From: Escherichia phage BubbaBully | Sequence record: OR896831.1 | Strand: one strand, 5' to 3' | DNA length: 51,209 bases | Shown here: piece by piece, positions 1 to 51,209 of the stretch | Layout of the letters: the number at the start of each line of letters is the position of its first letter | Position numbering within the stretch: the stretch's first letter is position 1 | Made by a program: the position numbers and the translations under genes | The notes under the pieces: model-generated | Told to the model about the DNA's origin: nothing | The model's database searches: none | What the model saw: only the letters and a program-made list of their open reading frames with translations

Positions 1-1572
1 ATGCTGATATGGGAAGATTTAACAGTGGCGCAGAAACGCGCCATTAAGGAAATGAGTGAATACTCGTTTGAGAAAATGATTCGAATCTGGTTCCAGTTGC
101 TCCAGGGTCAGAAATTCCTGGGTAACTGGCATTTCAGCTATTTGTGCCACGAAGTAGAGAAAATCATTTCCGGCGAGTCGCAAAACGTGATCTTTAACAT
201 CACGCCAGGCTCAGGTAAAACCGAGGTATTCTCGATCCATATGTCGCCTTATGCGTCACTGAAAAGCAAGAAGGTGCGAAACCTTAACCTGTCGTTCTCT
301 GATGGCCTTGTCCAGCAGAACAGCAACCGAATCAAGGAAATCATAGGCTCTCCAGAGTGGCAGGAGCTATGGCCTGGCAAGCTGGCGAAAGCGAGCGCGA
401 AAGATCTGATTGTGCAGGACGGAAACGGAAAGGTTAAGTTGCAAGTCAACTCCCGATCCATCGGCGGCCAGGTAACGGGTTTGCGTGGCGGTTACATGGA
501 TGATGGATTTACCGGAATGTTGGTACTTGACGATCCAGATAAACCTGACGACATGTTCTCAAAGGTGCGGCGCGAAGCGATTCACAACCGCCTTAAAAAC
601 ACCGTTCGCTCTCGTCGAATGAAGGACACCACGCCTATTGTGATGGTTCAGCAGCGCCTACACGTCAACGATTCGACGTGGTTTATGACAAGCGGCGGTA
701 TGGGCGGAATCGAGTTTAAGGTTGTGAGTATTCCCGCGCTGGTTACGAAAGAGTATGGCGAGACTCTCCCTGATTGGTTAAAGCCAGAGTTTGAGCGTGA
801 TGTGCTGAATAGCGAACCAGTTTACATTGACGGCGTGGCGCACTATTCATTCTGGCCTGCAAAGGAGAGCGCAAAGGACTTGCTCGCGCTGCGAGAAGCG
901 GATCCGTATACTTTTGCGTCACAGTACCAGCAGCAGCCGATAGCGCTGGGTGGCAACGTATTCAAGGTGGATTGGTTCCAGTTTTATGGCGACGGCGAGA
1001 AATGCACGCTGCCGAAACCGGATCGCTTTGAATACACGTTTATCACTGGCGATACGGCACAGAAAGCCGGAGAGCTTAACGACTATTCTGTTTTCTGTTA
1101 TTGGGGCATGTTCAAGAATCGTGTTTACTTTATCGACGGCATCCGTGGGAAATGGGAGGCTCCAGATCTGGAAACGAATTTTAAGGCTTTCGTCAATCAA
1201 TGCTGGAAGCGTAACAAAGAGTGCGGTAGCTTGCGCCGGATCCACATAGAGGATAAAGCGAGCGGAACAGGTTTGATTCAGGGCGCAAAAAAGAGTTTGC
1301 CTATTGACATAAATCCCGTTCAGCGCAGCACTGACAAAGTTACTCGCGCAATGGACGCAGCGCCAGTAATGCGAGCCGGACGCGTTGCGCTGCCAGAGAG
1401 TCACCCGATGCTAAACGAGATCCTCTCAGAGGTAGCGGCTTTCACTTTCGACGACTCGCACCCGAACGACGATATCGTAGATAACATCGTTGATGCGGTT
1501 AACGTTGAAATGAACCTGGCAGACGATCCAGTAGCGCGAATGAAAAAGCTTGCTGGGCTACGGAAGAAATAG
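1..1572 (+). CDS. terL: terminase large subunit
   Basis: 523-aa ORF beginning at window position 1; Walker A-like PGSGKT near N-terminus; follows putative TerS if the window is circularised. Confidence 0.8.
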   Translation: MLIWEDLTVAQKRAIKEMSEYSFEKMIRIWFQLLQGQKFLGNWHFSYLCHEVEKIISGESQNVIFNITPGSGKTEVFSIHMSPYASLKSKKVRNLNLSFSDGLVQQNSNRIKEIIGSPEWQELWPGKLAKASAKDLIVQDGNGKVKLQVNSRSIGGQVTGLRGGYMDDGFTGMLVLDDPDKPDDMFSKVRREAIHNRLKNTVRSRRMKDTTPIVMVQQRLHVNDSTWFMTSGGMGGIEFKVVSIPALVTKEYGETLPDWLKPEFERDVLNSEPVYIDGVAHYSFWPAKESAKDLLALREADPYTFASQYQQQPIALGGNVFKVDWFQFYGDGEKCTLPKPDRFEYTFITGDTAQKAGELNDYSVFCYWGMFKNRVYFIDGIRGKWEAPDLETNFKAFVNQCWKRNKECGSLRRIHIEDKASGTGLIQGAKKSLPIDINPVQRSTDKVTRAMDAAPVMRAGRVALPESHPMLNEILSEVAAFTFDDSHPNDDIVDNIVDAVNVEMNLADDPVARMKKLAGLRKK

Positions 1573-1587
1573 CACGAATTGCTAAAA
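1569..1587 (+). promoter_or_regulatory. conserved 19-bp box (ATAGCACGAATTGCTAAAA), copy without the canonical -10 arrangement
   Basis: Exact box sequence; TAG stop of terL lies inside the box; followed by a terminator hairpin instead of the usual 22-bp spacer plus -10. Confidence 0.5.
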
Positions 1588-1601
1588 GCGTGTACAATAA
1601 A

Positions 1602-1625
1602 GGCTGGACTTTTCCAGCCTTTTTT
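1602..1625 (+). terminator. intrinsic terminator-like hairpin between terL and portal
   Basis: GGCTGGA-cttt-TCCAGCC stem followed by T6. Confidence 0.55.
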
Positions 1626-1643
1626 ATTATGGGAGATCAGATA

Positions 1644-2918
1644 ATGACCGAGAAAACAAAACTCGTTAAGGCTGACGGCTACAACGAGATCTTTAAGGGA
1701 GATCAGCGAGTGGAGACGCCGTTTTACATGCAGGGCGGCGTTGCAAAGCAGAGTCTTGCAACATTCTACGAGCGTGACGGCATGGCAAAGCGAATCATCG
1801 ACGTGATCCCGGAGGACATGGTTACGCCAGGTTTTAACGTTGATGGCGTGAAAGACGAGGCGGCATTCCGATCCCTTTGGGATGAAAAGAAGCTAAACGC
1901 TAAAATCATTGATGCTCTTTGCTGGTCGCGCCTGTTTGGAGGCTCAGCGATTGTTGCCGTTATCAACGATGGGCGCATGTTGAAATCACCAGCAAAAGAA
2001 GGAGCGCCGCTTGAGGATATTCGCGTTTATGACCGATTCCAGATCCGAGTTGAGAAGCGAGAAACCAACGCGCGAAGCGTGCGCTACGGCGAGCCTGTTT
2101 TGTACACCATTATGCCAGGCGGCGAGATTCCAGAGTATCAGGTGCATTACACGCGAATCTGCATTATCGACGGCGAGCGCTTGCCTAACGAGCAGCGCCG
2201 AAAAAATGATGGCTGGGGCGCGTCAATTCTCAACAAAAAGCTGATCGAGGCAATCCATGATTATAACTATTGCGAGGAGCTAGCAACTCAGCTTTTACGA
2301 CGCAAGCAGCAAGCAGTTTGGAAGGCAAAAGGACTTGCGGATTTGTGCGACGATGAAGAAGGTGTTTCCGCTGCGCGGCTGCGATTGGCTCAAGTTGACG
2401 ACGAAGGCGGCGTGGGTCGGGCAATTGGTATTGACGCAACGGACGAGGAATACGAGGTGCTTAACTCTGACATTTCAGGCGTTGACACATTCCTTGAGAA
2501 GAAAATGGATCGCATCGTTTCGCTTACTGGCATCCATGAAATCATCTTGAAGAACAAAAACACCGGAGGCGTTAGCGCAAGCCAAAACACGGCGCTTGAC
2601 ACTTATCACAAACTGATCGAGCGCAAGCGTAAAGAGGACTACAAGCCGATCCTGGAATTCCTCTTGCCATTCATGGTGGCAGAGCAGGAGTGGTCTATTT
2701 CGTTTGATCCGCTTTCGGTTCCGAGCGACAAAGACCAGGCTGAAATCTTGAATAAAAATATTGACTCGATCAGCAAGGCGATTGAAGGTCAGTTTATGGA
2801 TGTTGAGGAAGGACGCGACACATTGCGCTCTATCGCCCCGTCTCTTAAACTGAAAGACGGCAACAAAATCAAGCTACCGGAACCGGAGCAGGAGCCGGAG
2901 CCAGGAACGGAGGTTTAA
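1644..2918 (+). CDS. portal protein
   Basis: Large ORF directly after terL; start moved to ATG at 1644 (GGGAGA RBS) from alt-start track ORF 1590; position and size typical of portal. Confidence 0.65.
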   Translation: MTEKTKLVKADGYNEIFKGDQRVETPFYMQGGVAKQSLATFYERDGMAKRIIDVIPEDMVTPGFNVDGVKDEAAFRSLWDEKKLNAKIIDALCWSRLFGGSAIVAVINDGRMLKSPAKEGAPLEDIRVYDRFQIRVEKRETNARSVRYGEPVLYTIMPGGEIPEYQVHYTRICIIDGERLPNEQRRKNDGWGASILNKKLIEAIHDYNYCEELATQLLRRKQQAVWKAKGLADLCDDEEGVSAARLRLAQVDDEGGVGRAIGIDATDEEYEVLNSDISGVDTFLEKKMDRIVSLTGIHEIILKNKNTGGVSASQNTALDTYHKLIERKRKEDYKPILEFLLPFMVAEQEWSISFDPLSVPSDKDQAEILNKNIDSISKAIEGQFMDVEEGRDTLRSIAPSLKLKDGNKIKLPEPEQEPEPGTEV

Positions 2919-2921
2919 TCC

Positions 2922-3671
2922 ATGAAGGTAAAAGGAATCGTTAAGCAGTGGAGATTTCCAGAAGCCAGCGAGCGGCAATTAAGCCGCTCCATTAAAGAGG
3001 CTGTAAGGGATCTGGTTGTGTTTATGCGCAGCAAAACAAGGGCGATGAAGTTTGACGCTACAGATCAGGAGATAAGCAGCGCGGAGGACGAGATCAAAGA
3101 TTTCGCAAAAGAGCTTGCGCTCTCCCTGATTGGTCTACTTCCGGCGCTTGCGTCTGCCGTGTACAAGTTCAACTCCAAGCAGTGGGTAAACGTGGCGAAA
3201 TCAACAGGTGGCGCGAACAATCCTGTTATCATCCTGCTAATCGCAGTCGGAGCCAATCAGAGCGAGGAATGGTATCAAACGCTTTACGGCGAGTGGAGCA
3301 ACATGAGCGCGGCCTCGTTTGATAAGCTTTTCACTAACATAATTAACGATTGGTCTGCTAACATCAGGCAAGCAAATTTCACCGGAAAGAAAGCCGAGCA
3401 AGTGAACGAGATCGCGGAGCGTCGATTCGCTGTTTACTCTTCATGGGCTGGAAACCGCGCAACGGGAATCATTGGATCGTGGAATAGTCGCCTTATGCGC
3501 CAGAGGTTGCTAGATGCTGGGGTGAATTCTTATTATTGGCATGGTATGCTAGACGAGCGCGAGCGACTCAAACACTTACAATGGGAGGGAAAGGAGATCG
3601 GGATTGACGAGATTCACCCCTTCCCTGGCGAGGAGTACGGTTGCAGATGTTGGGCTATTCCAAAATGGTAG
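2922..3671 (+). CDS. head morphogenesis protein (Mu F / SPP1 gp7-like)
   Basis: 249-aa ORF immediately after portal; position and size as in Mu-F-like minor head proteins. Confidence 0.55.
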   Translation: MKVKGIVKQWRFPEASERQLSRSIKEAVRDLVVFMRSKTRAMKFDATDQEISSAEDEIKDFAKELALSLIGLLPALASAVYKFNSKQWVNVAKSTGGANNPVIILLIAVGANQSEEWYQTLYGEWSNMSAASFDKLFTNIINDWSANIRQANFTGKKAEQVNEIAERRFAVYSSWAGNRATGIIGSWNSRLMRQRLLDAGVNSYYWHGMLDERERLKHLQWEGKEIGIDEIHPFPGEEYGCRCWAIPKW

Positions 3672-3682
3672 AGGAGAATTGA

Positions 3683-4798
3683 ATGAAAAAGGTACAGCGT
3701 TTTGATAGCGTTCAGGTCAAAGCAAAGATTGACGAGCACGGTTTTCTTGTAGACCGTCCGATTGTTGCCCGTATCGGGTTGCAGGTTTACAAGACTCCGT
3801 TTGGAGAGCGTCGAGAGTTTCGCCCCGCCTCAGAGGTTTTCAAAGCTGACTCACTGGCTACGTTTTCCGGTAAGCCGATCACTATCGGTCATGTAACCGT
3901 TACGCCGGAGAATGCAAAAGAGGTTGTTGTAGGCGCGTGCGCTGGCGCTGGCGTGCCAAACGGGATCGGTGTTGAGGTTCCTTTGAGCATTTACGACAAG
4001 CGAGCCATTCAGAGCGCGAAATCAAAACAGACCGCCGAGTTGTCAGTTGGTTACACCTCAGTTGACATTGATAAGCCAGGCTGGGGTAATAATGGCACTG
4101 GAGAATACTTTTTCGATGAAGATATGCCGGAGGGCTGGAAAGCCGACTCGGATGATTGGGTGCGATTCGATGCGGTTCAAACGAATATCAGCGTGAATCA
4201 TATCGCGATGGTGTTCAAAGGTCGCGCTGGCATCGCAAAATTAAATCTTGATAGCGAGCAGGAATTCCCGTATCATGACGAGGAATTTTCAAACAAAGAG
4301 GATGAAGTTATGACCGTAAAAATCAAATTAGACGGCGCGGTAGAATTTGATGTGCCAAAAGAGGTAGCCGCTCACATCAACGCGATCACCGCAAAAGCAG
4401 ATGAAGCAAACGCAAAAGCTGACAGCCTGGAAGCAGAGCGTGATGCGCTGCAAGCTAAGGTAGACGGTATTCCGGCGCAAATCGAGGCGGCAGTAGCACA
4501 AGCCAAGGCCGACGCAGAAGCCCACGCGGAACTGGTTGCCGTAGCTGGTGAGGCTGGCGTTAAGTGCGACGGCTTGGACGCAAAAGCGATCAAAGTCGCC
4601 TACGTCAAAGAGGTTACTGGTGCTGATATCGCAGAGAAAACCGACGCTTACATTGACGCCGCGTTTGATCTGGCGAAAAACTCTGATAAAATGGCAGCAC
4701 AGCGCAAAGCGATTAAAGGCGATGCGGAAAAGAAAGAGAAGCAAGACGGCGAAGATAAACCGCTGAATCCTGCGTCTCGTTTGGCTAAAGTACAGTAA
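3683..4798 (+). CDS. putative capsid scaffolding / maturation protein
   Basis: 371-aa ORF between head morphogenesis and capsid genes; C-terminal Ala/Lys/Glu-rich predicted coiled coil. Confidence 0.4.
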   Translation: MKKVQRFDSVQVKAKIDEHGFLVDRPIVARIGLQVYKTPFGERREFRPASEVFKADSLATFSGKPITIGHVTVTPENAKEVVVGACAGAGVPNGIGVEVPLSIYDKRAIQSAKSKQTAELSVGYTSVDIDKPGWGNNGTGEYFFDEDMPEGWKADSDDWVRFDAVQTNISVNHIAMVFKGRAGIAKLNLDSEQEFPYHDEEFSNKEDEVMTVKIKLDGAVEFDVPKEVAAHINAITAKADEANAKADSLEAERDALQAKVDGIPAQIEAAVAQAKADAEAHAELVAVAGEAGVKCDGLDAKAIKVAYVKEVTGADIAEKTDAYIDAAFDLAKNSDKMAAQRKAIKGDAEKKEKQDGEDKPLNPASRLAKVQ

Positions 4799-4810
4799 GG
4801 AGAAATAAAC

Positions 4811-5290
4811 ATGGCAATTCCAGCAACTTATCAAGCTACAATGGCTCGCGCACTGCCTGGCCAGGTTTCCGACACCTCAGCATATAACATTGACGGCGCG
4901 TGTGTTCTCGACGGCAGCGCTAACGTCCTTGTGGGCGTTGCGGTTCAGAATGGTGGTGTTGATTCTATGGGTAACAAACTGATCAAGCCTATGGCTGTAA
5001 GCGGCAAAGCTTACGGCGTTGCAATCCGCTCCCACTTCCAGACCGAAGCGGCAGACGGGCGAATGGTTTACGTTCCAGGCGGCGGCATCAACGTAATGAA
5101 TGAGGGTCGCGTTTGGATGCTGGCGGTAGATGGTCAGACTCAGAAGCCTTATGGTACTGCGATCAAGATCGAAGATTCCACTGGCAAGGTGGACACCGAA
5201 TCTGGCACTGTAGAGCCTAACTGGATCGCTACTGGTGACTTCACAGAGTTCCAGGGTCTTAAGTTGATTGAGGTTCAGGTTAAGCAGTAA
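4811..5290 (+). CDS. head-associated protein, paralog A (decoration-like)
   Basis: 159 aa; shares GRVW...WxxTGD pattern with the next ORF; upstream of major capsid gene. Confidence 0.45.
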   Translation: MAIPATYQATMARALPGQVSDTSAYNIDGACVLDGSANVLVGVAVQNGGVDSMGNKLIKPMAVSGKAYGVAIRSHFQTEAADGRMVYVPGGGINVMNEGRVWMLAVDGQTQKPYGTAIKIEDSTGKVDTESGTVEPNWIATGDFTEFQGLKLIEVQVKQ

Positions 5291-5296
5291 TAAAAT

Positions 5297-5321
5297 GGCG
5301 CTCGGTTGAGCGCCTTTTTTT
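5297..5321 (+). terminator. intrinsic terminator-like hairpin
   Basis: GGCGCTC-ggtt-GAGCGCC followed by T7; between the two paralogous head genes. Confidence 0.55.
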
Positions 5322-5333
5322 ATGGAGGTAAGA

Positions 5334-5795
5334 ATGATTGACTACGGCGTTATATCTGGATGCGCTAATCCTGGCTTTCTCGTTGATTCAACAATCAGCA
5401 CGATAAACGGCGGTGGGGTTGTCGTTGGTGATCGAGTGTTTGCTGGGTTTGCAGTCTCAAACTACGGAATGATTGATCTGTATCAAACATACGGAGAGTT
5501 TGATCAGGCGAAGGGGGCTTGCGGTATAGTGATCGCAAGCTTGCACGGCTGCGCTGGCTATGGAATACCAGAGGGTGAAGAGGTTAGCGTTATAACCAAA
5601 GGCAGGGTTTGGGCTGTCATTTTACCGGATGAAGATAAGCCGAGAGAGGGGGATAGCGTTATGATTTCGGATGGCGGAATAATCACCTCGCTACCTGAGC
5701 GGTTGGCGCAGTCTCCAAGGGGCTGGGTTTTCACTGGAGACTACGAGAGATATTCACACGATTTATCACTTGCTGGGGTGTGGATTATCGGATAA
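5334..5795 (+). CDS. head-associated protein, paralog B
   Basis: Start at second ATG after GGAGGT RBS; paralogous to 4811-5290. Confidence 0.45.
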   Translation: MIDYGVISGCANPGFLVDSTISTINGGGVVVGDRVFAGFAVSNYGMIDLYQTYGEFDQAKGACGIVIASLHGCAGYGIPEGEEVSVITKGRVWAVILPDEDKPREGDSVMISDGGIITSLPERLAQSPRGWVFTGDYERYSHDLSLAGVWIIG

Positions 5796-5807
5796 CACAA
5801 AAATCTA

Positions 5808-5835
5808 TTGCACGTTTAACAAAAAGTGCTATCAT
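5808..5835 (+). promoter_or_regulatory. sigma70-like promoter for major capsid gene (TTGCAC-16-TGcTATCAT)
   Basis: -35 TTGCAC 5808-5813, 16-bp spacer, extended -10 TG-n-TATCAT 5827-5835; the reversed box lies within the spacer and -10. Confidence 0.45.
5815..5832 (-). promoter_or_regulatory. conserved box, reversed orientation, overlapping capsid promoter
   Basis: TTTAACAAAAAGTGCTAT is the reverse complement of the box; followed by 8-bp hairpin 5839-5859 and strong RBS. Confidence 0.5.
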
Positions 5836-5876
5836 TGAGGCTGTTAATCGCTAACAGCCTTTAAGGAGAAAGAAAC

Positions 5877-6839
5877 ATGACTAAAAAGTATGACGAATTT
5901 GACGCCAGCGTTGTAACCGCTCACCTGCAAATGCAGGGCGTTAAAAATGACGCTTCCGATATGGGTATCTGGACTGCGCAGGAGCTTCACAAGATCCGCT
6001 CCTCTGCATACGAAAAAGAATACCCTGTAGGCTCCGCGCTGCGAGTGTTCCCTGTCACCAACGAACTGAGCGACACTGACAAGACTTTCGAATACCAGAC
6101 TTTCGATAAAGTTGGCTACGCTAAAATCATCGCTGATTATACCGACGACCTGCCAACCGTTGACGCGCTGATGTCAACCGAGTTTGGTAAAGTGTTCCGC
6201 TTGGGTAACGCTTTCCTGATCTCCATTGACGAAATCAAAGCAGGTCAACGCACTGGTAAGAGCCTGAGCGCTCGCAAGGCAAACGCCGCGCAGAATGCTC
6301 ACGACCAGCTTGTAAACTTCCTGGTGTTCAAGGGTTCCAAGCCGCACAAAATTCTGAGCGTGTTTGAACACCCTAACCTGACCAAGATCGTAGCCGCTAA
6401 AAAATGGTACGACTCAAGCTCAAAAGCCAAAGAGCCAGAGCAAGCTTTCGACGATCTGACTGCGGCAATCGAAGCGCTGGAGACTCAGACCAACGGGCAG
6501 CACCGCGCTACCCACATTCTGATCCCGCCAAGCGTCCGTAAAGTTCTGATGGTTCGCATGGAAAATACCACTGAGAGCTACCTGGAATACTTCCAGAAGC
6601 AAAACGGCGGTATCACCATTGAAGCAATCGCAGAGCTTGAAGATATCGACGGTTCCGGCGGCAAGGGCGTACTGGTGTACGAAAAAGATCCAATGAATAT
6701 GTCCATTGAGATCCCCGAAGCATTCAATATGCTGCCAGCGCAGCCTAAAGACCTGCATTTCAAAGTGCCTTGCACCTCTAAATGCACTGGTCTGACAATC
6801 TATCGCCCATTAACTCTTGTGTTAATCACTGGCGTGTAA
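5877..6839 (+). CDS. major capsid protein
   Basis: 320 aa; own promoter, strong RBS AAGGAGAAAG, terminator downstream; position after scaffold and decoration genes. Confidence 0.65.
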   Translation: MTKKYDEFDASVVTAHLQMQGVKNDASDMGIWTAQELHKIRSSAYEKEYPVGSALRVFPVTNELSDTDKTFEYQTFDKVGYAKIIADYTDDLPTVDALMSTEFGKVFRLGNAFLISIDEIKAGQRTGKSLSARKANAAQNAHDQLVNFLVFKGSKPHKILSVFEHPNLTKIVAAKKWYDSSSKAKEPEQAFDDLTAAIEALETQTNGQHRATHILIPPSVRKVLMVRMENTTESYLEYFQKQNGGITIEAIAELEDIDGSGGKGVLVYEKDPMNMSIEIPEAFNMLPAQPKDLHFKVPCTSKCTGLTIYRPLTLVLITGV

Positions 6840-6845
6840 TATTAT

Positions 6846-6874
6846 GGGAGCCTCTTACGAGGTTCCCATTTTTT
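6846..6874 (+). terminator. intrinsic terminator after capsid gene
   Basis: GGGAGCCTC-ttac-GAGGTTCCC followed by T6. Confidence 0.6.
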
Positions 6875-6890
6875 GTTTAGGAGATAAACA

Positions 6891-7163
6891 ATGGCTAAAG
6901 AAAAAACTGTAACGCTGGTAAACTCTGGTGTTTGCTCAATCTTCATCAAAGGTGATCGCTATGTTCCAGGTGATGAAATTGAAGTTTTCGAGTCCGATCT
7001 GGAGACTTCCGGCATTGAAATGCTAATCGCTCGCGGCGACTTAAAAGTTAAGAACGACGACGAAAAAACCGAAGCTGTTAAAGCGCGTGTAAACAAGCGC
7101 AAGAAAGCAAGCCCTACCGAGGGCAAGACGAAAAATGAGCTTGAGGACGGCGGCGAATATTAA
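6891..7163 (+). CDS. hypothetical small structural-region protein
   Basis: 90 aa, strong RBS, flanked by terminator hairpins on both sides. Confidence 0.5.
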   Translation: MAKEKTVTLVNSGVCSIFIKGDRYVPGDEIEVFESDLETSGIEMLIARGDLKVKNDDEKTEAVKARVNKRKKASPTEGKTKNELEDGGEY

Positions 7164-7169
7164 TCATGA

Positions 7170-7195
7170 GGGAGCCTAGTGCTCCCTTTTCTTTT
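7170..7195 (+). terminator. intrinsic terminator-like hairpin
   Basis: GGGAGC-ctagt-GCTCCC followed by a T-rich run. Confidence 0.55.
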
Positions 7196-7206
7196 AGGAG
7201 GAAACC

Positions 7207-7605
7207 ATGAATCAAGAAGTGATAAATCAGATCGTAAAAATCGCACCTCCTTTTGCTGGTGTAGATCCGGCTCTTATTCAGGCATGGATTGAGCTAGCAG
7301 AGGAATTCGTTTGCAAGAAGCGATTCAAAGACTCATACACAAAAGCTGTAGCTCTCTATACATTGCACCTCATGACTCTCGACGGAGCGATGAAACAGGA
7401 AGGGGAGGCGGTAGAGTCATACTCCCAGCGCGTTGCATCATTCTCCCTGAGCGGTGAATTCTCGCAGACGTTTGACCGCGTTTCTTCCGATTCATCCGGC
7501 AAGGAAATCCGACAAACTCCGTGGGGTAAAATGTACGAGGCATTGAACCGCAAGCGCGGAGGAGGTTTTGGGCTTGTAACTGGATTGCGTCGGAGGACTT
7601 GCTAA
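7207..7605 (+). CDS. putative head-tail connector / adaptor protein
   Basis: 132 aa; position between capsid and tail genes; function assigned by synteny only. Confidence 0.4.
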
Positions 7606-7976
7606 TGAATTATGCTAACATTGCACGAATGGCTAAATCTGGCATTGCATTTTTTAGTGATCGCAATGGCGTGTTTAAGCTTATCACTAGCGGAGGTGGC
7701 GTTGAGATTGTCGGCGGCGTTGAGGTTGAAAAGCCGGAGCAGTCAACAACAATTAAGGGGCTTATCCGAGCGCCAAAGGTTCGAGAGGTTGACGGCGAAA
7801 CAATCCGCGTAACTGACAAGCTCGGAGTTTTTGACGCTGATGTTGAAATCATGAACGGAAACCATATCGATGTTGATGGTGAGCGCTACGTTGTTGTTGA
7901 GGCAAGACCAATCAGGCCAACAGGGATCACAGTTGCTTATCGTCCAATCCTGCGGAGGGTTGCTGTTCATGGCTAA
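7599..7976 (+). CDS. putative head closure protein
   Basis: 125 aa; overlapping start with upstream gene; synteny only. Confidence 0.35.
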
Positions 7977-8409
7977 CTACTCGATCCGAGAATTTCACGG
8001 CAATATTGACAAGTGGATAAACGCGGTTGAGAGCGGCCTTACTGATTGCATTGAGATTTTCGGCGGGAAAGTGCAGGAGGCACTCGTTAAAGGCTCGCCA
8101 GTTGATACGGGAAGATTCCGAGGAAACTGGCAAGTAACAGCAAACGAGCCTCCGCTTTACGCGCTGAACCAATACGACAAGGACGGCAGCAAAACAATCG
8201 CATACGGAGAGCGGGCAATTCGCGCTATAATGCGCGGCGGCGGCGCGGTTCGTGCTATCTACTTTTCAAACATGCTTATCTACGCCAACGCGCTAGAGTA
8301 CGGGCATTCAAAACAGGCTCCCGCTGGTGTTGTTGGCATCGTTGCAATTCGCTTACGCTCATTCATGGCGGAGGCTATTAGAGAGTCGAGGGCTAAAAAT
8401 GGATTATGA
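7969..8409 (+). CDS. putative neck / tail completion protein
   Basis: Start at ATG 7969 overlapping upstream stop (ATGGCTAA); synteny only. Confidence 0.4.
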   Translation: MANYSIREFHGNIDKWINAVESGLTDCIEIFGGKVQEALVKGSPVDTGRFRGNWQVTANEPPLYALNQYDKDGSKTIAYGERAIRAIMRGGGAVRAIYFSNMLIYANALEYGHSKQAPAGVVGIVAIRLRSFMAEAIRESRAKNGL

Positions 8410-8800
8410 TCTCATGCTGGCGGCACGCAAGGCATTCGCCGCTGAATACGAAAACAGATACGCAATCGCTTATGAAAACGTGGAGTTTACGCCTCCTGGT
8501 GATGGCTCTATGTGGTTGGCGTTCCATTATGTTGAGTCAGAACCGTTGAGGTTATCACTTGATCGCAAATGCGTTTCCTATATGGGGATGGTGCAAATCA
8601 ATGTCACGTTTGCGCCTGGAACCGGAACGGATAAGCCGCGCAAGCTGGCAAAAGAGATTGCTGATTTTTTCAAAGATGGTAAAATGCTGGACGTGGGCTA
8701 CATCTACGAGGGCGCTAGCGTCCGGTCAGTCCAGAAATCAGAAACGGGCTGGATTGTTCCGATCCGGTTTGTTGTAAGAGTTGACACAAAAGGAGAATAA
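8399..8800 (+). CDS. putative tail terminator protein
   Basis: Start at ATG 8399; synteny only. Confidence 0.4.
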   Translation: MDYDLMLAARKAFAAEYENRYAIAYENVEFTPPGDGSMWLAFHYVESEPLRLSLDRKCVSYMGMVQINVTFAPGTGTDKPRKLAKEIADFFKDGKMLDVGYIYEGASVRSVQKSETGWIVPIRFVVRVDTKGE

Positions 8801-8801
8801 A

Positions 8802-9461
8802 ATGCATCTTCCAAACGGTTCACAGATTTTTATCGAAGCCTCTCGCGGCACAGAGCTTTCAGCTAGCGCGATCACCAATGCAGAAAAACCAGTTTTCACA
8901 ATGAGCGACACTGACGATCTAGCAAAAGGTGATTACGTTATTGTAACGGAGTCCTCATGGGGTAAACTGCTAGATCGCGTCCTGCGGGTGAGCGAGGTTT
9001 CCAGCAACTCAAGCGCCACCCTTGAAGGTATCGACACCACCGACACTAACGTTTTCCCTAACGGCGCAACTGCAAAGATCGCAAAGATTAAAGCATGGTC
9101 TGAAATCCCTTGCGTTCAGGATCTTGCACAGGACGGCGGCGAGCAGCAATACTATACTTACCAGTGCCTGTCCGACGACCAGGAGCAGCAGCTACCTACC
9201 TACAAGAGCGCCGTTTCCCTGACGTACACCTTTGCGCACGAGTACGATAACGCAATCTATCCTCTGCTGCGTAAGGCAGATGAAAACGGTGAAGTCACCG
9301 CAATGCGCATGTACGTGCCGAAAGCGAAAGAAATGCGTTGCTGGGCTGGCGTGCTGTCATTCAACGAGATCCCGCAAACTGCGGTTAACGAAATGGAAAC
9401 CGTTTCCCTTTCTTGCTCGCTGAAAGGCCGCTACACATTCCTTCCTGCATCACAGGACTAA
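8802..9461 (+). CDS. major tail protein
   Basis: 219 aa after RBS AAAGGAGAA; directly upstream of the G/GT chaperone and tape measure genes; terminator follows. Confidence 0.6.
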   Translation: MHLPNGSQIFIEASRGTELSASAITNAEKPVFTMSDTDDLAKGDYVIVTESSWGKLLDRVLRVSEVSSNSSATLEGIDTTDTNVFPNGATAKIAKIKAWSEIPCVQDLAQDGGEQQYYTYQCLSDDQEQQLPTYKSAVSLTYTFAHEYDNAIYPLLRKADENGEVTAMRMYVPKAKEMRCWAGVLSFNEIPQTAVNEMETVSLSCSLKGRYTFLPASQD

Positions 9462-9467
9462 TCACAA

Positions 9468-9502
9468 GGGGCGTTGCGCCCCTTTTTTTATTCCTGTAAA
9501 AT
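9468..9502 (+). promoter_or_regulatory. terminator-promoter fusion unit (hairpin + T7 + TTGCGC-17-TAAAAT)
   Basis: GGGGCG-ttg-CGCCCC stem, T-run 9483-9489; -35 TTGCGC formed by loop and 3' arm (9474-9479), -10 TAAAAT 9497-9502. Confidence 0.5.
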
Positions 9503-9528
9503 CACTCTACCAAATTCAAACAATCCAC

Positions 9529-9547
9529 TTTTAACAAAAAGTGCTAT
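9529..9547 (-). promoter_or_regulatory. conserved box, reversed orientation, in tail-operon leader
   Basis: TTTTAACAAAAAGTGCTAT immediately upstream of the RBS of gene G. Confidence 0.5.
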
Positions 9548-9562
9548 TTAGGAGAAAGAGCA

Positions 9563-9880
9563 ATGGCAAAGATGAAACTTACGCTTGCACCACTTCCAGA
9601 CTTCAAACTTCCAGTATCTTTTGTTATGCCTAACGGCGACGAGGGTCAAATCACCTTCACCGTGCGCCACCTGAAAGCGAAAGAAGTTCAGGAGCTTTAC
9701 GAAAGCGAAAACATCGTCACCGATTCAGATTTCATCATGAAGCTTGCGACGGGCTGGAACCTTGAGGAAGAATTCAACGAGGAAAACGCAAAGACTCTTG
9801 TCGAGTTCTACCCAGGCGCTGCGCTTGCCCTGACTGGTGCATATCTTTCCGCGCTGGCTGGTCAACGAGTAAAAAACTAA
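9563..9880 (+). CDS. tail assembly chaperone (G-like)
   Basis: 105 aa between major tail and tape measure genes; ends at slippery heptamer. Confidence 0.7.
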   Translation: MAKMKLTLAPLPDFKLPVSFVMPNGDEGQITFTVRHLKAKEVQELYESENIVTDSDFIMKLATGWNLEEEFNEENAKTLVEFYPGAALALTGAYLSALAGQRVKN

Positions 9881-10194
9881 AACGCGCCGTCTACCTGTTT
9901 TATCAAAAGCCGCCTACTGATGCAGAATTAGAGGCGGTTGGCCTCACAAGGGCAGACTATGAAGGCGAGGAACCGCCAGAAGTTATATTTGATGAATCAA
10001 TGATGCAGTCATGGGATGTATTCTGCGCAATGCAGACTCAATGGCGATCTGCTGGTGGCGGCGCTTATGGCCTTGATTACAACGTCCTCCCGATGCTCTT
10101 TGAAATATACAAGATCACAGATCGGGAAATGGCATTGAATGACCTGCGGATCATGGAAAGTAAAGCGCTCGAAATGATGCACGCAGGAAAATAA
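9563..10194 (+). CDS. tail assembly chaperone G-T fusion (via -1 frameshift at 9871-9877)
   Basis: -1 frame after the heptamer translates without stops into track ORF 10000-10194; conserved G/GT arrangement upstream of tape measure. Confidence 0.65.
9871..9877 (+). other. -1 programmed ribosomal frameshift slippery heptamer A_AAA_AAC
   Basis: Heptamer in frame at last two sense codons of G; -1 frame stays open to 10194. Confidence 0.7.
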
Positions 10195-10196
10195 AC

Positions 10197-10221
10197 GAGC
10201 GCCTTTTGGCGCTCTTTTCTT
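10197..10221 (+). terminator. terminator-like hairpin before tape measure gene
   Basis: GAGCGCC-tttt-GGCGCTC followed by a T-rich run. Confidence 0.45.
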
Positions 10222-10237
10222 ATCTGGAGGTAACTTA

Positions 10238-12949
10238 ATGGCGGAACAATACGCGGGTTTAACGTTAGGCGTTGACGTTCAGCAGGTAAACAACGCAGTT
10301 AAATCACTGAGGGATTTTAAGACCGCTTCCGAGGGCGCGGCTGATGGTCTTGAGTCTTTCGTCAATGAGGAGCAGATTGCACGACAGAGAGCCAAAGATC
10401 TGGCCTCAGAGCTTGCGAAGCAGAGAAAGGAGTTTCAGAGCGTACAGGCGGCGATAGATCCGACTGCTGCAAAAATGGAGCGCTTAAAGGCTGCGGCGGC
10501 TGGCCTAGATAAGCTTTGGAAAAAAGGTATAGTTCCTGACGAAACATTTTTCCAACTCGGAGAAATGCTTGAGACTCAAGCGAATAAACTCGCAGCCAAC
10601 AGAAAAGCGTTAACGGCTGAGGGCAGGGCAGCAATCGAGGAGTCAAAGCAGAAAGCGAAAGCGGCGGCTGAGGCTCAGAAATTCATTGCGGCACTGGAGG
10701 CGCAAGCGGCTGCGGCGGGTAAAACTCAATCCGAACTGATGGAAATGAAAGCTGCGCAGCTTGGAGTTTCGGCACAGGCGGCTCCATTCATTGAGAGAAT
10801 GCGCCAGCAGGAGCAAGCAACGGAAAAGCTTGGGATCTCAATGGGTCAGTATCGGCAGGCTATGCGAATGCTTCCGGCTCAAATCACGGACGTTGCAACA
10901 TCACTAGCTAGCGGTATGCCGATCTGGTTGGTTGCAATACAGCAGGGCGGTCAGATTAAGGACTCTTTCGGCGGGATTATCCCAACGTTTAAGGCGCTTT
11001 TGAGCTTGATTAGCCCTCTGAAAGTTGGCTTTGGTGCGGTTGTCGGTGTGCTTGGTTACATGGCTTACAGCGCATATAGCGCACGAAAAGAACTGAAAGA
11101 GATCTCAAAAACCATTCAGGATGCGACGGGCTTCACTTCTGACTTCTCAAACAAGCTTGCTGTTTCGGTTCAGGAACTGGCTAGCGTTTCGGGCAAATCA
11201 TCCGAGGAGCTTGTTAAATCGTTCGCCACAACGAAGGACACAGCCGGATCACTGATCAAGAAGCTTGTTGATCTCGGAGTGTCATACTCTGATGCGGCAG
11301 ATATGGCTCGACAGTACCAGCGCGACGGCGATATCTCAAAGCTTAACGGAAAGATTGCTGAGCATATGCAGAAGGTTGCAGAGCTTGAAAAAACATGGTG
11401 GGATGTAGCAAAGGCTCGATTAAAAGCGATGGGTGGCGTGCTTACTGGCGATGTTGAGGGAACGGAATACGCCGGAAAGAAAGACACACGACGAAAGAGC
11501 AACCTGGAAAACGCGCTCGAAATCATGACCGAGTACGGCAAGAAGAACAAGGAGATCGCAGACCTAAACTCTAAAGCTTTGGCTGAGGCGACTGCTGAGA
11601 TTGAAAAGCAATATTTCAACACTAACAGGGTTGCAAACGCTCAACAAGAACTTAACCAACTGATTGCAAATCAGAAGAAGCTTGAAAAGTCGAATAACGA
11701 GGAGGCGAAGCAACAAGCCGCTTATCTTATCAAGGCGAAGAAACAGGAGATTGAAGATCTCAAAAAACTTGAGGAGAAGAAGGGCAAAACAACCTCAAAA
11801 GGCGGTGGCGGCGGTGGCGTAGTCGAACAGCTTGATAAAGAGCTTTACGTGCTGCAAGCGCAGTTAAAAACCCTGAAAGAACATCGCACCGTTAACGATG
11901 TTATCTCAAGCCAGCGCCGTTCTTTGTGGAGCATTGAGAAGCAAATCGAGATCCTGGAGGAAGCGCAAAGCAAGCGACAGCTAACGGCTGGAGAGAAAAA
12001 ACTTCTTGCCGAGCAAAAGAGAGCGATTGAGCTTGCGCGGCAAAAAGCGGAGATTGGCGATCAGATTGTTCTACAGGAGCGGAGCAACAAGCTTTACCAA
12101 AACTCCCTTGAGTTCATCCGAAACACTCAGTCCGAGATTGACATTCTCAACCTGAAACAGCAGGGAATGACAGATGATCAGATTCGCAGAGAGCAGGAGC
12201 TACAGAAAATCAAGAATGATTATCTTGCGAAGGGTGGAAGCGTTGACGATCAGGTTTATCAGGACATGATCAAGAAAAGGACGGAGTATTACCAGACGGA
12301 GGACGCGCTGAGGGATAACTGGCTGGCTGGTGCAAAAAATGCTTGGGCTGAGTATGCACGAGACGCAACGGACATGTACGGCAACGTGCAGGAGATTGCA
12401 AGTAGCGCCCTGAGTGGTTTAACTGATCAAATGACTGAATTCTTAACGACAGGAAAGGCAAACTTTGCAGACTTTGCAAACAGCATTCTCAAGATGATTG
12501 TCCAGATGATCAGTAAGATGGTTATCTTTAACGCGCTGTCTGGATTGACCGGAGGCTCAACGTGGACTATGGGATCTCTAATGAGCGGTTTCTCGTCTGG
12601 TGGGTACACTGGCGACGGCGGCAAATATGATCCGGCTGGCATCGTTCACAAGGGTGAATTTGTTTTCACCAAAGAGGCAACGCAACGAATCGGTGCGCGG
12701 AATCTTTACAGACTCATGCGTGGATATGCAAACGGCGGCAGTGTTGGCGGTTCGTCATACTCTCGCGGCGCGTCGGCTGGCGGTGTTGGATCTCAATTCA
12801 ATTTCGGTGATATCATGGTTGACGTGAACAACGGCAACGATCCAAAAGGGATGGAAACCGGAATCAAGATGATTTTCACAGAAATGATTCAGCGGTCTTG
12901 CTCGCAAGGAGGAGAGGTTTATAACTTTGTTAATAGTAAGAGGGGGTAA
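10238..12949 (+). CDS. tail tape measure protein
   Basis: 903 aa, long coiled-coil-rich protein with Gly run, between chaperone and minor tail genes. Confidence 0.85.
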   Translation: MAEQYAGLTLGVDVQQVNNAVKSLRDFKTASEGAADGLESFVNEEQIARQRAKDLASELAKQRKEFQSVQAAIDPTAAKMERLKAAAAGLDKLWKKGIVPDETFFQLGEMLETQANKLAANRKALTAEGRAAIEESKQKAKAAAEAQKFIAALEAQAAAAGKTQSELMEMKAAQLGVSAQAAPFIERMRQQEQATEKLGISMGQYRQAMRMLPAQITDVATSLASGMPIWLVAIQQGGQIKDSFGGIIPTFKALLSLISPLKVGFGAVVGVLGYMAYSAYSARKELKEISKTIQDATGFTSDFSNKLAVSVQELASVSGKSSEELVKSFATTKDTAGSLIKKLVDLGVSYSDAADMARQYQRDGDISKLNGKIAEHMQKVAELEKTWWDVAKARLKAMGGVLTGDVEGTEYAGKKDTRRKSNLENALEIMTEYGKKNKEIADLNSKALAEATAEIEKQYFNTNRVANAQQELNQLIANQKKLEKSNNEEAKQQAAYLIKAKKQEIEDLKKLEEKKGKTTSKGGGGGGVVEQLDKELYVLQAQLKTLKEHRTVNDVISSQRRSLWSIEKQIEILEEAQSKRQLTAGEKKLLAEQKRAIELARQKAEIGDQIVLQERSNKLYQNSLEFIRNTQSEIDILNLKQQGMTDDQIRREQELQKIKNDYLAKGGSVDDQVYQDMIKKRTEYYQTEDALRDNWLAGAKNAWAEYARDATDMYGNVQEIASSALSGLTDQMTEFLTTGKANFADFANSILKMIVQMISKMVIFNALSGLTGGSTWTMGSLMSGFSSGGYTGDGGKYDPAGIVHKGEFVFTKEATQRIGARNLYRLMRGYANGGSVGGSSYSRGASAGGVGSQFNFGDIMVDVNNGNDPKGMETGIKMIFTEMIQRSCSQGGEVYNFVNSKRG

Positions 12950-12951
12950 TA

Positions 12952-13305
12952 ATGGCGGCGCTTGATGAATTTACATGGTGTACGCAAATTCAGAGCAGCG
13001 GCGGCGCAATGACCACGACGAATAACGACAGGGAGGTTGTTTTCGGCAATGGTTACACGCAAGTTGCATCGTCTGGATTTAACACGGTACGGCGTGAGTT
13101 TTCCATTGCCTACGTTGGACTTGATTACAAAGACGTGCTCAAGTTCATGAACGATCACAGGCTAAAGCCGTTTTTGTGGATTACGCCGGACGGCTCGCCA
13201 GGGTTGTTTAGAGTGAAAAGCGGAAGCGTTGCAGCAACGCCGATTTCGCCAGCCGTTCAGGAAGTGAAAGCAACTTTCACGGAGCAGTTTACGAGCATGA
13301 AGTAA
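12952..13305 (+). CDS. minor tail protein (lambda M-like)
   Basis: 117 aa immediately after tape measure; lambda-like order M-L-K-I-J. Confidence 0.6.
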   Translation: MAALDEFTWCTQIQSSGGAMTTTNNDREVVFGNGYTQVASSGFNTVRREFSIAYVGLDYKDVLKFMNDHRLKPFLWITPDGSPGLFRVKSGSVAATPISPAVQEVKATFTEQFTSMK

Positions 13306-13308
13306 GAC

Positions 13309-13346
13309 AAGCCGCCTTTGCGCGGCTTTTTTATTGGTGCTATAAT
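13309..13346 (+). promoter_or_regulatory. terminator-promoter fusion unit (hairpin + T6 + TTGCGC-17-TATAAT)
   Basis: AAGCCGC/GCGGCTT stem; -35 TTGCGC 13318-13323 in loop and 3' arm; -10 TATAAT 13341-13346. Confidence 0.5.
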
Positions 13347-13373
13347 TCGCACACCAAAAGAGGAGAAATTCAA

Positions 13374-14129
13374 ATGGCTACAGACTTAAACAAAGACTTT
13401 GCCAACTGCTTACAAAGCCTTTACCCTGGAGAAATCATCACGCTTGTTGAGGTTGACGGCACAAAGTTTGGCGCTAACGTTTATCGGTTCCACGCTGAGA
13501 ATTTGCAGTACACAGCAGAGGAATTAATGATCGCGAGAGAAACCGGAGTGCTACCGCCAAAAGACATTGTTTTTCAGGGTGAGGTTTACGGTGCGCGGCC
13601 TTTCGGTATTAGCGGGATCAGTTTCACCAGTAACGGAAAGGCTGATAAGCCGCAATTAACGCTTTCGAATCTTGATAGCCAAGTTAGCGCAATGATTCGC
13701 GCCTACAACGGCATGATGCAAGCGAAGGTTACGATCTGGATTACGGCGGCTGACTTCCTGCAAGCAGACGGAAGCGTTGCAGATGGCGCTTACAGGAAAC
13801 TTGTTTATTACATTGAGCGCCCAAATTTTTGCAATCAATCTGTTGCACGATTCGATCTCACATCGCCTTATGATATGGATGGGATCATGATACCGCCACG
13901 CATTAGCCAAAGCGTTTGTTATTGGGCGCAACGCGGCTGGTACAGGAGCGGTAAGGGTTGCGGGTATAATGGCGCGGCTATGTTCGACAAAGACAATAAC
14001 CCCGTAACAGATCCGGCGCAGGACTATTGCGCAGGAACAGCAACAGCTTGCAAAATTCGTTTCGGGTTTGATCAGCCATTAGATTTTGGCGGTTGCGCCG
14101 TCGCTTCACTATTGAGGAAAAACCAATGA
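13374..14129 (+). CDS. minor tail protein (lambda L-like)
   Basis: 251 aa; synteny with lambda-like tail tip module. Confidence 0.65.
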   Translation: MATDLNKDFANCLQSLYPGEIITLVEVDGTKFGANVYRFHAENLQYTAEELMIARETGVLPPKDIVFQGEVYGARPFGISGISFTSNGKADKPQLTLSNLDSQVSAMIRAYNGMMQAKVTIWITAADFLQADGSVADGAYRKLVYYIERPNFCNQSVARFDLTSPYDMDGIMIPPRISQSVCYWAQRGWYRSGKGCGYNGAAMFDKDNNPVTDPAQDYCAGTATACKIRFGFDQPLDFGGCAVASLLRKNQ

Positions 14130-14851
14130 TTAACGCAAAAATCAAACTTGAAATCATGCAGCACGCGCAAGACGTTTACCCCAATGAATGTTGCGGGGTG
14201 GTAACGCAAAAAAGCAGAGTGCAAAAATATCATCGGATCGATAACGTTCACGCAGACCCTAAAAATCATTTCGAAATGGATGCGTCAGAATACGCACAGG
14301 CGCTTGATAGCGGCGAACTAATTGCGGTGGTGCATTCGCACACTGGCGACGGCGCAACAACGCTACCGAGCGCGCACGACACTTGTATGTGTGATGAAAT
14401 GGGCGTGACGTGGGTTATAGTTTCATTGCCAGAGGGTGACATGAGAATGATAGAGCCGGAATCAAGACCGCTGACTGGTCGACCTTGGGCTTTAGGCTCT
14501 TATGATTGCTGGGGGCTGGTGATGGCATGGCACAAAGAGCAGGGCGTGATCTTGAATGATTTCCGCAAGCCATATGAATGGTGGAAGCCGGAACATGGTG
14601 AAAACCTTTATCAAGATAATTACTTGAAAGAGGGATTCGAACCAACAGGACAACCGCCACAGCCTGGAGACATGATCATCATGCAATTGCAATCGCAGGT
14701 GTGGAATCACGCAGGGATTTACCTTGGGAGCAATCAGCTATTGCATCACGCTTACGGTAAGTTGTCCCGCGTTGATTTATATTCCGGCTGGTATCAAGAG
14801 CACACGAAAATGATTTGCAGACATAAGGATCTGATTTATGGAAACAGTTAA
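14126..14851 (+). CDS. tail assembly protein (lambda K-like; JAB/MPN + NlpC/P60)
   Basis: JAMM motif HSHTGDGATTLPSAHD and NlpC/P60-like Cys (DCWG); ATGA overlap with upstream gene. Confidence 0.8.
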   Translation: MINAKIKLEIMQHAQDVYPNECCGVVTQKSRVQKYHRIDNVHADPKNHFEMDASEYAQALDSGELIAVVHSHTGDGATTLPSAHDTCMCDEMGVTWVIVSLPEGDMRMIEPESRPLTGRPWALGSYDCWGLVMAWHKEQGVILNDFRKPYEWWKPEHGENLYQDNYLKEGFEPTGQPPQPGDMIIMQLQSQVWNHAGIYLGSNQLLHHAYGKLSRVDLYSGWYQEHTKMICRHKDLIYGNS

Positions 14852-15437
14852 AACAATCAAACTTTCCGGCTCCCTGGGGCGGCGCTTTGGTGTCTTTCAT
14901 CGTTTCGCCGTCGATAGCTTTCCAGAGGCAATTCGAGCGCTATCAAGCCAGGTTGAAGGATTCAAAGACTACATGCAAAGCGAAATCGGATCGCGCATGA
15001 AATACGCAATCTTTGTTGACGGCGTTAACGTTGGAGAGCATAACGATAAAGCATGGCAATGCAGCAAAGAGATCAGGATTTTGCCTATTCCAACAGGTTC
15101 AAAATCTGGCGGTTTGTTTCAGGTAGTTTTGGGCGCTGTTATTATGGCGACTGCGTTTTTCACTGGTGGTGCATCGCTGGCGGCTATGGGTGCGCTAGCA
15201 TCCTCCGCTTTCATGATGGGCGGCGCAATGGTGCTGGGTGGAGTAATGCAGATGATTTCACCGCAGCAAGGCGGCTCTATGATGGAAATGCAGAGCGCAG
15301 AAAACAAACCTTCTTATGCGTTCGGCGGAGCGGTAAACACAACGGCGGCTGGATATCCTATCCCGTTACCGTATGGAGAGAGAACCGTTGGCGGCGCTAT
15401 CTGGTCGGCAGGTAGTTACGCAGAGGACAAAGTTTAA
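14838..15437 (+). CDS. tail assembly protein (lambda I-like)
   Basis: 199 aa with hydrophobic Gly/Ala/Met-rich C-terminal region; synteny. Confidence 0.6.
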   Translation: METVKTIKLSGSLGRRFGVFHRFAVDSFPEAIRALSSQVEGFKDYMQSEIGSRMKYAIFVDGVNVGEHNDKAWQCSKEIRILPIPTGSKSGGLFQVVLGAVIMATAFFTGGASLAAMGALASSAFMMGGAMVLGGVMQMISPQQGGSMMEMQSAENKPSYAFGGAVNTTAAGYPIPLPYGERTVGGAIWSAGSYAEDKV

Positions 15438-15443
15438 AGCACA

Positions 15444-15479
15444 CCCCGCCTTGCGCGGGGTTTTTTGCGCCAGTATAAT
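15444..15479 (+). promoter_or_regulatory. terminator-promoter fusion unit (hairpin + T6 + TTGCGC-17-TATAAT)
   Basis: CCCCGC-cttgc-GCGGGG stem; -35 TTGCGC 15451-15456; -10 TATAAT 15474-15479. Confidence 0.5.
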
Positions 15480-15515
15480 GTGCAAACCGATAAACAGCAC
15501 AAAAGGTTAAAAGAT

Positions 15516-18500
15516 ATGGCTAAAAATGTGATAAGCGGCAGTAAAGGCGGTTCATCAAAACCGTATGTGCCAAAGGAAATGGAAGATAACCTGATTTCGA
15601 TAAACAAAATCAAGATCTTACTTGCTGTTTCCGATGGTGAGTGCGACGAAACGTTTTCATTACGTGACCTGTATCTTGATGACGTTCCGGTTATGAATGA
15701 CGATGGCACTTATAACTATAGCGGCGTTTCGGCTGAGTTCAGGCCAGGGACTCAAGATCAAGATTACATCCAGGGATTCACTGACACCTCAAGCGAAATA
15801 ACAGTGTCGCGAAATCTTGAAACAGACACGCCATATGTGATTGCAGTAACCAACAAAAACCTATCTGCGATCAGAATAAAAATTCTTATGCCTACTGGTG
15901 TAAAGCAAGAGGACAACGGCGATCTCGTTGGTGTAAGCGTAACATATGCCGTTGATATGGCTGTTGATGGCGGCTCATACAATGAGATTTTGAGCGACAC
16001 GATAAGCGGTAAAACTCGCAGCGGTTACGACAGAAGCCGCCGAATTGATTTACCAGCTTTTAACGAGCAAGTATTGTTGCGCGTTCGCCGTGTTACTCCT
16101 GATAGCACATCGGCAAAGGTTACGGATCTGATTAAGTTGCAGAGCTACGCGGAAGTTGTAGACGCTAAATTTCGTTATCCGCTGACAGGTCTTGTTTATG
16201 TGGAATTTGATTCCGAGTTATTCCCGAACCAGATCCCACGAATAGCGGTAAAAAAGAAATGGAAGATCATAAACGTTCCGAGTAATTACGATCCTGTTTT
16301 GCGTGAATACCACGGCGCGTGGGATGGAACCTGGAAAAAAGCATGGTCTAACAATCCGGCTTACATCTTACACGATTTGATAACCAATCAGCGATACGGA
16401 CTAGATCAACGTGAGTTGGGAATTCCACTTGATAAGTGGAGCATTTACGAGGCTGGGCAATATTGCGATCAGATGGTTCCAGATGGAAAAGGCGGAACAG
16501 AGCCGCGTTACCTTTGCGACGTTGTGATCCAAAGCCAGATTGAAGCATACCAGCTTGTAAGGGATATTTGTTCAATCTTCCGTGGAATGAGTTTCTGGAA
16601 CGGTGAGAGCCTTTCAATTGTCGTTGATAGGCCGCGCGAGCCGTCTTACATCTTCACAAATGATAACGTTGTTAATGGTGATTTTAGCTACACATTCGCC
16701 AGCGAAAAGAGCATGTATACACAATGCAATGTGACTTTCGACGACGAACAAAACATGTATCAACAGGACGTTGAAGGGGTTTTTGAAACGGAGGCGGCGT
16801 TACGGTTTGGCTACAATCCAACGAGCATTACAGCGATTGGATGCACACGACGCAGCGAAGCAAACCGCCGCGGGCGATGGGTTCTGAAAACCAACTTGCG
16901 CAGCACAACGGTAAACTTTGCAACAGGTCTTGAGGGCATGATCCCGTCAATCGGTGATGTGGTGGCGATTGCGGATAACTTCTGGAACAGCGCATTAACG
17001 CTCAACCTTTCGGGGCGCGTTATGGAGGTATCCGGTCTGCAAGTTTTCCTACCGTTTAAAGTAGATGCGCGGCCAGGCGATTTCATCATGGTAAATAAGC
17101 CAGATGGGAAGCCAGTAAAACGCACCATTGCCAACGTGAGCGCAGACGGAAAAACCATTGAGCTAAACATAGGTTTTGGCTTTGACGTTCAGCCCGATAC
17201 GGTGTTTGCGATTGACCGCACAGATATTGCATTGCAGCAATACGTTGTAACGACAATCACAAGAGGAGACAACGATGACGAGTTTACTTACTCAATCACC
17301 GCTGTTGAATACGATCCGAACAAATACGACGAGATTGATTACGGCGTTAACATCGACGACAGGCCAACAAGCATTGTGCAACCGGACGTAATGCAACCTC
17401 CAGAGAATGTTGCCGTTTCCTCTTACTCTCGCATTGTTCAGGGTGTTAGCGTTGAAACGATGGTTGTTAGCTGGGATAAAGTGCCTTACGCGAGCTTATA
17501 CGAGGTTCAATGGAGGAAAGACAACAGCAACTGGTTAAACGTCCCACAGACGGCAAACAAAGAGATTGAGGTGGAGGGGATTTACGCTGGAGTTTATTAC
17601 GTTCGCGTGCGATCCGTTTCTGCTTCCGGCTCTACGTCGCCCTGGTCTGGAATAGTTACCGCATCGCTGACGGGTAAAGTTGGCGAGCCTGGGAAGCCTA
17701 TAAACCTTACTGCATCAACAAATGAGGTTTTCGGAATCCGCGTTAAATGGGGAATGCCAGATGGAACCGGAGACACGGCCTATATTGAGTTGCATCAATC
17801 ACCAGATGGAACGGCTGAAAACTCAAGCCTTTTAACGCTTGTCCCATATCCGCAGTTTGAATACTGGCACAGCACGTTACCAGCGGGGAAAGTTGTGTGG
17901 TATCGCGTGCGAAGTGTTGACAGGATCGGCAACGTTTCCGGTTGGTCTGATTTTGTGCGCGGCATGGCTTCCGATGATGTGACAGATATCATTGGCGACA
18001 TTTTAGATGACATCTGGAATACGGAGGGCGGAAAGGAAATCAAGGAAAACGCCATTGACAGCGCAAACAAGATTAAGGATCAGGCACAAAGCATCATTCA
18101 AAACGCACTGGCGAATGATACGGACGTTAGGATCATGAGGAAGGAAAACGGAAAGCGCAAAGCCGAATTTAGGCAATCAATCCAATTGATCGCAGATGAA
18201 ACGGAGGCTCGCGTTACCGCAATGACGCAACTCAAGGCTGAATTTGACGAGGAGATCACTAGCGAAGTAACGAGACTTGATCAGGCAATTGCAACAGAAT
18301 CAGAAACGCGAGCAACAGCTATTGAGGAATTGAAATCACAGATTGGTGATGATATCCAGGGGCAGTTAACGCGAGTTGAGGAGGCGATTGCAAACGAAAC
18401 AGAGGCGCGTGTTTCTGCTGATACGGCATTAACAGCAAAGTTTGGCGATGTTGAATCAGCGCTGACTGAAAAACTTGATTCATGGGCTGGCGTTAATGGA

Positions 18501-18941
18501 GTTGGCGCACAGTACGCAATGAAATTGGGATTGACCTACAACGGGCAGAAGTACAGCGCCGGAATGGTCATGCAGTTATCAAACAGCCCTCAAGGGTTGA
18601 TTTCACAAATCCTGTTTGATGCCGGAAGATTTGCGATCATGACGAGTTCGACGGGCGGAACGTATACATTGCCTTTTGTGGTGGAGAATAACCAAGTTTT
18701 CATTAACAGCCTGTTAGTGAAAGACGGTTCAATCACAAACGCCATGATCGGTAACTTCATCCAATCAAACAACTACGTTTGGAACCAATCAGGATGGAGG
18801 CTGGATAAAAACGGAACGTTTGAAAACTATGGCTCTACTCCTGGCGAGGGCGCTATGAAAATGACAAACGAAACGATCAGCGTTAGGGATGCAAACGGCG
18901 TTTTGCGTGTTCAGATTGGACGTATTACAGGTTATTGGTAA
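15516..18941 (+). CDS. host specificity protein J (central tail fibre / tip)
   Basis: About 1140 aa; N-terminus (SKGGSSKPYVP...) resembles lambda J; last gene of tail tip module. Confidence 0.85.
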   Translation: MAKNVISGSKGGSSKPYVPKEMEDNLISINKIKILLAVSDGECDETFSLRDLYLDDVPVMNDDGTYNYSGVSAEFRPGTQDQDYIQGFTDTSSEITVSRNLETDTPYVIAVTNKNLSAIRIKILMPTGVKQEDNGDLVGVSVTYAVDMAVDGGSYNEILSDTISGKTRSGYDRSRRIDLPAFNEQVLLRVRRVTPDSTSAKVTDLIKLQSYAEVVDAKFRYPLTGLVYVEFDSELFPNQIPRIAVKKKWKIINVPSNYDPVLREYHGAWDGTWKKAWSNNPAYILHDLITNQRYGLDQRELGIPLDKWSIYEAGQYCDQMVPDGKGGTEPRYLCDVVIQSQIEAYQLVRDICSIFRGMSFWNGESLSIVVDRPREPSYIFTNDNVVNGDFSYTFASEKSMYTQCNVTFDDEQNMYQQDVEGVFETEAALRFGYNPTSITAIGCTRRSEANRRGRWVLKTNLRSTTVNFATGLEGMIPSIGDVVAIADNFWNSALTLNLSGRVMEVSGLQVFLPFKVDARPGDFIMVNKPDGKPVKRTIANVSADGKTIELNIGFGFDVQPDTVFAIDRTDIALQQYVVTTITRGDNDDEFTYSITAVEYDPNKYDEIDYGVNIDDRPTSIVQPDVMQPPENVAVSSYSRIVQGVSVETMVVSWDKVPYASLYEVQWRKDNSNWLNVPQTANKEIEVEGIYAGVYYVRVRSVSASGSTSPWSGIVTASLTGKVGEPGKPINLTASTNEVFGIRVKWGMPDGTGDTAYIELHQSPDGTAENSSLLTLVPYPQFEYWHSTLPAGKVVWYRVRSVDRIGNVSGWSDFVRGMASDDVTDIIGDILDDIWNTEGGKEIKENAIDSANKIKDQAQSIIQNALANDTDVRIMRKENGKRKAEFRQSIQLIADETEARVTAMTQLKAEFDEEITSEVTRLDQAIATESETRATAIEELKSQIGDDIQGQLTRVEEAIANETEARVSADTALTAKFGDVESALTEKLDSWAGVNGVGAQYAMKLGLTYNGQKYSAGMVMQLSNSPQGLISQILFDAGRFAIMTSSTGGTYTLPFVVENNQVFINSLLVKDGSITNAMIGNFIQSNNYVWNQSGWRLDKNGTFENYGSTPGEGAMKMTNETISVRDANGVLRVQIGRITGYW

Positions 18942-18947
18942 AAGCAA

Positions 18948-18973
18948 AGGGAGGCGCATTGCCTCCCTTTTTT
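18948..18973. terminator. bidirectional terminator hairpin at convergent junction
   Basis: AGGGAGGC/GCCTCCCT stem flanked by A-run and T-run. Confidence 0.6.
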
Positions 18974-18974
18974 A

Positions 18975-19631
18975 TTAGTCATATTTTGATGCGTCTATAG
19001 CAAGTATTGATGAAGAATAATAAACCCCAAGCGGCCCAGGCGTTTGAGCCACCTGCTTTGATATTGAGTAAATATTTGATCCAGATGCGCCGGATTGTGA
19101 TTCAAATATCATGTGACCTCCAAGTTGAGGGTTTGGAACGGAGTTTATTGCCGTTTGAAATGGCGTTACAGCGCATGTGTAACCCAAATGAACATCAAAT
19201 GTTATTCCGCTAACTGGTATTTGGTGAGCCTCTAAAGGCTTCATTTTTCCGTGGTATGTCATTTGACCAGCAGAATTATAAAAAGCTATTCCGTGACTCC
19301 CAGGACTTGTTACCATATCGCTAAAAGCGTAAACCCTAATCCATCCAGGGTTGTCCGTCCTATCAATTCTAAGTGCATGATAACCACCATTGTTTATTTG
19401 AGAAAATGCAGTGTATGCACGCGATCCCATTCTCACAAAGAAAAAGCATACCCGATCAAATGGTATTGATGTTTGATAAATGGAACCGTTATAAACACCC
19501 ATATCACCGCGATTAATTAAATTAACAGGCGTAAAATCAGGACTTAGCCAAATTGACCCATCCGGCTTTGTGATCTGCATTCCGTACATGTTACCCCCAA
19601 AACGTATATATATATCTTGACTCGCCAGCAT
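18975..19631 (-). CDS. hypothetical protein (possible C-terminal part of a receptor-binding protein)
   Basis: 218-aa ORF; its 5' end overlaps the upstream ORF in another frame at a (TA)5 tract. Confidence 0.45.
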   Translation of the reverse strand: MLASQDIYIRFGGNMYGMQITKPDGSIWLSPDFTPVNLINRGDMGVYNGSIYQTSIPFDRVCFFFVRMGSRAYTAFSQINNGGYHALRIDRTDNPGWIRVYAFSDMVTSPGSHGIAFYNSAGQMTYHGKMKPLEAHQIPVSGITFDVHLGYTCAVTPFQTAINSVPNPQLGGHMIFESQSGASGSNIYSISKQVAQTPGPLGVYYSSSILAIDASKYD

Positions 19632-19866
19632 TAAGACCAGACCACGAAACAGTATTCCCGCTAACGTTTATTGTTGGCGCTCCCCAATTAACGCCAGCCC
19701 ACGTCTGCGTTCCAATATATCCAGCCTTTAATGTCTTGCCTGGCGGCTGATTGTAATATGTCTTGCTTCCTGATGGTTGTGTGAATCTATCCAAGAAGAA
19801 TACAGGAGTTAATAAACCAGTAACATCCCTTCCTTGTTCGTCGTAAATTGCGTAACCGTATGCCAT
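19591..19866 (-). CDS. hypothetical protein (possible N-terminal part of the same protein)
   Basis: 91-aa ORF translationally coupled (TAATG) to the Cor-like gene; ends just after a (TA)5 tract. Confidence 0.45.
   Translation of the reverse strand: MAYGYAIYDEQGRDVTGLLTPVFFLDRFTQPSGSKTYYNQPPGKTLKAGYIGTQTWAGVNWGAPTINVSGNTVSWSGLNAGESRYIYTFWG
19605..19614. repeat. (TA)5 dinucleotide tract at the frame junction of the two ORFs
   Basis: TATATATATA lies in the 41-bp overlap of ORFs 19591-19866 and 18975-19631. Confidence 0.6.
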
Positions 19867-20132
19867 TATTTACACCTCACATCATAGAAATATTCTGATG
19901 GTTGCCACCTGTTAACAAAGCGAACGCTTTTATTATCAGCGCTCATGCGGTATTGCTTTTGACCGAATCGGTTTTCGCGAACGCCGCTAATATTTACTTC
20001 ATAAGCGCCAGCGACGACAAAGGTCTTTATGTCGTATTTCGCCGTGCATTCGACCTCTCTGAAATTTCCCGTCGCAGGTGCGCCGCAACTGCTCAGGAGT
20101 GCCGCGGCGATTAAAGCCGCAAATCTTTTCAT
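19866..20132 (-). CDS. cor: outer-membrane lipoprotein, Cor/Llp-like superinfection exclusion candidate
   Basis: 88 aa with lipoprotein signal and lipobox (LLSSC); first gene of the leftward unit next to receptor-binding-like ORFs. Confidence 0.55.
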   Translation of the reverse strand: MKRFAALIAAALLSSCGAPATGNFREVECTAKYDIKTFVVAGAYEVNISGVRENRFGQKQYRMSADNKSVRFVNRWQPSEYFYDVRCK

Positions 20133-20564
20133 AATTAATTCCTCGCTTCATTAGTGAGTAATAACAATACCATAAATGGAGATTATTTCACAACCAAAAT
20201 CATCTTTGTTCTTTTTGTTTCTCGTTGTTCACGACAGCACCCACCGTAGAATCGCGCAACGTTTTAGAACAGAAAAAACAAAATAAATCATCTATAATAT
20301 ATAATAAAATCAATAGTTTAGTTTATATGTATTTGTATATTGTTATTTATTGTTTCCACTGTTTCAGTGTTAATTGATGTATTGGCTTGCTTTCGTCTGG
20401 ATATCTCTATTAGCCATTTTATGTGTGTATTTGTACAAACCCCACCGCAAATCCGTGAACAATGAAACAGAAAATAACGACGTTTAAAATCATGCACTTA
20501 AGCGCTGATTTTGTTATCTAGGTGGAAAGATGCGTTTCGAGAACAGAAAAAACAATTGATGGTA

Positions 20565-20592
20565 TTGACTAAACGCCATAAATGGCTACAAT
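20565..20592 (+). promoter_or_regulatory. canonical sigma70-like promoter (TTGACT-16-TACAAT) for recombination operon
   Basis: Near-consensus hexamers preceded by an A-tract; about 30 nt upstream of the exonuclease RBS. Confidence 0.55.
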
Positions 20593-20622
20593 GCACGTAT
20601 ACCAACACACAGGAGTAAGAAA

Positions 20623-21681
20623 ATGAGTGAGTTTAAGGTTTTCACGAGCGCAGAAATGCCGAACAGTGTTTATCACGATCCGAATAGTTGGACTGCTGAG
20701 TACACAAGCGGATCGAATCTGGCTGAGGTTTTCCAATCCTCCCCTGCTTCCTGGAAATTCAAGGAGCGAGACGAAAACGCAAAGCCTCTTGTTTTCGGCA
20801 CGCAGTCGCACACTAATTTTGAGAGCAAGGCACTTTTTGAGGCGCAATATCGCAGAGCGCCAGCGCCGGAGGACTTCAAGGATCTGATTACCAGCCAAAC
20901 GGCTCTCGCTGCGAAATTGAAATCTTTCGGCCTGAAAGGTACAAGCGGGAAGCAATATCCAGAACTGATCAAGATGATGGTTGATTGCGGTGAAGATTTG
21001 CAGGTGCAATGGCTAATAGAAATGATCGCAGAGGCCGAAGCGCGTGCGTCTGGAGTCGAGCTTATCAACGCGAAAGATTACGATGCTTGCGTAGCGATGC
21101 GCCAGGTTCTTGAGTCGATACCAGAGCATAACGCGTGCATGAATAGCCCAACCGCTCAGAGAGAGCTTTCGATTTTCGGCGTTATCAATGGCGTTAAGGT
21201 TAAAGTACGACTTGATCACATTGACGAATGCGAGAATGTAGAGTTTACGCTTATTACTGGCTATGACGACAAAGGGCAGCCGATTTGTGAGGATGTTGTT
21301 TATCCTGATGCGATTGTTATCACGGACTACAAGACCACAATGAGCGCAAATCCTCTAGAATTTGAGCGCCTGGCCTTTAATCACGGCTACTATCTGAAAA
21401 TGTCATTGCAGCACGATCTATTCCGCAAGGCTTACCCTAACGAGAAGCGGCCTGTGGTTGTTAGACTGCTGGCTCAGGAGAAGAAAAAGCCTTACCTTCC
21501 GCTTGCGTACCGCATGAACAGCGAGCAACTCAAGATCGGGCGCATTCAGTACATGAGCGTGATCAATCAGTTTGCAATGTGCCAGGCGCATAACATCTGG
21601 CCTTCATACGCAAACGGAGCGCCGGAGGTTTCGCTTACTACTCCTGATTGGGTGCGCCGCCAATACAAAGAATTTCTGTAA
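20623..21681 (+). CDS. PD-(D/E)XK recombination exonuclease (RecE / lambda Exo-like)
   Basis: 352 aa; D...E.K-type motif (VITDYKTT); adjacent to annealing protein and SSB genes. Confidence 0.55.
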   Translation: MSEFKVFTSAEMPNSVYHDPNSWTAEYTSGSNLAEVFQSSPASWKFKERDENAKPLVFGTQSHTNFESKALFEAQYRRAPAPEDFKDLITSQTALAAKLKSFGLKGTSGKQYPELIKMMVDCGEDLQVQWLIEMIAEAEARASGVELINAKDYDACVAMRQVLESIPEHNACMNSPTAQRELSIFGVINGVKVKVRLDHIDECENVEFTLITGYDDKGQPICEDVVYPDAIVITDYKTTMSANPLEFERLAFNHGYYLKMSLQHDLFRKAYPNEKRPVVVRLLAQEKKKPYLPLAYRMNSEQLKIGRIQYMSVINQFAMCQAHNIWPSYANGAPEVSLTTPDWVRRQYKEFL

Positions 21682-21724
21682 ACAGCACAAATAGCTAAAC
21701 AAATGAAAATGGAGGTGTTATAAT
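21682..21724 (+). promoter_or_regulatory. degenerate box promoter with extended -10 inside a hairpin loop
   Basis: ACAGCACAAATAGCTAAAC matches the box at 15 of 19 positions; TGtTATAAT 21716-21724 lies in the loop of ATGGAGG/CCTCCAT (21709-21732). Confidence 0.45.
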
Positions 21725-21758
21725 GCCTCCATCAAGTAAACAAAGAGAGGGTTTTAAA

Positions 21759-22052
21759 ATGGATCGTATCACTAATGAAGAAATGATTAGCGCAGTCTGC
21801 GAAGCACATATGCGTATTTTTGTTCAGCGAATCACTTTCGCGATGAAGGATTTCGTTAAGCCGCTGAATCCGGCAGACGGAGAGGAAGAAATGAAATACA
21901 TCCGTGACGTTATGGAATCTGTTGATAACGTTGTAGCGACTGCGCTGATGGTCAAAGAGGATCCAGAAGCAATCAAGATGATGAAGGAATCCACCGATAA
22001 GCTGATCAATCAGCTTATCGAGATCCACAACGGCGGCGAAGTAAAACACTAA
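21759..22052 (+). CDS. hypothetical protein
   Basis: Start at ATG 21759 after GAGGG RBS; 97 aa. Confidence 0.5.
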   Translation: MDRITNEEMISAVCEAHMRIFVQRITFAMKDFVKPLNPADGEEEMKYIRDVMESVDNVVATALMVKEDPEAIKMMKESTDKLINQLIEIHNGGEVKH

Positions 22053-22091
22053 TCAATGACGGCGGCGAAAGCCGCCTTTAAGGAGAAAGTA

Positions 22092-22739
22092 ATGAAGTTG
22101 TCCGAAAAGTTCGACGAGATTTTGCCAGCGCTGCACAAAGCACGCAGCCAGTTTGTTAAGGTAAAGAAAGATCGCCAAAACACACACCTAAAAAACAAAT
22201 ACGCCACGCTTGACAGCGTTCTTGACGCAATCACGCCAGCATTGACTGAAAACAAATTGATGATCATGCAGGACGGCGAGCGCATCGAAAGCACAATGCG
22301 CGTTGAAACTACTGTGATCCACATTTCCGGTCAATGGGCTAAATTTTACTTTGATATACCAATCGTAAAAAACGATCCTCAAGGCGTTGGCTCCGCTTTC
22401 ACTTACGGGCGACGTTATGCGCTGGCGGCTGCTTTCGGATTAAGCCAGGCTGACGACGACGCGCAAATTGCCGTTAAGTCTGCGCAAGATTGGAAGCGCG
22501 ATCTGGATAAGTGCGAAAGTGTAGACGACCTGCAAAGCGTTCTGCGCGATGCGTGGAAGTCAAGCGACAAAGCAAATCAGGTTATCATTAAAGAGCACTA
22601 CGAGAAGCGCAAAGCTGAGATTGAGATCGGAAGCGCTCGCGGATTCAGCGCGGCGGCTCCAAAGCAAAACCTTGCCTCCAAGGTTGACGAGCCACAAAAG
22701 CAAGCTGTAGAATCACAGCCAATCACAAGTTTTGAATGA
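22092..22739 (+). CDS. single-strand annealing protein (Erf / Rad52-like)
   Basis: Start at ATG 22092 after AAGGAGAAAG RBS; sits between exonuclease and SSB; family call from recollection. Confidence 0.55.
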
Positions 22740-22781
22740 TAACGCGGGGCGCTAGCCGCCCCAATTTTACAGGAGAAAGCA

Positions 22782-23204
22782 ATGCACATTATTACCGGAG
22801 AAATTCGAAAAGAGCCGCGAATCAAGCAGACTCAAAACGGCACGCTTTACGTAGTTGAGTTGTCAGAGCGCTACAAAGACCGTGAAGGAAACGCTCAGTA
22901 CACAAATTACACGTTTTTCTTTAATGCTCGCGCCGGATCTGAGGGTATGAAAAACTGGTATGATGAGGCGTTCCAGGTCGGCAAGGTGATCTCTGTTTCT
23001 TGCGAAGTGCTAAAGGCAGAATTGCGAGAGTATGAGGGGAAGACGTATGTCACCATGCAAGCGGCAGACTTCCCGAAACTGCTGTTTAGCCAGCGCGGAA
23101 TCGCAGCGCCACAACAGCAAAGCCAACCACGGCAGCAAAGCCAAATCCAGCCACGGCAGAGCCAAGAGCCGCCAATCGACTTTGACGACGATATCCCATT
23201 CTAA
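22782..23204 (+). CDS. ssb: single-stranded DNA-binding protein
   Basis: 140 aa; Q/P-rich linker and acidic C-terminal tail DFDDDIPF typical of SSB. Confidence 0.75.
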   Translation: MHIITGEIRKEPRIKQTQNGTLYVVELSERYKDREGNAQYTNYTFFFNARAGSEGMKNWYDEAFQVGKVISVSCEVLKAELREYEGKTYVTMQAADFPKLLFSQRGIAAPQQQSQPRQQSQIQPRQSQEPPIDFDDDIPF

Positions 23205-23210
23205 AAATAA

Positions 23211-23233
23211 AGGAGCCTTTCGGCTCCTTTTTT
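23211..23233. terminator. bidirectional terminator hairpin
   Basis: AGGAGCC-tttc-GGCTCCT flanked by A-run and T-run at a convergent junction. Confidence 0.6.
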
Positions 23234-23483
23234 ATTTTGCTTGTTCTGTAATTCCGAGAAATGCGATCACCTTAACCGCAAGGCGCTCGGCTAGCTCTCG
23301 CTGCTTTGCGCTCAAGTCTCCAGTTGTCATTATTGACAGCATACCGCCAACACCGCCAAGAGCTTTAAGATCTGACATTGCTGACTTTAGAATGTCAGTT
23401 TTGCTATAGCCATCATCGGCAATCTTACGCGCTCGCGCTGATAGGTGATCCACAACGTTTGTTACTCCATCTGATCTTGTCAT
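23232..23483 (-). CDS. hypothetical protein
   Basis: 83-aa ORF, last gene of leftward unit. Confidence 0.45.
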   Translation of the reverse strand: MTRSDGVTNVVDHLSARARKIADDGYSKTDILKSAMSDLKALGGVGGMLSIMTTGDLSAKQRELAERLAVKVIAFLGITEQAK

Positions 23484-23993
23484 TTATTTTTCCTCTCTCT
23501 TTTCCTGTTTTGGTTCCGGCGATATTTCCGGCGTTTGGTTTTGAGTTGCCATATTAGGCCACGGGCTGATACTTTCCCTTTCAGTGACAGACCGCTCAGG
23601 CTCCAAGCCGAGGAATTTACCTACAAACTCGCTAACAAAATTCGATCCGTCGCTGACATAAACATGCATTCTGTCAAGGTCTGCGGCTGTAACTGCGTGC
23701 TGGGCGATCATAATTCTCTGCTGGTGGAATCCGATATACATCACATTTACAGGGCGCTCAAGCGTGCCAGGAGCCGGAGCAATAACACCCATAATCCAGC
23801 AGTAATGGATTTTCCCATCGCCTAGCGGCTCGCATCCGGCATTCAGCCAGCTAACCTTTTGATGTGGAAACATCATTGACGCATCGGTAGCATCACGGCG
23901 AAGACTCCATGTTACACCGCCGATGTTGATGCTGTTTTTCGGGCGCATACCGTTGAACTGAGTCACGCCAACGCCATTGCTAATGCTTTGCAT
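23484..23993 (-). CDS. hypothetical protein
   Basis: 169-aa ORF in leftward unit downstream of tail fibre gene. Confidence 0.5.
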   Translation of the reverse strand: MQSISNGVGVTQFNGMRPKNSINIGGVTWSLRRDATDASMMFPHQKVSWLNAGCEPLGDGKIHYCWIMGVIAPAPGTLERPVNVMYIGFHQQRIMIAQHAVTAADLDRMHVYVSDGSNFVSEFVGKFLGLEPERSVTERESISPWPNMATQNQTPEISPEPKQEKREEK

Positions 23994-24006
23994 ATCGGAT
24001 CACCTC

Positions 24007-24339
24007 TTACATTTCTTTCATCTTTTCAAGCGCAACGATACAAGCGGCGGCTAATTCCTCCATCTCTTTCCGTATGTCGGATTTTGAGCCGGAGGCTTTT
24101 TTCTCCATTAGCTCTTTGTACTCCATTTCAACAATTTGCATCATCCCATCTGGCTTACCCATATGAGCCGCCCAAGTTTGAGGCTTATTGTCGATTTTTT
24201 CCATTACATGAGCTATAGGAGAGTCGCCGTAATAACTATCGCGCTTGTGCTTCACACTTCTGCTTTCATCATCACCGCCAATGTGAATGCGCGGCAAATG
24301 AATCTTAGGCATGTGGTAGCCAGCAATTACAATTCTCAT
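24007..24339 (-). CDS. hypothetical protein
   Basis: 110-aa ORF with RBS AGAGGTG. Confidence 0.5.
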   Translation of the reverse strand: MRIVIAGYHMPKIHLPRIHIGGDDESRSVKHKRDSYYGDSPIAHVMEKIDNKPQTWAAHMGKPDGMMQIVEMEYKELMEKKASGSKSDIRKEMEELAAACIVALEKMKEM

Positions 24340-24380
24340 TTCGCACCTCTTGAGTTAGCGCCCCTTTCGGGGCGCTTTTG

Positions 24381-25082
24381 TTATGCAACCGGAGGAGTTG
24401 CAGGAGTTGGGAGCTTGAAGTTGACAAGCTGGTAGATCTGCCCGATCTGGTTGGTCAATGCGGCAGTCTGCGCAAGCTGGCTGTTTTCAAACTCTTTAGC
24501 GCGAAGCTGATCCTTCAGGTCGCAGATCAGAGTTGCCTGCTGCTGTGCGAACTGGTCGCGGATCAGAGCGCGGGTTGCTTCCGCTTCCGTAGCAATAGTG
24601 CGATTAGTCTCGCAGCAACAAGCCTGATCACGAAGTTGTGCCTCGTAAGCCAAGCGTTGAGCCTCGTAGGACTGCGCACATATCGCATTGCCGATGGTGT
24701 TAACGCCGGAGGTGATCGCGGTGTTCACACCAGCGAAGCCCTGGACGCTAGCCAGGAGGTTTTGCGTGTTCTGGCTTGTCAAGCCGTTGAAGGTTGACGC
24801 AGCAGAGCGCTCAATGGTCAGGTTAGTGCCGTTCTGCCCCTGAATGGTTTGCAATCCGATGTTGTTTACGCTGGTTTGCAGGTTATTGATCCCATCAAGT
24901 ACGGCGTTAGCACCGACTGCAACAGCCGCGCCGTCACCGTAGCCATAACCAGGGCCGAATCCACGACCGCCGAAGCCGTTACCGAACCATGAACCTAACA
25001 GGCCACCTACAGCACCGCCAAGACCAGCCGCGCCAGCCTCGCCGCCCATACCGCTAGTTGGTAATAGAGTCATATCAGACAT
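24381..25082 (-). CDS. glycine-rich hypothetical protein
   Basis: 233 aa; Gly-rich N-terminal third, Gln-rich C-terminal part; downstream of tail fibre gene. Confidence 0.5.
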   Translation of the reverse strand: MSDMTLLPTSGMGGEAGAAGLGGAVGGLLGSWFGNGFGGRGFGPGYGYGDGAAVAVGANAVLDGINNLQTSVNNIGLQTIQGQNGTNLTIERSAASTFNGLTSQNTQNLLASVQGFAGVNTAITSGVNTIGNAICAQSYEAQRLAYEAQLRDQACCCETNRTIATEAEATRALIRDQFAQQQATLICDLKDQLRAKEFENSQLAQTAALTNQIGQIYQLVNFKLPTPATPPVA

Positions 25083-25217
25083 TTTTGTTTCCTCTTTGTT
25101 GTTACGTAGCCCCTCGCTACAAACTCAATTCTACGCCGATAAAAACTATTGACAACGAAAGAAAGGTATGGTTACGCATTGCTTTGTACTGTCATGTGAA
25201 TATATGTAAGCGGCAAC

Positions 25218-25242
25218 AAAAAAGCGCAGCCGTAGCCGCGCT
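25218..25242 (-). terminator. terminator-like hairpin after tail fibre gene
   Basis: Imperfect GC-rich stem followed by a U-run on the - strand. Confidence 0.45.
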
Positions 25243-25253
25243 TTGTGGTTAGT

Positions 25254-27392
25254 TTACTGCAACGCTTTGATTAGCAATTTAAGATCTTCAATCTCTGCTT
25301 TCAGGTTGTCGATCTCCTCTTGTTGCTTGTTAACTATCTCCTTTTGCTCTTTGAATGCGTTAACCAAAAGTGCAACAACGCCGTTATAGTTAACACCTTT
25401 AATTGCCTCTCCTTTTGGATCTGGCTCTCCATCGTTATTCAAAGAATGAACCGCTTCCGGTAAAACTCTTTCAACATCTTGCGCTATCAGTCCAGCCTCA
25501 ATACTATAAACGCTGTTTTCATCTTCAATCAGATTGTTTCGTTTGTAGTAAGTGTAACCAGTTAGATAGTCAATTTTGTCGGATGCCGTTTCGATCTCTT
25601 TTAGATTTGCTTTCATCCTTATGTCAGATGTGCTAACCCATTGGTTACAAACTGCACCTCCAGCGTTATTGAAAATGAAGTCTGCACCCTTTACATAAAG
25701 GTGAGTTTCAGCGCCGCCAGCAGACCAGTTAACACAATCCAATCCGGTGATCCAATCGTGACCCCAATGAACAGCCTTAAAAATACTTATTGCAGCATCA
25801 TGTGACGGAATTTCGCACAAAACACCAGTCGCCCTATCACGCCAAGCTGAAAAACTACCAGCTTGCAACTTACCACCAATAAAAAATGAACCAGAACCAG
25901 TCCTAGTACCTTCAACATACGCAAAGCGAGTGTTTTCCGGCGCATATGATGTAATTGGCTTGTATGCCGCAAGTTGCTCTGGAGTCCACGCTATAATATT
26001 TTGACCGTCAGAAACAGCCTGGATAACTCCGTCACTACTCCACCTTAAACCGCTATCGCTATCGCCAATCGCAATCGCATTTGCACCAAGCACATGATCA
26101 GACATGCCTATAGCTAGAGATGAAAAGTTTGAAAGATATCCGCGCTCATCTATCTGCAAATAACTATTACCCCCTCCAGGCCTGAATGTATGAATTGTTG
26201 TTTTAGACAACCCACCTTTGATCTCGTTATAAATTCTAGAGTTTGAAACATCGTTTCCGTTTGCATGTCTATTTGTAAGGTAAATTAAACCAGAGTTAGC
26301 ACCATTCTTTTCAATAAGATGCACGCCCCTAAAAACAGGAATATCAGCCTCACCAATGCCAAAATTGTTTCTTGCTTGACTTATGTTTGTTGCACCAGTT
26401 CCGCCCTGTTGAACACCAAGAGGAATAAACTGTTGCGATGCGGTATTCCAGTAACCCCAACCATCGTTACCAACTGTAAGGTATTTGATCTTATCCGGCG
26501 AATGAATAAACGTTTCACCATCGCCCTGATTAAATCGGTCAACCTTCAACGCCTCCCTTGCAAGGTCTTTGTTTGCAAGATCATTAAGGTTTTGATCTTT
26601 ATGCAGAAGATTTTCAGGCTGTACCTGTTGCACCAATTGGCGAGCTTCATCACGCGCAGTTTCAGCACCAGACTTTGCGTTATTGGCATCAGCGGCATGA
26701 TTTCCAGCCGCATCACGCGCCAATTCAGCCTGATCGCGAGCGCCGAAAGCCTCTTGCTTAATGGCTTCCGTTTCGGTTACGGCTGAATCTTTAATCTGTT
26801 CTGTTTGCGCCTTTATTGCGTCAGTATCTGCCTTAATCTGGTTTGTTTCAGCGACAGCAGAATCCTTTATCTGTTCTGTTTGCGCCTTTATTGCGTCAGT
26901 ATCTGCCTTAATCTGGTTTGTTTCAGCGACAGCAGAATCCTTTATCTGTTGAGTGTCGTTTTTAAGTTGTTCAGTTGCAGCGAGATTGGCGGCTGTTTTT
27001 TCTGCATCACCTTTAACCTGGTTAACCAAATCCTGCAAAGCTTTCAGGTCAAAGTTTTTGAAAAATTCAATAGCTTCCTCGATCTGAGTCTCTTTGCTTT
27101 GATAGTAGCGCAGAGTTTCCGCAACATCTTGCGCGAGGCCATCAACCGTGATTGAGTCATGCAGCAAAATGATGTAATTGCTTCGCCCAATTTCAGCGCC
27201 GCCAGTTGTGATGGCGCGGATTTGTGTGTCACTGATAACTTCACTGATCACAGCCGCTTGAAAAGGAGCATCAATAAAAAAGATTGTTGCACCAGGGCGG
27301 ATTAGTGAAAGTTGCTCACGCCATTTTGTATCATATCCGGTGATGTATCCTTGAGCGTCCATAGACGCTTGACCCTTGCGGTAAATAGCCAT
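25254..27392 (-). CDS. tail fibre protein with C-terminal intramolecular chaperone (peptidase S74-like)
   Basis: 712 aa; C-terminal SDIRMK...YNGVVALLVNAFKEQ chaperone-type segment; internal 25-aa tandem repeats. Confidence 0.8.
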   Translation of the reverse strand: MAIYRKGQASMDAQGYITGYDTKWREQLSLIRPGATIFFIDAPFQAAVISEVISDTQIRAITTGGAEIGRSNYIILLHDSITVDGLAQDVAETLRYYQSKETQIEEAIEFFKNFDLKALQDLVNQVKGDAEKTAANLAATEQLKNDTQQIKDSAVAETNQIKADTDAIKAQTEQIKDSAVAETNQIKADTDAIKAQTEQIKDSAVTETEAIKQEAFGARDQAELARDAAGNHAADANNAKSGAETARDEARQLVQQVQPENLLHKDQNLNDLANKDLAREALKVDRFNQGDGETFIHSPDKIKYLTVGNDGWGYWNTASQQFIPLGVQQGGTGATNISQARNNFGIGEADIPVFRGVHLIEKNGANSGLIYLTNRHANGNDVSNSRIYNEIKGGLSKTTIHTFRPGGGNSYLQIDERGYLSNFSSLAIGMSDHVLGANAIAIGDSDSGLRWSSDGVIQAVSDGQNIIAWTPEQLAAYKPITSYAPENTRFAYVEGTRTGSGSFFIGGKLQAGSFSAWRDRATGVLCEIPSHDAAISIFKAVHWGHDWITGLDCVNWSAGGAETHLYVKGADFIFNNAGGAVCNQWVSTSDIRMKANLKEIETASDKIDYLTGYTYYKRNNLIEDENSVYSIEAGLIAQDVERVLPEAVHSLNNDGEPDPKGEAIKGVNYNGVVALLVNAFKEQKEIVNKQQEEIDNLKAEIEDLKLLIKALQ
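26782..26949. repeat. 75-bp tandem direct repeat (about 2.2 copies) inside tail fibre gene
   Basis: Near-identical 75-nt units in phase with the reading frame, encoding TEQIKDSAVAETNQIKADTDAIKAQ repeats. Confidence 0.8.
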
Positions 27393-27458
27393 ATTTAAAT
27401 TCTCCTAAATATCACGTTTTGTTAATGACAAGCTGGATTATAGCATTGCGCAAGGCAT

Positions 27459-27481
27459 AAAAAAACCCCGCCGTAGCGGGG
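27459..27481 (-). terminator. intrinsic terminator after primase gene
   Basis: CCCCGC-cgta-GCGGGG preceded on + strand by A7 (U-run on - strand). Confidence 0.6.
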
Positions 27482-27496
27482 CAAGAAAGCAATGGT

Positions 27497-28453
27497 TTAC
27501 CGTGTCGGGAGTAAAGTTTCCGGCTTGTAAAGCTTTCGCTCTATCCCTTGCCGGAAATTATCGTTAATGGGGAGCATCACGTCAAGCCCTCTCTCCTCAG
27601 CGGCGATTATTACATCCTGATCGGTTGACTTACACACCACGCGCATCTTGCGATCTCCTTTGTATCGGTGCGCAACAATCTCAACGTTATAACTTGAGAA
27701 GCAAGCCCACACCTCTTGGCCTGTAGACAGGTGTATGTGTTGAGCATCGACCCAATCAACGCACAGATAGATCGTGTTGTCAGTCTTACCAGTCACCGCA
27801 ACAGAGCCTCGCGTATAGTCCTTTGCATAAAAAATCTTCTCTCCTAACTCGTCAATCATGAGGATGTTACACATTTCATCATCAAGACCATCGTCATTCA
27901 CGAGGTAGCAAGGGATTGCGTGAATAAGCGACTCTCCGCCATTCTCCAGCGTTTTCACGCCTACAGAGTACATTTCATCATCTGGCGGCGCGATGCCCTC
28001 AAAAACGCTTAGGGGAGTTTTAGGCACGCCTTTCGTTCTTTCCATTACTGCAACACAGTTTTCATGCGGAGCCTGTGAACCGAAAGAGTAACCTGATGCG
28101 CGGGAGGCTCGCTTGTTTGCCTTGACTATATACTCCTGCGGAACCTTTCCGAGAAAGCGGCCTAAAATGTTGATACACTCGCTATAAGGCTCACCAGTTA
28201 GCTTCATTAACCAGCCAATGCCGCTATCATTTCCGCAACCGTTGCACACTGCGCCTCCGTCGCCGTCAGTGCTAAGTTTGTCAGTCCAACGGAATCGGTC
28301 TTTCCCTCCGCAATGAGGGCATGGCTGGTGTTTCTTGTTGAAAACGTCATTACTCAAACCGCAAATGCTTTGAAGCGCATCGCGCCACATTCCTTTCATG
28401 TACGGCAATACATCCTCTTTCTGAAACATCATGTTTGGGTGTACTTCTTGCAT
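27497..28453 (-). CDS. DNA primase (zinc-ribbon type)
   Basis: CPHCGGKDRFRW...CNGCG zinc-binding motif; start set at ATG 28453 with GGAGA RBS (track ORF uses TTG at 28465). Confidence 0.6.
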   Translation of the reverse strand: MQEVHPNMMFQKEDVLPYMKGMWRDALQSICGLSNDVFNKKHQPCPHCGGKDRFRWTDKLSTDGDGGAVCNGCGNDSGIGWLMKLTGEPYSECINILGRFLGKVPQEYIVKANKRASRASGYSFGSQAPHENCVAVMERTKGVPKTPLSVFEGIAPPDDEMYSVGVKTLENGGESLIHAIPCYLVNDDGLDDEMCNILMIDELGEKIFYAKDYTRGSVAVTGKTDNTIYLCVDWVDAQHIHLSTGQEVWACFSSYNVEIVAHRYKGDRKMRVVCKSTDQDVIIAAEERGLDVMLPINDNFRQGIERKLYKPETLLPTR

Positions 28454-28510
28454 GGCTTTCTCCAATAAAAAATCGCGTAGCCGGATGATACCAGATACGC
28501 GATCTTTGGT

Positions 28511-28951
28511 TTAGCTATTCGTGCTGTTTATGAAGTCCGACTCTTTCACGACGCGCAGCATTTCGTATCGGTCGCATTTCGTCGTTAGCGCTTTTCCGTT
28601 GGAGTCAAATCTCAGGTCAGGACGGCAGAATGAAGCTCGATATCCCTTGCAGCCGTTTCGCTTATAGTCGGCGTGAACCTTTTCGGCTCCAGAAACTGAA
28701 ATCATCCCGCGCTTGCGCCACTGCTGAATAACTTGGTGAGTAACCTTTAAACGCCTTGTCATTTCCGCCTGAGATCCGTAATATTCGCAAACGGCATCTA
28801 GACGAGCACGCAATCCGGCTTTGACTTCATCCTTTAGAACGTAGTAGCCTGTTTTGCGCTTGCGTTTTTTCTTGTCTTTACCGCGCTTTACCCCGTTGTT
28901 GCCATTGATTGTGCGCTTGTCAATTTCGCCAGTTGATGCAGCAATTTTCAT
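28511..28951 (-). CDS. putative HTH DNA-binding protein with basic N-terminus and Cys cluster
   Basis: Start at internal ATG 28951 (GGAGG RBS); track ORF N-terminus overlaps the box of the divergent promoter; HTH-like segment MTRRLKVTHQVIQQWRKRGMIS. Confidence 0.45.
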   Translation of the reverse strand: MKIAASTGEIDKRTINGNNGVKRGKDKKKRKRKTGYYVLKDEVKAGLRARLDAVCEYYGSQAEMTRRLKVTHQVIQQWRKRGMISVSGAEKVHADYKRNGCKGYRASFCRPDLRFDSNGKALTTKCDRYEMLRVVKESDFINSTNS

Positions 28952-28964
28952 ATTAAAACCTCCG

Positions 28965-29008
28965 ATAGCACTTTTTGCTAAAAACATTCAAAACGTAGGC
29001 GCTATTAT
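28965..29008 (+). promoter_or_regulatory. box promoter (box + 22-bp spacer + TATTAT) for helicase gene
   Basis: ATAGCACTTTTTGCTAAAA 28965-28983; -10 TATTAT 29003-29008; 32 nt upstream of the helicase start. Confidence 0.55.
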
Positions 29009-29040
29009 ACATTCAATCGGTTAACGAATAAAGGTTAAAA

Positions 29041-31041
29041 ATGGCAATTCCAAACATTGATAAACAGCTTTCCGCTTTGGGTGAGGCGGTTATTAAGGCG
29101 ATCCAGGATCGCTTCACGTTTGGCGAAATCACCCCATACCCTTACCAGTGCGTTGCATACACTGAGATCGCAAAGCGCATGAAGAACTATGAGCACCCTT
29201 TCTTTGTGAAAGCGTCCGTATCTGCTGGCAAAACAATGATTTTTGCAATGGTCGCGGCTCAGTGCCAGAGGATGGGGCTTAAAATGATGGTTCTTGCTCG
29301 CCAGGGTGAGATCGTGGATCAGGATTCAGAAGAGATCAGCAACTTCGGAGTGCCTAACTCCGTTTACTGCGCCGCTCTGAAACTCAAGGGCGTACACTTC
29401 CCCATCGTGGTTGGCTCTGAGGGAACCGTTTCAAACGGGCTGTTTAAGGCGCTGGGCGACTACGTGCCGCACGTTATCGGGATTGACGAATGCCACCAGG
29501 TAGATTGGGAGGATTTAGCCGAGGCTATCGAGAACGAGGAGCCTTGGGAGCAAATGACCACGAAAAAAGGCGAGATTGTCCTGAATGGTGACGGCTCCCG
29601 CGCTCTCAACAATGACGGTGAACCAATGGAGGGAACAGGTCGCACGCAATACACGCTTATCATTCGAGAAATGCAGCGCCGATGCAAAGAGACATACGGG
29701 CATGAGTTGCGCATTTTTGGAATGACCGGATCTGAGTTTCGCGGAGTTGTTCCAATCCTGGTAGAAGATAAGCGCCAGCGCGGTTTCTGGCGCGAGCAGG
29801 TAACGAACATTGATACCAACTACCTGATCAAGTTTGGCTCCGTTGTTCCGACAAACTTTGGCGGCGTAGATGGATTGGGTTATGACCTTTCAGAGTTCAC
29901 TGCATCCAGCGAGGACGGCGTAGCAGACTTTGACCAGAAAACTCTGCGCAAGATGGAGGAGAAGATACATAAAGATGCAACCATGACGCAAAAAATCATG
30001 GCACGCGTGCATGAGATCTGCAAAAACCGCAACGGCGTTCTGGTAACTTGCGCGGGTGAGCGTCACTGTAAAGAGGCCGCCGCCGCACTTCCGCCAGGCG
30101 CAACATACAGAATCATCACTGGCAAGACCGGAGAGAAACAGCGTAAGGAGTGGCTGAAAGAAGCATTCGAGGGAAAAGTAAAATACATTTTCCAGGTTCA
30201 GGCTTTGACCACTGGCGTAAACGTTCCTTATTGGGATACGTCCGTCATACTGCGCAAAATCGGCTCGCTTACACTGCTTATTCAGCTTTTGGGGCGCGGT
30301 ATGCGACTGTTAAAGAAATGGCACATTGAGCAAGGATTTAAGAAAGATGATCACCTTGTTCTCGACTTTGCCGGATGTATGGACGAATTAGGACAGCTTT
30401 ACTTTGATCCGATTCTGGAGCAAGCGCAGTATCAGCGCCGTGGCGACAACGGAAAAGATCCTAAATTCTGCCCTGACTGCGGCACGGAAAACTCATTCTA
30501 TGCACGCCGCTGTGTTAAAGTTGACGAGAGCGGCAACCGCTGCGAGTATTTTTGGAAGTATCGAGAGTGCGAGGATCAGGTAGACCCGCGCACGAAAAAG
30601 GTTATCGTAAAAGGCTGCGGAACCAAAAACGATATAGCCGCAAGGGTGTGCCGCTGCTGCGATGTTTCGCTCGTTGACCCTAACGAAAAGTTATCCGGCA
30701 AGCACTACACAAAAAACGATTGGTGCAATGTGAAATCGTTCCGTGTCGATATGACAAAAAACCAGCGCGGAATCGTGTTCTGTTATGAGCTTGAGGCGCA
30801 CGGGGAAACGTTCAAAGCTTATGAGCGATTCTTCCCTGAGTCTGACAATCAGATCTGTAAAACACTATGGAGGCAAACGGTTCTCAAGCACATTGCAGAT
30901 CGCAGGATTGCAGGTGTTACGGCGAGCTATCGCAACGCACGCAAGATTATGCAAAATGCGCATCACATTATGGCTCCGAAGCGCGTTACGCATCGCAAAA
31001 ACGCGAAAGGAGAGGACATTATTTATCATCGGGAGTTTTGA
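29041..31041 (+). CDS. ATP-dependent helicase (DEAD/DEAH-type) with C-terminal zinc ribbons
   Basis: 666 aa; Walker A SAGKT, DECH box, helicase C motifs, C-terminal CxxC pairs. Confidence 0.8.
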   Translation: MAIPNIDKQLSALGEAVIKAIQDRFTFGEITPYPYQCVAYTEIAKRMKNYEHPFFVKASVSAGKTMIFAMVAAQCQRMGLKMMVLARQGEIVDQDSEEISNFGVPNSVYCAALKLKGVHFPIVVGSEGTVSNGLFKALGDYVPHVIGIDECHQVDWEDLAEAIENEEPWEQMTTKKGEIVLNGDGSRALNNDGEPMEGTGRTQYTLIIREMQRRCKETYGHELRIFGMTGSEFRGVVPILVEDKRQRGFWREQVTNIDTNYLIKFGSVVPTNFGGVDGLGYDLSEFTASSEDGVADFDQKTLRKMEEKIHKDATMTQKIMARVHEICKNRNGVLVTCAGERHCKEAAAALPPGATYRIITGKTGEKQRKEWLKEAFEGKVKYIFQVQALTTGVNVPYWDTSVILRKIGSLTLLIQLLGRGMRLLKKWHIEQGFKKDDHLVLDFAGCMDELGQLYFDPILEQAQYQRRGDNGKDPKFCPDCGTENSFYARRCVKVDESGNRCEYFWKYRECEDQVDPRTKKVIVKGCGTKNDIAARVCRCCDVSLVDPNEKLSGKHYTKNDWCNVKSFRVDMTKNQRGIVFCYELEAHGETFKAYERFFPESDNQICKTLWRQTVLKHIADRRIAGVTASYRNARKIMQNAHHIMAPKRVTHRKNAKGEDIIYHREF

Positions 31042-31043
31042 TT

Positions 31044-31460
31044 ATGGTTACTGACAAAGGCGATTATCTGGAATACTACGAACGGGATCCGAGCGATACG
31101 CGCAAGGAGGATTCGCACCAGGTTGATTGTGTGGCGTGGTTGCGCCACCACTACCCGCACTTGCTTTTCTGGCACACTGTCAACGAGGGGAGCAAGACAA
31201 TAACCGCCGCTCTGCGTGACGAACAGGCCGGATTGCTCAAGGGTGTTTCCGATTTCGTTATCCTGATTGGTTCCGGTAAATATCCGTTTGCAGCCATAGA
31301 GCTAAAGCAAGCCAACAAATCAGGGAAGCGCAAAGCTTCACCAGTCAGCGATAACCAGAAAGCTTTCTTGAGCAAGGTTAGGGCGCTGGGTGGATTTGCC
31401 GCTGTGTGTTATGGCGTGAAGCAATTCAAACTTGCAATTGCAGATCTCTTGCAGGAATAG
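31044..31460 (+). CDS. VRR-NUC domain nuclease
   Basis: Start ATG 31044 just after helicase stop; D...ELK PD-(D/E)XK-type motif. Confidence 0.6.
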   Translation: MVTDKGDYLEYYERDPSDTRKEDSHQVDCVAWLRHHYPHLLFWHTVNEGSKTITAALRDEQAGLLKGVSDFVILIGSGKYPFAAIELKQANKSGKRKASPVSDNQKAFLSKVRALGGFAAVCYGVKQFKLAIADLLQE

Positions 31461-31500
31461 CACTTTTTGTTAAAACCCGCTTAGGCTGGTTTTGTATTAT
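31457..31500 (+). promoter_or_regulatory. box promoter (box + 22 bp + TATTAT)
   Basis: Box starts inside the TAG stop of upstream gene; -10 at 31495-31500; CA-rich leader to ATG 31530. Confidence 0.55.
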
Positions 31501-31529
31501 GCACACAACAAACAAACACGGAGAACGAA

Positions 31530-31979
31530 ATGAAAAAACAAATTGTAGGCGCTGCGATAATAATCGCATCTGTATTGGTGGCATGGAAAGCACCATCATT
31601 AATAGAGAGCATGGTTAAAGATCCGATTGACATTGATCTTAATCGAAAGGCTTGCATTATGGCATCAAAGAAATCAGTTAATGATTTCGTTATCACTAAC
31701 GAATATGAACTAAGCGATAAGGCAAGGCGAAAGGCTTATCTTGTTATTTCTCAGCAGTGTAAGCTTTCTGTTTATTCCGAGAACGGAGAGCACGCAAGAG
31801 AGCCTAAAACCTTAAAAACAGCAGGAAGTATGTTTATTGATGGACTTGATTATGAGGAATCATTGACGGTTCGATATGCCAAAAAGCGCTCAGACTTTAA
31901 CGGAAAAATTGTTGCAAAAATGGGAGTCAAGGAAGTCTCAAAGTGGATAGAAAACTTTGAGGACGCAAACAGAAAATAG
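31530..31979 (+). CDS. hypothetical exported protein (N-terminal signal peptide / anchor)
   Basis: 149 aa; hydrophobic N-terminal segment IVGAAIIIASVLVAW. Confidence 0.5.
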   Translation: MKKQIVGAAIIIASVLVAWKAPSLIESMVKDPIDIDLNRKACIMASKKSVNDFVITNEYELSDKARRKAYLVISQQCKLSVYSENGEHAREPKTLKTAGSMFIDGLDYEESLTVRYAKKRSDFNGKIVAKMGVKEVSKWIENFEDANRK

Positions 31980-32019
31980 CACGAATTGCTAAAACGCCGG
32001 ATGATGAATCCGGCATAAT
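31976..32019 (+). promoter_or_regulatory. box promoter (box + hairpin + CATAAT)
   Basis: Box overlaps TAG stop; 7-bp stem GCCGGAT/ATCCGGC 31996-32014; -10 at 32014-32019. Confidence 0.55.
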
Positions 32020-32050
32020 ACACCCAACGAAAACAAATGAGGATTTGAAA

Positions 32051-32305
32051 ATGTTAAAAGATATCTCTAAAGCGGTTTACTGGATTTTTGTTGTTCTTAT
32101 CGCTCTCTTTATTGTTTCGCTGATAATCTCTCTTGTTGCGTTTGGTGTTGATATAATCTTTGGTGTTGTTGGAATCTTCCTTGCTGTTATATTTGCCCCA
32201 ATGCTATTAACAAAGGCCGCCGCAAGTGATGCGGAAATCGAAGCGCCAAAGACTGAGGTCAAATCTGACACTAGCAACGCAGCTAAATTCTACATGATGA
32301 AATAA
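32051..32305 (+). CDS. hypothetical membrane protein
   Basis: Start ATG 32051; two predicted transmembrane segments. Confidence 0.5.
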   Translation: MLKDISKAVYWIFVVLIALFIVSLIISLVAFGVDIIFGVVGIFLAVIFAPMLLTKAAASDAEIEAPKTEVKSDTSNAAKFYMMK

Positions 32306-32315
32306 GGATCGAAAA

Positions 32316-33062
32316 ATGGCTAAAGACATTCTGGATAACTCAACAATCGACGGTATCGAGCAGGTTGATGAAATGGACTTTCACGAATTGCAGCACGGAA
32401 AATATTCAGATATAGCTCTGCGTTCGGGTGGTCATTACCAGGCCGTGAAGCCTTGCCAGTATTACAAGGTTACAGGCAACCGCTATGCTGGGAGCAAAAC
32501 TCCAGATGTTGTCCGTGACCTTTGGGCTACACCTCGCGATGTTGTTGCGTACATGGAGGAGCGCTACGGAAAATATGACCTTGACGCAGCAGCCAGCGAG
32601 GATAATAAGGTATGTGACAAATTCTACAGCAAGGAAACAAACTGCTTAAAGCGCTGGTGGGGAAGTAAAAAGCACGTATGGTTGAATCCTCCATACAGCA
32701 ATCCAGATCCGTTTGTGCTAAAGGCAATTGAGCAGATGGAGCACGATAATCAGATCGATATCTTGCTTGCAGCCGACAACTCAACAGCATGGTTTAGCGA
32801 CGCGCAGAAACACGCGGCGGAAATTATCTGGATCACTGGCGAAACCTGGAAAGATGAAGATGGGCGCGAGTATTCGCGAACCGGACGCCTAGCGTTTATT
32901 TCCGGTCTGACAGGTGAGCCAGTTAGCGGCAACAATAAAGGCAGCGTCATTTTCGTCATGCGCAAATTGAAAGAGGGCGAAACGCAACAAACTCACTACG
33001 TGAAAATCAGCGATATTTGCCCGTCAGTTAAAAACAAACGAGCCAAAGCAAGGAGCTTTTAA
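32316..33062 (+). CDS. dam: DNA N6-adenine methyltransferase (Dam-like)
   Basis: 248 aa with NPPY motif (WLNPPYS) characteristic of N6-adenine methyltransferases. Confidence 0.75.
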   Translation: MAKDILDNSTIDGIEQVDEMDFHELQHGKYSDIALRSGGHYQAVKPCQYYKVTGNRYAGSKTPDVVRDLWATPRDVVAYMEERYGKYDLDAAASEDNKVCDKFYSKETNCLKRWWGSKKHVWLNPPYSNPDPFVLKAIEQMEHDNQIDILLAADNSTAWFSDAQKHAAEIIWITGETWKDEDGREYSRTGRLAFISGLTGEPVSGNNKGSVIFVMRKLKEGETQQTHYVKISDICPSVKNKRAKARSF

Positions 33063-33172
33063 TGAAATATGATATTGCAGCACTTGGAATACTTTGTGCA
33101 TTCATGATCGTAGGTGGCTTTTGTTCTTATGCACTCCTGGCGTTAATCATCAAAATAGGGGAGTTGATCTAA
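33062..33172 (+). CDS. small hydrophobic protein (36 aa), not in ORF track
   Basis: ATG overlaps dam stop (TAATG) and its stop overlaps the next ATG (TAATG); one predicted TM helix. Confidence 0.35.
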   Translation: MKYDIAALGILCAFMIVGGFCSYALLALIIKIGELI

Positions 33173-33420
33173 TGAGTGAGAGAAATGTAGCACTAAACGA
33201 GGTTGGGTTATTCCTTCTGTATCGCGCTATGGTGTGCCAGGCTGTCGATCTAAACCCGCATATCAAGGATGCAATAGAGGTTGACCCGTGGGAGTTTTCC
33301 AGCGCCCTAGACATGAGCTTTGAGGAAACCGCAAAACTACCTCTTGAGAAGTGGCACATCAAGATTGCTGATGATCTCGATGAAATGTGGCAAGACCTTA
33401 AAAAGCGAACGGCTCACTAA
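33172..33420 (+). CDS. hypothetical protein
   Basis: Start at ATG 33172 (translational coupling); 82 aa. Confidence 0.5.
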   Translation: MSERNVALNEVGLFLLYRAMVCQAVDLNPHIKDAIEVDPWEFSSALDMSFEETAKLPLEKWHIKIADDLDEMWQDLKKRTAH

Positions 33421-33464
33421 ATAGCACTTTTTGTTAAAAATGCCCGGCGAAAGTCGGGCATAAT
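33421..33464 (+). promoter_or_regulatory. box promoter (box + hairpin + CATAAT)
   Basis: Box begins directly after TAA stop; stem GCCCGGC/GTCGGGC; -10 at 33459-33464. Confidence 0.55.
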
Positions 33465-33496
33465 CATTTCCAACGAAAACCACTGAGGAAAACGAA

Positions 33497-33706
33497 ATGA
33501 AAATCTACAGCAAAGCAGCTTTGGAAATCGCACAGCAAGCAGCACGCGAGGCGGTGGAGTTAGGGGTGAAAAACGGCGGTGATTTTGATTGGGGTATGGC
33601 TATGATCTGGCTGAAAATCGCAACCGGACACGCGCCAGTTTTCAAGTATGAGGAGCGCGGGATTCGCTCAATCGTAGCGGCTATGGAGGGCAAAGATGAA
33701 GGTTGA
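33497..33706 (+). CDS. hypothetical protein
   Basis: 69-aa ORF with CA-rich leader and GAGGA RBS. Confidence 0.5.
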   Translation: MKIYSKAALEIAQQAAREAVELGVKNGGDFDWGMAMIWLKIATGHAPVFKYEERGIRSIVAAMEGKDEG

Positions 33707-33944
33707 GCAAGGCCGCGAGGCCGTTTGGAATCACGCCAAAGAAACAGGAATGGCAGACGATATAGCACGAATTGCTAAAATATTTGATCTGGCTGATGTT
33801 AGTATTATCAGCAACGGGAAAATGACTTACTTACACGAGAGGCCGCGCAAAATGCACCGTGTGCCAGCAATCCCGACAAAAATCGACTTCAAAGAAGCAA
33901 TGGCAAAAATCAGAGAGCCGAAAAAGTATTACAAAGGAGAATAG
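33696..33944 (+). CDS. hypothetical protein (contains an in-frame copy of the box)
   Basis: 82-aa ORF; codons for IARIAK are the box sequence. Confidence 0.5.
   Translation: MKVEQGREAVWNHAKETGMADDIARIAKIFDLADVSIISNGKMTYLHERPRKMHRVPAIPTKIDFKEAMAKIREPKKYYKGE
33762..33805 (+). promoter_or_regulatory. intragenic box promoter (box + 22 bp + TG-n-TAGTAT)
   Basis: Exact box inside CDS 33696-33944 with extended -10 at 33797-33805. Confidence 0.45.
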
Positions 33945-33949
33945 TTATC

Positions 33950-34021
33950 ATGTGGCGCTTGCTTGTTCTTCCAATGCCCGTTATCATTGCCGCCGTTGTT
34001 ATGTACGCACTTGTTATGTAA
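33950..34021 (+). CDS. very small hydrophobic peptide (23 aa), not in ORF track
   Basis: ATG after AAAGGAGAA RBS; single hydrophobic stretch. Confidence 0.25.
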   Translation: MWRLLVLPMPVIIAAVVMYALVM

Positions 34022-34038
34022 TTTAAGAGGAAAAGTTA

Positions 34039-35157
34039 ATGATTCAGAAAATGACAGACCAGCAGTTTAAAGAAGCACGAGCAGAGGGCAAAACCTACAA
34101 GCAGATCGCGGAGGAGTTCGGCTTGAATGTTCGCACCGTTGAGCGCCGCGCGGCACGACTTGCCCGCCAAGGTGAAACTAACACGAAAGGCGCACCAGGT
34201 TTTGCGGTTGTTCGTGAGTCAGTCCTGACCCGCGCAAACGGCGAAGAAGTGATGCGCTGGACTATCACCAACAAAGATAAAGAGCAGTTGGAAGCGCTCA
34301 TGCAAGCCGCGATGGAGGCATTCGCTGAGGAAGTGCCACGCCTTGAGCCTCAGCCGGAAAGCCACAAAGACTACAGCGAAAGCCTTGCGCTATATCCGAT
34401 CTTTGATATGCACATTGGTGCAATGGCTCATAAGCACGAGTGCGGCGAGAATTGGGACACGGCAACCGCCGAGAAGGTCATGAATGACTTCTTTGATTAT
34501 GCTGTAGAGTGTGCGCCAAACAGCGAAAAGGCTGTGCTCCTGATTGGTGGCGATATGCTTCACAGTGACGGCCTTGAGGCTGTAACACCTGCTAGCGGTC
34601 ACGTTCTTGATCAGGATAGCCGCTATGCCAAACTGGTTTATGTCGCAATCCGAGCTACTCGTCGCGCTATCTCCTTGATGTTGACCAAACACAAAGAGAT
34701 TGAGGTTCAGGTTATCGAGGGCAATCATGACCAGTCAGGGATGATCTGGCTACGCGCAGCAATGGCGGCGGCATACGAGAACGAGCCACGCGTGACGGTT
34801 GATGTTTCTCCTCGCGTAGTGCATCACACGCAGTACGGAAAAACCTTCCTTGCTTATCACCACGGGCACACTGTGCGCAAGCCGGAGGCGTTGTTGATGA
34901 TGTGCGCGTCGGATTGGCGAGAGGACTTCGGGATCTCAAAATCAATGTATGCTCACGTTGGACATTGGCATCACCAGACCGTAACAGAAACCAGCCTGGG
35001 GATTGTTGAAGTTCACAGCACAATGGCGGCTAAAGATGCATATGCAGCTCGCGGAGGTTGGCGCTCTCGTCGTCGCGCGGCGGTTATCATCTACGACAAA
35101 GAGCACGGCGAGATCGGGCGCTTCATGTTCTACCCTGAAATGATGGAGTCAAAATAA
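34039..35157 (+). CDS. metallophosphoesterase (calcineurin-like) with N-terminal HTH-like region
   Basis: 372 aa; motifs DMH, GGDMLHSD, GNHD, HHGH; N-terminal KTYKQIAEEFGLNVRTVERR resembles an HTH. Confidence 0.65.
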   Translation: MIQKMTDQQFKEARAEGKTYKQIAEEFGLNVRTVERRAARLARQGETNTKGAPGFAVVRESVLTRANGEEVMRWTITNKDKEQLEALMQAAMEAFAEEVPRLEPQPESHKDYSESLALYPIFDMHIGAMAHKHECGENWDTATAEKVMNDFFDYAVECAPNSEKAVLLIGGDMLHSDGLEAVTPASGHVLDQDSRYAKLVYVAIRATRRAISLMLTKHKEIEVQVIEGNHDQSGMIWLRAAMAAAYENEPRVTVDVSPRVVHHTQYGKTFLAYHHGHTVRKPEALLMMCASDWREDFGISKSMYAHVGHWHHQTVTETSLGIVEVHSTMAAKDAYAARGGWRSRRRAAVIIYDKEHGEIGRFMFYPEMMESK

Positions 35158-35327
35158 TGAAAGTGAAATGCGTTGAGAATTCATCTAAAACACTGCCTTA
35201 CTACGAGGGCTTTGTGTACGAGGCTGAGCCATTGCCTGGCGGGATGTACAAGATTAAAGATGAATCAGGGCAGCATATCATTGCGCCGCTAAAAGGACAT
35301 TATCTGGAGTTTTTACAGATTGATTAA
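35157..35327 (+). CDS. small hypothetical protein (56 aa), not in ORF track
   Basis: ATG overlaps upstream stop (TAATG); open frame to TAA at 35325-35327; terminator follows. Confidence 0.4.
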   Translation: MKVKCVENSSKTLPYYEGFVYEAEPLPGGMYKIKDESGQHIIAPLKGHYLEFLQID

Positions 35328-35351
35328 CATTTAATTTCATAAGCTTACAAA

Positions 35352-35378
35352 GGGTTAGCATTTGCTAACCCTTTTTTT
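35352..35378 (+). terminator. intrinsic terminator upstream of lysis cassette
   Basis: GGGTTAGC/GCTAACCC stem followed by T7. Confidence 0.6.
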
Positions 35379-35454
35379 ATTGTTTTGTTTTTGCTCATTG
35401 ATGGTTAACATAAACTCGCTTAACTATTGACATTTGACACAAGGAGATCGGATT

Positions 35455-35670
35455 ATGAGAGAATTTTTAAACGCAGCAACTACAGGAACCGGAGGCGCAT
35501 CATTGACGGGAGCGGCGACGGGGCAAATGACAATCGCGGTTGCTGGTCTTATCCTAATGGCGGCTTTTGGTTTTTGGGGCGCTTATCTGCGCTGGAAGGA
35601 TAGCAAGGCGCTGCGAGAGGCTTTGGATCGTGAAGATATCAAAGAGGCAATTAGAATCAGGGGGAAATAA
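35455..35670 (+). CDS. holin (pinholin-like)
   Basis: 71 aa from ATG 35455 (AAGGAG RBS); two hydrophobic segments and charged C-terminus; immediately upstream of SAR endolysin. Confidence 0.6.
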
Positions 35671-35672
35671 TC

Positions 35673-36167
35673 ATGAGTTTACAGAGGAGCGCGGCATACG
35701 CTTTATTTGGCGCAGCGCTCTCGTTGACTCCTCCGCTCCTGGAGGAGATCGAGGGCATTCGCTACAAGCCATATAAAGATATCGCTGGAGTCTGGACGGT
35801 CTGCGCGGGTATTACCGGATCTGATGTTGTGCTGGGTAAGACGTACACGCAGAGAGAATGTGATGCACTTCTTGCCAAGCATATCGGGATTGCAAAGGCA
35901 GAAGTCGATAAGAGAGTGAAGGTTGAGATCCCGGACACAATGAGGGCGGCGATGTATAGCTTCACTTACAACGCTGGCACTGGAGCGTTTCGCAAGTCAA
36001 CCATGCTCAAGAAGATCAACAATGGTGATCTTTATGGAGCGTGCGACGAGCTTTGGAAATGGACGTATTATTACAATCCAAAAACGGGCAAGCGCGAGAA
36101 GTCCAAAGGACTAAAAAACCGTCGCGCGGTTGAGTACAAATATTGCACTAAGGATCTGAAAAAATGA
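35673..36167 (+). CDS. SAR endolysin (GH24 lysozyme)
   Basis: T4-lysozyme-like catalytic pattern EGxRxKxYxD...T; N-terminal weakly hydrophobic signal-anchor-release-like segment. Confidence 0.75.
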
Positions 36168-36559
36168 AACGATTAGCTTTGGCGGTACTGGTTGCCGCCT
36201 CTCTTTCTGGTTGTTCAGCGTCAAGCGCTCTGAGTGATCTTATCGGCAGCAAGCCGGAAATCACAGCACAGGCCGGATCCGAAAACGTAAAGCAGACAGT
36301 AGGCGTTACGGCTAAAAATGACGAGAGCAGCAAGCAGGAAAACACGATCAAGGATTCGCAGGTTGGAAAGGTTGACTCCTCCAACAAAAAGAAAGTGAGC
36401 ACATCAAGCATCCAGGCTGAGACAATCACAGCCGACAAGATCGAGATCAGAAACAGCGATAGTGATTTGTATGTGATGTTCTTTGCGCTGGCTTGCTTTT
36501 TTGTTGCTGGCTTTGCGGCTGGCGTTGTTTGGAATTGCAGAAAAAATAAAGGGGCATAA
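36164..36559 (+). CDS. unimolecular spanin
   Basis: 131 aa with N-terminal lipobox (LSGCS) and C-terminal transmembrane helix; last gene of lysis cassette. Confidence 0.65.
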
Positions 36560-36570
36560 TGCCCCTTTTT
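36551..36570. terminator. bidirectional terminator hairpin containing the spanin stop codon
   Basis: GGGGCA-taa-TGCCCC flanked by A-run and T-run. Confidence 0.6.
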
Positions 36571-36762
36571 CTATTCTAGGAGTCGGACGTTAATCAATAC
36601 TACGCCGTCCTCGTCGTGCAGATTGTGCTCCTTTGCTGGATTGGCTCTCATGTCGCTATACAGGATCAGGAGTAGCGCCGCAATCATTTCGTCATGCGAT
36701 ACCGAATTTACGGCGCAATGCTTCATAATCGCATCTATTAGATTTTGTGTTGAATAATTCAT
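36571..36762 (-). CDS. hypothetical protein (doubtful)
   Basis: 63-aa ORF overlapping the 3' end of the upstream ORF in another frame. Confidence 0.3.
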   Translation of the reverse strand: MNYSTQNLIDAIMKHCAVNSVSHDEMIAALLLILYSDMRANPAKEHNLHDEDGVVLINVRLLE

Positions 36763-37084
36763 CGTCGCTTAACTCGTCAAGATGAAACAGATCGTAAATG
36801 TATTTGTTGCTTTCACCTTCAAGGCTATACAACTCAAACCCAAACGGCCTCTTGCGCGAGCCTTTGCACGTCACCACGCCTTTATCTATCCCAAGATATC
36901 CCAATGTAGCCATTCGCGGTATAAACTCAAGAGAAACGCTTGAGGCGAATTTACGAGGCGTCATATTGGCGGCTCTCGCGAGCCGCTCACATTCTTTGTG
37001 CTTAAAAACAAATCTCGCTAAGTGCTGGCGATTAAACCAATCGTAACTTTCGCAAAACTTATACAGATCCAGCAGAAACATCAT
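36692..37084 (-). CDS. hypothetical protein
   Basis: 130-aa ORF immediately downstream of the P-loop NTPase gene. Confidence 0.45.
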   Translation of the reverse strand: MMFLLDLYKFCESYDWFNRQHLARFVFKHKECERLARAANMTPRKFASSVSLEFIPRMATLGYLGIDKGVVTCKGSRKRPFGFELYSLEGESNKYIYDLFHLDELSDDELFNTKSNRCDYEALRRKFGIA

Positions 37085-37087
37085 TTA

Positions 37088-38665
37088 TCACCCCATTAAA
37101 GCAGGATTCACAAATACGCGCCCATTTGTGAGGCATACGTAATTCAGATCTTCAAGGATTGGAAGCAAGTGCCCCTCAATTCGCTTCATTACGCCAGACT
37201 GACCCAAGAACGGACGAACCTTACGCACAGACTCATAAATAGCTCGCGCAGTGATAGCGCCTTTATTGGCCTTTCCGAGTCTGGTTATCGTGTCGATAAT
37301 CTTGATCAACTCTGCATCCTGACCAGCATGACCTGATGCGTTTGCCGCGCTAATGTAGGTCTTGCTCAACTCCTGGAACATCAAGAGAGCCTCCTGCATA
37401 GTCTCAACGTCAATCTCCCGTGACTTTGTGGCGGTTCCGTTAACGTCCTGCCAGTTTCGGATCGTGTGGATAACGGAGGCCAGGCGAATAACCTGCTTAT
37501 CCATTTTACCCAACGCACCACGTAGCATTGTGTGAGAATATTCTCCGCCGTCTGCTAGTTTTGGCTCCATTTCCTGACGAGCCATGTTTAGCACGCGCAT
37601 AGCGGAGCGGCTAACTTTCAATGAAACGGATTGCTCCATCATGATATTGTGGATCAGCTTGTAATAGTCTGCTTTAAGACCTGCATCAACTGGCGTATAA
37701 GTTGTGTCTCCGTTGTCGTCAACGAATTTACGGCGGCCTAAGAATGACTCCTCGCGAACCAGCAAGAAACGCTCCGAAACACCGATACCACGAGCGCCAG
37801 CCTCCATAATGCCGCTGATTGTCTCGTCCTGCGCAATCACAGCCATGCAACCAAGAGCCGTAAAGCTCATGTTGTTTTCTGCATTTGCACGGGAAATGGA
37901 AACGTGACCGCTATCCCAAGCCTTTAGCACCAATTCACTGTTAGTCTTTCGCTCGCTATTTGCGTAAGTCAGCCCGAGCAGTGAGTTTATACTGGTTGCC
38001 TCGTCCGAGATAACAGCAAAGTTACCCTGGCGGAAGTTGATTTTAGCCAAACCCTCTGGAGTTGTGTCTGAAACCGGAAACACAACGTCGCACAGCTTTG
38101 CGAGCTTTTCCTCGTACTCCTCTTTTTCCTCGTAAAGCGCAGCGTACTCAGTACCTGAGCGCTCTGATTTTAACTCCTTTGCAATGCCGTTGAGTTTTGA
38201 CTGAATCTTTTTGCGCTCTTTCTTGCGTTGCTCGTTGATGCGCTCAACCTCTGCAACAATCGGGGCAATCGCCATTGAGTTAATGGCTGATTTACCAGTT
38301 GAAGGAGGCTGGCTTGTCACAACGTACAGCGCCGTTGGCTGATCGGTTCCGTGGTATTCCACGGTAAATCGCCCGAGCATCGCGGCAGACACACAGCCTA
38401 CGAAATGCATGTAGGCAGATGAAACAGGGAATTGAACGGATTCCGCCAAGCTGCGAGACAGCTTTCCTACAACGTCGCAATCGTTGCCGAGGGAAATAAC
38501 AGGATACTTGTCATTTCCGCTGTTAATGTCTTTAACATCACCCCAAAAACCAGACGAGCGAGAGTAGCCGTTTGCCTGGATTGCAACCTTAACGGCGCTC
38601 AAGCCTTGAGCCTCAGCCGTTGAAATGATTTGTTGTGGTGTCAGCGTGGATTGTTCAAAAAACAT
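37088..38665 (-). CDS. P-loop NTPase of unknown function
   Basis: 525 aa; Walker A-like PPSTGKS and Walker B-like AVISDE; own box promoter. Confidence 0.6.
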   Translation of the reverse strand: MFFEQSTLTPQQIISTAEAQGLSAVKVAIQANGYSRSSGFWGDVKDINSGNDKYPVISLGNDCDVVGKLSRSLAESVQFPVSSAYMHFVGCVSAAMLGRFTVEYHGTDQPTALYVVTSQPPSTGKSAINSMAIAPIVAEVERINEQRKKERKKIQSKLNGIAKELKSERSGTEYAALYEEKEEYEEKLAKLCDVVFPVSDTTPEGLAKINFRQGNFAVISDEATSINSLLGLTYANSERKTNSELVLKAWDSGHVSISRANAENNMSFTALGCMAVIAQDETISGIMEAGARGIGVSERFLLVREESFLGRRKFVDDNGDTTYTPVDAGLKADYYKLIHNIMMEQSVSLKVSRSAMRVLNMARQEMEPKLADGGEYSHTMLRGALGKMDKQVIRLASVIHTIRNWQDVNGTATKSREIDVETMQEALLMFQELSKTYISAANASGHAGQDAELIKIIDTITRLGKANKGAITARAIYESVRKVRPFLGQSGVMKRIEGHLLPILEDLNYVCLTNGRVFVNPALMG

Positions 38666-38693
38666 CTTAAAGTCTCCTTGTTGGTTGACCCGT

Positions 38694-38737
38694 ATTATAG
38701 GTCAACCATCTTACAGCCTTTTAGCAATTCGTGCTAT
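38694..38737 (-). promoter_or_regulatory. box promoter (box + 22 bp + TATAAT in hairpin loop)
   Basis: Box 38719-38737 overlaps TAG stop of upstream gene; TATAAT 38694-38699 in loop of GGTTGACC/GGTCAACC. Confidence 0.55.
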
Positions 38738-38979
38738 TTTAAACGTTCAACTTTTGCAAGCAATCTTCCATCTACAATGCTATGGCACTCAAGAGTTTCT
38801 GGATCGAAGTCTAGCGATCGATGGAATGAGTGACCAATCAGCAGATATCCGCCGCGCTGCCTTACCTGATAAACCGTTTCTCCTACTGAGAAAAGCGATA
38901 TGTCGCTAAACGTCACACGGAATCGGTTTTGAGCCATGCTCTTTGGAATGTGTTTTGTGTACTCTACGCCTTGAATCAT
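38734..38979 (-). CDS. hypothetical protein
   Basis: 81-aa ORF, ATGA overlap with upstream gene. Confidence 0.5.
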   Translation of the reverse strand: MIQGVEYTKHIPKSMAQNRFRVTFSDISLFSVGETVYQVRQRGGYLLIGHSFHRSLDFDPETLECHSIVDGRLLAKVERLK

Positions 38980-39341
38980 GAGTATTTCGCCTCGAACAAG
39001 TAAGCCCCACCAGCAGAGAAACCAACCTCCTCGCGGTACAGAGTAAAGCGGTCTCCGTCCTCGTCAAACACATAACCTGCAACGCCACCCAGTACGCGCC
39101 CTTGCTCGATCTGGTAGCGCTTGCCAGCCTTAAACGTTTTCTTGTGCTTCATGCTATGGTCTACCCAAGTGCATTTAATTGTTTTGGTTTTGATTTCTCG
39201 GAAATCGTTAAAATTTGCGTGCTCCCACTTTGAGCCTTTGGTTAATTCCTTAACCTGGAAAGCTCCAGTTTCAAAGAATTGAATCTCGTCAACAATTCGA
39301 CCTTTCATTAGTTTATTGTCGGCGTTGCGGATAACTTTCAT
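38976..39341 (-). CDS. hypothetical protein
   Basis: 121-aa ORF. Confidence 0.5.
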   Translation of the reverse strand: MKVIRNADNKLMKGRIVDEIQFFETGAFQVKELTKGSKWEHANFNDFREIKTKTIKCTWVDHSMKHKKTFKAGKRYQIEQGRVLGGVAGYVFDEDGDRFTLYREEVGFSAGGAYLFEAKYS

Positions 39342-39523
39342 TATTTGCTCCTTATATTTGAATAAGCTTTCAAAGTGTCAATCAATTTATCTTTGCCGCG
39401 TGCTGAAACCCTAAAACCAGCATATTGTTCGAATCTTTGTTTTGCCTCCTTCACTGAAAGCCCTTTGTTTTCAAGGGCATATATTAAGCTGGTGCAAATC
39501 TTGTTTAAGCCTTTGACCTTCAT
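39341..39523 (-). CDS. hypothetical protein
   Basis: 60-aa basic ORF downstream of a box promoter. Confidence 0.45.
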   Translation of the reverse strand: MKVKGLNKICTSLIYALENKGLSVKEAKQRFEQYAGFRVSARGKDKLIDTLKAYSNIRSK

Positions 39524-39553
39524 TTATTATCCTCAATTCGTTTCGTTGAGATA

Positions 39554-39597
39554 ATAATAGCGGATCTTATCGACCCGCTTTTAACAAAAAGTGCTAT
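39554..39597 (-). promoter_or_regulatory. box promoter (box + hairpin + TATTAT)
   Basis: Box 39579-39597 (- strand), stem AGCGG/CCGCT, -10 at 39554-39559. Confidence 0.55.
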
Positions 39598-39681
39598 TTA
39601 CAGAAAGGGCATGAGCTTTTATCTCCACTCCCTCCGTGGTGAGGGCAGCAAATTTTTTCGATTGGTGTCATGTTGTTCTCC

Positions 39682-40395
39682 TTATTTTGAATTAGCCAGC
39701 CATACAGCAATCGCCAGGCCGCGTGGAGTTAGTGAGCGAATCAGTTTTGTTCTCTCTGATTTGCCGCCTAATTTCTTCCAGCCTGGATTGTCGTTTCCTA
39801 CTGGATCAACTGGTAGCGGTTCAGGCATTACAAATCCGTTTCCCGTCCAAAGACATGTATTCTTATTGTATGCGTCGCTCGCCGGAATAATGTCAGGGAA
39901 GGCTGGGTGCGCCTCGTCTTTCAAATGAATGTAGCCGCCATAGTCGCACGGATGGAATTTGTGATCCGGCTTGCGCCATAGCGTTGACAGCTTGCCTACA
40001 GGGTTTTCGATCATGTACGGAGCGCCAAAATGATCAGCAATCTCCGCCGCAATCTTGCAGGTAGCTGCCGCTTTAACCTGGAAATCTGGATCGATCTCAG
40101 CTTTGCGCTTCCAGTGGCGCGAGCCTGAGTTTGCCAGGTCTGTACATGGAGGAAACGCCATAACAAAATCAGGCTTACCCCAAAGCAGGTTACATGCGCT
40201 CACCTTGAAATCGTCGTCAATCCATGCGTTAACATAGCGAATGTTGGGATGCGTTACGCGCACTGATTGGTACGAGCCGTGATCACCTTCATCGGCATTG
40301 AAACAGATAACCTTGTAACCAGCTTTAGCCCACGGCAGCGCCGCGTAGCCGGAACCGTCGAACATTGAGAAAACAAGACCTTTGATGTTGTTCAT
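39682..40395 (-). CDS. compact C5-cytosine methyltransferase-like protein
   Basis: 237 aa; motif I-like FDGSGYAALPWAKAG, PC motif FPPCTDLANSG, ENV-like motif ENPVG; no obvious target-recognition domain. Confidence 0.5.
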   Translation of the reverse strand: MNNIKGLVFSMFDGSGYAALPWAKAGYKVICFNADEGDHGSYQSVRVTHPNIRYVNAWIDDDFKVSACNLLWGKPDFVMAFPPCTDLANSGSRHWKRKAEIDPDFQVKAAATCKIAAEIADHFGAPYMIENPVGKLSTLWRKPDHKFHPCDYGGYIHLKDEAHPAFPDIIPASDAYNKNTCLWTGNGFVMPEPLPVDPVGNDNPGWKKLGGKSERTKLIRSLTPRGLAIAVWLANSK

Positions 40396-40405
40396 TTCTT
40401 AATCC

Positions 40406-40630
40406 TCAGAATGGGAAGCAACGATTGCAAGCTGGATCAAATTCACAGCCGCAGTCATTCACAATCATTGTTGGATCAGCAAACGCCGCGCCGCTCTCCA
40501 TATCCATATCCATATCGCCAAGCGCCTCGTCAAGCGTGCGCAGTTTATAAGCAACCTCAAGCGCTGCCTCTTTGTTCAGTCCAGCAGCTTCCGCCTCTTG
40601 CAGACGGGCAAAGAAACCATCTTGTGACAC
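40406..40630 (-). CDS. small acidic protein with C-terminal Cys cluster
   Basis: 74 aa ending NDCGCEFDPACNRCFPF. Confidence 0.45.
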   Translation of the reverse strand: MSQDGFFARLQEAEAAGLNKEAALEVAYKLRTLDEALGDMDMDMESGAAFADPTMIVNDCGCEFDPACNRCFPF

Positions 40631-40684
40631 AATTCACTCCTTTAAAACTGGCGGCGCAATTGCCGCCTTTAAACCAATCAGGGG

Positions 40685-40915
40685 TTACCAAGCTTTCCAC
40701 GTTTCGATATACATCGAATTTTCATCCAGGAAATCGATCACATCCTGCTTGCTATACTGGCGCAGCGTGCAGCGCGGCGACGTTCCAACGGTATAGCAGC
40801 CTTTACCCTCGGTGATGGTCACTTGCTTGATTTTCTCACCTGGGATGTCGCACTTGATGATCACGCGGTGGTGGCTATCCAGGGTTTTCATGATGTTTTC
40901 GGTTTTGAGTTTCAT
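40685..40915 (-). CDS. hypothetical protein
   Basis: 76-aa ORF downstream of a box promoter. Confidence 0.5.
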   Translation of the reverse strand: MKLKTENIMKTLDSHHRVIIKCDIPGEKIKQVTITEGKGCYTVGTSPRCTLRQYSKQDVIDFLDENSMYIETWKAW

Positions 40916-40946
40916 ACGTTTGTCCTCGTTTGTTGTCGATGGCGCT

Positions 40947-40990
40947 ACTATACCAGGCCGCAGCGCCGGAGTTTTAACAAAAAGTGCTAT
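40947..40990 (-). promoter_or_regulatory. box promoter (box + 22 bp + TG-n-TATAGT in hairpin loop)
   Basis: Box 40972-40990; TATAGT at 40947-40952 within GGCGCT/AGCGCC hairpin. Confidence 0.55.
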
Positions 40991-41068
40991 CAGTTCCAGA
41001 ATGAGTGGCGGGGCGCACGTTTACCATCACCGCCGTAGTGGTCATTGGAAACAGCAATCATCCAGGCG

Positions 41069-41350
41069 TTAGCGAATATCAGCAGTCGCATAAATCACCC
41101 CTTTAATCTTCTTGATCTCGTCAACTAACTCTTGCTCGTTGTGAATCATGGCGGGTGAGCACTCCCAACAAGCTGATGGCAGTTTCTTGTTCTTGCCCTT
41201 AATCAGAAATCCGCCCATCAACTCCCAATTACAGATAAGGCGATCATCACGCACATCGTACAGGTTAAACAGATTGCGACGCTCGCCGCCAACGTAAATC
41301 TTCATTCCATTATTGCGGCAGAATCCGCGTAATTCTTTCGTAACTCGCAT
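41069..41350 (-). CDS. hypothetical Cys-containing protein
   Basis: 93-aa ORF with CxxC-like pairs. Confidence 0.5.
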   Translation of the reverse strand: MRVTKELRGFCRNNGMKIYVGGERRNLFNLYDVRDDRLICNWELMGGFLIKGKNKKLPSACWECSPAMIHNEQELVDEIKKIKGVIYATADIR

Positions 41351-41544
41351 TATTCACTCTCCAGTACAGTAACAGGATCCAGGCGCTCCAGCACAACTTT
41401 GAAGTCGGCAAAGAATGTCGGCCTACGTTCGGTTAACTCCGTATAGGTGTCAGTCGCCAGCGTTGCGCGATCACCTTCATAGCACACCACACGCTTTCCG
41501 TTCTCGCGGCTGATTGCCACCACGCGATATGTGTTTTTGGTCAT
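41350..41544 (-). CDS. hypothetical protein
   Basis: 64-aa ORF, TAATG coupling to the downstream gene. Confidence 0.45.
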   Translation of the reverse strand: MTKNTYRVVAISRENGKRVVCYEGDRATLATDTYTELTERRPTFFADFKVVLERLDPVTVLESE

Positions 41545-41562
41545 GCGTTACCTCCTGGTTGG

Positions 41563-41841
41563 TTAAAAGCATTGAGGGCAAGAGCTTGCGATAAACTTGA
41601 TCACATTGCGCAGTTGGCGCTCGTCAAAGATTGTCGCTGGCAATTCCTCTTTCACTTCCTGGCGCAGATAAACGTTGCCGTGCCATGTGAGCTTGTCGTG
41701 TTCAATGCGATAGCTGCACATCCATTCACAATCGTTGTCAGCCTCCCAAATGCAAAGAGCGGTGTAGTCGCCCAAGTCCTCAACGGTCAATTCAATGCCG
41801 CGTTTCTTTGCCATGTTGAAAGTGGTCTTGCTGATGTTCAT
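41563..41841 (-). CDS. hypothetical Cys-rich protein
   Basis: Start set at ATG 41841 (GAGGAA RBS); first gene of the leftward accessory block. Confidence 0.5.
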   Translation of the reverse strand: MNISKTTFNMAKKRGIELTVEDLGDYTALCIWEADNDCEWMCSYRIEHDKLTWHGNVYLRQEVKEELPATIFDERQLRNVIKFIASSCPQCF

Positions 41842-41872
41842 AGTAAATTCCTCAGTTCGTTTCGATGAATGC

Positions 41873-41916
41873 ATTATGCCGAAATCAGATCAGTCTGTTT
41901 TAGCAAAAAGTGCTAT
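41873..41916 (-). promoter_or_regulatory. box promoter (box + 22 bp + CATAAT) driving the leftward accessory block
   Basis: Box 41898-41916; -10 at 41873-41878; CA-rich leader. Confidence 0.55.
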
Positions 41917-41994
41917 TTAATCGGTAGTCAGTGATTTTGATGATTGCTTGACCAGTTTTGTAAGGTTGTTTTTGATGCCCGTCAACTTTTGTGT

Positions 41995-42035
41995 GATTGT
42001 GATGATTGTTGATTAGATTTGATTGGATTTGATTG
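41995..42035. repeat. iteron-like array of GATTG direct repeats
   Basis: GATTG at 41995, 42004, 42021, 42031 and GATTA at 42011, spaced 7-10 bp, in the AT-rich divergent region. Confidence 0.5.
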
Positions 42036-42503
42036 TGGGAATCAGCATGGCCTGACGATGCCGTTTTTGCGCTCTCTAAAACTCCACTCTGTTATCTTCT
42101 GTTTACAATCGTTTCCTCTTGTTACCAAAAGTACGGTGGCGTAGTTTGTTCGCGTTTTTCGCGTGGCAGAAACAAAAAAAAACTTTTAATCTCCCTATAA
42201 ACAACTAATAAAATCAATAGTTTATTTTATATATATTATATTTGTTTTCACTACGTTATACTTGTTCCATATGGTATAGGGTGGTTATGGGATTTTATTA
42301 TTGGTGGTATTGGTTAATTTATAGGCATGTTCCGCTCAGGATGTTTACGATTCATCATTTCGTTGTGGTTGCTTTGGGTGACATATACATATTCATTATG
42401 GCCTCCGAAAAAACTGTAACGGCTGTAACATGCAAAAAACAGAATTTATCATCATGTAAATCAACAACTTACGACAAATTTTGTTTTTCGGCTCAAAAAA
42501 AAC

Positions 42504-42532
42504 TTGTGGAAACCGATTGTAACATGCATAAT
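42504..42532 (+). promoter_or_regulatory. sigma70-like promoter (TTGTGG-17-CATAAT) for first rightward early genes
   Basis: Hexamers with 17-bp spacer and upstream A-tract; no box; CA-rich leader before ATG 42565. Confidence 0.45.
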
Positions 42533-42564
42533 GCACACCGAAATGAACAAACGGAGGTAAAACG

Positions 42565-42990
42565 ATGTCAGATCAATCATTTGGCGATCAATTGCGTGCA
42601 GCGGCACGAATGCTGGCGAGCGGCGAGCGTGACGAAATCATCATGACCGACTACCAGTTACAGCAAGCGTCGGGAAAGGAGAAAATCAACCCAAGCCATA
42701 TCCGTACAACTATGGCGCGAGAGGTTCGCACCTTGGGAGCTATCAGCGTGAAGCGAATCACGGATCCGGTTGGATACGTTTGCACGTTCAACCCTGACCC
42801 AAAGAAACGAGCGATTGCCAGCGACGAGCTACCAGCAATCAAGGCGCGTGCGGCAAACAAGGCTCTAAAATCAATCGCTGAGGTGATGCCGAGCCTAACA
42901 GACCTGCAAGGCGAGCAGCTACAGGGAGCAATGATTGCAATTCAGCGCTACCAGGATTTAATAAAGAAGCAAATCAACGAGGAGGTTTAA
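42565..42990 (+). CDS. hypothetical early protein
   Basis: 141-aa first ORF of rightward early block; weak HTH-like segment. Confidence 0.5.
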   Translation: MSDQSFGDQLRAAARMLASGERDEIIMTDYQLQQASGKEKINPSHIRTTMAREVRTLGAISVKRITDPVGYVCTFNPDPKKRAIASDELPAIKARAANKALKSIAEVMPSLTDLQGEQLQGAMIAIQRYQDLIKKQINEEV

Positions 42991-42992
42991 TT

Positions 42993-43253
42993 ATGTGCAA
43001 CGAGAAAATCGATCAGCTTGTGGACGAAATCATTGAGACGCACGACCGCGCCGGATTCAACTCTATCTTTATGGTGTGCCCTGACGCGTGCGGCGTGACA
43101 GAAATCGAGCTTAAAGAAGCGGTTGAGCAGGTGGAGTCCGTGCTTCGAACCGATAACCCTGGTGACGAAATCTTTGCGGCCTTGACCGCTTGTGATGGTG
43201 GCGGAGTGTTTGCCCTTTCGTTTGTTAACGCAAACACGATCCTGACCATCTGA
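42993..43253 (+). CDS. small acidic early protein
   Basis: 86 aa, rich in Asp/Glu; second gene after the canonical early promoter. Confidence 0.5.
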   Translation: MCNEKIDQLVDEIIETHDRAGFNSIFMVCPDACGVTEIELKEAVEQVESVLRTDNPGDEIFAALTACDGGGVFALSFVNANTILTI

Positions 43254-43260
43254 TCGGTAA

Positions 43261-43304
43261 ATAGCACTTTTTGTTAAAAACGCCCCGCGCGAGTGGGGCA
43301 TAAT
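43261..43304 (+). promoter_or_regulatory. box promoter (box + hairpin + CATAAT)
   Basis: Box 43261-43279; stem GCCCC/GGGGC; -10 at 43299-43304. Confidence 0.55.
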
Positions 43305-43334
43305 GCACCCAACGAAACAACACGGAGAAATGAA

Positions 43335-43529
43335 ATGGCTATCAGATTCAACGCTGACTACCCAGGCTTTAAATCTGGCAAGACCTATCAGGCAAAATAT
43401 GCAGCGCACCCATTCTACGGCTACCTTGCAATCAAGGTTGTAGACGATGACGGCGACACGCGATACCTGGCGCTTAATCTGCTTGAGGACGGCTCAATCG
43501 TGGAGGTTGATGAAGATGAAGATCACTAA
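43335..43529 (+). CDS. small acidic protein
   Basis: Start at ATG 43335 after GGAGA RBS; 64 aa ending VEVDEDEDH. Confidence 0.45.
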   Translation: MAIRFNADYPGFKSGKTYQAKYAAHPFYGYLAIKVVDDDGDTRYLALNLLEDGSIVEVDEDEDH

Positions 43530-43866
43530 TCAAGCGCGAAACTATGCATTGAAGCACGGAGTGCATGTCTACGGACTGACAAACGAGCAAAGCCGCGCCC
43601 TGGTTTTCTACGATATCGCCAGCGGCACAAAGCTATGCACTTACAAGAGCTACAGCGATGATAACCCATTGCAGAAGTCGCTCAACTACAAGATGAAGCC
43701 GGAAACCTGGCAAGCGATGCCGGATGATATCCGCACGGCTCAGGGTGTGCAGAAAGCAATTGAGGCGATGGTTGCAACTGGCACGGCTCGACTGCTGGAC
43801 GAGGACGAGCTAGCGGAAGCACGCAACAAGATCCTCAAGCGGTCAACGGGAGTTGAGATCCTATGA
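43516..43866 (+). CDS. hypothetical protein
   Basis: Start at ATG 43516, 8 nt after GGAGG; 116 aa. Confidence 0.5.
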   Translation: MKITNQARNYALKHGVHVYGLTNEQSRALVFYDIASGTKLCTYKSYSDDNPLQKSLNYKMKPETWQAMPDDIRTAQGVQKAIEAMVATGTARLLDEDELAEARNKILKRSTGVEIL

Positions 43867-43958
43867 GCAACTTCCACAACGAGCACGTCATGCAGTGGTG
43901 GCGGCATCGCGTAAAGAATTTCGAACTGTATCGCCACGAGTGGAAATTTAGCGAATAG
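43863..43958 (+). CDS. small basic protein (31 aa), not in ORF track
   Basis: ATGA overlap with upstream stop; TAG stop lies inside the next box. Confidence 0.3.
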   Translation: MSNFHNEHVMQWWRHRVKNFELYRHEWKFSE

Positions 43959-43998
43959 CACGAATTGCTAAAAACTTGATCGGGTGTGCTGGTATAGT
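43955..43998 (+). promoter_or_regulatory. box promoter (box + 22 bp + TG-n-TATAGT in hairpin loop)
   Basis: Box 43955-43973; TATAGT 43993-43998 inside GGGTGT/ACACCC hairpin. Confidence 0.55.
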
Positions 43999-44030
43999 AC
44001 ACCCATCAACAACGAACCAAGGACTTAACA

Positions 44031-44198
44031 ATGAAATCTCGTAAATATCGCAACATCTTCAACAACCTGGCCTACTGGCTGGAGGACGGAGCTGTAATGG
44101 TTAGCAACGGCGAGCAAACAAAGAAATCGCTGTTAAGCGCAGAGGAGTTTTTCATTGCGGTCGCTCGTGACATTCTGGTGCTGATCGAGGAGGAATAA
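44031..44198 (+). CDS. small acidic protein (55 aa), not in ORF track
   Basis: ATG after CA-rich leader and AAGGA RBS; ends 3 nt before next ATG. Confidence 0.4.
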   Translation: MKSRKYRNIFNNLAYWLEDGAVMVSNGEQTKKSLLSAEEFFIAVARDILVLIEEE

Positions 44199-44201
44199 TA
44201 C

Positions 44202-44444
44202 ATGCTTTCAATTCGCAACTGGTTTATGCGTTTCATCGGAAAAGAGGTTGAGGCTTTCGGGATCAACATTCCGGCAAACTTCAAGCGCGCTTGCCCTGGA
44301 AACGCGGCTGGTGTGTATTGGGAAATGCCGGACGGCACATACTGGTTCACAATTTGCTCAGGATACAAGATGGAAGTAAGCCAGCGAGACTATGAGCGCG
44401 GAACATTCTTTAAAGCAATGCAAGAAATCGGGGAGGAGTTTTGA
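44202..44444 (+). CDS. hypothetical protein
   Basis: 80-aa ORF. Confidence 0.5.
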   Translation: MLSIRNWFMRFIGKEVEAFGINIPANFKRACPGNAAGVYWEMPDGTYWFTICSGYKMEVSQRDYERGTFFKAMQEIGEEF

Positions 44445-44611
44445 AGTTCTATCGCAACCCAACGATTCACGGACTGATTTACTTTATCAAGGACGGTAAA
44501 GCTATGTACTTTCCTGCTGGTTCGCCTTGGACTGAGGCTGAGGAATCAGGGCTAACTGCTCAGCAACTGCAACTAGGAATTATCTCAGGCGTATTTGTGG
44601 AGGCTAACTAA
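44441..44611 (+). CDS. possible small protein (TTG start at 44441 or ATG at 44504), not in ORF track
   Basis: Open frame fills the 166-bp gap and ends in TAATG overlap with the next gene; start codon uncertain. Confidence 0.25.
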   Translation: MKFYRNPTIHGLIYFIKDGKAMYFPAGSPWTEAEESGLTAQQLQLGIISGVFVEAN

Positions 44612-45147
44612 TGATTAAATTTGAGCTTTGGGGTCACACATACCATCTGCGCGGCACTTATGGTGTCGCAATTGTAGACCTGGACGGCACACTATCGGAC
44701 GGCACGCATCGCTTGCACTTGCTGCCAACGAAAGACCTGCACCTAACTGAAAGCTGGAGCGAGTTTAACAGGGCGGCGCAGAATGACGCGCCAATCCAGG
44801 ATACGATTGATATCGTCAACGCACTTTGGAAGGCGGGAATGGGCGTGGTTATCCTGACTGGTCGCAGTGACGAGGTTGAAACAGACACTATCCTTTGGCT
44901 AGACCGCCACAAGGTGAAATATGACTGGCTTATCATGCGCCGCTCCGAGGATAACCGCAAGGACACAGTTATCAAAGAAGAGGTGTTGCGTGCAATCGGT
45001 CTGCAGTACATTACGTGCGCCTTTGATGATTCGCCAAACGTGATCAAGCATTTCCGCAGCCTGGGGGTTACGACCTATCAGGTAACGGAATACGACAAGC
45101 CGCACGCTAGTTTGCAGAGTCACGGCGTGGAGGAGTTGAGCAAATGA
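44611..45147 (+). CDS. HAD-superfamily phosphatase (polynucleotide-kinase-phosphatase-like)
   Basis: 178 aa with DxDGT motif (VDLDGTL) near N-terminus. Confidence 0.6.
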   Translation: MIKFELWGHTYHLRGTYGVAIVDLDGTLSDGTHRLHLLPTKDLHLTESWSEFNRAAQNDAPIQDTIDIVNALWKAGMGVVILTGRSDEVETDTILWLDRHKVKYDWLIMRRSEDNRKDTVIKEEVLRAIGLQYITCAFDDSPNVIKHFRSLGVTTYQVTEYDKPHASLQSHGVEELSK

Positions 45148-45359
45148 TTATCACGCACAACGTAGAGCCGAGCGCAAACACCGCACAGGATATGATTGCT
45201 GGAATGCCGCCAAAATCGCACAGAATGGTGCGTGTGTGGGGATTTCAGGGCAATGTAAGCCAAACGCTCAAGGAAATTTTAGCCCTGCCAGAAGTCGATG
45301 CAGCGCTTGTGGGGGTGCATACAAATGAATATGTTTCTTTCCACATCGTGACAAAATAG
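45144..45359 (+). CDS. hypothetical protein
   Basis: 71-aa ORF; TAG stop inside the next box. Confidence 0.45.
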   Translation: MIITHNVEPSANTAQDMIAGMPPKSHRMVRVWGFQGNVSQTLKEILALPEVDAALVGVHTNEYVSFHIVTK

Positions 45360-45399
45360 CACGAATTGCTAAAACGCGCTCCGAGAGGGGCGCTATAAT
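45356..45399 (+). promoter_or_regulatory. box promoter (box + hairpin + TATAAT)
   Basis: Box 45356-45374; imperfect stem GCGCTCC/GGGGCGC; TATAAT 45394-45399. Confidence 0.55.
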
Positions 45400-45430
45400 G
45401 CACCCATACCAACCAACGAGGGAAAACAAA

Positions 45431-45664
45431 ATGCGAGCAAAGATTAAAGCAACTGGCGGCTACACCGGAATGAAAAACGTCAAGCTTCCGCTGACACTAA
45501 AAGCGGTTTCCAGTGGTTATGGCACGGTCGATGTTAGCCTTGCCGAGTTGATTTATCACGGCTACGACTTTGCAGCAGGACAGGCAGACGAGATCCCGGA
45601 CTGCGAATTTAATTCTCAGACACTGACTTTCATTATTGGCGTAGAGGCGGAGATTGTAGAATGA
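45431..45664 (+). CDS. hypothetical protein
   Basis: Start at ATG 45431 after GAGGGAAAA RBS; 77 aa. Confidence 0.45.
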   Translation: MRAKIKATGGYTGMKNVKLPLTLKAVSSGYGTVDVSLAELIYHGYDFAAGQADEIPDCEFNSQTLTFIIGVEAEIVE

Positions 45665-45894
45665 AATATCAGATCTTTAAGGCAGTAGACAAAATCGACG
45701 GCGAGCTTTCACTTTTCCTCTTTGACGAGGAGAACGGCTACACAGTCATTGACTATTCACCGGAAATGATGGGGCGCTTGATTAGTGATATCAAGGCTGG
45801 CGGCAGTTGCCACTGGAGCGATAACGAAGGAGAAACTTCGCGCCGTGATGATATGCTTGATGCGGTCTTAATGTGTGAGTTCGAGGCTGAATAA
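45661..45894 (+). CDS. small acidic protein
   Basis: 77-aa ORF, ATGA overlap. Confidence 0.45.
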   Translation: MKYQIFKAVDKIDGELSLFLFDEENGYTVIDYSPEMMGRLISDIKAGGSCHWSDNEGETSRRDDMLDAVLMCEFEAE

Positions 45895-46085
45895 TGAAGT
45901 GCATCCGGTCAACATACGATCTATTCAAGGCGGGTGAAAGTTACCCGCTCATTGAGAAAGGCCAGGTCGGGCGGTTCACGGTATACGAATACACCGACGT
46001 GCAAGGTTGGGTTTATACTTTCGGACTCGACGAGAACGGAGAGAACGAAACAGACGGCAATTTCATGAAGTTTACAAAGGAGTAA
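45894..46085 (+). CDS. hypothetical protein
   Basis: 63-aa ORF, TAATG overlap. Confidence 0.45.
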   Translation: MKCIRSTYDLFKAGESYPLIEKGQVGRFTVYEYTDVQGWVYTFGLDENGENETDGNFMKFTKE

Positions 46086-46146
46086 CACAATGATTGAGAA
46101 CAAATTCAGCGGCAACAAAGACGACGCAGAGATCACAGAGTTCTAA

Positions 46147-46191
46147 ATAGCACTTTTTGCTAAAGACTTTCCGCAAGGCCATTGGTATAGT
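46147..46191 (+). promoter_or_regulatory. box promoter (box + 23 bp + TG-n-TATAGT in hairpin loop)
   Basis: Box ATAGCACTTTTTGCTAAAG 46147-46165; TATAGT 46186-46191 within AAGGCCA/TGGCCTT hairpin. Confidence 0.55.
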
Positions 46192-46229
46192 GGCCTTATT
46201 GAAAGCAACCACGCAAACAGGAGATAAAA

Positions 46230-46385
46230 ATGCGTAACTTTGAGAAAATCCGCACCAACAAAGACCGCCGCGCCGCTGGTGAGATTGTGGACTCACACCG
46301 TCGCCGCAAGAAAACTCAAAAACGCGGTAGTGCGGCAAAGCGCATGGATTGGGATCAACTTCAAACTAACTACAGGTCTAAATAA
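46230..46385 (+). CDS. small basic protein (51 aa), not in ORF track
   Basis: ATG after CAGGAGA RBS; Arg/Lys-rich; TAATG overlap with next gene. Confidence 0.4.
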   Translation: MRNFEKIRTNKDRRAAGEIVDSHRRRKKTQKRGSAAKRMDWDQLQTNYRSK

Positions 46386-46573
46386 TGTTTACACTACGTG
46401 ACCACAGCGAATTGCAGGGCAAAACGGCGGAGTACCTCCGCCAACTTGCAGACGACATAGAGAGCGGTAAAGTGTGCGTTGACCGCATGACCATCGAATC
46501 ATCAATCGAATGGTTCAAGATCGAGAAGCGCGAAATCATCATTAACACAATGGAGGCAACTGACAATGAGTAA
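46385..46573 (+). CDS. hypothetical protein
   Basis: 62-aa ORF. Confidence 0.45.
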   Translation: MFTLRDHSELQGKTAEYLRQLADDIESGKVCVDRMTIESSIEWFKIEKREIIINTMEATDNE

Positions 46574-47135
46574 AAAGGTTATTATTCTCAACGCTCCACC
46601 AGGTGCAGGTAAAGACACCATCGGAAATCTGATTTGCAAGCACGCGCCGCGATACGTTGTTAAGCGCTCATTCAAAGAGCCGATGTTTAAGATCGCTAAG
46701 GCAATGCTGGGCGATTATCGTTTCGGCCTGTTTATGCAAGCGTATGAAGACAGGGAGCAGAAAGAAAAAGCGCAACCTTTCCTGAATGGTAAATCACCTC
46801 GCCAGTTTATGATCTGGATTAGCGAGGATGTGATAAAACCTCAGTTTGGGGATCAGTATTTCGGCGTAGTCATGGCTGAGGCGGTGCGAGATAGTCAAGT
46901 TCCGGTTGTTATCACTGACGGCGGTTTTCCTGATGAAGTCAAGCCACTGGTCAGTGCAGGGATTCAGGTAAACATTTGCCGCCTACATCGAGACGGATAC
47001 ACGTTTGATGGTGATAGCCGGAATTACCTAAACCTTGAGGGCTACCATCACCGAATCGTGACGCGAGATTACATTCTTGTGCATGGCGATCCGATGCATA
47101 CCGTAGACCATATTTGTGAGGATGTTCTCAAATGA
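46566..47135 (+). CDS. dNMP-kinase-like P-loop kinase
   Basis: 189 aa; N-terminus KKVIILNAPPGAGKDT resembles the T4 gp1 deoxynucleotide monophosphate kinase P-loop (recollection). Confidence 0.55.
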   Translation: MSKKVIILNAPPGAGKDTIGNLICKHAPRYVVKRSFKEPMFKIAKAMLGDYRFGLFMQAYEDREQKEKAQPFLNGKSPRQFMIWISEDVIKPQFGDQYFGVVMAEAVRDSQVPVVITDGGFPDEVKPLVSAGIQVNICRLHRDGYTFDGDSRNYLNLEGYHHRIVTRDYILVHGDPMHTVDHICEDVLK

Positions 47136-47235
47136 TATCAACGCCGCAAGATCCGAAAGAGCCTTTCAACGCGCACAAGGCGCTAATGGTTCTACTGACC
47201 ATCATGATAATCGGTTACACTGTAAGGGGTATTTT

Positions 47236-47433
47236 ATGGCTGGTAACACACTGAAAACTATCGGCGCAGTCCTGTTAATCGTTGGCGGCTCACTGCTTAC
47301 TGAGCCAGGTTTCTTTAACTCAGTAGGCACATTTGCGGTGTTGTGTGGCGGTCTTATCGGCGGCTACATGGACGGCAGGAGAGCTGGGCGGCGCGAGGCT
47401 TTCGGCGGTGAAGATAAAAATCCGATAAAATAG
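47236..47433 (+). CDS. small membrane protein
   Basis: Start at ATG 47236 (AAGGGG RBS) within track ORF 47116-47433; two hydrophobic segments. Confidence 0.4.
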   Translation: MAGNTLKTIGAVLLIVGGSLLTEPGFFNSVGTFAVLCGGLIGGYMDGRRAGRREAFGGEDKNPIK

Positions 47434-47473
47434 CACGAATTGCTAAAACTTCCGCGAGGGCATTTGGTATAGT
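47430..47473 (+). promoter_or_regulatory. box promoter (box + 22 bp + TG-n-TATAGT in hairpin loop)
   Basis: Box 47430-47448 overlapping TAG stop; TATAGT 47468-47473 within GAGGGCA/TGCCCTC hairpin. Confidence 0.55.
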
Positions 47474-47515
47474 GCCCTCATTGAAGCAAAGCAACCAATC
47501 AAAGGAGATAACGAA

Positions 47516-47794
47516 ATGGCTACTATCCGCAAACACCTTGTAAACGCATTCGAAAACGTAGGCAAGGAGTATGGCTGGGATGATGGACTGAAAACACCGT
47601 ACACGGCACGCCGCCAGGGATTCAACTCTTTGAGAGAATGGGCGCGTTGCATGGCTGCAAACTACATGCCTGAAAATCATATTCTCATGCCGGATTCGCT
47701 GCTAGAAATGATCGAAGATGCACAGCGAGCAGGTATTCCACTGACTCAACATGATTTCGACGCATACGCAGAGGAGGAAGTAAACGCATGGTGA
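47516..47794 (+). CDS. hypothetical protein
   Basis: 92-aa ORF with AAAGGAGA RBS. Confidence 0.5.
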   Translation: MATIRKHLVNAFENVGKEYGWDDGLKTPYTARRQGFNSLREWARCMAANYMPENHILMPDSLLEMIEDAQRAGIPLTQHDFDAYAEEEVNAW

Positions 47795-48000
47795 GCGACA
47801 AGCCGGAATCGGTCAAAATCCGCACTGATTATGACGGCTCGCCGTGGATTAAGGCCGGAAAGGTTTACGACGCAACGCTTGAGAAATCGGGCAAGTTTGC
47901 AGGGTGTTACAAAGCTGGTGGGGAATTGGGTTCCCCATTTTACACAAGGCTGAAAAATTCAGTTCACTTAAACGGTAAAGATTGGGAGATTGTAGAATGA
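47788..48000 (+). CDS. hypothetical protein
   Basis: 70-aa ORF. Confidence 0.45.
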   Translation: MVSDKPESVKIRTDYDGSPWIKAGKVYDATLEKSGKFAGCYKAGGELGSPFYTRLKNSVHLNGKDWEIVE

Positions 48001-48611
48001 AATATGTAAAACCAACGACAAGCGGTTTCGGTTACACGGCTGGCAAACTATATCAGATCCTGTTGACCTATGAGGGCGGTCAATTTGTTGTTAAGAACGA
48101 CAAAGGGGTTAATCAGATTATTCGCGGCGACGGCAAGCCGTCATTACGGTTAGAGCGTGGCGGAAAGTTTGAGATTGTGGATATTCCAGAACCTGGCGAG
48201 GCTCAAGAGTACGCAGTTGAAACAGCAAAAAAGACAAGCGAGGCTCTACGCGAGCACGTCAAAGGGATTGTGAAAGATTCTATTGTTAGCGCGGCGTTGC
48301 CTGGTGGCGTGCTTCATAAGGCAGTAAGCGAAAGCGATCACTTGCGAGCAGTGCGCCAAATCGCAGCAAACGCAACAGAGCTTGCAAGCGAGATTGCATC
48401 AGGTCGATATGATGCAAGTCTCTATATGAGACTTGAAAAGGCAGAACGCGAGGCGGAGCAGCACAAAGCGGATTGCATCAAAGCGGAAGCAATTGTTGAT
48501 CAGCTTTATGACATATTCCCGCAGGTGCGCAATCCAGAGCAATTGATTGCAGCAGTTCGCAGTTCGAAAATCTTTGCTGATGCGTTTTTGGAACTGCAAA
48601 AGGTTAAATAG
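47997..48611 (+). CDS. hypothetical protein
   Basis: Start at ATG 47997 overlapping upstream stop; 204 aa. Confidence 0.5.
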   Translation: MKYVKPTTSGFGYTAGKLYQILLTYEGGQFVVKNDKGVNQIIRGDGKPSLRLERGGKFEIVDIPEPGEAQEYAVETAKKTSEALREHVKGIVKDSIVSAALPGGVLHKAVSESDHLRAVRQIAANATELASEIASGRYDASLYMRLEKAEREAEQHKADCIKAEAIVDQLYDIFPQVRNPEQLIAAVRSSKIFADAFLELQKVK

Positions 48612-48651
48612 CACTTTTTGTTAAAGCTTCCGCGAGGACATTTGTTAAAGT
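48608..48651 (+). promoter_or_regulatory. box promoter (box + 22 bp + TAAAGT in hairpin loop)
   Basis: Box 48608-48626 overlapping TAG stop; TAAAGT 48646-48651 within GAGGACA/TGTCCTC hairpin. Confidence 0.5.
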
Positions 48652-48685
48652 GTCCTCATTGAAGCGAAACACGGAGATTTAGGAA

Positions 48686-48895
48686 ATGGCTGTATACACT
48701 GGCAAGATGTTTGAAAGCGAAAACCCGATTTACGGCGGCACTTATGAGCTAATCATTGATGAAGATCGCGTAATTCTGGCTGATGACTATAACCAAGAAT
48801 ATTACGAAGTAGAAGCCGATAAATGGGATGACGACGTTATGTTTCTTGTTGATAATAGCCGCATCAAGTTTTATGCAGTGGAGGAAGAAGAATGA
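48686..48895 (+). CDS. small highly acidic protein
   Basis: 69 aa, Asp/Glu-rich, ends VEEEE. Confidence 0.5.
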   Translation: MAVYTGKMFESENPIYGGTYELIIDEDRVILADDYNQEYYEVEADKWDDDVMFLVDNSRIKFYAVEEEE

Positions 48896-49143
48896 TCACA
48901 ATTAACCTATCAGAAGAACAAGCGAAATCATTGTTGCGCGGCCTGGGCTGGCGAATGGGTAGCGGTAGCGAGGCGGTTGTAAACATCAAAGAGGAAGTAG
49001 CAAGAGAGCTTTTTGCACAGCTTGAGCATAAACTGATGCCAGCCTCAACAAGCGCGGCGGAGCTTGCTGTGTGGCGGCATGAAAACGGCCTTAATGAAAT
49101 GGATGTTGAGAAGTGGAAGCGTAAAAACGAGGTGATGAAATGA
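48892..49143 (+). CDS. hypothetical protein
   Basis: 83-aa ORF, ATGA overlap. Confidence 0.45.
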   Translation: MITINLSEEQAKSLLRGLGWRMGSGSEAVVNIKEEVARELFAQLEHKLMPASTSAAELAVWRHENGLNEMDVEKWKRKNEVMK

Positions 49144-49478
49144 TTTATATTCATAGCTACGGTGTCGGCAAGTTTGGCAACAAACAGATCCGAAATATTC
49201 ACGACACGCTCGATGAAGCAATGGCACAGCAACGCGTTTTAGGTGGAGTGGTTAAGGCGTTTGAGTCAGTGGAAAACTTAGAAAGCGAATGGATGGAGCG
49301 CGAGCACATAAAGGATTTGATTGTTGATGAGGTGTCATGCCTGATTGACGATCTCACAACTGACGCGCCAGGCTCGCCGCGAAACTATGAGCATGGTTCG
49401 TCTCAGTGGGATAGCTGGAAGGTTAAAACGCTTAACAACCTCCGCAATATCCTTGATGGAAAATTTAACGAAATTTAA
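49140..49478 (+). CDS. hypothetical protein
   Basis: 112-aa ORF, ATGA overlap. Confidence 0.5.
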   Translation: MIYIHSYGVGKFGNKQIRNIHDTLDEAMAQQRVLGGVVKAFESVENLESEWMEREHIKDLIVDEVSCLIDDLTTDAPGSPRNYEHGSSQWDSWKVKTLNNLRNILDGKFNEI

Positions 49479-49516
49479 TAGTGTTTAAAGCGCCTCAGAG
49501 CGATTATAGGAGGCGC
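49478..49516 (+). promoter_or_regulatory. degenerate (internally deleted) box with hairpin carrying a TATAG element
   Basis: ATAG-TGTTTAAAG resembles the box with about 7 nt missing; stem GCGCCTC/GAGGCGC 49490-49516 with TTATAG in loop. Confidence 0.3.
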
Positions 49517-49537
49517 AAAAATCGGAGGTGCGATTGC

Positions 49538-49666
49538 ATGGATAACTACGAAAAACCGTCTCAGTGGTGCGCACGTAAGCAGGAGGAGGCACTTGAGCGC
49601 GGCGACCAGAAAGCAGCTTTAAACTATTTCCAGATGTTCCAACTTTGGCAGAGCAGAGGGCTATAA
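49538..49666 (+). CDS. small hypothetical protein (42 aa)
   Basis: Start at ATG 49538 after GGAGG RBS, inside alt-start track ORF 49481-49666. Confidence 0.3.
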   Translation: MDNYEKPSQWCARKQEEALERGDQKAALNYFQMFQLWQSRGL

Positions 49667-49667
49667 A

Positions 49668-49898
49668 ATGTTCGGATTGAATGAGGCAGAATTCAACATT
49701 GTAAAACGTGCGACAAAAGACTGCGTAAACGAGATCGCTGATCGCATTGAGCAGAAGGACGAGAAATATGATCACATCGCGGCTGGCATTATCTGCAAAC
49801 ACTATCAGCCAGTTAGCACTCTATTAACAAAAACGCAATTTATTTGGCTTGCCGGATACCTGAGAGGGCGCTGGGGAAAGAATTTTGACAGAGAATGA
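49668..49898 (+). CDS. hypothetical protein
   Basis: 76-aa ORF. Confidence 0.45.
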   Translation: MFGLNEAEFNIVKRATKDCVNEIADRIEQKDEKYDHIAAGIICKHYQPVSTLLTKTQFIWLAGYLRGRWGKNFDRE

Positions 49899-50040
49899 TT
49901 GACGTCATGCGCCTGATTGGTTAACCTAAACCTCGTAAACATAAGAGGCTCATTCGAGCAACGCGCCAGGCGATACTGGCAACCACAGCGCCGCGCTGGT
50001 TGTTCAACCGTAAGACGCGGCGTTTTTACAGGAGAAAGCA

Positions 50041-50208
50041 ATGAAACGATATCCAGAAGAAACAGCCAAAGTGACTATCATCGTGGAACGAAACGGCGTA
50101 AAGACTCGCTACAAAAAACGATTCAAGAAAGGCGAGGCAATGCTAGGCCGAATCTCTGATTTCATGATCAAGATTCAAGAGGATAAGCCAGATGAAATGG
50201 AAGGTTAA
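50041..50208 (+). CDS. small basic protein (55 aa), not in ORF track
   Basis: ATG after strong RBS CAGGAGAAAGCA (same 20-nt context as the ssb start); overlaps the next ORF start. Confidence 0.4.
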   Translation: MKRYPEETAKVTIIVERNGVKTRYKKRFKKGEAMLGRISDFMIKIQEDKPDEMEG

Positions 50209-50377
50209 GCTGACTATCAGGCGCATGGGGCGACAATGCCGCTCATGCAAGCAAGTTTTCGAATGCGAGGTTTCAGCGTCAAACGAGGTAGAGGCGGCGC
50301 AGTTTGCAAAAGAGCTTTCTGGTGCAGATCCAGAAACCCACAAGTTTTCAATTGATTATTTAAGGAGTTTATCATGA
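50192..50377 (+). CDS. hypothetical protein
   Basis: 61-aa ORF with GAGGA RBS. Confidence 0.4.
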   Translation: MKWKVKLTIRRMGRQCRSCKQVFECEVSASNEVEAAQFAKELSGADPETHKFSIDYLRSLS

Positions 50378-50607
50378 TCTTAGGCTTTGTTATTGGTTTC
50401 ATTGCCGCTATCGCAATGGTTATGGTTGTTGGCGGTGCAGCGCAGAAATACGCAATCAAAAATGGCTGGTACGCCTCCGCGATCTGGATTGAGAAAGAGA
50501 AGTGTTGGAAAGTGCGCGGTCGATTCCTCAGTGTGGCATCAAGGATTCATGCTGGCATCCTTGAAGAATACCGCTCAGGACGGAAAACCGTCAAATACGT
50601 AGATTAA
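50374..50607 (+). CDS. small membrane protein
   Basis: 77 aa with N-terminal hydrophobic helix. Confidence 0.45.
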   Translation: MILGFVIGFIAAIAMVMVVGGAAQKYAIKNGWYASAIWIEKEKCWKVRGRFLSVASRIHAGILEEYRSGRKTVKYVD

Positions 50608-50613
50608 CAGAAG

Positions 50614-50650
50614 CCCCGCGTTTGCGGGGTTTTTTTGTGCCTGTTATAAT
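50614..50650 (+). promoter_or_regulatory. terminator-promoter fusion unit (hairpin + T7 + TTGCGG-17-TG-n-TATAAT)
   Basis: CCCCGC-gttt-GCGGGG stem; -35 TTGCGG 50622-50627; extended -10 50642-50650; upstream of putative TerS. Confidence 0.5.
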
Positions 50651-50676
50651 TGGCCTCCAACAAGAGGAGGTTAACC

Positions 50677-51207
50677 ATGAGCAGAGAAGAAAAGCAAAAG
50701 CCATTCACGGCTTACAACTTTAAGAAACTATATAACAAGCAGTATGGCGATATCGCCACGCTAGGAAAGCAACACCGATACACGCCGGAGCAGGTTTTTA
50801 ACCTTGCCGTCAAATACTTTGAGTGGGCGGAGTCCAACGCACTAAAGGCGGCTGAATCTTCATCGTTCCAGGGGCGCACGTACCAGGACGAGGTAAACAA
50901 GCCGCGCGTTTTCACTTTCAACGGTCTGCGCCTGTTTTGCGGCTGGTCGCGATGCGCGATGGAGAAATGGAAGAAAGAGCCAGGTTTCTCCGAGGTTATG
51001 GAGTTTATCGAGTCTGTGATCTATGAGCAGAAATTCCAGCTTGCGGCTAACGGCGTGATTAACGCTGCATTCATCGCCAAAGATTTAGGAGTTGACCAGC
51101 CGACGCAAATCAACGTTAGCGCAAACTCCGAGTCAAGCGCTGCAATCGCAGAGGTTGGAGCCGACGAGGTGCGCGAGGCGGTTCGTGATATTCTTGCGGA
51201 GATCTGA
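50677..51207 (+). CDS. putative terminase small subunit
   Basis: 176 aa from ATG 50677 (GAGGAGG RBS); ends 2 nt before window end and, circularised, sits directly upstream of terL; call by position only. Confidence 0.5.
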   Translation: MSREEKQKPFTAYNFKKLYNKQYGDIATLGKQHRYTPEQVFNLAVKYFEWAESNALKAAESSSFQGRTYQDEVNKPRVFTFNGLRLFCGWSRCAMEKWKKEPGFSEVMEFIESVIYEQKFQLAANGVINAAFIAKDLGVDQPTQINVSANSESSAAIAEVGADEVREAVRDILAEI

Positions 51208-51209
51208 TT

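Follow-up and report, generated by a model that had tools for sequence, protein, structure and literature searches.

Phage T4 Stp is a 26-residue peptide that inhibits type IC EcoprrI and thereby activates the PrrC anticodon nuclease (PMC3014915, PMC12707154). The N-proximal 18 residues of Stp are critical, with loss-of-function mutations clustering at residues 4–14, and its C-terminus is dispensable and polymorphic (PMC3014915, PMC12707154). The part that such a peptide plays in the conflict of phage and host is of interest, and its function is known only for T4 Stp. Among T1-like siphoviruses, homologues of Stp are common, and no study of them was found in the searched literature.

Escherichia phage BubbaBully is T1-like (Drexlerviridae, Henuseptimavirus), and its complete genome of 51,209 bp is the window analyzed here. 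We examined nine short frames that had been proposed as small genes missing from the ORF track, one of which encodes a Stp-like peptide. Comparison with related genomes indicates that the nine very probably consist of seven conserved small genes, one lineage-restricted orphan gene and the stump of a deleted gene.

Nine Short Frames Below the ORF Cut-Off

Each of the nine frames was confirmed at the coordinates given by the initial annotation, with the length and the start and stop codons claimed for it (Table 1). At 18–56 codons, every one falls under 60 aa, the default cut-off of a mechanical ORF list, and the frames would have been missed from the ORF track solely through being shorter than 60 codons. 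At 33062, the longest-ORF start rule would also have let a neighboring ORF cover the frame, as the mechanical ORF 33094–33420 (TTG start, 108 aa) over-extends the real gene of 82 aa across it. Across 19 kb of the BubbaBully genome, at least 10 real genes are concealed by a 60-codon cut-off.

Good ribosome binding sites had been claimed for these frames. A Shine-Dalgarno (SD)-like motif, taken as at least 4 nt matching the AAGGAGG core 4–10 nt upstream of the start, precedes all nine, vs. 14% of 288 background ORFs of 18–59 aa from the same region, which places the nine frames far from chance. The translational coupling signals were likewise recovered, with TAATG joining the start at 33062 to the Dam methylase stop codon and the start at 35157 to the phosphoesterase gene, and ATGA joining the start at 43863 to the upstream gene. 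In addition, the TTG start at 44441 overlaps the upstream stop (TTGA), and TAATG is found at the 3′ ends of 44441–44611, where the stop overlaps the ATG of the phosphatase gene, and of 46230–46385, which is coupled to the next gene. We propose that the nine frames would be short coding units in early and accessory regions where genes are tightly packed, translated from their own SD sites or by coupling to the upstream gene.

The view that gene density leaves little non-coding DNA largely holds. With the candidates placed, gaps of approximately 70–90 nt are left in the 42.5–50.6 kb block, and a repeated promoter-like element is present once in each of them and once in the 38-nt gap 45360–45397; no copy was found in the gaps 49479–49537 (59 nt) and 49899–50040 (142 nt).

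Table 1. Short frames and associated genes in the BubbaBully genome.
Coordinates	Strand	Feature	Basis or accession
33062..33172	+	36-aa hydrophobic peptide gene, predicted single-pass membrane	WWD12630.1
33950..34021	+	23-aa hydrophobic micro-protein gene, MWRLLVLPMPVIIAAVVMYALVM	conservation
35157..35327	+	56-aa DUF7244 protein gene	PF23896, phrog_4788, WWD12635.1
43863..43958	+	31-aa Stp-like peptide gene	PF08133, phrog_6763, WWD12660.1
44031..44198	+	55-aa gene	phrog_18792 (E 4.8e-12), WWD12661.1
44441..44611	+	56-aa orphan ORF (TTG start)	insertion anatomy, WWD12663.1
44611..45147	+	stand-alone Pnkp-type 3′-phosphatase (HAD) gene	PF25109 HAD_PNKP, 75 bits
46090..46146	+	18-codon remnant of 76-aa DUF7274 (PF23939) gene	alignment with relatives
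46230..46385	+	gene for a very basic 51-aa protein (net charge +11)	PF08200, WWD12669.1
47132..47254	+	extra 40-aa gene with C-terminal hydrophobic helix	homologous annotated CDSs
50041..50208	+	55-aa gene	phrog_6666 (E 3.2e-28), WWD12681.1

Conservation in Related Phages

The expectation that several of the frames are real is borne out by the conservation check in related phages, which seven of the nine pass (33062, 33950, 35157, 43863, 44031, 46230, and 50041). These are intact in relatives, with start codon and SD retained across 7–12 of them, and in up to 12 related genomes they show an excess of third-position and synonymous change (pN/pS 0.12–0.46). A low pN/pS alone is not specific, as certain frames antisense to real genes have low values too; it counts for the present candidates because they lie in gaps and not inside longer genes. 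By this pattern of substitution, the seven frames are conserved genes under purifying selection. The proposal of nine genes is narrowed at the other two, 44441–44611 being a lineage-restricted orphan and 46090–46146 not an independent gene.

The biology is mostly not new. Proteins for seven of the nine, all except 33950 and 46090, are already in the GenBank record of BubbaBully, where the Stp-like ORF is labeled as such, and three frames exceed curated Pfam cut-offs (DUF7244, Nuclease_act, and Phage_1_1), with PHROG matches as well. The frames at 33062, 35157, 44031, 46230, and 50041 have orthologues, by both position and sequence, among the CDSs labeled “hypothetical protein” in the Henuseptimavirus genomes compared (JohannLBurckhardt, IsaakIselin, AS5, and Samwise), and these four records mostly omit the Stp-like ORF and the ORF at 33950. 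The Henu7 RefSeq record omits nearly all of these small genes, with 67 features vs. 87–96 in the others.

The start at 33062 is preceded at 6 nt by AAGGAG, and at the other end the frame overlaps, through its stop, the start codon of the 82-aa gene (ATG, 33172). The encoded peptide (GRAVY 1.73) is intact in seven relatives at 72–92% amino acid identity (pN/pS 0.24), and relatives have it annotated; together with the product of 33950, it is predicted to be a single-helix membrane peptide. The frame at 35157 encodes a full-length member of DUF7244, with residues 1–56 aligning to profile positions 1–57 of 57 (98.1 bits, cut-off 27), a phrog_4788 match at E 1.5e-19, and an intact frame in nine relatives (pN/pS 0.37). 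Promoter-like elements at 43955 and 46147 are followed first by 44031–44198 and 46230–46385, respectively. Of these two genes, the former is intact in seven relatives at 58–100% amino acid identity (pN/pS 0.41), the latter in eight (pN/pS 0.38 for all pairs and 0.18 for the window vs. relatives). The gene at 50041 overlaps the next gene (50192–50377) by 17 nt and is 75–100% identical in seven relatives (pN/pS 0.21); the identical protein occurs on 156 contigs.

The product of 46230–46385 passes the Phage_1_1 cut-off marginally (23.6 bits, cut-off 21, E 7.1e-05, residues 1–39). It resembles T7 gp1.1 as a small, strongly basic, early-region protein, and the match is a weak one at profile level only. 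No T7-like phage was found by tblastn at E ≤ 0.1, a search in which weak similarities may be masked by low-complexity filtering; the hits comprise only 12 records with genomes of 48–78 kb, and those that are classified are all Drexlerviridae.

At least one further small gene was lacking from the earlier list. The frame 47132–47254 overlaps the stop of a P-loop NTPase gene, is homologous to annotated CDSs in JohannLBurckhardt (67% identity) and PaulSarasin, and is intact in six relatives (pN/pS 0.39).

A Deletion Stump at 46090

The frame at 46090 was rejected as an independent small gene, as it is an internal-deletion remnant of a 76-aa gene. It retains the SD, the ATG, and the first 9 and last 8–9 codons, so that just 18 of the 76 DUF7274 residues are kept and 57 internal codons are lost; in the alignment this appears as a 171-nt in-frame gap and a 1-nt insertion that displaces the stop one codon forward. 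Each of the 10 phage records with coverage of the whole query aligns to it in two pieces approximately 370 nt apart, and therefore keeps the full DUF7274 gene. An intact 76-aa DUF7274 gene is also found on a Logan contig (L010). The deletion is unique to the BubbaBully genome, in which the GenBank numbering WWD12663–WWD12669 has no slot for the frame. We regard it as a probable decaying remnant, which may still yield an 18-residue peptide with no likely function.

Chance, Filler and Leader Explanations

Short ORFs are common in this DNA (342 with 20 aa or more across 19 kb) and a chance 56-codon open frame is expected in roughly 7% of frames, so the nine could be envisaged as chance open stretches in non-coding spacers from which no protein is made; the frames at 44441 and 46090, with little or no independent conservation, would fit such a view. 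The SD excess over background speaks against it, as do the three matches above curated Pfam cut-offs, and the truly non-coding spacers of approximately 70–90 nt hold a different, recognizable repeated element. The seven frames, moreover, stay open, keep their starts, and change mostly at synonymous sites even where relatives share only approximately 50–75% amino acid identity. Chance is a highly improbable explanation for the frames, and for these seven it is refuted by their conservation, as judged from the alignments. The orphan at 44441 calls for separate consideration. It exactly fills an insertion of approximately 167 nt, missing from all close relatives, between an 80-aa gene and the Pnkp-type phosphatase gene. 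It could represent filler DNA from illegitimate recombination that is open in one frame by accident: neither its DNA nor its protein has a match among 50,697 phage records, and 5.8 billion protein clusters hold only the protein itself (WWD12663.1) and one 68-aa variant. No Pfam or PHROG family is matched, the AlphaFold model is uninformative (pLDDT 52), and the TTG start has a short SD spacing (4 nt). However, the ORF spans the insertion exactly, from TTGA to TAATG, with the coupling to the phosphatase gene preserved. Three metagenome contigs carry it with 0–2 nucleotide differences, both at synonymous third positions, and the cassette also occurs in backgrounds in which the upstream gene is only 85% identical. 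Two independent gene callers predict the ORF, and profile comparison links it weakly to the neighboring 44031–44198 family (hhalign probability 73%), of which it is possibly a distant paralogue. The evidence for coding consists of the anatomy and the two synonymous differences. We consider accidental filler rather unlikely, and 44441–44611 is probably a recently acquired orphan gene cassette. The cassette and the stump at 46090 exemplify how small accessory genes continue to be gained and lost between the repeated promoter-like elements.

A different question is posed by the frame at 33950, a 23-residue peptide that is conserved across Tempevirinae yet usually unannotated. A full-length homologue is present in 141 of 50,697 phage records, and the frame is open in 12 of 12 diverse Tempevirinae, in which the other two frames have stops. 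Variable sites per codon position number 12/5/18 in these genomes, with few informative sites in 23 codons. It is listed as a hypothetical protein in a few relatives; the public annotation of BubbaBully seems to lack it, as its exact sequence is missing from the protein collection and there is no free slot between locus tags CDS0045 and CDS0050. The frame is very short and lies directly 5′ of the phosphoesterase/“DNA repair exonuclease” gene (34039–35157) in every genome examined, with that gene 17 nt downstream, and some annotations fuse the region into the phosphoesterase CDS. These features would suit a regulatory leader or uORF that sets phosphoesterase translation or transcription and encodes no functional peptide. 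A leader needing only translation, however, would not constrain the peptide sequence to the extent seen here, where changes are synonymous or conservative and hydrophobic (pN/pS 0.36) and the core WRL..LP.P.IIA is near-invariant across genera. The distance and sequence between the stop and the downstream ATG vary. We therefore judge a leader function to be quite improbable and favor a functional peptide, which could be a micro-protein of the lysis or late region.

A Stp Homologue and a 3′-Phosphatase

By sequence comparison, the product of 43863–43958 is a homologue of phage T4 Stp, a point missed by the initial annotation. It matches Nuclease_act over residues 1–18 with 33.9 bits (cut-off 25, E 2.8e-08) and phrog_6763 with E 2e-11, and GenBank gives it the name “activator of host PrrC lysyl-tRNA endonuclease.” It agrees with T4 Stp at every one of residues 1–11 and at 13 of the first 18; within residues 4–14, 9 of 11 are identical and the only changes, F12W and Y13W, are aromatic-for-aromatic. 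The Stp-like peptide of Henuseptimavirus has two allelic C-termini, and six relatives carry a 26-aa allele in which all six nucleotide changes are synonymous. By homology to the T4 peptide, it would most likely bind type IC restriction enzymes of the host and block them shortly after infection.

The Stp-like gene sits 650 bp upstream of 44611–45147, which relatives annotate as “polynucleotide kinase.” Its PDB matches are restricted to phosphatase domains, those of Pnkp1 (4xrp) and T4 Pnkp (5uj0; 1ltq residues 242–298). Such a 3′-phosphatase may help to heal RNA ends cut by a PrrC-type nuclease that is freed by the blocking of restriction. This link is weakened because no RNA ligase is annotated in the closely related JohannLBurckhardt genome, and no tie to polynucleotide kinase was found for the P-loop protein nearby.

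We tentatively put forward, as a possible but doubtful joint reading, that the Stp-like peptide and the 3′-phosphatase form a counter-defense module and that, separately, the peptide at 33950 is a functional micro-protein. Such a module of T1-like siphoviruses would counter type IC restriction systems and the PrrC-type anticodon nucleases embedded in them, and its evolution or exchange would have been independent of the T4 Stp/Pnkp/Rnl1 set. The two C-terminal alleles would then reflect adaptation to different host restriction complexes.

Comparison With the T4 System

The T4 repair pair of Pnkp and RNA ligase 1 does not appear to be matched in BubbaBully, where there is a phosphatase-domain protein only; the ligase was sought in the annotation of the related JohannLBurckhardt genome. 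The genomic setting differs as well: the host genome of the Stp-like gene is that of a 51-kb Drexlerviridae siphovirus and not of a T4-like myovirus, and the neighbors are other than ndd and ac, which flank stp in T4. This setting, with its repair pair, is a trait of the T4 system and not of the peptide family. The peptide itself is very short in both phages, with 31 aa in BubbaBully being five residues longer than the 26 aa of T4 Stp, and its C-terminus is divergent, as is the case among the T-even phages.

Short Frames Between the Annotated ORFs of BubbaBully

The initial annotation had placed nine plausible short genes, designated c1 to c9 (see Table), in the gaps between longer ORFs, and all nine frames are present with the coordinates, lengths, and start and stop codons it had proposed. 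Overlaps of the kind it described were confirmed as TAATG at 33062 and 35157, ATGA at 43863, TTGA at 44441, and TAATG at the 3′ ends of 44441–44611 and 46230–46385. At a distance of 4–10 nt upstream of every candidate, at least 4 nt match the Shine-Dalgarno (SD) core, vs. 14% of the 288 background ORFs of 18–59 codons within 32–51 kb. The frames were missing from the mechanical ORF list because all of them are shorter than 60 codons, and the longest-ORF rule extends the gene following c1 from its real ATG at 33172 to a TTG at 33094, over c1. When c1 to c9 are added, the remaining gaps of ~70–90 nt in the 42.5–50.6 kb region hold one copy each of a promoter-like repeat, as does the 38-nt gap 45360–45397; no copy was found in the gaps 49479–49537 (59 nt) and 49899–50040 (142 nt).

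Table. Coordinates of the short frames, neighboring genes, and promoter-like element copies (pN/pS from codon-aligned comparisons).
Feature	Coordinates	Strand	pN/pS	GenBank protein	Remarks
c1	33062–33172	+	0.24	WWD12630.1	36-aa single-helix membrane peptide
c2	33950–34021	+	0.46		23 residues, hydrophobic (GRAVY 2.1)
c3	35157–35327	+	0.37	WWD12635.1	DUF7244 protein, full-length
c4	43863–43958	+	0.36	WWD12660.1	Stp-like; phrog_6763
c5	44031–44198	+	0.41	WWD12661.1	phrog_18792
c6	44441–44611	+		WWD12663.1	Probable orphan gene
c7	46090–46146	+			Most probably a gene remnant
c8	46230–46385	+	0.38	WWD12669.1	Net charge +11
c9	50041–50208	+	0.21	WWD12681.1	phrog_6666
Further small gene	47132–47254	+			40 aa, hydrophobic C-terminal helix; conserved in six relatives
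Further conserved ORF	40990–41091	−	0.13 (four relatives)		33 aa; 97% identical to annotated AS5 CDS
Phosphoesterase gene	34039–35157				
Phosphatase gene	44611–45147				
P-loop NTPase gene	46566–47135				
Promoter-like element (exact motif)	1569, 28965, 31457, 31976, 33421, 33762, 43261, 43955, 45356, 46147, 47430, 48608	+			
Promoter-like element (exact motif)	5815, 9530, 38720, 39580, 40973, 41899	−			

Conservation and Public Annotation

By megablast, region 33000–50300 matches JohannLBurckhardt, AS5, IsaakIselin, Henu7, and Samwise at 84–90% nucleotide identity, all of them T1-like siphoviruses from the Drexlerviridae genus Henuseptimavirus (subfamily Tempevirinae). BubbaBully, of which the window is the complete genome, is classed as Drexlerviridae, Henuseptimavirus in the Citizen Phage Library paper, under CPL00172 (PMC10893117). 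The nine peptides were searched by tblastn against nine related loci, and homologous frames were read to their stops. Conservation in related phages, which had been put forward as a check, holds for seven frames (c1, c2, c3, c4, c5, c8, and c9), which are intact in 7–9 relatives with ATG and SD retained. In all seven, third codon positions are the most variable sites. Low pN/pS was also obtained for some antisense frames of real genes in a control that covered every small ORF in the region, and the ratio was therefore dropped as a stand-alone coding test; it is informative for the candidates only because they sit in gaps between genes. Enterobacter phage N5822 (MW032452.1) was excluded from the small-ORF substitution statistics because of its many frameshift-split genes. 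In this 78-kb “circular” record many genes are fragmented compared with its relatives, among them those for the helicase and the phosphoesterase and several small ones, and c2 is matched at two places. Errors in sequencing or assembly, or concatenation during assembly, are the suggested cause.

An exact-sequence look-up returned BubbaBully GenBank proteins for seven candidates, while the exact sequence of c2 was absent from the protein collection. In the numbering of locus tags and accessions, neither c2 nor c7 seems to have a place. The claim that several of the frames are likely real genes is supported. As a result this is ordinary, in that a length cut-off masked known small phage genes, and public annotation, the Stp label included, already covers seven of the frames. 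Modest interest lies in the neighborhood of Stp and a phosphatase in a T1-like phage, in the widely conserved but usually unannotated c2, and in the gain of c6 and loss of c7.

The strongly basic c8 product passes the cut-off of the T7 gp1.1 family marginally (Pfam). Its relatives were found by BLAST in only 12 records, with genomes of 48–78 kb, and those that are classified belong to the same family as BubbaBully. At least one further gene of fewer than 60 codons, 47132–47254, which overlaps the stop of the P-loop NTPase gene, was missed by the initial annotation, and the conserved 33-aa ORF on the opposite strand was likewise unlisted. A 30-aa CDS of AS5, corresponding to 42430–42519, was rejected as a gene here, because a stop codon interrupts its frame in the window.

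The c4 Peptide and the Neighboring Phosphatase Gene

The most interesting of the nine frames is c4. It passes the threshold of the anticodon nuclease activator family PF08133 (33.9 vs. a cut-off of 25 bits; Pfam), and its 31-residue peptide is identical over the first 11 residues to the 26-residue stp product of phage T4 (taken from MT984581.1), with 13 of 18 identical in the N-proximal segment. This segment is critical in Stp, with loss-of-function mutations concentrated at residues 4–14. Removal of eight C-terminal codons lowers both activities only moderately, and T-even phages differ from one another in the C-terminus (PMC3014915). By inhibiting EcoprrI, a type IC enzyme, Stp unmasks the tRNA-Lys anticodon nuclease PrrC (PMC12707154; PMC3014915). 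Six relatives carry a 26-aa allele of c4, among which all six variable nucleotides are synonymous, and the 31-aa allele is common to BubbaBully, N5822, and one Logan metagenome contig. Stp-like ORFs were detected by tblastn in 752 phage records, most of them T4-like, but siphoviruses of ~40–50 kb (such as Tls, Skate, seszw, and TanjaMuster_Bas81) make up approximately one fifth of the rows sampled, and in these the ORFs are mostly unannotated or labeled through PHROG transfer. No discussion of Stp in Drexlerviridae was found in the literature searched, and for an activator of host PrrC only work on a Mosigvirus peptide was found.

The gene 650 bp downstream of c4 is annotated as “polynucleotide kinase” in relatives. 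Its product matches PF25109, the HAD phosphatase domain of Pnkp, at 75 bits, and in the PDB it matches 4xrp, 5uj0, and 1ltq in their phosphatase domains only. Pfam and PDB searches detected no kinase domain, the Pnkp match covering the HAD 3′-phosphatase domain only, and the public product name looks inaccurate on this evidence. The proximity of c4 to this gene is suggestive, because stp owes its name to suppression of the T4 three-prime-phosphatase defect. The P-loop NTPase was considered as the kinase half of a split Pnkp and rejected, as it gave no Pfam hit and nothing meaningful in the PDB search. Since no kinase was identified and no RNA ligase is annotated in one related genome, we infer a functional link between c4 and the Pnkp-type phosphatase only as a suggestive possibility.

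A Conserved Putative Micro-Protein, a Likely Gene Remnant, and a Probable Orphan Cassette

Full-length homologs of c2 occur in 141 phage records, always directly upstream of the phosphoesterase gene. Across 12 genomes spanning several genera, c2 is free of stops, with a pN/pS of 0.36 and 12/5/18 variable sites at the three codon positions, and the other two frames contain 6 and 3 stops. In some phages c2 starts five codons earlier (MRIVIMWRL…), and a homolog is annotated in a few. Based on these features, we read c2 as a real membrane micro-protein; that it is purely a regulatory leader ORF of the gene it invariably precedes is a minor alternative. In some records the match falls under a “DNA repair exonuclease” CDS, of which c2 might have been an N-terminal extension or frameshift partner. 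We rejected this, because the CDS of phage tonijn, which starts upstream, runs in a different frame from c2 and is interrupted by a stop in the window. The product of this gene, which relatives annotate as phosphoesterase or “DNA repair exonuclease,” matches in Pfam only an N-terminal helix-turn-helix/sigma-70 region 4 (residues 13–46, 27.9 bits), with no metallophosphatase domain at E ≤ 0.01. Homologs of c2 are also present in 17–19 unverified “Campylobacter jejuni phage” records (MG0656xx), which are T1-like Tempevirinae genomes, and their host labels look doubtful.

In c7, the SD, the ATG, and nine initial codons of a 76-aa DUF7274 gene are retained and run directly into the last codons of that gene. 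The alignment has an in-frame gap of 171 nt and a 1-nt insertion that places the stop one codon earlier. All ten phage records with full coverage match the query as two pieces ~370 nt apart and therefore retain the full gene, which is also intact in a Logan contig that shares c6. From these alignments, c7 is most probably a gene remnant, and it is not an independent small gene. An assembly error as the source of the deletion is less likely.

In relatives, an 80-aa gene is joined directly to the phosphatase gene, vs. an insertion of ~167 nt in BubbaBully that is occupied by the c6 ORF from TTGA overlap to TAATG overlap. Neither tblastn nor blastn gave a match to c6 in 50,697 phage records, and its sole hit among 5.8 billion protein clusters is its own cluster, whose one other member is a 68-aa variant from a different start call. 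It is found on three Logan contigs with 0–2 differences, both synonymous, where the upstream gene is only 85% identical. A weak link to the c5 family was obtained with hhalign (73% probability), BLASTP gave no alignment between the two, and an AlphaFold2 single-sequence model was uninformative (pLDDT 52.5). The TTG start of c6 is supported by the c5 alignment and the GenBank call. We rate c6 as a probable orphan gene.

A Repeated Promoter-Like Element

The motif ATAGCAC-(TTTT|GAAT)-TG(C/T)TAAA occurs in eighteen exact copies in the window, vs. 0.05 expected by chance, and within 32–51 kb every copy shares the orientation of the local block of genes. Most copies are followed ~20 nt on by a variable inverted repeat enclosing a −10-like hexamer (CATAAT, TATAAT, or TATAGT), and next by an SD motif and the ATG of the following gene. 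The copy after c7 is ~92% conserved in ~400 phage records, even where the coding DNA is ~76% identical. At ~22 nt, the spacing from TTGCTA to the −10 hexamer exceeds that of a canonical sigma-70 promoter. In its layout the element is reminiscent of the promoter-early stem-loops that mediate module shuffling in T4-type phages (PMC2839356).

Follow-up and report, generated by a model that had tools for sequence, protein, structure and literature searches.

The window, by which we mean the complete stretch of 51,209 nt analysed here (Escherichia phage BubbaBully, OR896831.1), carries in the interior of a conserved gene a compact module at 33762-33816 that probably works as an internal class II marbox promoter, activated by a host regulator of the MarA/SoxS/Rob (RamA) family. 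Positions 32000-36500 are 90-93% identical to Enterobacter phage N5822, to the Escherichia phages Henu7, IsaakIselin and JohannLBurckhardt and to Klebsiella phage Samwise, all of which are classified in Drexlerviridae, Tempevirinae, Henuseptimavirus; judged by these relatives, the window is the genome of a T1-like virulent siphovirus.

In the mechanism that we propose, a monomeric host activator of this family with its two HTH motifs would bind the 20-bp marbox, centred at about -41, would replace the missing -35 contact and would recruit sigma-70 RNA polymerase to TGtTAGTAT. Transcription would start near 33813, inside the gene 33696-33944, and the transcript would comprise a mini-ORF, an HTH-phosphoesterase gene and a DUF7244 gene before ending at 35349-35374 (Table 1). 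The internal promoter would add to, and could act independently of, an intergenic marbox promoter situated 340 bp upstream. Residues 23-40 of the 82-aa protein would be encoded by promoter nucleotides, which would thereby be under dual constraint.

Table 1 Features of the embedded module and of its surroundings (positions in the window).
Feature	Positions	Strand	Remark
Upstream intergenic marbox promoter	33421-33464	+	ATAGCACTTTTTGTTAAAAA, 18 nt with GC-rich hairpin, CATAAT
Gene containing the module, 82 aa	33696-33944	+	PHROG 2817 of unknown function, E 2e-35
20-bp marbox ATAGCACGAATTGCTAAAAT	33762-33781	+	encodes I-A-R-I-A-K(-I)
Recognition element 1, GCAC	33765-33768	+	distal to the -10
Recognition element 2, GCTAAA	33774-33779	+	proximal to the -10
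18-nt spacer	33782-33799	+	holds the TG of the extended -10 (33797-33798); no -35 hexamer
-10 hexamer TAGTAT	33800-33805	+	counterpart in micF: TAGAAT
CAACG start-site motif	33812-33816	+	common to intergenic modules
23-codon hydrophobic mini-ORF	33951-34022	+	nearest ORF 3' of the embedded promoter that has a Shine-Dalgarno sequence
Phosphoesterase/"DNA repair exonuclease" gene	34039-35157	+	phrog_704, E 5e-148
DUF7244 small protein gene	35157-35327	+	E 3e-28; last gene of the unit
Intrinsic terminator	35349-35374	+	11-bp stem and T run; would end the transcript

Class II marbox geometry of the embedded module

The exact 19-mer ATAGCACGAATTGCTAAAA is found at 33762-33780 on the plus strand, and the -10 hexamer follows 19 nt past the 19-mer and 22 nt past the TTGCTA inside it, which is the same box-to-10 spacing as in the other copies of the window that have a -10. 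A sequence-only reading had described an exact box with a 22-bp spacing and an extended -10 within the coding sequence 33696-33944, where it encodes IARIAK; this description is borne out by the sequence, the codons in frame being ATA GCA CGA ATT GCT AAA. The distance of 22 bp stands as such, but not as an over-long sigma-70 spacer, since the box is a class II marbox devoid of a usable -35. A scan with the sigma-70 consensus found no -35/-10 promoter at the embedded site, the hexamer 17 nt 5' of the -10 is AAAATA (2/6 to the -35 consensus), and TTGCTA, the sole hexamer of the TTG type, is separated from the -10 by 22 nt instead of the canonical 16-18 nt. A sigma-70 promoter that uses TTGCTA as its -35 was therefore rejected: its spacer would be outside the usual range, and the marbox geometry accounts for the distance.

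By its sequence the embedded box is a marbox, the type of site to which MarA, SoxS and Rob, activators of the host, bind. Its core GCACGAATTGCTAAA (33765-33779) agrees at 14 of 15 positions with the MarA consensus GCACTAATTGCTAAA that was derived from ChIP-seq data (Sharma et al. 2017, PMC5684230), an exact 15/15 match to which is present in related Drexlerviridae, and it shows no mismatch to the degenerate marbox gcannwwntgnnaaa (PMC12052159). In class II promoters a forward marbox overlaps the -35 region (PMC12052159). The embedded box is in forward orientation, YAAA being the element nearer to the -10 and GCAC the more distant one, and its centre falls between -40.5 and -41.5, according to the start point that is assumed, so that it overlaps the -35 position. 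The E. coli micF promoter, which we retrieved for comparison because the cryo-EM structures with Rob and SoxS were determined on this class II promoter, consists of ACAGCACTGAATGTCAAAAC, 18 nt, TAGAAT, 7 nt and +1, the latter being the 8th nt past the -10 hexamer. The phage modules likewise combine a forward, asymmetric 20-bp box with GCAC and YAAA, an 18-nt spacer and a -10, and the embedded -10 starts with TAG as does that of micF. The micF box has been placed at -41.5 in the study of SoxS, and G-47 and A-45 of its GCAC are contacted by Rob according to the study of Rob (cryo-EM structures: PMC9178005, PMC9638938). If the -10 is taken as -12 to -7, the phage GCAC matches the positions of the Rob-contacted GCAC of micF. 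Every feature by which a class II marbox promoter is recognised at the sequence level (box, orientation, position, -10 and poor -35) is present at 33762-33805. In contrast to micF, the module belongs to a virulent phage and not to a host stress gene, is situated wholly within protein-coding sequence and is one of ≈17, apparently most of the promoter set of the phage; binding of the host factor to it is putative.

The embedded -10 (4/6 plus TG) is weaker than the -10s of the other modules. It is replaced by TAGCAT in Henu7 and in the related loci L036 and L038, and TATTAT at 33803-33808 is an alternative. The motif CAACG also stands 5-6 nt 3' of the -10 in the modules at 31979, 33424, 39580 and 43264, and the transcript of the embedded promoter is predicted to start at about 33813. 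Note that many modules (31979, 33424, 39580, 41899, 43264 and others) show a leader motif (C)CAACGAAA(C) 5-6 nt past the -10, the version of the embedded copy being CAACGGGAAA; this motif may be a mark of the start site or an element of the 5'-UTR. A hairpin GCTGAT-N9-ATCAGC around the embedded -10 had a borderline z of -1.97 and is not conserved in other box-bearing lineages; we attribute it to chance.

Marbox modules in the window and in related phages

Seven exact copies of the 19-mer and four with 3 mismatches are present in the window against a chance expectation of 0.03, and none of 100 shuffles of the window reached 11 copies. The degenerate core GCACNNWNNRYYAAA occurs 22 times (0.71 expected), and 17 of these cores belong to complete modules with a -10, a leader, a Shine-Dalgarno sequence and an ATG. 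The -10 (TATAAT, CATAAT, TATAGT, TATTAT and similar) is located 17-19 nt past the 20-bp box, the leader often opens with the motif mentioned above, and the ATG is ≈76 nt away from the start of the box. Phage T1 has 17 such cores (0.4 expected), TLS has 20 and lambda has none. Promoters of the -35/-10 consensus type are not enriched in the region 31800-36800.

The same element is known from phage TLS, where direct repeats of 21 nt with the consensus aaATAGCACnnnTTGnTAAAA have been described (German, Kropinski, Misra and colleagues 2024, PMC11447400). On the plus strand, on which the operon is encoded, the embedded site reads gatATAGCACGAATTGCTAAAA and fits this consensus; of the A, T and G subgroups that were distinguished (PMC11447400), it corresponds to the G subgroup (GAA) and is oriented with transcription. 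The repeat was also reported for T1, Rtp and Rogue1 (PMC11447400). The function of the repeat was left open between a stoperator, an enhancer site and an UP element, three copies "wholly within genes" were set aside, MarA, SoxS or a marbox were not mentioned and only three sigma-70-like promoters were found in the re-annotation of TLS (PMC11447400). We found no paper that links Drexlerviridae or T1-like phages to the marbox, MarA, SoxS or Rob; the repeat itself is described in the TLS paper only, and its reading as a marbox was met in no paper that we found. The norm for the TLS repeat is an intergenic position ≈76 nt before a start codon. The 33762 copy departs from this norm: it lies inside a coding sequence, and the start codons that come after it and have a Shine-Dalgarno sequence are 189 nt (33951) and 277 nt (34039) further on. 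TLS gp64, the homologue of the protein encoded by 33696-33944, has no embedded copy.

Several further properties of the modules were observed. In 13 of the 17 modules a stable GC-rich hairpin occupies the 18-nt spacer or surrounds the -10 (z < -2, mean z -3.3), for example at 33441-33459, 31996-32013, 43281-43299, 38690-38715(-), 47449-47480 and 48627-48658. The stem in the 33424 promoter co-varies in relatives (CCCGG/TCGGG versus CCAGG/TCTGG, and other stems), and equivalent hairpins are annotated as rho-independent terminators in the RefSeq record of T1. It looks as if terminator and promoter were combined in one composite module, with the terminator of the upstream unit placed in the free class II spacer. 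Six upstream genes use the TAG of a box (A-TAG-CAC) as their stop codon (1570-1572, 31458-31460, 31977-31979, 45357-45359, 47431-47433 and 48609-48611), and a TAA directly adjoins the box in most other modules. An overlap of coding and regulatory sequence at gene ends is thus the rule in this phage, of which the 33762 copy is the extreme case.

Not every core is part of a complete module. Forward cores for which no class II -10 was found lie at 1569-1588, 7620-7639 and 15494-15513; the last of these, GCACAAAAGGTTAAA ("A" subtype), is located at the start of the large tail gene and is conserved in TLS (24911). Two reverse marboxes are present inside the rightward structural operon: 5813-5832(-) directly precedes the ribosome-binding site of the capsid gene (5877), and 9528-9547(-) that of gene 9563. 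They have syntenic counterparts in T1 (15069(-) and 18833(-)) and in TLS (DR7). To read them as class I (reverse) marboxes was rejected, as the start codons are too close. The reverse copy at 9530 is followed by TAGAGT at 18 nt and then by a minus-strand terminator hairpin; a short antisense RNA from this copy is possible.

Synonymous sites in the gene that contains the module

ORF 33696-33944 is a real gene, since a homologue is annotated in all annotated relatives, matches to it occur in 264 phage records, it belongs to PHROG 2817 and its third codon positions change ≈5 times as often as the first and second ones. A single-sequence AlphaFold model of the 82-aa protein had a mean pLDDT of 55. 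The entire embedded module lies within this ORF, and among the 17 complete modules of the window only the 33762 copy is wholly inside a conserved coding sequence on the same strand. Given the peptides IARIAK and DVSI and the codon usage of the genome, the probability of exactly these codons is ≈4e-6; ATA (11% of the Ile codons) and AGT (8% of the Ser codons) are rare codons within the module. Two lineages that are devoid of the module keep IARIAK by means of other codons (GCC AGG ATA GCA) and have no -10, hence the peptide does not dictate the DNA. A truncated 40-aa isoform starting from ATG 33822 was also considered and was rejected in view of a poor Shine-Dalgarno sequence and of the Leu or Phe found at codon 43 in several box-bearing lineages.

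For a codon-level comparison we used 77 sequences (12 GenBank phages, 64 IMG/VR contigs and the window), 70 of them distinct, and defined as carriers the 30 distinct sequences with a consensus marbox core at codons 23-28, the remaining 40 being non-carriers. TAnnAT is correctly spaced in all 30 carriers, of which 27 also show the CAACG start motif; in the 40 non-carriers the marbox core is missing, and the -10 and the start motif are lost alongside. The carriers represent at least four deep lineages of Tempevirinae and an outlier, L042, whose protein is only 56% identical; the BASEL phages Bas10 and Bas11 carry the module. The module is absent from the clades of swan01 and L022, from TLS and from a large clade (L043-L076), while T1 has no homologue of the gene at the corresponding position.

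Changes at each third position were counted by the Fitch method on a tree calculated from the rest of the gene. In carriers the box showed 0.67 changes and the -10/start segment 1.5, compared to 3.77 in the rest of the gene (Mann-Whitney, p 3e-4 for the box and p 3e-3 for -10/start). The values for non-carriers were 2.0, 3.88 and 3.59, respectively, and their -10/start segment did not differ from the rest (p 0.39). The spacer behaved in the opposite way, with 5.2 changes in carriers and 2.0 in non-carriers, and is the most variable part of the gene in the relatives. As the carriers were chosen by the box itself, there is some circularity in its own depletion, of which the test on the -10/start segment is free. 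The same pattern is apparent in pairwise comparisons: the window differs from carrier lineages in 0-2 of 9-10 synonymous codons in box and -10 (≈20-65% elsewhere), and from lineages devoid of the module in 5-6 of 7-10 synonymous codons of the module. Substitutions that are tolerated in carriers are mostly at degenerate positions of the marbox. In L039, L040 and L042 the embedded box is of the CTAAT subtype at the cost of an exchange of Arg for Leu, and in L040 and L042 this subtype matches that of their own intergenic box.

An instructive case is L017 (IMGVR_UViG_3300045988_030853, CDS offsets 66-110), in which the protein is 98% identical and the module has decayed. Synonymous changes affect 5 of 10 module codons compared to 6 of 41 codons elsewhere (p 0.027), and neither the second recognition element nor the TG nor the -10 is left intact by them. 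L017 is a recent loss of the module and this loss was possibly selected. The many related lineages and the close relative L017 that do without the module show that it is dispensable. Selective maintenance of the embedded module is the best reading of the codon data. The sequence-only reading had postulated that the same nucleotides are under coding and regulatory constraint and had named free synonymous variation of the box codons as one outcome that would speak against this; in carriers the synonymous sites of the box and of the -10/start segment turned out to be nearly frozen, and free variation of the box codons was not seen.

These data bear on two alternatives in which the site would not initiate transcription. 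We consider it very improbable that the copy is incidental and functionless, having arisen from coding or being kept identical by recombination or gene conversion with other copies. Recombination functions are encoded by the phage (T1 and TLS carry genes of the RecE and Erf type), some lineages are devoid of the module, and coding alone can generate a core: TAAGCACGTTTGGTTAAATC is a marbox-like core in the dam genes of T1 (L078, 39344-39363) and TLS (L079, 39002-39021), arising from the codons of the conserved Dam motif SKHVWLN, AAGCACGTTTGGTTAAAT, with no -10 at the right spacing. The dam example demonstrates that a bare core can occur in a coding sequence by chance, unlike the full 33762 module. 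The low probability of the codons given the peptide argues against an origin from coding, conversion cannot maintain the -10/start segment, which is not repeated and is conserved only together with the box, and the module persists where the proteins are down to 56% identical. A protein-binding site that has no role in initiation, acting as a roadblock or "stoperator"-like element against read-through or as a decoy that titrates the activator, appears to us improbable, albeit less so than an incidental copy. Stoperator or enhancer roles were suggested by the authors of the TLS study (PMC11447400), and four cores of the window are not followed by a correctly spaced -10 (1572, 5815-, 7623 and 15497), which indicates that box-only sites exist. 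However, a pure binding site does not need a -10, a TG and a CAACG motif, all of which are conserved at synonymous sites and are lost together with the box.

The preferred reading, an internal promoter, has precedents. Promoters inside coding sequences are known from compact phages, within genes in phiX174 and overlapping gene ends in T7. There, too, the same nucleotides code and initiate, and an internal start provides distal genes with a transcript of their own. The embedded promoter differs from them in its proposed dependence on an activator and in that the constraint is seen by synonymous conservation and natural loss variants.

The transcription unit and the presumed activator

Downstream of the embedded promoter no further marbox was found before the terminator 35349-35374. 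On account of this and of the strength of the terminator, the transcript would cover the mini-ORF, a comparable version of which is annotated in K50PH164C1, the phosphoesterase gene and the DUF7244 gene. The proposal that the promoter would serve the small ORF and the phosphoesterase gene is upheld in this respect, but it would not be their sole promoter as the marbox promoter at 33421-33464 is present upstream. The box of the latter is exactly 76 nt before ATG 33497; it is kept in all but 2 of 64 related IMG/VR loci, 245-310 nt 5' of the start of the coding sequence, and no terminator was predicted between the two promoters. The embedded promoter is best read as redundant with the intergenic one. 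An embedded copy that compensates for a weak intergenic promoter was not apparent as a pattern among the loci compared.

The product of 34039-35157 has an N-terminal HTH resembling sigma-70 region 4 at residues 13-40 (Pfam Sigma70_r4_2, E 1.8e-6, 27.9 bits, above the curated cutoff of 25.7), an unexplained DNA-binding module on an enzyme of the nuclease type. The lysis cassette (holin, endolysin and spanin) directly past the terminator has no marbox and is preceded by a sigma-70-type promoter, TTGACA-18-GATTAT at 35427-35456 (10/12), one of the few good ones of this type in the region.

The binder of the box is, as we infer from the nature of the site, a host protein of the MarA family, and the start of transcription at the embedded promoter is likewise inferred. 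Rob is the most plausible host factor. It is constitutive and abundant in the host, and promoters that are presumably early carry the same box, so that a resident host factor would be the simplest binder. On the other hand, unstressed cells contain little MarA and SoxS and keep most of their Rob sequestered, and T1-like phages grow well in ordinary media, which counts against a host activator.

The same low availability of the host activators speaks for an alternative that we regard as unlikely, although less so than the two discussed above, namely a real internal promoter whose box is read by a phage-encoded factor, its likeness to the marbox being convergent or a mimicry. Candidates are a Cro-like regulator (28511-28987) situated between two divergent box promoters, 28510(-) and 28968(+), a phage "transcriptional regulator" that shows a weak HTH of the Cro/YdaS type, or an unrecognised protein, as many small ORFs have no assigned function. 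The pseudo-dyad TAGCA-N5-TGCTA within the embedded box would suit a dimer. Activator-dependent promoters that resemble the present modules in having a good -10 but no -35, and in which the site of the activator overlaps the -35 region, are also known for phage-encoded activators, Mor/C of Mu and MotA/AsiA at the middle promoters of T4. The MotA box TTTGCTTTA is centred at -30 and 11-13 bp away from the -10; this geometry is not that of the present modules, in all of which TTGCTAAAA ends 19 nt from the -10. No phage-encoded activator of the AraC/XylS type emerged from tblastn and HMM searches of all ORFs of the window, which returned only noise (best E 0.17 and 2.8; the queries and a small HMM were built from MarA, SoxS and the Rob N-terminus), and Pfam found no HTH_18 or HTH_AraC domain in 18 window ORFs. 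Against a phage factor, the match to the marbox extends to its asymmetric positions, with 15/15 in relatives, and geometry and orientation are identical to those of micF. Moreover, the conservation of the TLS repeat is highest at ATAGCAC and TAAAA (PMC11447400), which fits two half-sites of a monomer and not a symmetric dyad, and the presence of the box in presumed early promoters requires a binder that pre-exists in the cell.

Significance for T1-like phages

Returning to a host activator as the preferred reading, we see about an even chance that T1-like phages (Drexlerviridae) run most of their transcription via consensus class II marbox promoters using MarA, SoxS, Rob or RamA of the host, with Rob as the resident factor, in place of -35/-10 promoters or of a phage factor. 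The embedded copy provides a clean case, found in nature, of coding and regulatory constraint on the same nucleotides, in which selection would be strong enough to freeze synonymous sites and even to influence a residue of the protein (R or L, depending on the subtype of the box), and it comes with built-in controls in the form of lineages that have the peptide but not the promoter and of one recent decay (L017). If such a use of host activators is true, it would explain why almost no sigma-70 promoters have been found in genomes of Drexlerviridae, and the published "direct repeats" of TLS would gain a function. A classical phage family, whose transcription programme has long gone unexplained, would then depend on a stress-response activator of its host, and phage development would be tied to bile, oxidative or antibiotic stress and to multidrug-resistant hosts of the mar/ram type. 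Regulators of the MarA/RamA/SoxS family are often over-produced in multidrug-resistant Enterobacteriaceae (PMC5684230). As these regulators respond to salicylate, bile salts and oxidants, drug resistance and the conditions in the gut could, if the proposal is true, modulate the growth of therapeutic Drexlerviridae.

Follow-up and report, generated by a model that had tools for sequence, protein, structure and literature searches.

A gene of the phage T1 gp16 (ST16) type in the genome of Escherichia phage BubbaBully (OR896831.1; 51,209 nucleotides, the whole stretch being referred to as the window) was found to encode a helix-turn-helix (HTH) domain joined through a conserved linker to a calcineurin-like metallophosphoesterase (MPE) core. 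The reading that we prefer, and hold with roughly even confidence, is that the protein would be a DNA phosphodiesterase that resembles Mre11/SbcD, is tethered by its HTH, is independent of Rad50 and acts in the lytic cycle. As an ortholog of T1 gp16 the present copy is ordinary, belonging to a family already widely annotated and to a gene persistent in Drexlerviridae, and the evidence on its function, drawn from architecture, catalytic-residue conservation, fold and gene contexts, amounts to a well-supported functional prediction.

Genome and previous annotation

The window is a T1-like siphophage genome of the Drexlerviridae, near Henuseptimavirus. The 4 kb surrounding the gene share 91–94% nucleotide identity with Enterobacter phage N5822, Escherichia phages Henu7 and IsaakIselin (Bas10) and Klebsiella phage Samwise, in which the gene is named phosphoesterase, DNA repair exonuclease or hypothetical protein. 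Labels given to the family are mutually contradictory ('DNA repair exonuclease', 'DNA polymerase II small subunit', 'proof-reading exonuclease', 'transcriptional regulator'), the first of these being the label of phrog_704. For gp16 (ST16), the T1 annotators noted only similarity to a Novosphingobium hypothetical protein. Literature searches found no experimental work on the T1 gp16/phrog_704 family. Features of the gene and its transcription unit are compiled in Table 1.

Table 1. Features of the HTH-MPE gene and its surroundings, in window coordinates
Feature	Position	Strand	Basis
Phage promoter, repeated-box type: box ATAGCACTTTTTGTTAAAA, 19-nt spacer, -10 CATAAT	33421..33464	+	
Nearest upstream promoter, same type: box ATAGCACGAATTGCTAAAA, -10 TATTAT at 33803-33808	33762..33808	+	
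Ribosome-binding site AAGAGG, 8 nt 5' of ATG	34025..34030	+	read from sequence
HTH-metallophosphoesterase CDS, 372 aa	34039..35157	+	ORF list; phrog_704 full-length match; T1 gp16 (ST16) ortholog
N-terminal HTH, residues ~5-45, sigma70 region 4 / LuxR-GerE type	34051..34173	+	Pfam, AF2, family profile
Conserved linker, residues 46-112	34174..34374	+	AF2 secondary structure (low confidence), conservation in relatives
Calcineurin-like MPE core, residues 113-372	34375..35154	+	motifs I-VI
DUF7244 (SH3-clan) gene, 56 aa	35157..35327	+	Pfam DUF7244 E=3.1e-28; phrog_4788
Intrinsic-terminator-like hairpin, 11-bp stem + T run, before lysis cassette	35349..35374	+	

Catalytic motifs and assignment to the MPE superfamily

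The first-pass annotation had described an open reading frame with the calcineurin-like motifs DxH, GDxxH, GNHD and GH in this order, and both its limits and the order of the motifs were reproduced exactly. Numbered I, II, III, IV and V/VI respectively, the motifs D123-M-H125, G171-D172-M-L-H175, G228-N229-H230-D231, H275-G276-H277 and G308-H309-W-H311 were invariant in 20 close relatives. Across 139 relatives (cluster representatives, 30–57% identity), D123, H125, D172, N229, H230, H275 and H311 were invariant, and H175 and H309 were kept in at least 90%.

The Pfam model Metallophos (PF00149) scored 15.0 bits (E=0.035), under its cut-off of 21.5 bits, and several relatives also fell below it, the family having diverged too far to be captured by this model. 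Because of the low score, the MPE assignment rests on the motifs, the fold and the PHROG match. The latter, to phrog_704 (E=5e-148), covered residues 3–369 against profile positions 2–389 of 390, and with the two halves scored apart, both the N-terminal half (E=2.7e-18) and the MPE half (E=6.2e-123) were matched. Weak matches near motif III were obtained for NCBIfam TIGR04123 (E=0.0023) and PDB 6nvo (E~1).

In the AlphaFold model (overall pLDDT 73.6) an alpha/beta sandwich begins at residue 113 and has the four layers of the calcineurin-like superfamily; its best PDB match in Foldseek was the MjMre11-DNA complex (E=1.4e-7). The core carries the family-specific loops VTPxSGHxLDxDxR (182–195) and DAYAxRGGW (333–341), and the conserved loops 131–138, 177–194 and 333–342 were modelled at pLDDT <50.

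N-terminal HTH and linker

The HTH-like character that had been proposed for the N-terminus was borne out: Pfam Sigma70_r4_2 matched residues 13–40 (E=1.8e-6, 27.9 bits versus a gathering score of 25.7), and the AF2 model has a three-helix bundle there (helices 7–15, 20–27 and 31–43, pLDDT 74–86). The string originally quoted as HTH corresponds to residues 18–45. Several further Pfam HTH models also matched the N-terminus, and the family profile, when compared with PDB sequences, gave GerE (1fse) at E=0.0096, with RhlR, DesR and sigma-H region 4 among the best.

The extension had been estimated at about 60 residues. An HTH is present within that stretch, but since the model has the HTH and a conserved linker ahead of the sandwich at residue 113, the true length before the core is ~112 residues. 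The linker was modelled at low confidence (pLDDT 52–58) as a beta-hairpin (57–77) and a helix (80–98); its residues G68 and W74 are nearly invariant in the alignment of relatives.

Size and architecture of the family

An exhaustive search returned 4556 cluster representatives (50% identity clusters) at E<=0.001 and 999 at E<=1e-30. By tblastn, the protein was present in 2062 of 50,697 phage records, the carriers including Drexlerviridae, Jerseyvirus/Kagunavirus, Dhillonvirus, Jedunavirus, Casjensviridae, Xiamenvirus, Vibrio phages and others. It is one of the larger among those enzyme families of tailed phages whose functions have so far been taken from annotation.

Nearly all members have 46–160 residues ahead of the linker, with the N-terminal consensus 'Te.q.e.leA....Gs.r.AA..LGv...tv.r.l.r...rAA..G..Pe......vP.Gf.vKG'. 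The matching Pfam HTH model varies by member (GerE, HTH_8, HTH_1, HTH_28, HTH_30 or MarR_2), and longer members carry a second HTH; other extra domains in the longer relatives were considered and rejected, as they proved to be merely additional or different HTH domains. Among the members sampled, an HTH went undetected only in the Campylobacter myophage version (317 aa). Mean pairwise identity was 39% in the MPE core, the most conserved region, versus 23% in the HTH. The HTH is near-universal and diverges faster than the core, and the architecture can therefore be described as a catalytic core that stays constant while the DNA-binding head attached to it varies. This faster variation is easier to reconcile with recognition of a particular DNA site, or with a protein contact, than with plain non-specific tethering to DNA, and to that extent counts against the preferred reading.

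Comparison with known metallophosphoesterases

The most similar fold and motifs are those of Mre11/SbcD, including T4 gp47. The spellings GDxxH, GNHD and GHxH, which are characteristic of Mre11/SbcD, are also those of the window protein. Similarity at the sequence level is marginal, with E~1.3 for Mre11/SbcD in the comparison of the family profile with the PDB, and counts against a nuclease in that no solved nuclease was matched by the profile at better than E~1. The C-terminal capping domain, which confers DNA specificity on Mre11/SbcD, is absent: the window protein ends ~7 residues past the last core strand (364 versus 372) and has its additional modules, the HTH and the hairpin/helix, at the N-terminus instead. 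Mre11/SbcD furthermore act with Rad50/SbcC/gp46, whereas the HTH-MPE lacks such a partner gene in the contexts examined. Both absences weigh against the preferred reading.

Stand-alone, Rad50-free enzymes of the superfamily offer a second comparison. The nuclease MPE, or PdeM, of Pseudomonas putida (PDB 6nvo) is a ligase-associated endonuclease of the DNA damage response, and the Campylobacter phage homolog of the window protein likewise adjoins a DNA ligase gene. In mycobacteriophages of cluster A, an MPE (A10ZJ24 gp48, Bxb1 gp47, L5 gp54; phrog_221) is also phage-encoded, in the replication gene block, and experiments on gp48 of A10ZJ24 showed phosphodiesterase and DNase activity and the destruction of the host's genomic DNA (PMC12287305), a precedent for a nuclease role of a phage MPE. 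Motifs III–V of this group align in order with the window family, but the proteins are shorter (255 aa), start motif I at D10 and have no N-terminal HTH. Orthology with Bxb1 gp47 or A10ZJ24 gp48 was rejected (phrog_221 versus phrog_704, hhalign probability 10%, no HTH in gp47); by profile comparison, A10ZJ24 gp48 is related to the window protein at superfamily level only.

Transcription unit

Of the two repeated-box promoters upstream of the gene (Table 1), the distal one belongs to the same promoter family as that ahead of the helicase gene, and the proximal one lies ~230 nt before the MPE start codon. The DUF7244 gene starts within the MPE stop codon, its ATG sharing the letters TAATG with it. 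The strong terminator-like hairpin is followed, ahead of the holin gene, by a promoter-like site at 35427. From the upstream promoters, the DUF7244 overlap and the hairpin it follows that the MPE gene closes the helicase-Dam operon and stands outside the lysis cassette.

The order MPE, DUF7244, holin, endolysin, spanin fits the synteny of Drexlerviridae, in which exonuclease-SH3-holin-endolysin-spanin was treated as a stable block in 39 of 42 Tunavirus genomes in the KanT1 paper (PMC13164509). T1 gp16 differs in nothing essential: it has the same architecture (377 aa versus 372 aa), and its gene likewise lies between the helicase-Dam block and SH3-holin-endolysin-spanin. The MPE and SH3 genes of T1 are, however, set apart by a terminator and an HNH gene, whereas in the window the SH3 gene overlaps the MPE stop. 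A constant small downstream partner was rejected, as DUF7244/SH3 follows only in Drexlerviridae and unrelated genes follow elsewhere.

Gene contexts in prophages

Using an 11-sequence subset of the alignment as query, 80 loci were collected from bacterial genomes; neighbours were clustered for the 52 long ones and representatives were annotated with Pfam and PHROGs. Two layouts recurred. In the first, the MPE gene comes after replication genes and NinB/NinG, and downstream of it lie Q and/or lysis genes and, further on, TerS, TerL and portal. In the second, tail genes, endolysin and one or two small genes precede the MPE gene, which is the last of the late operon and is followed by convergent genes.

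The position in the first layout is the slot of NinI in lambda, where the order is ninG-ninH(HTH)-ninI(MPE phosphatase)-Q, that is, a small HTH protein and then an MPE enzyme after NinG and before Q. A protein phosphatase equivalent to NinI in the same slot would account for the MPE gene directly after NinG in prophages L022, L044 and L068, and for Q directly after it in L010. This argument is one of positional analogy alone, and we consider such an equivalence very unlikely: the hhalign probability of the family profile against NinI was 0.7%, and the window protein has the motifs GGDMLHSDG and GNHD in place of the signatures GDxVDRG and GNHE of PPP phosphatases. No homology to NinI beyond superfamily level was seen. 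A fusion of NinH and NinI was rejected on the same comparison, in which NinH gave generic HTH similarity (27 columns, 50%).

Two further roles suggested by this neighbourhood were rejected. A substitute for the small terminase was considered for the gene between lysis genes and TerL in many prophages, but L068 has its own TerS (phrog_1206); a Q-type late regulator was considered as well, but in L010 a Phage_antitermQ gene overlaps the MPE stop codon, and L019 has a borderline match.

E. coli prophages have the order cro, Lin1244_N, Ant, MPE, DnaB, with the MPE gene 19 bp upstream of dnaB. This proximity could be taken to suggest a helicase loader, or a non-catalytic replisome adaptor like the MPE-fold B-subunits of polymerases. 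Among the contexts examined, DnaB adjacency was confined to this one lineage; the AF2 model contains no OB-fold domain; and the active-site residues are invariant in the window family, whereas the B-subunits of eukaryotic replicative polymerases have lost theirs. A function of this kind is therefore regarded as extremely improbable.

Gene contexts in other phages

The MPE gene lies in the helicase-Dam operon in T1-like phages, in an opposite-strand islet within the tail module in Jerseyvirus, and right after the lysis genes in Casjensviridae and Dhillonvirus. In Campylobacter phage F370 it follows the DNA ligase gene, near a Holliday-junction resolvase gene. In Jedunavirus it overlaps the start of a polynucleotide kinase (PNK) gene, which is followed by a dNMP kinase gene; in two further cases it stands beside ribonucleotide reductase or ThyX, being convergent with ribonucleotide reductase in Xiamenvirus. 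No partner gene was constant across the contexts examined. Rad50/SbcC/gp46 was found neither among the annotated neighbours in T1, IsaakIselin, Jerseyvirus, Casjensviridae, Dhillonvirus, Jedunavirus and the Campylobacter phage nor among the recurrent neighbour clusters of the 52 prophage loci. Taken as a whole, the gene contexts point to DNA metabolism.

The overlap with PNK in Jedunavirus, together with the PNK encoded in the window, would also suit a phosphoesterase for small substrates, which might heal nucleic-acid ends (2',3'-cyclic, 3'-phosphate) with PNK or degrade signalling nucleotides, whether cyclic mono-, di- or oligonucleotides, against host defence. An MPE-type healing domain is known from bacterial Pnkp. 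Such an enzyme is considered unlikely here, given that the near-universal DNA-binding head would have no role in it and that the PNK gene of T1-like phages is ~10 kb away in a different operon. Degradation of signalling nucleotides, which the first-pass annotation had listed among the possible functions, found no support: no PADLOC-DB family matched the window protein at E<=1, no defence or anti-defence neighbours were seen in the contexts examined, and the HTH would be left without explanation. A relationship to defence systems was rejected on the PADLOC result. To our knowledge, the known anti-CBASS and anti-Pycsar enzymes have folds other than MPE.

HTH as a possible transcriptional regulator

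A bifunctional regulator, comparable to BirA or NadR, was weighed as an explanation of the HTH. Its HTH would bind phage operators and control transcription, and its MPE domain would hydrolyse or sense a ligand that modulates binding, so that the protein might regulate itself or serve as an early-to-late switch. In its favour, the HTH belongs to regulator types (Sigma70_r4_2, GerE, HTH_8) and diverges faster than the core, as expected from co-evolution with phage-specific sites; the gene is often found at operon ends, near lysis or late genes, and some depositors annotated it as 'transcriptional regulator'. We nevertheless judge a regulator improbable. The strictly conserved catalytic centre argues for catalysis as the main function, the last-gene position in the late operon of the second prophage layout is a poor one for a late activator, and separate late regulators or TerS were present where checked (Phage_antitermQ in L010, borderline in L019; TerS in L068). 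The promoter box repeated in Drexlerviridae, the one repeated regulatory element of T1-like genomes, was rejected as target of the HTH, as it is absent from E. coli prophages with a 64%-identical protein; this binding is also disfavoured by the box preceding early genes, the operon of the MPE gene included, and the same two observations stand against a regulator. The other regulator of the phage, at 28511–28987 on the minus strand, is only a weak Cro/YdaS-type HTH.

Predicted function as DNA phosphodiesterase

A DNA-targeted phosphatase or nuclease, for example in repair or host DNA processing, had been named as possible in the first-pass annotation. The DNA-directed nuclease emerges as the best-supported option, predicted from motifs and a fold that resemble those of Mre11/SbcD, from the DNA-binding head present in nearly all lineages and from the DNA-metabolism contexts. 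We infer from these the DNA substrate, the metal, the nuclease activity and the biological role of the HTH-MPE as follows. The LuxR/sigma-r4-type HTH would hold the enzyme on double-stranded DNA, while the active site would be surrounded by the hairpin/helix linker together with three loops that are strongly conserved and basic or acidic. There, D123, H125, D172, N229, H275, H309 and H311 would form a binuclear metal centre, the metal probably being Mn2+, and H230 and H175 would serve as catalytic helpers in the cutting of DNA phosphodiester bonds. Expression would start from the box-type promoters that also serve the helicase-Dam early/middle operon, and the enzyme would act on DNA during the lytic cycle without a Rad50/SbcC partner.

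Two roles may be envisaged for such a phosphodiesterase. In one, the host chromosome would be nicked and degraded, possibly together with the RecE-like exonuclease, feeding salvage by dNMP kinase; in the other, ends and secondary structures would be trimmed for recombination-dependent replication. Many carriers are temperate prophages, which are not known to destroy the host chromosome, so host degradation cannot be the universal role; a more general one would be to process ends or branched structures. For virulent T1-like phages, breakdown of host DNA by the HTH-MPE is plausible. Besides PNK, the window encodes a dNMP kinase, a RecE-like exonuclease and an Erf-like annealase, and apart from the RecE-like exonuclease no other evident nuclease attacking host DNA was found among its genes; a salvage route is thus present, and few candidates are left for the upstream nuclease step.

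According to the re-annotation of phage TLS, the host genome is broken down by both T1 and TLS and its nucleotides are recycled, the responsible gene product not having been identified, and the TLS homolog of the present protein is listed merely as 'proof-reading exonuclease (gp66)' (PMC11447400). The T1 gene responsible for host-DNA degradation was likewise not found in the literature. We tentatively advance, as a possible if rather doubtful extension of the preferred reading, that the T1 gp16-type HTH-MPE starts the breakdown of the host chromosome and feeds the dNMP-kinase salvage, and that it represents a new Rad50-independent, HTH-guided Mre11-like class occurring in ~4% of sequenced phages. 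The classical 'host degradation / high transduction' locus could then be this gene. Were the HTH-MPE the nuclease acting on the host chromosome, the gap in T1 biology stated by the TLS authors would be closed, there would be a bearing on T1-mediated generalised transduction, and a simple DNA-tethered Mre11-like nuclease in one polypeptide would be available for study.

Repeated promoter box

The box of the promoters in Table 1 was examined as an element in its own right. There are 18 copies of ATAGCAC(GAA/TTT)TTG(C/T)TAAA(A/G/C), which is the 21-nt repeat of TLS, the function of which was left open by the TLS authors (PMC11447400). In 14 of the 18, a -10 hexamer (>=5/6 matches to TATAAT) is located exactly 19 nt downstream. 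Literature searches returned no link of T1-like early promoters to Rob, MarA or SoxS. When the repeat core GCACTTTTTGTTAAA is set against the E. coli marbox GCAHWWWWTGYYAAA, all 15 of 15 positions agree. This marbox-like core is in forward orientation and overlaps the -35 region, as in the class II geometry that has been published. T1-like phages may therefore have their early promoters read with the help of host Rob, MarA or SoxS.

Promoter box and possible host activators

The window carries 18 copies of the element ATAGCAC(GAA/TTT)TTG(C/T)TAAA(A/G/C), and matches with at most 3 mismatches numbered 26, with 2.1 expected by chance. The box is the 21-nt repeat of phage TLS, for which the function was given as unknown (PMC11447400). 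Since a good -10 hexamer is placed at a fixed distance, exactly 19 nt downstream of the box in 14 of the 18 copies, the boxes are the predicted promoters of the phage, mostly located ahead of early genes.

The box core was compared with the E. coli MarA/SoxS/Rob marbox, GCAHWWWWTGYYAAA (PMC6900184), with identity at up to 15/15 positions. [quoted passage not shown] A link between the box of these phages and the marbox or its regulators was not found in the literature searched.

Two reverse copies fall between genes of the structural module, which is encoded on the plus strand: 5814-5832 shortly before the gene that starts at 5877, and 9529-9547 shortly before the one that starts at 9563. Both have poor -10 elements of their own, and T1 carries two equivalents (15069 and 18833). 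The two copies may serve as promoters of antisense transcripts or as activator sites, in reverse orientation, for late genes.

Features located in the window
Feature	Position	Strand	Remark
Promoter box copies	1569, 28965, 31457, 31976, 33421, 33762, 43261, 43955, 45356, 46147, 47430, 48608	+	repeated-box match
Promoter box copies	5814-5832, 9529-9547, 38719-38737, 39579-39597, 40972-40990, 41898-41916	-	repeated-box match
Three tandem 75-nt repeats	26752-26976		inside minus-strand lateral tail fibre gene, 25254-27392, 712 aa
Unannotated 23-codon ORF, MWRLLVLPMPVIIAAVVMYALVM	33950-34021	+	strong AAGGAG ribosome-binding site
DUF7244 (SH3-clan) gene, 56 aa	35157-35327	+	TAATG overlap with MPE stop codon
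Strong terminator	35349-35374		between DUF7244 gene and holin

Genes flanking the metallophosphoesterase gene

From co-localisation, a 2026 paper (PMC13164509) suggested an auxiliary role in lysis for the DUF7244 protein. In the window, its gene is kept apart from the holin by the strong terminator and a promoter-like site, and is linked, transcriptionally and translationally, to the metallophosphoesterase (MPE) gene instead. The two genes overlap here, whereas in T1 they are separated by a terminator and an HNH gene. The 23-codon ORF, located between the MPE gene and the gene before it, could have arisen by chance; otherwise, its product would be a very small, hydrophobic peptide.

Gene neighbourhoods in prophages

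In three lambdoid E. coli prophages integrated beside ogt/fnr (L006-L008), the gene for an HTH-MPE 64% identical to the window protein comes after cro and the genes of a Lin1244_N protein and an antirepressor, in this order, and is followed after 19 bp by the gene of a DnaB-family helicase; by this position, it lies inside the replication module. The corresponding place in lambda is occupied by the O and P genes. An HslV peptidase family protein of ~140 aa (phrog_1040), with the N-terminus 'TTIAY.DGV.A.D' and no recognition by Pfam, is encoded no more than a few genes before or after the MPE gene in 12/52 prophage loci (L014, L015, L041, L048, L068 and L073, among others).

Tail fibre repeats

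The 75-nt repeats of the tail fibre gene, with 61-80% identity to the reference copy, correspond to 25-residue repeats in the protein.

Follow-up and report, generated by a model that had tools for sequence, protein, structure and literature searches.

A T1-type lysis cassette in Escherichia phage BubbaBully encoding a holin, an R21-like endolysin and a predicted unimolecular spanin

The closest described relatives of the lysis locus considered here are those of phage T1 and other Drexlerviridae. In T1 (NC_005833, 42878-43982) gene 13 encodes the holin, gene 12 the endolysin and gene 11 the unimolecular spanin (u-spanin). The LSGC lipobox of T1 gp11 has been shown experimentally to be used, and the gp11 family, which has a periplasmic domain predicted to be beta-rich, is found in cassettes with a pinholin and a SAR endolysin (PMC6139136). 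Such cassettes have been described as 'pinholin and SAR-endolysin' together with a u-spanin (PMC6139136; PMC11447400; PMC13164509). T1 gp12 has been predicted to be a SAR endolysin and the T1 and TLS holins have been proposed to be class II pinholins (PMC11447400), while a class II SAR endolysin from the Drexlerviridae has been described as causing azide-sensitive, that is, SecA-dependent, lysis (preprint, bioRxiv 10.64898/2026.09.09.750462). We found no experimental work on T1-type holins or on the T1 endolysin in the literature, and the labels 'pinholin' and 'SAR endolysin' that are routinely repeated for the Drexlerviridae rest on inference. Lysis in this family is also routinely filed under the phage 21 paradigm.

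We analysed a 51,209-nucleotide stretch of Escherichia phage BubbaBully (OR896831.1), referred to below as the window. Three lysis genes lie on its plus strand, tightly packed between two intrinsic terminators. The holin gene (35455-35670) runs from an ATG at 35455 to a TAA ending at 35670, encodes 71 residues and is preceded by the ribosome-binding site AAGGAGA (35441-35447, plus strand). The endolysin gene (35673-36167; ATG at 35673, TGA ending at 36167) encodes 164 residues and has the ribosome-binding site GGGGGA (35660-35665, plus strand), and the spanin gene (36164-36559; ATG at 36164, TAA ending at 36559) encodes 131 residues. A gap of 2 nt separates the holin stop from the endolysin start and the endolysin TGA overlaps the spanin ATG (ATGA), a spacing from which we read the three genes as probably translationally coupled. 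The coordinates assigned to the three genes by an earlier sequence-only reading are right, the reading frames being confirmed and the family matches lying far beyond chance.

The gene order is that of T1, and the product lengths are closely similar (71, 162 and 133 residues in T1 against 71, 164 and 131 here). The holin, endolysin and spanin are 58%, 66% and 47% identical to the products of T1 genes 13, 12 and 11, respectively. As in BubbaBully, the T1 terminator overlaps the spanin stop codon (it is annotated so in the T1 record) and a convergent, helicase-side operon lies downstream. We consider it about 90% probable that the cassette is the late lysis module of a T1-like siphophage (Drexlerviridae, Henuseptimavirus-like), gene-for-gene homologous to T1 13-12-11. 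The earlier proposal of a module made up of a holin, a SAR endolysin and a unimolecular spanin is supported by synteny and homology with T1, by the annotations of the nearest relatives and of the BubbaBully record itself, and by the literature on T1 gp11-family cassettes. The two phages differ in their genus-level backbone, Tempevirinae/Henuseptimavirus-like for BubbaBully and Tunavirus for T1. The membrane helix of the BubbaBully spanin is longer than that of T1 and unrelated to it in sequence, the N-terminal segment of the endolysin is less hydrophobic (mean Kyte-Doolittle (KD) hydropathy 1.44 against 1.68 in T1), and the exonuclease and DUF7244 genes upstream, which in T1 are separated by an HNH gene, have none between them in BubbaBully.

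Much closer relatives are found in Henuseptimavirus phages IsaakIselin, JohannLBurckhardt, Henu7, Samwise and vB_EclS_AS5 and in Enterobacter phage N5822, which share 91.5-93.9% nucleotide identity over the whole cassette. These relatives are also about 90% identical across about 80% of the surrounding 25 kb, and the same genes are annotated there as holin, endolysin and u-spanin. Few amino-acid changes separate the IsaakIselin proteins from those of BubbaBully (97% identity for the holin, 98% for the endolysin and 95% for the spanin), and the precise spanin sequence is on record for BubbaBully alone. More widely, 7 other Drexlerviridae loci, as well as metagenomic contigs, show the same succession of holin, endolysin, spanin, convergent small ORF and helicase. 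The cassette is therefore already known: it is annotated in the BubbaBully record (holin, endolysin, Rz-like spanin) and in hundreds of relatives, and it is described in the literature. Our analysis confirms this annotation and indicates that the gene labelled 'Rz-like spanin' is a unimolecular spanin.

The terminators that frame the cassette are both well defined. The upstream one (35349-35374, plus strand) has an 11-bp stem, a 4-nt loop and a T7 tail, and its predicted folding is strong (MFE -16.4 kcal/mol, z = -4.98), in line with the sequence-only reading, which placed the cassette downstream of a terminator. It closes the upstream unit, composed of an exonuclease-like gene and the DUF7244 gene, and parts that unit from the lysis cassette. 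A hairpin with a T-run stands at this position in all 8 aligned Drexlerviridae loci, with differing stem sequences. The downstream terminator (36548-36568) is active in prediction on both strands, with a 9-bp stem, a 3-nt loop and T-runs on each side (z = -3.15 on the plus strand and -3.22 on the minus strand). Its loop is the spanin TAA stop codon itself (36557-36559), as had been claimed from the sequence, and its 5' arm is formed by the final spanin codons (K-G-A). Since a convergent ORF terminates at 36571, this terminator is common to the spanin side and to the convergent minus-strand genes. T1, PMBT35, Webervirus, Tlsvirus and Warwickvirus phages likewise have a stop codon within the loop of the hairpin, again with differing stem sequences. 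This conservation was read from folds of each sequence in place of an ungapped covariation count, which comes out too low because the loop lengths differ and throw the sequences out of register. Terminator-like sites are frequent in the region (11, against 2.6 +/- 1.5 in shuffled sequences). No known RNA families or tRNAs were found in a search of the whole window, and no direct repeats of at least 100 bp, terminal or internal, were found.

The endolysin matches PF00959 (E = 5.8e-38), and residues 3-158 align with residues 5-160 of full-length R21 of phage 21 (PDB 3hde_A, E = 3.3e-45). R21 is a true homologue, the identity of 47-49% (49% for R21) including the N-terminal segment. The GH24 catalytic triad recognised by the sequence-only reading is formed by E27 (35751-35753), D36 (35778-35780) and T42 (35796-35798), and the pattern E27-x8-D36-x5-T42 is invariant in 58 endolysin homologues. 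R5 is followed by an uncharged, signal-anchor-like segment, S6-L23 (nt 35688-35741), of 18 residues, 9 of which are Gly, Ala, Ser or Thr and none Cys. The earlier description of the N-terminus as signal-anchor-like therefore holds, and the R21 homology spans the segment. An uncharged hydrophobic segment precedes the catalytic Glu (at position 24-28) in 120 of 120 homologues; basic residues lie ahead of it in the subset of these whose sequences were printed, and Cys occurs within it in 5 of the 120. An AlphaFold2 model of the endolysin (pLDDT 88.5) has 4zpu and 3hde as its best Foldseek matches (TM 0.79-0.83), with truncated R21 reaching only 0.60. R21 and DLP12 RrrD (4ZPU) share with the BubbaBully enzyme the E-x8-D-x5-T triad, a Cys-free anchor and a matching predicted fold. 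From its sequence we assign the endolysin to GH24, of the R21 (class II SAR) type, and homology to R21 suggests that it shows SAR behaviour, that is, uncleaved export followed by release. Relative to R21, the anchor and linker taken together have 8 residues fewer, and the hydrophobicity of the anchor is far lower: over its best 17 residues the KD mean reaches 1.44, compared with 2.29 in R21, 2.24 in P1 Lyz and a median of 1.84 in the family, which ranks it 7th-8th lowest of the 120 homologues. The segment also contains Pro-Pro, and with so weak an anchor stable membrane tethering of the enzyme is not assured.

The spanin matches phrog_1804 (E = 4e-48, residues 1-129) and is alignable with T1 gp11 over its full length, with 57 invariant columns. 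Its lipobox, L14-S15-G16-C17 (nt 36203-36214), is identical to the LSGC of gp11 and is followed by Ser18 at position +2. A C-terminal transmembrane helix (residues 102-124, nt 36467-36535; 17-residue KD up to 2.42) is followed by the basic sequence RKNKGA. Both the lipobox and the C-terminal helix had been noted from the sequence. The periplasmic domain has no Cys, the cysteines of the protein being C17 in the lipobox and C111 within the helix. All the sequence features that we checked for a unimolecular spanin of the T1 gp11 type are present, and the protein is predicted to be one; the corresponding gene product is named 'Rz-like spanin' in the BubbaBully record and 'u-spanin' in that of IsaakIselin. 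The T1-type assignment made by the sequence-only reading is upheld by the similarity to gp11, while its description of such spanins as rare is true only in a relative sense, homologues being present in 1092 of 50,697 phage records, Drulisvirus podophages among them. A local Pfam search gave no match for the spanin, and in NCBIfam the holin, endolysin and spanin all fall below the cut-offs. An embedded or overlapping o-spanin (Rz1-like) frame in the spanin or endolysin gene was considered and rejected: the sole internal plus-strand ORFs in these genes (36483-36593, 36022-36114 and 36041-36133) all lack a lipobox Cys. Lambda Rz/Rz1 is by analogy alike in role, acting in the last step, outer-membrane disruption, and has the same end topology of an outer-membrane lipid anchor and an inner-membrane helix. 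It is, however, composed of two polypeptides, whereas the BubbaBully spanin would be one, free of periplasmic Cys and of any embedded or overlapping o-spanin frame. The spanin of phage 21 is likewise a two-component Rz/Rz1, in contrast to the unimolecular form here.

The holin is a member of the T1 gp13 family (Pfam Phage_T1_holin, PHROG 2877). It matches phrog_2877 over residues 1-71 of 71 (E = 6.5e-35), and an identical protein, named 'holin [Escherichia phage BubbaBully]' in the BubbaBully record, carries the precomputed assignment PF27028 Phage_T1_holin; our local Pfam search, made with a copy that did not hold this newer family, gave no match. As for Phage_T1_holin, the gene stands directly upstream of an R21-type endolysin gene. 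At its N-terminus the protein has a conserved segment rich in Gly, Ala and Thr (residues 4-24, nt 35464-35526); one strong transmembrane helix follows (residues 25-45, nt 35527-35589), and then a basic C-terminal tail that we assign to the cytoplasm. From the type of its partner endolysin the holin would act as a pinholin, as is also argued in the literature; both 'pinholin' and 'two helices' are predictions for this protein. Homology to the phage 21 pinholin S21 68 is undetectable by BLASTP (E = 3.0) and by hhalign, and BubbaBully, unlike phage 21, has no dual-start antiholin. A dual-start holin/antiholin motif of the kind claimed for TLS was rejected, as the sole other Met, M25, is I or L in relatives.

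Of the sequence-only description of a two-helix holin, the holin part stands, but only one helix (residues 25-45) is clear. It is quite possible, if short of probable, that T1-type holins are single-pass proteins (N out, C in) whose Gly/Ala/Thr-rich N-terminal segment at no stage forms a membrane helix; the holin would then fall outside the S21-type class II pinholins with two helices, and it could still mainly depolarise the membrane. Residues 25-45 alone pass hydropathy thresholds, and T22-G23-Q24 is all the polar loop that could link the two putative helices. The AlphaFold2 model (pLDDT 71) shows one long, continuous helix over residues 18-58 with no hairpin, preceded by a low-confidence helix (2-10) and a coil (11-17; pLDDT < 50), although a monomer model is weak evidence for an oligomeric membrane protein. 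Sequence conservation is higher in the N-terminal segment than in the membrane helix, with F4, N6, G13, G14, G23 and Q24 invariant across 34 homologues; a plain membrane helix would not usually show this. The T1 GenBank note reads 'contains single transmembrane domain', and hhalign of 8 T1-type holins against S21 68 returned a probability of 0.3% and no similarity. Against a single-pass topology, the holin has a weak match to phrog_20 (E = 0.0016), a group that includes S21 68, a re-annotation of TLS predicts two segments (PMC11447400), and the N-terminal segment has the small-xxx-small motifs typical of packed membrane helices. Hydropathy itself is divided. The segment, with a KD mean of about 0.5, is unlike S21 68 TMD1 on the Wimley-White octanol scale (+4.7, unfavourable, against -2.9), whereas it is about as weak as this proven TMD1 on the Kyte-Doolittle and Hessa-type scales (TMD1 0.49 against 0.52 for the holin segment, and +6.2 against +6.95), which leaves room for a transient first holin helix. 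That T1-type holins form a distinct single-pass class, with the N-terminal segment acting in the periplasm or at the membrane interface, is a more tentative and rather doubtful extension, in which the conserved segment could be, for example, a timing or oligomerisation element. Were the holins single-pass, and combined with the unusually weak endolysin anchor, lysis control in the Drexlerviridae would be mechanistically unlike the phage 21 paradigm.

Other assignments of parts within the cassette fare less well. The endolysin N-terminus might be an ordinary cleavable Sec signal peptide, giving a soluble periplasmic enzyme restrained by the energised membrane and not by tethering. Its short, weak hydrophobic core (KD 1.44) would suit this, as would the small-x-small sequence A15-L16-S17 within the segment (A-L-A in the relatives' consensus), and SignalP reportedly calls a signal peptide in a related Drexlerviridae endolysin (bioRxiv 10.64898/2026.09.09.750462). 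The motif, however, sits midway along the uncharged stretch, about 9 residues past the basic residue, a poor placement for signal peptidase. A similar A-x-A motif is also found by alignment within the R21 SAR domain, and that domain escapes cleavage. In addition, A15 and L22 show conservation above 90%, which would be unexpected in a discarded peptide, and residues 14-27 are predicted to be built into the folded enzyme as a helix, in the manner of full-length R21; a cleaved signal is, in our view, decidedly unlikely. The same predicted helix can be turned to an opposite use, namely that lysis is canonical, with a large-hole holin freeing a soluble cytoplasmic endolysin of which the weakly hydrophobic N-terminal segment is merely the first helix. 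We regard this as highly improbable: the closest solved relative, R21, is an experimentally established SAR endolysin, and the uncharged hydrophobic segment is universal among the 120 homologues, with KD values up to 2.57. To our knowledge, canonical GH24 enzymes (T4 E, P22 gp19) have no such segment. The azide sensitivity of lysis by the related Drexlerviridae enzyme (bioRxiv 10.64898/2026.09.09.750462) points the same way. The SH3-clan DUF7244 gene just upstream of the cassette (35157-35327; DUF7244 match, E = 3.1e-28) might in turn encode a fourth lysis component that binds the wall as an auxiliary to the endolysin, a role that has been proposed in T1 and KanT1. The strong family match and the position of the gene, adjoining the cassette in BubbaBully and relatives, favour this, as does its presence in 188 of 522 Drexlerviridae, invariably near lysis genes; the gene is nevertheless missing from about two thirds of the family (PMC13164509). 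Here it is separated from the holin gene by the strong terminator at 35349-35374, a point that bears on the 2026 proposal of lysis-module membership. Its ATG overlaps the stop of the exonuclease-like gene by one base (TGATG, 35155-35159), so that it reads as the end of the replication/repair unit. From its sequence the DUF7244 protein has no signal sequence or hydrophobic segment; were the holin to make small holes only, the protein would have no way to the wall ahead of lysis. A role for it in lysis thus appears unlikely.

Taking the cassette as a T1-type module with a SAR-type endolysin, lysis may be envisaged as follows. The holin, endolysin and spanin genes would be expressed as their own unit between the two terminators. 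By analogy with R21, the endolysin would be exported by the host Sec machinery through its uncharged N-terminal segment and held, tethered and inactive, at the inner membrane, with the catalytic Glu27 just 3 residues past the anchor. The holin would build up in the inner membrane and collapse the membrane potential at a set time, a triggering step suggested by its family membership and the type of its partner endolysin. Depolarisation would free the endolysin N-terminus, which would then join the lysozyme body as a helix (residues 14-27), and the refolded enzyme would cut the peptidoglycan, as the R21 paradigm and the AlphaFold2 model suggest. The small holin and exported, tethered lysozyme would thus follow the same logic as in phage 21. 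The spanin, lipid-modified at Cys17, would be sorted to the outer membrane (Ser at +2) while keeping its C-terminal helix in the inner membrane; with the wall removed, it would disrupt the outer membrane, probably through fusion with the inner membrane. This function is expected from homology to T1 gp11, which complements lambda RzRz1 (PMC6139136).

How transcription of the cassette begins can be addressed more tentatively. A consensus promoter scan upstream of the cassette gave a single match, TTGACA at 35427 with an 18-nt spacer and GATTAT ending at 35456. We rejected it as the cassette promoter: it overlaps the holin start codon, so that transcription would begin within the gene, and the TTGACA is missing from T1. 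A candidate -10 hexamer, TAACAT, lies at 35406-35411 on the plus strand; it was not reported by the consensus scan, and no good -35 was found for it. Transcription from it would be expected to begin shortly after 35411, within a few bases. An alignment of 8 phages over the stretch preceding the holin gene has invariant columns for the T, A, A and T of TAnnAT (35406, 35407, 35410 and 35411).

The three tightly packed plus-strand genes at 35349-36568 form the T1 lysis cassette, which is already known, in a known and deposited phage: BubbaBully is Citizen Phage Library CPL00172 (listed in PMC10893117), and its proteins are on record, with exactly these sequences, as a holin, an endolysin (WWD12637.1) and an Rz-like spanin (WWD12638.1). 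The 71-aa holin is encoded from ATG 35455 to TAA 35670, with AAGGAGA upstream at 35441-35447, the 164-aa endolysin from ATG 35673 to TGA 36167, with GGGGGA at 35660-35665, and the 131-aa spanin from ATG 36164 to TAA 36559, its start overlapping the endolysin stop (ATGA). The genes are bracketed by an upstream hairpin at 35349-35374 (AAAGGGTTAGC-ATTT-GCTAACCCTTT followed by T7; MFE -16.4 kcal/mol, z = -5.0) and a downstream hairpin at 36548-36568 (AAAGGGGCA-TAA-TGCCCCTTT), which has T-runs on both strands (z ~ -3.2 each way) and is followed by the end of a convergent ORF at 36571. The exact loop of the downstream hairpin is the spanin stop codon. A sequence-only reading had the coordinates and the anatomy of the cassette right, and its interpretation also agrees with current knowledge. 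Spanins of the T1gp11 family occur in cassettes with a pinholin and a SAR endolysin in the Young-lab survey (PMC6139136), and a 'classical architecture' of the same kind is given for Drexlerviridae in a 2026 paper (PMC13164509). The weakest words of that reading are 'two-helix', 'pinholin' and 'rare'.

The cassette DNA is 91.5-93.9% identical to that of Enterobacter phage N5822 and of the Henuseptimavirus phages IsaakIselin, JohannLBurckhardt, Henu7, vB_EclS_AS5 and Samwise, and in IsaakIselin the three genes are annotated as holin, endolysin and u-spanin. The surrounding 25 kb (the 26001-51000 half) shares ~90% identity over ~80% with the Henuseptimavirus phages and N5822, which puts the phage close to the boundary of the genus and far below the level of a shared species. 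In T1 itself, genes 13, 12 and 11 have the same order and sizes, their products being 58% (holin), 66% (endolysin) and 47% (spanin) identical to those of the window, and the T1 record annotates a terminator over the end of gene 11. Synteny extends to Webervirus, Tlsvirus and Warwickvirus phages, Salmonella phage PMBT35 and metagenomic contigs. The whole window contains no tRNAs, Rfam matches or direct repeats of at least 100 bp.

A spanin stop inside the terminator loop recurs in every Drexlerviridae genus examined (T1 locus L002, 43966-43996, and loci L005-L008), with covarying stems: GGGGCA/TGCCCC in the window, GGAGGC/GCCTCC in T1, GGAGCC/GGCTCC in PMBT35 and GGCGGC/GCCGCC in Tlsvirus phage U136B. 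Since the 5' arm of the hairpin also codes for the final spanin residues, K-(G/E/A)-A, the end of the protein and the terminator hairpin are under mutual constraint.

In its sequence the spanin shows each feature examined of a T1 gp11-type unimolecular spanin, as had been claimed. It matches phrog_1804 (E = 4e-48), and its N-terminal signal ends in the lipobox LSGC, the same as in T1, with Ser at +2. A periplasmic stretch of roughly 80-85 residues lacking Cys follows, then, at residues 102-124, a strongly hydrophobic C-terminal helix (KD hydropathy mean up to 2.4) and RKNKGA. An ORF scan found no embedded Rz1-like frame at the spanin locus. T1 gp11, whose LSGC lipobox has been the target of experimental manipulation, complements lambda RzRz1 (PMC6139136); for the window's protein, function is assigned by homology. 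The description of such spanins as rare needs qualifying, with homologues present in 1092 of 50,697 phage records, among them Drulisvirus podophages, whose genes run spanin, holin, endolysin.

The endolysin is a GH24 lysozyme (PF00959, E = 5.8e-38) with the sequence pattern of an R21-type (class II) SAR endolysin. The solved structures nearest to it are those of full-length phage 21 R21 (3hde_A, E = 3.3e-45, with the alignment starting at residue 3) and DLP12 RrrD. E27, D36 and T42, which do not vary among 58 homologues, align with R21 E35, D44 and T50, and R5 is followed by 18 uncharged residues lacking Cys, then Glu24, Glu25, Ile26 and the catalytic Glu27, in agreement with the catalytic pattern and the signal-anchor-like N-terminus first noticed. 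This N-terminal plan is common to all 120 database homologues examined, with the catalytic Glu at position 24-28 and a best 17-residue KD mean of 1.18 to 2.57 (median 1.84); only 5 of the 120 have Cys in the segment. In R21 the anchor, once released, refolds into the enzyme. An AlphaFold2 model of the window's endolysin (58 sequences, pLDDT 88.5), in which residues 14-27 are helical and run into Glu27, fits this mechanism, its TM-score being 0.79-0.83 over 158-161 columns against full-length R21 and RrrD and 0.60 against truncated R21. The anchor is weak, with a KD of 1.44 (7th-8th lowest of the 120; R21 2.29, P1 Lyz 2.24), and contains Pro-Pro. Given this weakness, we infer no more than that the endolysin may be exported uncleaved and then released. 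Lysis by a Braunvirinae endolysin is azide-sensitive (bioRxiv 10.64898/2026.09.09.750462), the only related wet-lab evidence found.

The holin is a T1-type holin. Along its whole length it matches phrog_2877 (E = 6.5e-35), and Pfam PF27028 'Phage_T1_holin' is assigned to an identical protein, so that its place in the family is solid; our Pfam search gave no holin match because the version used predates PF27028. The two helices and the pinholin label of the earlier reading are predictions. By hydropathy, residues 25-45 form the single strong helix, and the tail is basic (9 K/R vs 6 D/E). The N-terminal segment (residues 4-24, KD mean ~0.5) scores the same as helix 1 of S21 68, the phage 21 pinholin, on KD and Hessa-type scales; on the Wimley-White octanol scale it is unfavorable, at +4.7 vs -2.9 for S21 68. 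The S21 68 sequence used for comparison agreed with the phage 21 record at 100% identity, and its first helix is experimentally established. The AlphaFold2 model (34 sequences, pLDDT 71) has a low-confidence helix at 2-10 and coil at 11-17, then an unbroken helix from 18 to 58; it contains no hairpin. Neither BLASTP nor hhalign detected similarity to S21 68, and the sole link is a weak match (E = 0.0016) to phrog_20, which also holds S21 68. The T1 GenBank record gives the holin a 'single transmembrane domain', and a re-annotation of TLS gives two segments, with the wording 'proposed class II pinholins' (PMC11447400). Conservation is higher in the N-terminal segment than in the membrane helix, with F4, N6, G13, G14, G23 and Q24 unchanged across 34 homologues, so the segment is functionally important. 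The T1-type holin probably acts as a depolarizer for a Sec-exported endolysin. In PMBT35 (L005 1057-1362) the holin CDS as deposited is 101 aa long, from an upstream TTG, and the conserved 71-aa holin starts at an internal GTG (locus 1147); the longer CDS is probably a start-codon mis-annotation.

A hairpin with a T-run lies just upstream of the holin gene in all eight aligned Drexlerviridae loci. After it comes TAnnAT, whose T, A, A and T are invariant across the eight phages, from several genera (alignment A4): TAACAT in the window (35406-35411), TAAAAT in T1, and TATCAT in tonijn and a Webervirus phage. This may be the -10 element of the lysis genes; no convincing -35 was found for it. A consensus promoter scan returned a single match upstream of the cassette, a 10/12 sigma-70-like site at 35427-35456 (+), with TTGACA at 35427 within a tandem TTGACATTTGACA, an 18-nt spacer and GATTAT. 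The -10 lies over the holin ATG, so its transcript would lack the holin start codon, and the TTGACA is kept in Henuseptimavirus and Tlsvirus loci and missing from T1. The site may have arisen by chance or may serve as an internal promoter.

Just upstream of the cassette, 35157-35327 (+) encodes a 56-aa DUF7244 (SH3-clan) protein (E = 3.1e-28), put forward as an auxiliary lysis-module component in a 2026 paper (PMC13164509). Its ATG shares one base with the stop of the preceding exonuclease-like gene (TGATG), the protein has no signal sequence, and the strong terminator at 35349-35374 separates its gene from the holin gene, which together argue that it is part of the upstream unit. The preceding gene (34039-35157, +) encodes a 372-aa 'DNA repair exonuclease' (phrog_704, E = 5e-148). 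Its first ~55 residues give weak matches of the helix-turn-helix / sigma-70 region 4 type (phrog_3855, phrog_323), and metagenomic copies have a Pfam Sigma70_r4_2 match graded 'weak', which suggests a DNA-binding N-terminal extension.

On the other side, a 63-aa minus-strand ORF at 36571-36762 (phrog_9539, E = 2.5e-22, matching from residue 4) shares 71 nt, read in a different frame, with the 3' end of a 130-aa phrog_2794 gene (36692-37084, -). The ORF is left unannotated in IsaakIselin and starts at an internal Met in Samwise (35-nt overlap); in PMBT35 and U136B the same long overlap of 71-77 nt is annotated.

Follow-up and report, generated by a model that had tools for sequence, protein, structure and literature searches.

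The helicase gene and its transcription unit

The window, that is, the whole stretch of 51,209 nucleotides analysed here, is the complete genome (~51 kb) of a T1-like siphovirus (Drexlerviridae, Henuseptimavirus-like). Its minus strand carries, at 37088-38665, a 525-aa ATG-to-stop open reading frame, with the ATG at 38665, the stop codon at 37088-37090 and a ribosome-binding site AAGGAG (38674-38679, minus strand) 8 nt ahead of the ATG. An earlier note on this DNA had recognised the frame together with a Walker A motif PPSTGKS and a Walker B motif AVISDE, all of which we confirm, and had called the product a P-loop NTPase of unknown role. Based on profile searches, an AlphaFold2 model and a fold search with that model, we correct this to a specific replication enzyme with an existing literature, namely a DUF3987 helicase of the MCM-like AAA+ type (superfamily 6, SF6): its orthologues are already annotated as helicases, and a replicative role for these SF6 proteins was predicted in 2016.

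Around the gene, nucleotide identity reaches about 90-92% to the phages Henu7, IsaakIselin, JohannLBurckhardt and vB_EclS_AS5, all of which are classified as Drexlerviridae, Tempevirinae, Henuseptimavirus. The IsaakIselin protein bas10_0048, labelled "putative helicase", is 98.7% identical to the 525-aa protein. Using tblastn, we found orthologues in 923 phage records, near full length in 908 of them, under database labels that go from "DNA helicase" or "putative helicase" down to "hypothetical protein", the label of the T1 orthologue. We conclude that this is a conserved, already annotated phage replication gene and not one for a new kind of ATPase.

The helicase gene is followed downstream, on the same strand, by a 130-aa gene (36692-37084, minus strand) whose small winged-helix product falls into PHROG 2794, a group of unknown function. 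The two genes are closely coupled (TGA-TAA-ATG) and adjoin each other in the Drexlerviridae records examined, T1 included. Together they form a two-gene unit, in the order box and -10, helicase, 130-aa frame and bidirectional terminator-like hairpin; the latter (36548-36568) closes this unit and equally ends the lysis cassette that converges on it from the opposite strand.

A 19-nt box, ATAGCACGAATTGCTAAAA, lies upstream of the helicase gene (38719-38737, minus strand). The pattern ATAGCAC-NNN-TTGYTAAAA, of which it is one copy, occurs 18 times in the window, whereas shuffles predict 0.11 occurrences. A -10-like hexamer TATAAT (38694-38699, minus strand) starts exactly 20 nt past the end of the box, and such a hexamer stands at the same distance after most of the other copies. 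The box promoter that the earlier note had placed at 38694-38737 is thus a real element, but a non-canonical one for sigma-70: the distance from TTGYTA to the -10 is 22 nt here, which does not make a standard sigma-70 -35/-10 promoter. Because of this non-standard spacing, a scan for the sigma-70 consensus called no promoter upstream of the gene. The box is the same element as the direct repeat aaATAGCACnnnTTGnTAAAA of phage TLS; the publication also points to this repeat in T1 and Rtp and leaves open what it does (PMC11447400). We found the orthologous box in IsaakIselin, SECphi27 and T1.

Between the box and the gene, an inverted repeat with the core GGTTGACC / GGTCAACC (38682-38708, minus strand) is predicted to fold into a hairpin of -15.2 kcal/mol (z -4.5). 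Its left arm stops at the first base of the -10, so that most of TATAAT would lie in the loop. The orthologous site of SECphi27 and T1 has a similar hairpin, though its stem is built from another sequence. A promoter architecture of box, hairpin and -10 is unusual. The layout suggests that one of the 18 box elements drives expression of the helicase and the 130-aa gene as a unit, with transcription ending at the bidirectional terminator.

Family assignment

The protein matches the Pfam family DUF3987 (PF13148) with an E-value of 1.1e-40 (140.4 bits, cut-off 27), residues 78-431 being aligned to profile positions 1-352 of 364, and it matches PHROG 2373, "DNA helicase", over its full length (E 1e-236). 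A profile built from 25 relatives and searched among 1.84 billion proteins retrieved 6,154 cluster representatives at E<=1e-3. The Pfam MCM model (PF00493) gave no match at E<=1, the DnaB_C profile and the RecA-type core were not matched, and a DnaB or gp4 helicase did not appear in any search. Searches of the PDB by sequence, with the single protein or with the profile, returned chance matches only, with no detectable similarity to any solved structure. NCBIfam and PADLOC searches found nothing for the helicase or its 130-aa partner. On sequence grounds, the protein is a full-length member of DUF3987, itself a divergent branch within the MCM-like AAA+ ATPases (superfamily 6).

This assignment agrees with previous work on the family. 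In 2016, Kazlauskas, Krupovic and Venclovas placed the phage DUF3987 proteins among the SF6 helicases as divergent relatives of MCM (98% HHsearch probability), noted their C-terminal wHTH and their association with primases, and predicted a replicative role; in the same survey, the DUF3987 member dns of phage N4 is essential for replication (PMC4889955). Kazlauskas et al. (2018) counted DUF3987 as one of the ATPase domains found instead of MCM, DnaB or RepA in the primase fusions that mobile elements carry. [quoted passage not shown] AgaPH and the helicase part of N4 dns belong to the same Pfam family as our protein over the full length. The family is distinct from that of Cch of the staphylococcal SCCmec element (DUF927, PDB 5dgk), which matches our protein worse than MCM does.

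The P-loop, taken alone, would also suit a packaging or structural ATPase. The earlier note had held that an assignment to a structural or packaging family would speak against its proposal, and no such family was matched in our searches. The terminase subunits are moreover encoded elsewhere, the small one at 50650-51207 and the large one, assigned by position as the first gene of the structural block, in the frame at 1-1572. As the fold is also MCM-like, we consider this explanation effectively refuted.

Predicted fold

The AlphaFold2 model (pLDDT 88, pTM 0.86) has a core of the AAA+ fold, and the fold search with the model places it closest to MCM. SF3, DnaB or RecA-type helicases are absent from the top 60 fold matches, and the model does not show the SF3 AAA+ core of P4 alpha, D5 or E1. 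The earlier note had proposed such a fold search as a check on its assignment; the result favours a helicase and argues against a helicase loader.

The order of elements was read from the secondary structure of the model. Strand beta1 (114-118) leads to the P-loop, after which a very long helix (125-167) and a return helix (171-190) build a long charged helical hairpin (aa ~127-190; 38096-38287, minus strand) that extends the helix after the P-loop. A helix (203-213) and strand beta3 (216-220) come next, followed by D221 and E222. A beta-hairpin (251-257 / 266-272), whose tip carries R259 (37883-37900, minus strand), leads into beta4 (273-278) and then Q279-D280-E281; this pre-sensor-1 hairpin is placed by the model together with conservation. 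After a helix (280-291), R299 and beta5 (300-304), the chain continues into a helical lid (~328-444) and ends in a C-terminal winged-helix domain (aa ~449-525; 37091-37321, minus strand).

MCM, the superfamily 6 AAA+ helicase of archaea and eukaryotes, is only 10-15% identical to the protein and differs from it in several respects. The N-terminal OB-fold/zinc domain of MCM is not seen in the model, where residues 1-96 are helical or extended, with neither a beta-barrel nor a cysteine cluster. No helix-2 insert is visible either, the plain helix 203-213 standing alone between beta2 and beta3, whereas the long helical hairpin after the P-loop helix is an insertion relative to MCM. The first 62 residues (38480-38665, minus strand) make up a lineage-specific N-terminal module of two short helices and an extended segment. 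Other members of the family carry a primase or DnaB N-terminal domain ahead of the core, and we regard this module as a candidate for partner binding.

Catalytic motifs and conservation

Conservation was assessed in a close set of 25 relatives (35-86% identity) and in a diverse set of 38 members, including fusions, with a mean identity of 19%. In the close set, the conserved blocks are QPPSxGKS, IS(D/A)E, IAQDE, GxSERF and RGxxGKxD. Across the diverse set, the only invariant residues are M1, P80, K125, E222, R259, Q279, G295, R299, E305 and K387; in the model, those after M1 fall on beta1 and the P-loop, beta3, the hairpin, beta4 and beta5.

The P-loop QPPSTGKS (aa 119-126; 38288-38311, minus strand) contains the invariant K125. 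The Walker B strand FAVISDE (aa 216-222; 38000-38020, minus strand) ends in the invariant E222 and has a nearly invariant S220, while the Walker B D221 is variable, being Ala in 8 of the 25 close relatives. The equivalents of the Walker A and Walker B residues that AgaPH requires are thus invariant in the family. The earlier note could place no other motif; four more positions can now be assigned. At the end of beta4, VIAQDE (aa 276-281; 37823-37840, minus strand) has the invariant Q279 at the sensor-1 position. The motif GVSERF (aa 295-300; 37766-37783, minus strand), which we take to resemble the SRF motif of MCM, provides the arginine-finger candidate, R299. In the lid domain, LRGALGKMDK (RGxxGK; aa 381-390; 37496-37525, minus strand) holds the invariant K387 and a nearly invariant G383 and is a sensor-2-like candidate. 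The fourth position is R259 of the hairpin. A beta-hairpin that precedes beta4 and bears an invariant arginine is typical of translocating AAA+ rings, and R259 is a candidate for a DNA-contacting residue in the central channel. The overall pattern suits an AAA+ motor that is active and oligomeric; a degenerate P-loop protein would not be expected to show it.

These data bear on two other readings of the protein. The first is that of an anti-defence or host-takeover ATPase, an option raised in the earlier note, for which one could cite that the gene neighbours DNA methyltransferases and sits in an arm of the early region where small genes of unknown function abound. We consider it highly improbable: no PADLOC defence family matches the protein at E<=0.01, the gene is not a variable one but recurs throughout Drexlerviridae and outside them (about 920 phage records), its catalytic residues are strictly conserved, and both family and fold are shared with replication helicases.

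The second is that of an initiator or origin-remodelling AAA+ protein, which would bind the origin with its winged helix, together with the 130-aa partner, melt the DNA and recruit host DnaB or the phage primase while staying off the moving fork. The C-terminal winged helix does match Cdc6/Orc winged helices as well, a co-transcribed winged-helix protein is present, the phage depends on a host polymerase, and the TLS genome paper identified no origin or loader in T1-like phages. On the other hand, Cdc6/Orc proteins align to the model over only ~80 residues, those of the winged helix, whereas the ATPase core matches MCM and its clade instead of initiator or clamp-loader AAA+ proteins. The model also has the beta-hairpin with an invariant arginine before beta4, one DUF3987 member, AgaPH, is a real helicase, and members of the family replace MCM, DnaB or RepA domains in primase fusions. 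An initiator role is therefore unlikely, though it is the alternative to which we give most weight.

Association with primases

Natural fusions connect DUF3987 to several kinds of replication domain. In P0154 and P0248, it is fused to a DnaG-type CHC2 zinc ribbon, in P0241 to a BT4734-like AEP N-terminal domain, in P0246 and P0267 to an NrS-1-polymerase-like HBD, and in P0184 to a DnaB N-terminal domain. A search of a viral structure library likewise returned primase-helicase fusions. P0154, which is 33% identical to our helicase over 464 aa (E 3e-85), was considered as a Rosetta stone for the primase encoded in the window. Its primase part is of the CHC2 DnaG type and has no BLASTP similarity to that primase; the fusion therefore supports primase coupling only in general.

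The window primase has a zinc ribbon of the T7-gp4 type (PHROG 510; 27497-28465, minus strand), and we propose it as the partner of the helicase. In Drexlerviridae, it is not adjacent to the helicase gene and lies about 9 kb away, beyond the lysis cassette; in the window, the two genes are on the same strand, with plus-strand genes, the lysis cassette among them, in between. A more compact arrangement is found in metagenomic phage contigs, including locus L004, which encode a DUF3987 protein 36-38% identical to ours. Their genes are all co-oriented and run in the order Dam, small ORF, DUF3987, small ORF, primase, SF2 helicase, further genes and SSB. The contig primase matches the window primase over the zinc-ribbon half (E 3e-11), and the contig SF2 helicase matches that of the window with 33% identity (E 6e-96). 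As homologues of both genes stand beside the DUF3987 gene in distant contigs, we regard the three genes as a conserved trio, which gene order indicates is contiguous in distant phages and split by rearrangement in Drexlerviridae.

The earlier note had suggested a primase-associated or helicase-loader ATPase. The first half of this suggestion points the right way, as the DUF3987 fusions and gene adjacency show for the family, whereas the second finds no support, given the MCM-like fold and the pre-sensor-1 hairpin. Our protein shares with AgaPH and N4 dns a C-terminal small or winged-helix domain; the primase association, which holds for the family and for distant relatives, is in its own case a probable one. 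Unlike AgaPH, it lacks a PriCT domain, forms no fusion with a primase and carries its own 62-aa N-terminal module; its presumed partner is a zinc-ribbon primase of the bacterial/T7 type some 9 kb away, in contrast to the adjacent AEP of the AgaPH type.

Other replication genes of the phage

The third member of the trio, an SF2 helicase (29041-31041, plus strand), is RadD-like (E 3e-58) and more likely a repair or fork-remodelling enzyme. [quoted passage not shown] The window further contains genes for an HTH regulator (28511-28987), exonuclease VIII and an Erf-like annealing protein, along with Dam-like and Dcm-like methylases, a polynucleotide kinase, a dNMP kinase and a phosphoesterase-type exonuclease. 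Neither a polymerase nor a DnaB-type helicase was found among the frames longer than 300 aa. Profile searches, or gene order shared with IsaakIselin, gave an assignment to all of these frames except three (1590-2918, 3683-4798 and 5877-6839), which lie in the structural-gene block. Those three unsearched frames aside, the genome has no fork-helicase candidate besides the DUF3987 protein.

The TLS genome paper took the SF2 helicase, and not the DUF3987 gene, to be the replication helicase. In another reading, the SF2 helicase or host DnaB would work at the fork and the DUF3987 protein would serve as a motor of recombination, repair or fork restart, for instance in branch migration for recombination-dependent replication and concatemer formation. 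We find this improbable, even more so than the initiator. The RadD-like SF2 protein is itself a repair-type helicase, DUF3987 is tied by fusion and adjacency to primases and not to recombinases, and N4 dns, a member of the same family, is essential for replication.

Discussion

Our analysis leads us to propose that the 525-aa protein is probably the replicative DNA helicase of this T1-like phage and works with the phage primase. By analogy with the ring helicases of its clade, it would assemble into a hexamer that binds ATP between neighbouring subunits, with R299 acting in trans. One DNA strand may be threaded through the central channel and touched by the R259 hairpins while the phage duplex is unwound. 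The helicase would cooperate with the zinc-ribbon primase (27497-28465), the SSB (22782-23204) and host DNA polymerase III, the latter being invoked because the phage encodes no polymerase. Contacts with partners or with the origin could be mediated by residues 1-62, by the C-terminal winged helix and possibly by the co-transcribed 130-aa winged-helix protein. We infer that the T1-like member hydrolyses ATP, unwinds DNA, assembles into hexamers and binds the primase.

The proposed role is that of T7 gp4 or of DnaB-DnaG, in which a ring-shaped helicase at the fork is coupled to a primase with a zinc ribbon; in P0184, nature has fused a DnaB N-terminal domain to DUF3987. The ATPase folds are unrelated, as T7 gp4 and DnaB have the RecA-type SF4 fold whereas our protein is an AAA+ protein.

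The direction of movement is where the two closest points of comparison disagree. MCM moves 3'-5', whereas AgaPH, the sole DUF3987 member assayed, moves 5'-3'; judged from the model, the MCM-like fold of our protein would predict 3'-5' movement, against the polarity of AgaPH. Our literature search yielded nothing usable on the essentiality of the helicase gene in Drexlerviridae or on the host-gene requirements of T1. Older work on T1 is said to have found that host elongation dna genes are required. If this requirement includes dnaB, the DUF3987 protein would not be the sole fork helicase.

A more far-reaching version of the proposal, which we put forward tentatively and consider doubtful as it stands, is a hybrid replisome. 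Its helicase would be an MCM-fold AAA+ ring lacking the N-terminal tier of MCM and bearing the unique helical hairpin; like DnaB, this ring would move 5'-3' along the template of the lagging strand. Coupling would link it both to a zinc-ribbon primase of the bacterial or T7 type and to host Pol III, and its own winged helix and a dedicated 130-aa winged-helix partner would help to load it. If this were true, it would represent an AAA+ solution to the job of DnaB in an easily handled E. coli phage.

The outcome for the gene itself is an ordinary one: it encodes a well-conserved, already annotated helicase and not a new kind of system. What is gained is the assignment of the likely fork helicase of Drexlerviridae, a group for which genome papers usually point to the SF2 helicase. 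As there is no solved DUF3987 structure and only one member has been assayed, the member from a T1-like E. coli phage would be a convenient model, with which one could ask in what way a helicase of the MCM fold works together with a primase of the bacterial type and a host polymerase, and in which direction such a helicase moves.

A promoter-like arrangement at the box

The box, a 19-nt repeat published for phage TLS and noted in T1 (ATAGCAC-NNN-TTGYTAAAA), occurs 18 times in the window, against 0.11 copies expected. On the plus strand it is found at 1569, 28965, 31457, 31976, 33421, 33762, 43261, 43955, 45356, 46147, 47430 and 48608, and on the minus strand at 5814, 9529, 38719, 39579, 40972 and 41898. 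At most copies a -10-like hexamer begins exactly 20 nt past the box, giving a distance of 22 nt between TTGYTA and the -10; no sigma-70 -35 element stands at the normal distance from the box-associated -10.

At 13 of the 18 copies a stable GC-rich hairpin either separates the box from the -10 or encloses the -10 (mean z of -2.6 compared to 0.0 for the control). At the promoter of the putative DUF3987 helicase the hairpin is kept in the window phage, SECphi27 and T1, while the stem sequence differs among the three. The box is described in the TLS genome paper (PMC11447400), of which the section consulted makes no mention of the fixed -10 or of the hairpins.

Two boxes, at 5814-5832 (-) and 9529-9547 (-), are oriented opposite to the surrounding plus-strand structural genes. 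Of these, 9529 (-) is followed at the customary spacing by the -10-like hexamer TAGAGT and, further along, by a terminator-like hairpin. Within the late region the two boxes may act as promoters of antisense or of small leftward transcripts.

Neighbours of the helicase gene

Closely coupled to the stop codon of the helicase is the gene of a 130-aa winged-helix protein (36692-37084, minus strand), annotated 'YdbL' in some records. In the Drexlerviridae records that were examined, T1 included, the two genes are adjacent, and the more distant DUF3987 loci lack the 130-aa gene. Our searches with the protein gave no specific match; it is a candidate for a role as loader or as origin-binding partner.

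A 121-aa ORF (38976-39341, minus strand; PHROG 2684, unknown function) is situated two genes upstream of the helicase and, compared by eye, looks like a 128-aa ORF at the equivalent position in SECphi27 (locus L003, 1828-2214). Stokar-Avihail et al. reported that type I Mokosh is triggered by an unnamed SECphi27 protein of 128 aa and unknown function, and the 128-aa ORF of L003 may be a candidate for this protein.

Elsewhere in the window, a lateral tail-fibre gene (712 aa; 25254-27392, minus strand), with a C-terminal endosialidase-chaperone domain, sits apart from the main structural block, with the SSB/recombination genes on one side and the primase on the other. The 372-aa 'DNA repair exonuclease' (34039-35157, plus strand; PHROG 704) has a sigma-70 region-4-like/HTH motif at its N-terminus (aa 13-46), an unusual addition for a phosphoesterase-type nuclease.

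Helicase relatives and annotation

In the metagenomic DUF3987 family member P0184 (666 aa), a DnaB N-terminal domain (PF00772, E 2e-22) is naturally fused to the DUF3987 AAA+ core, so that an MCM-fold motor bears the module with which the bacterial SF4 helicase binds primase. In the distant phage contig L006, the Hom_end_hint domain of the 971-aa SF2 helicase orthologue (9829-12744) suggests that an intein lies within this gene.

In the TLS genome paper (PMC11447400) the SF2 enzyme is the only one named as the replication helicase. The T1 orthologue of the DUF3987 helicase (MK213796.1, 44517-46085, corresponding to 1928-3496 of the T1 locus L007) is still annotated 'hypothetical protein'; even in the type phage T1, gene annotation trails the DUF3987 family assignment.
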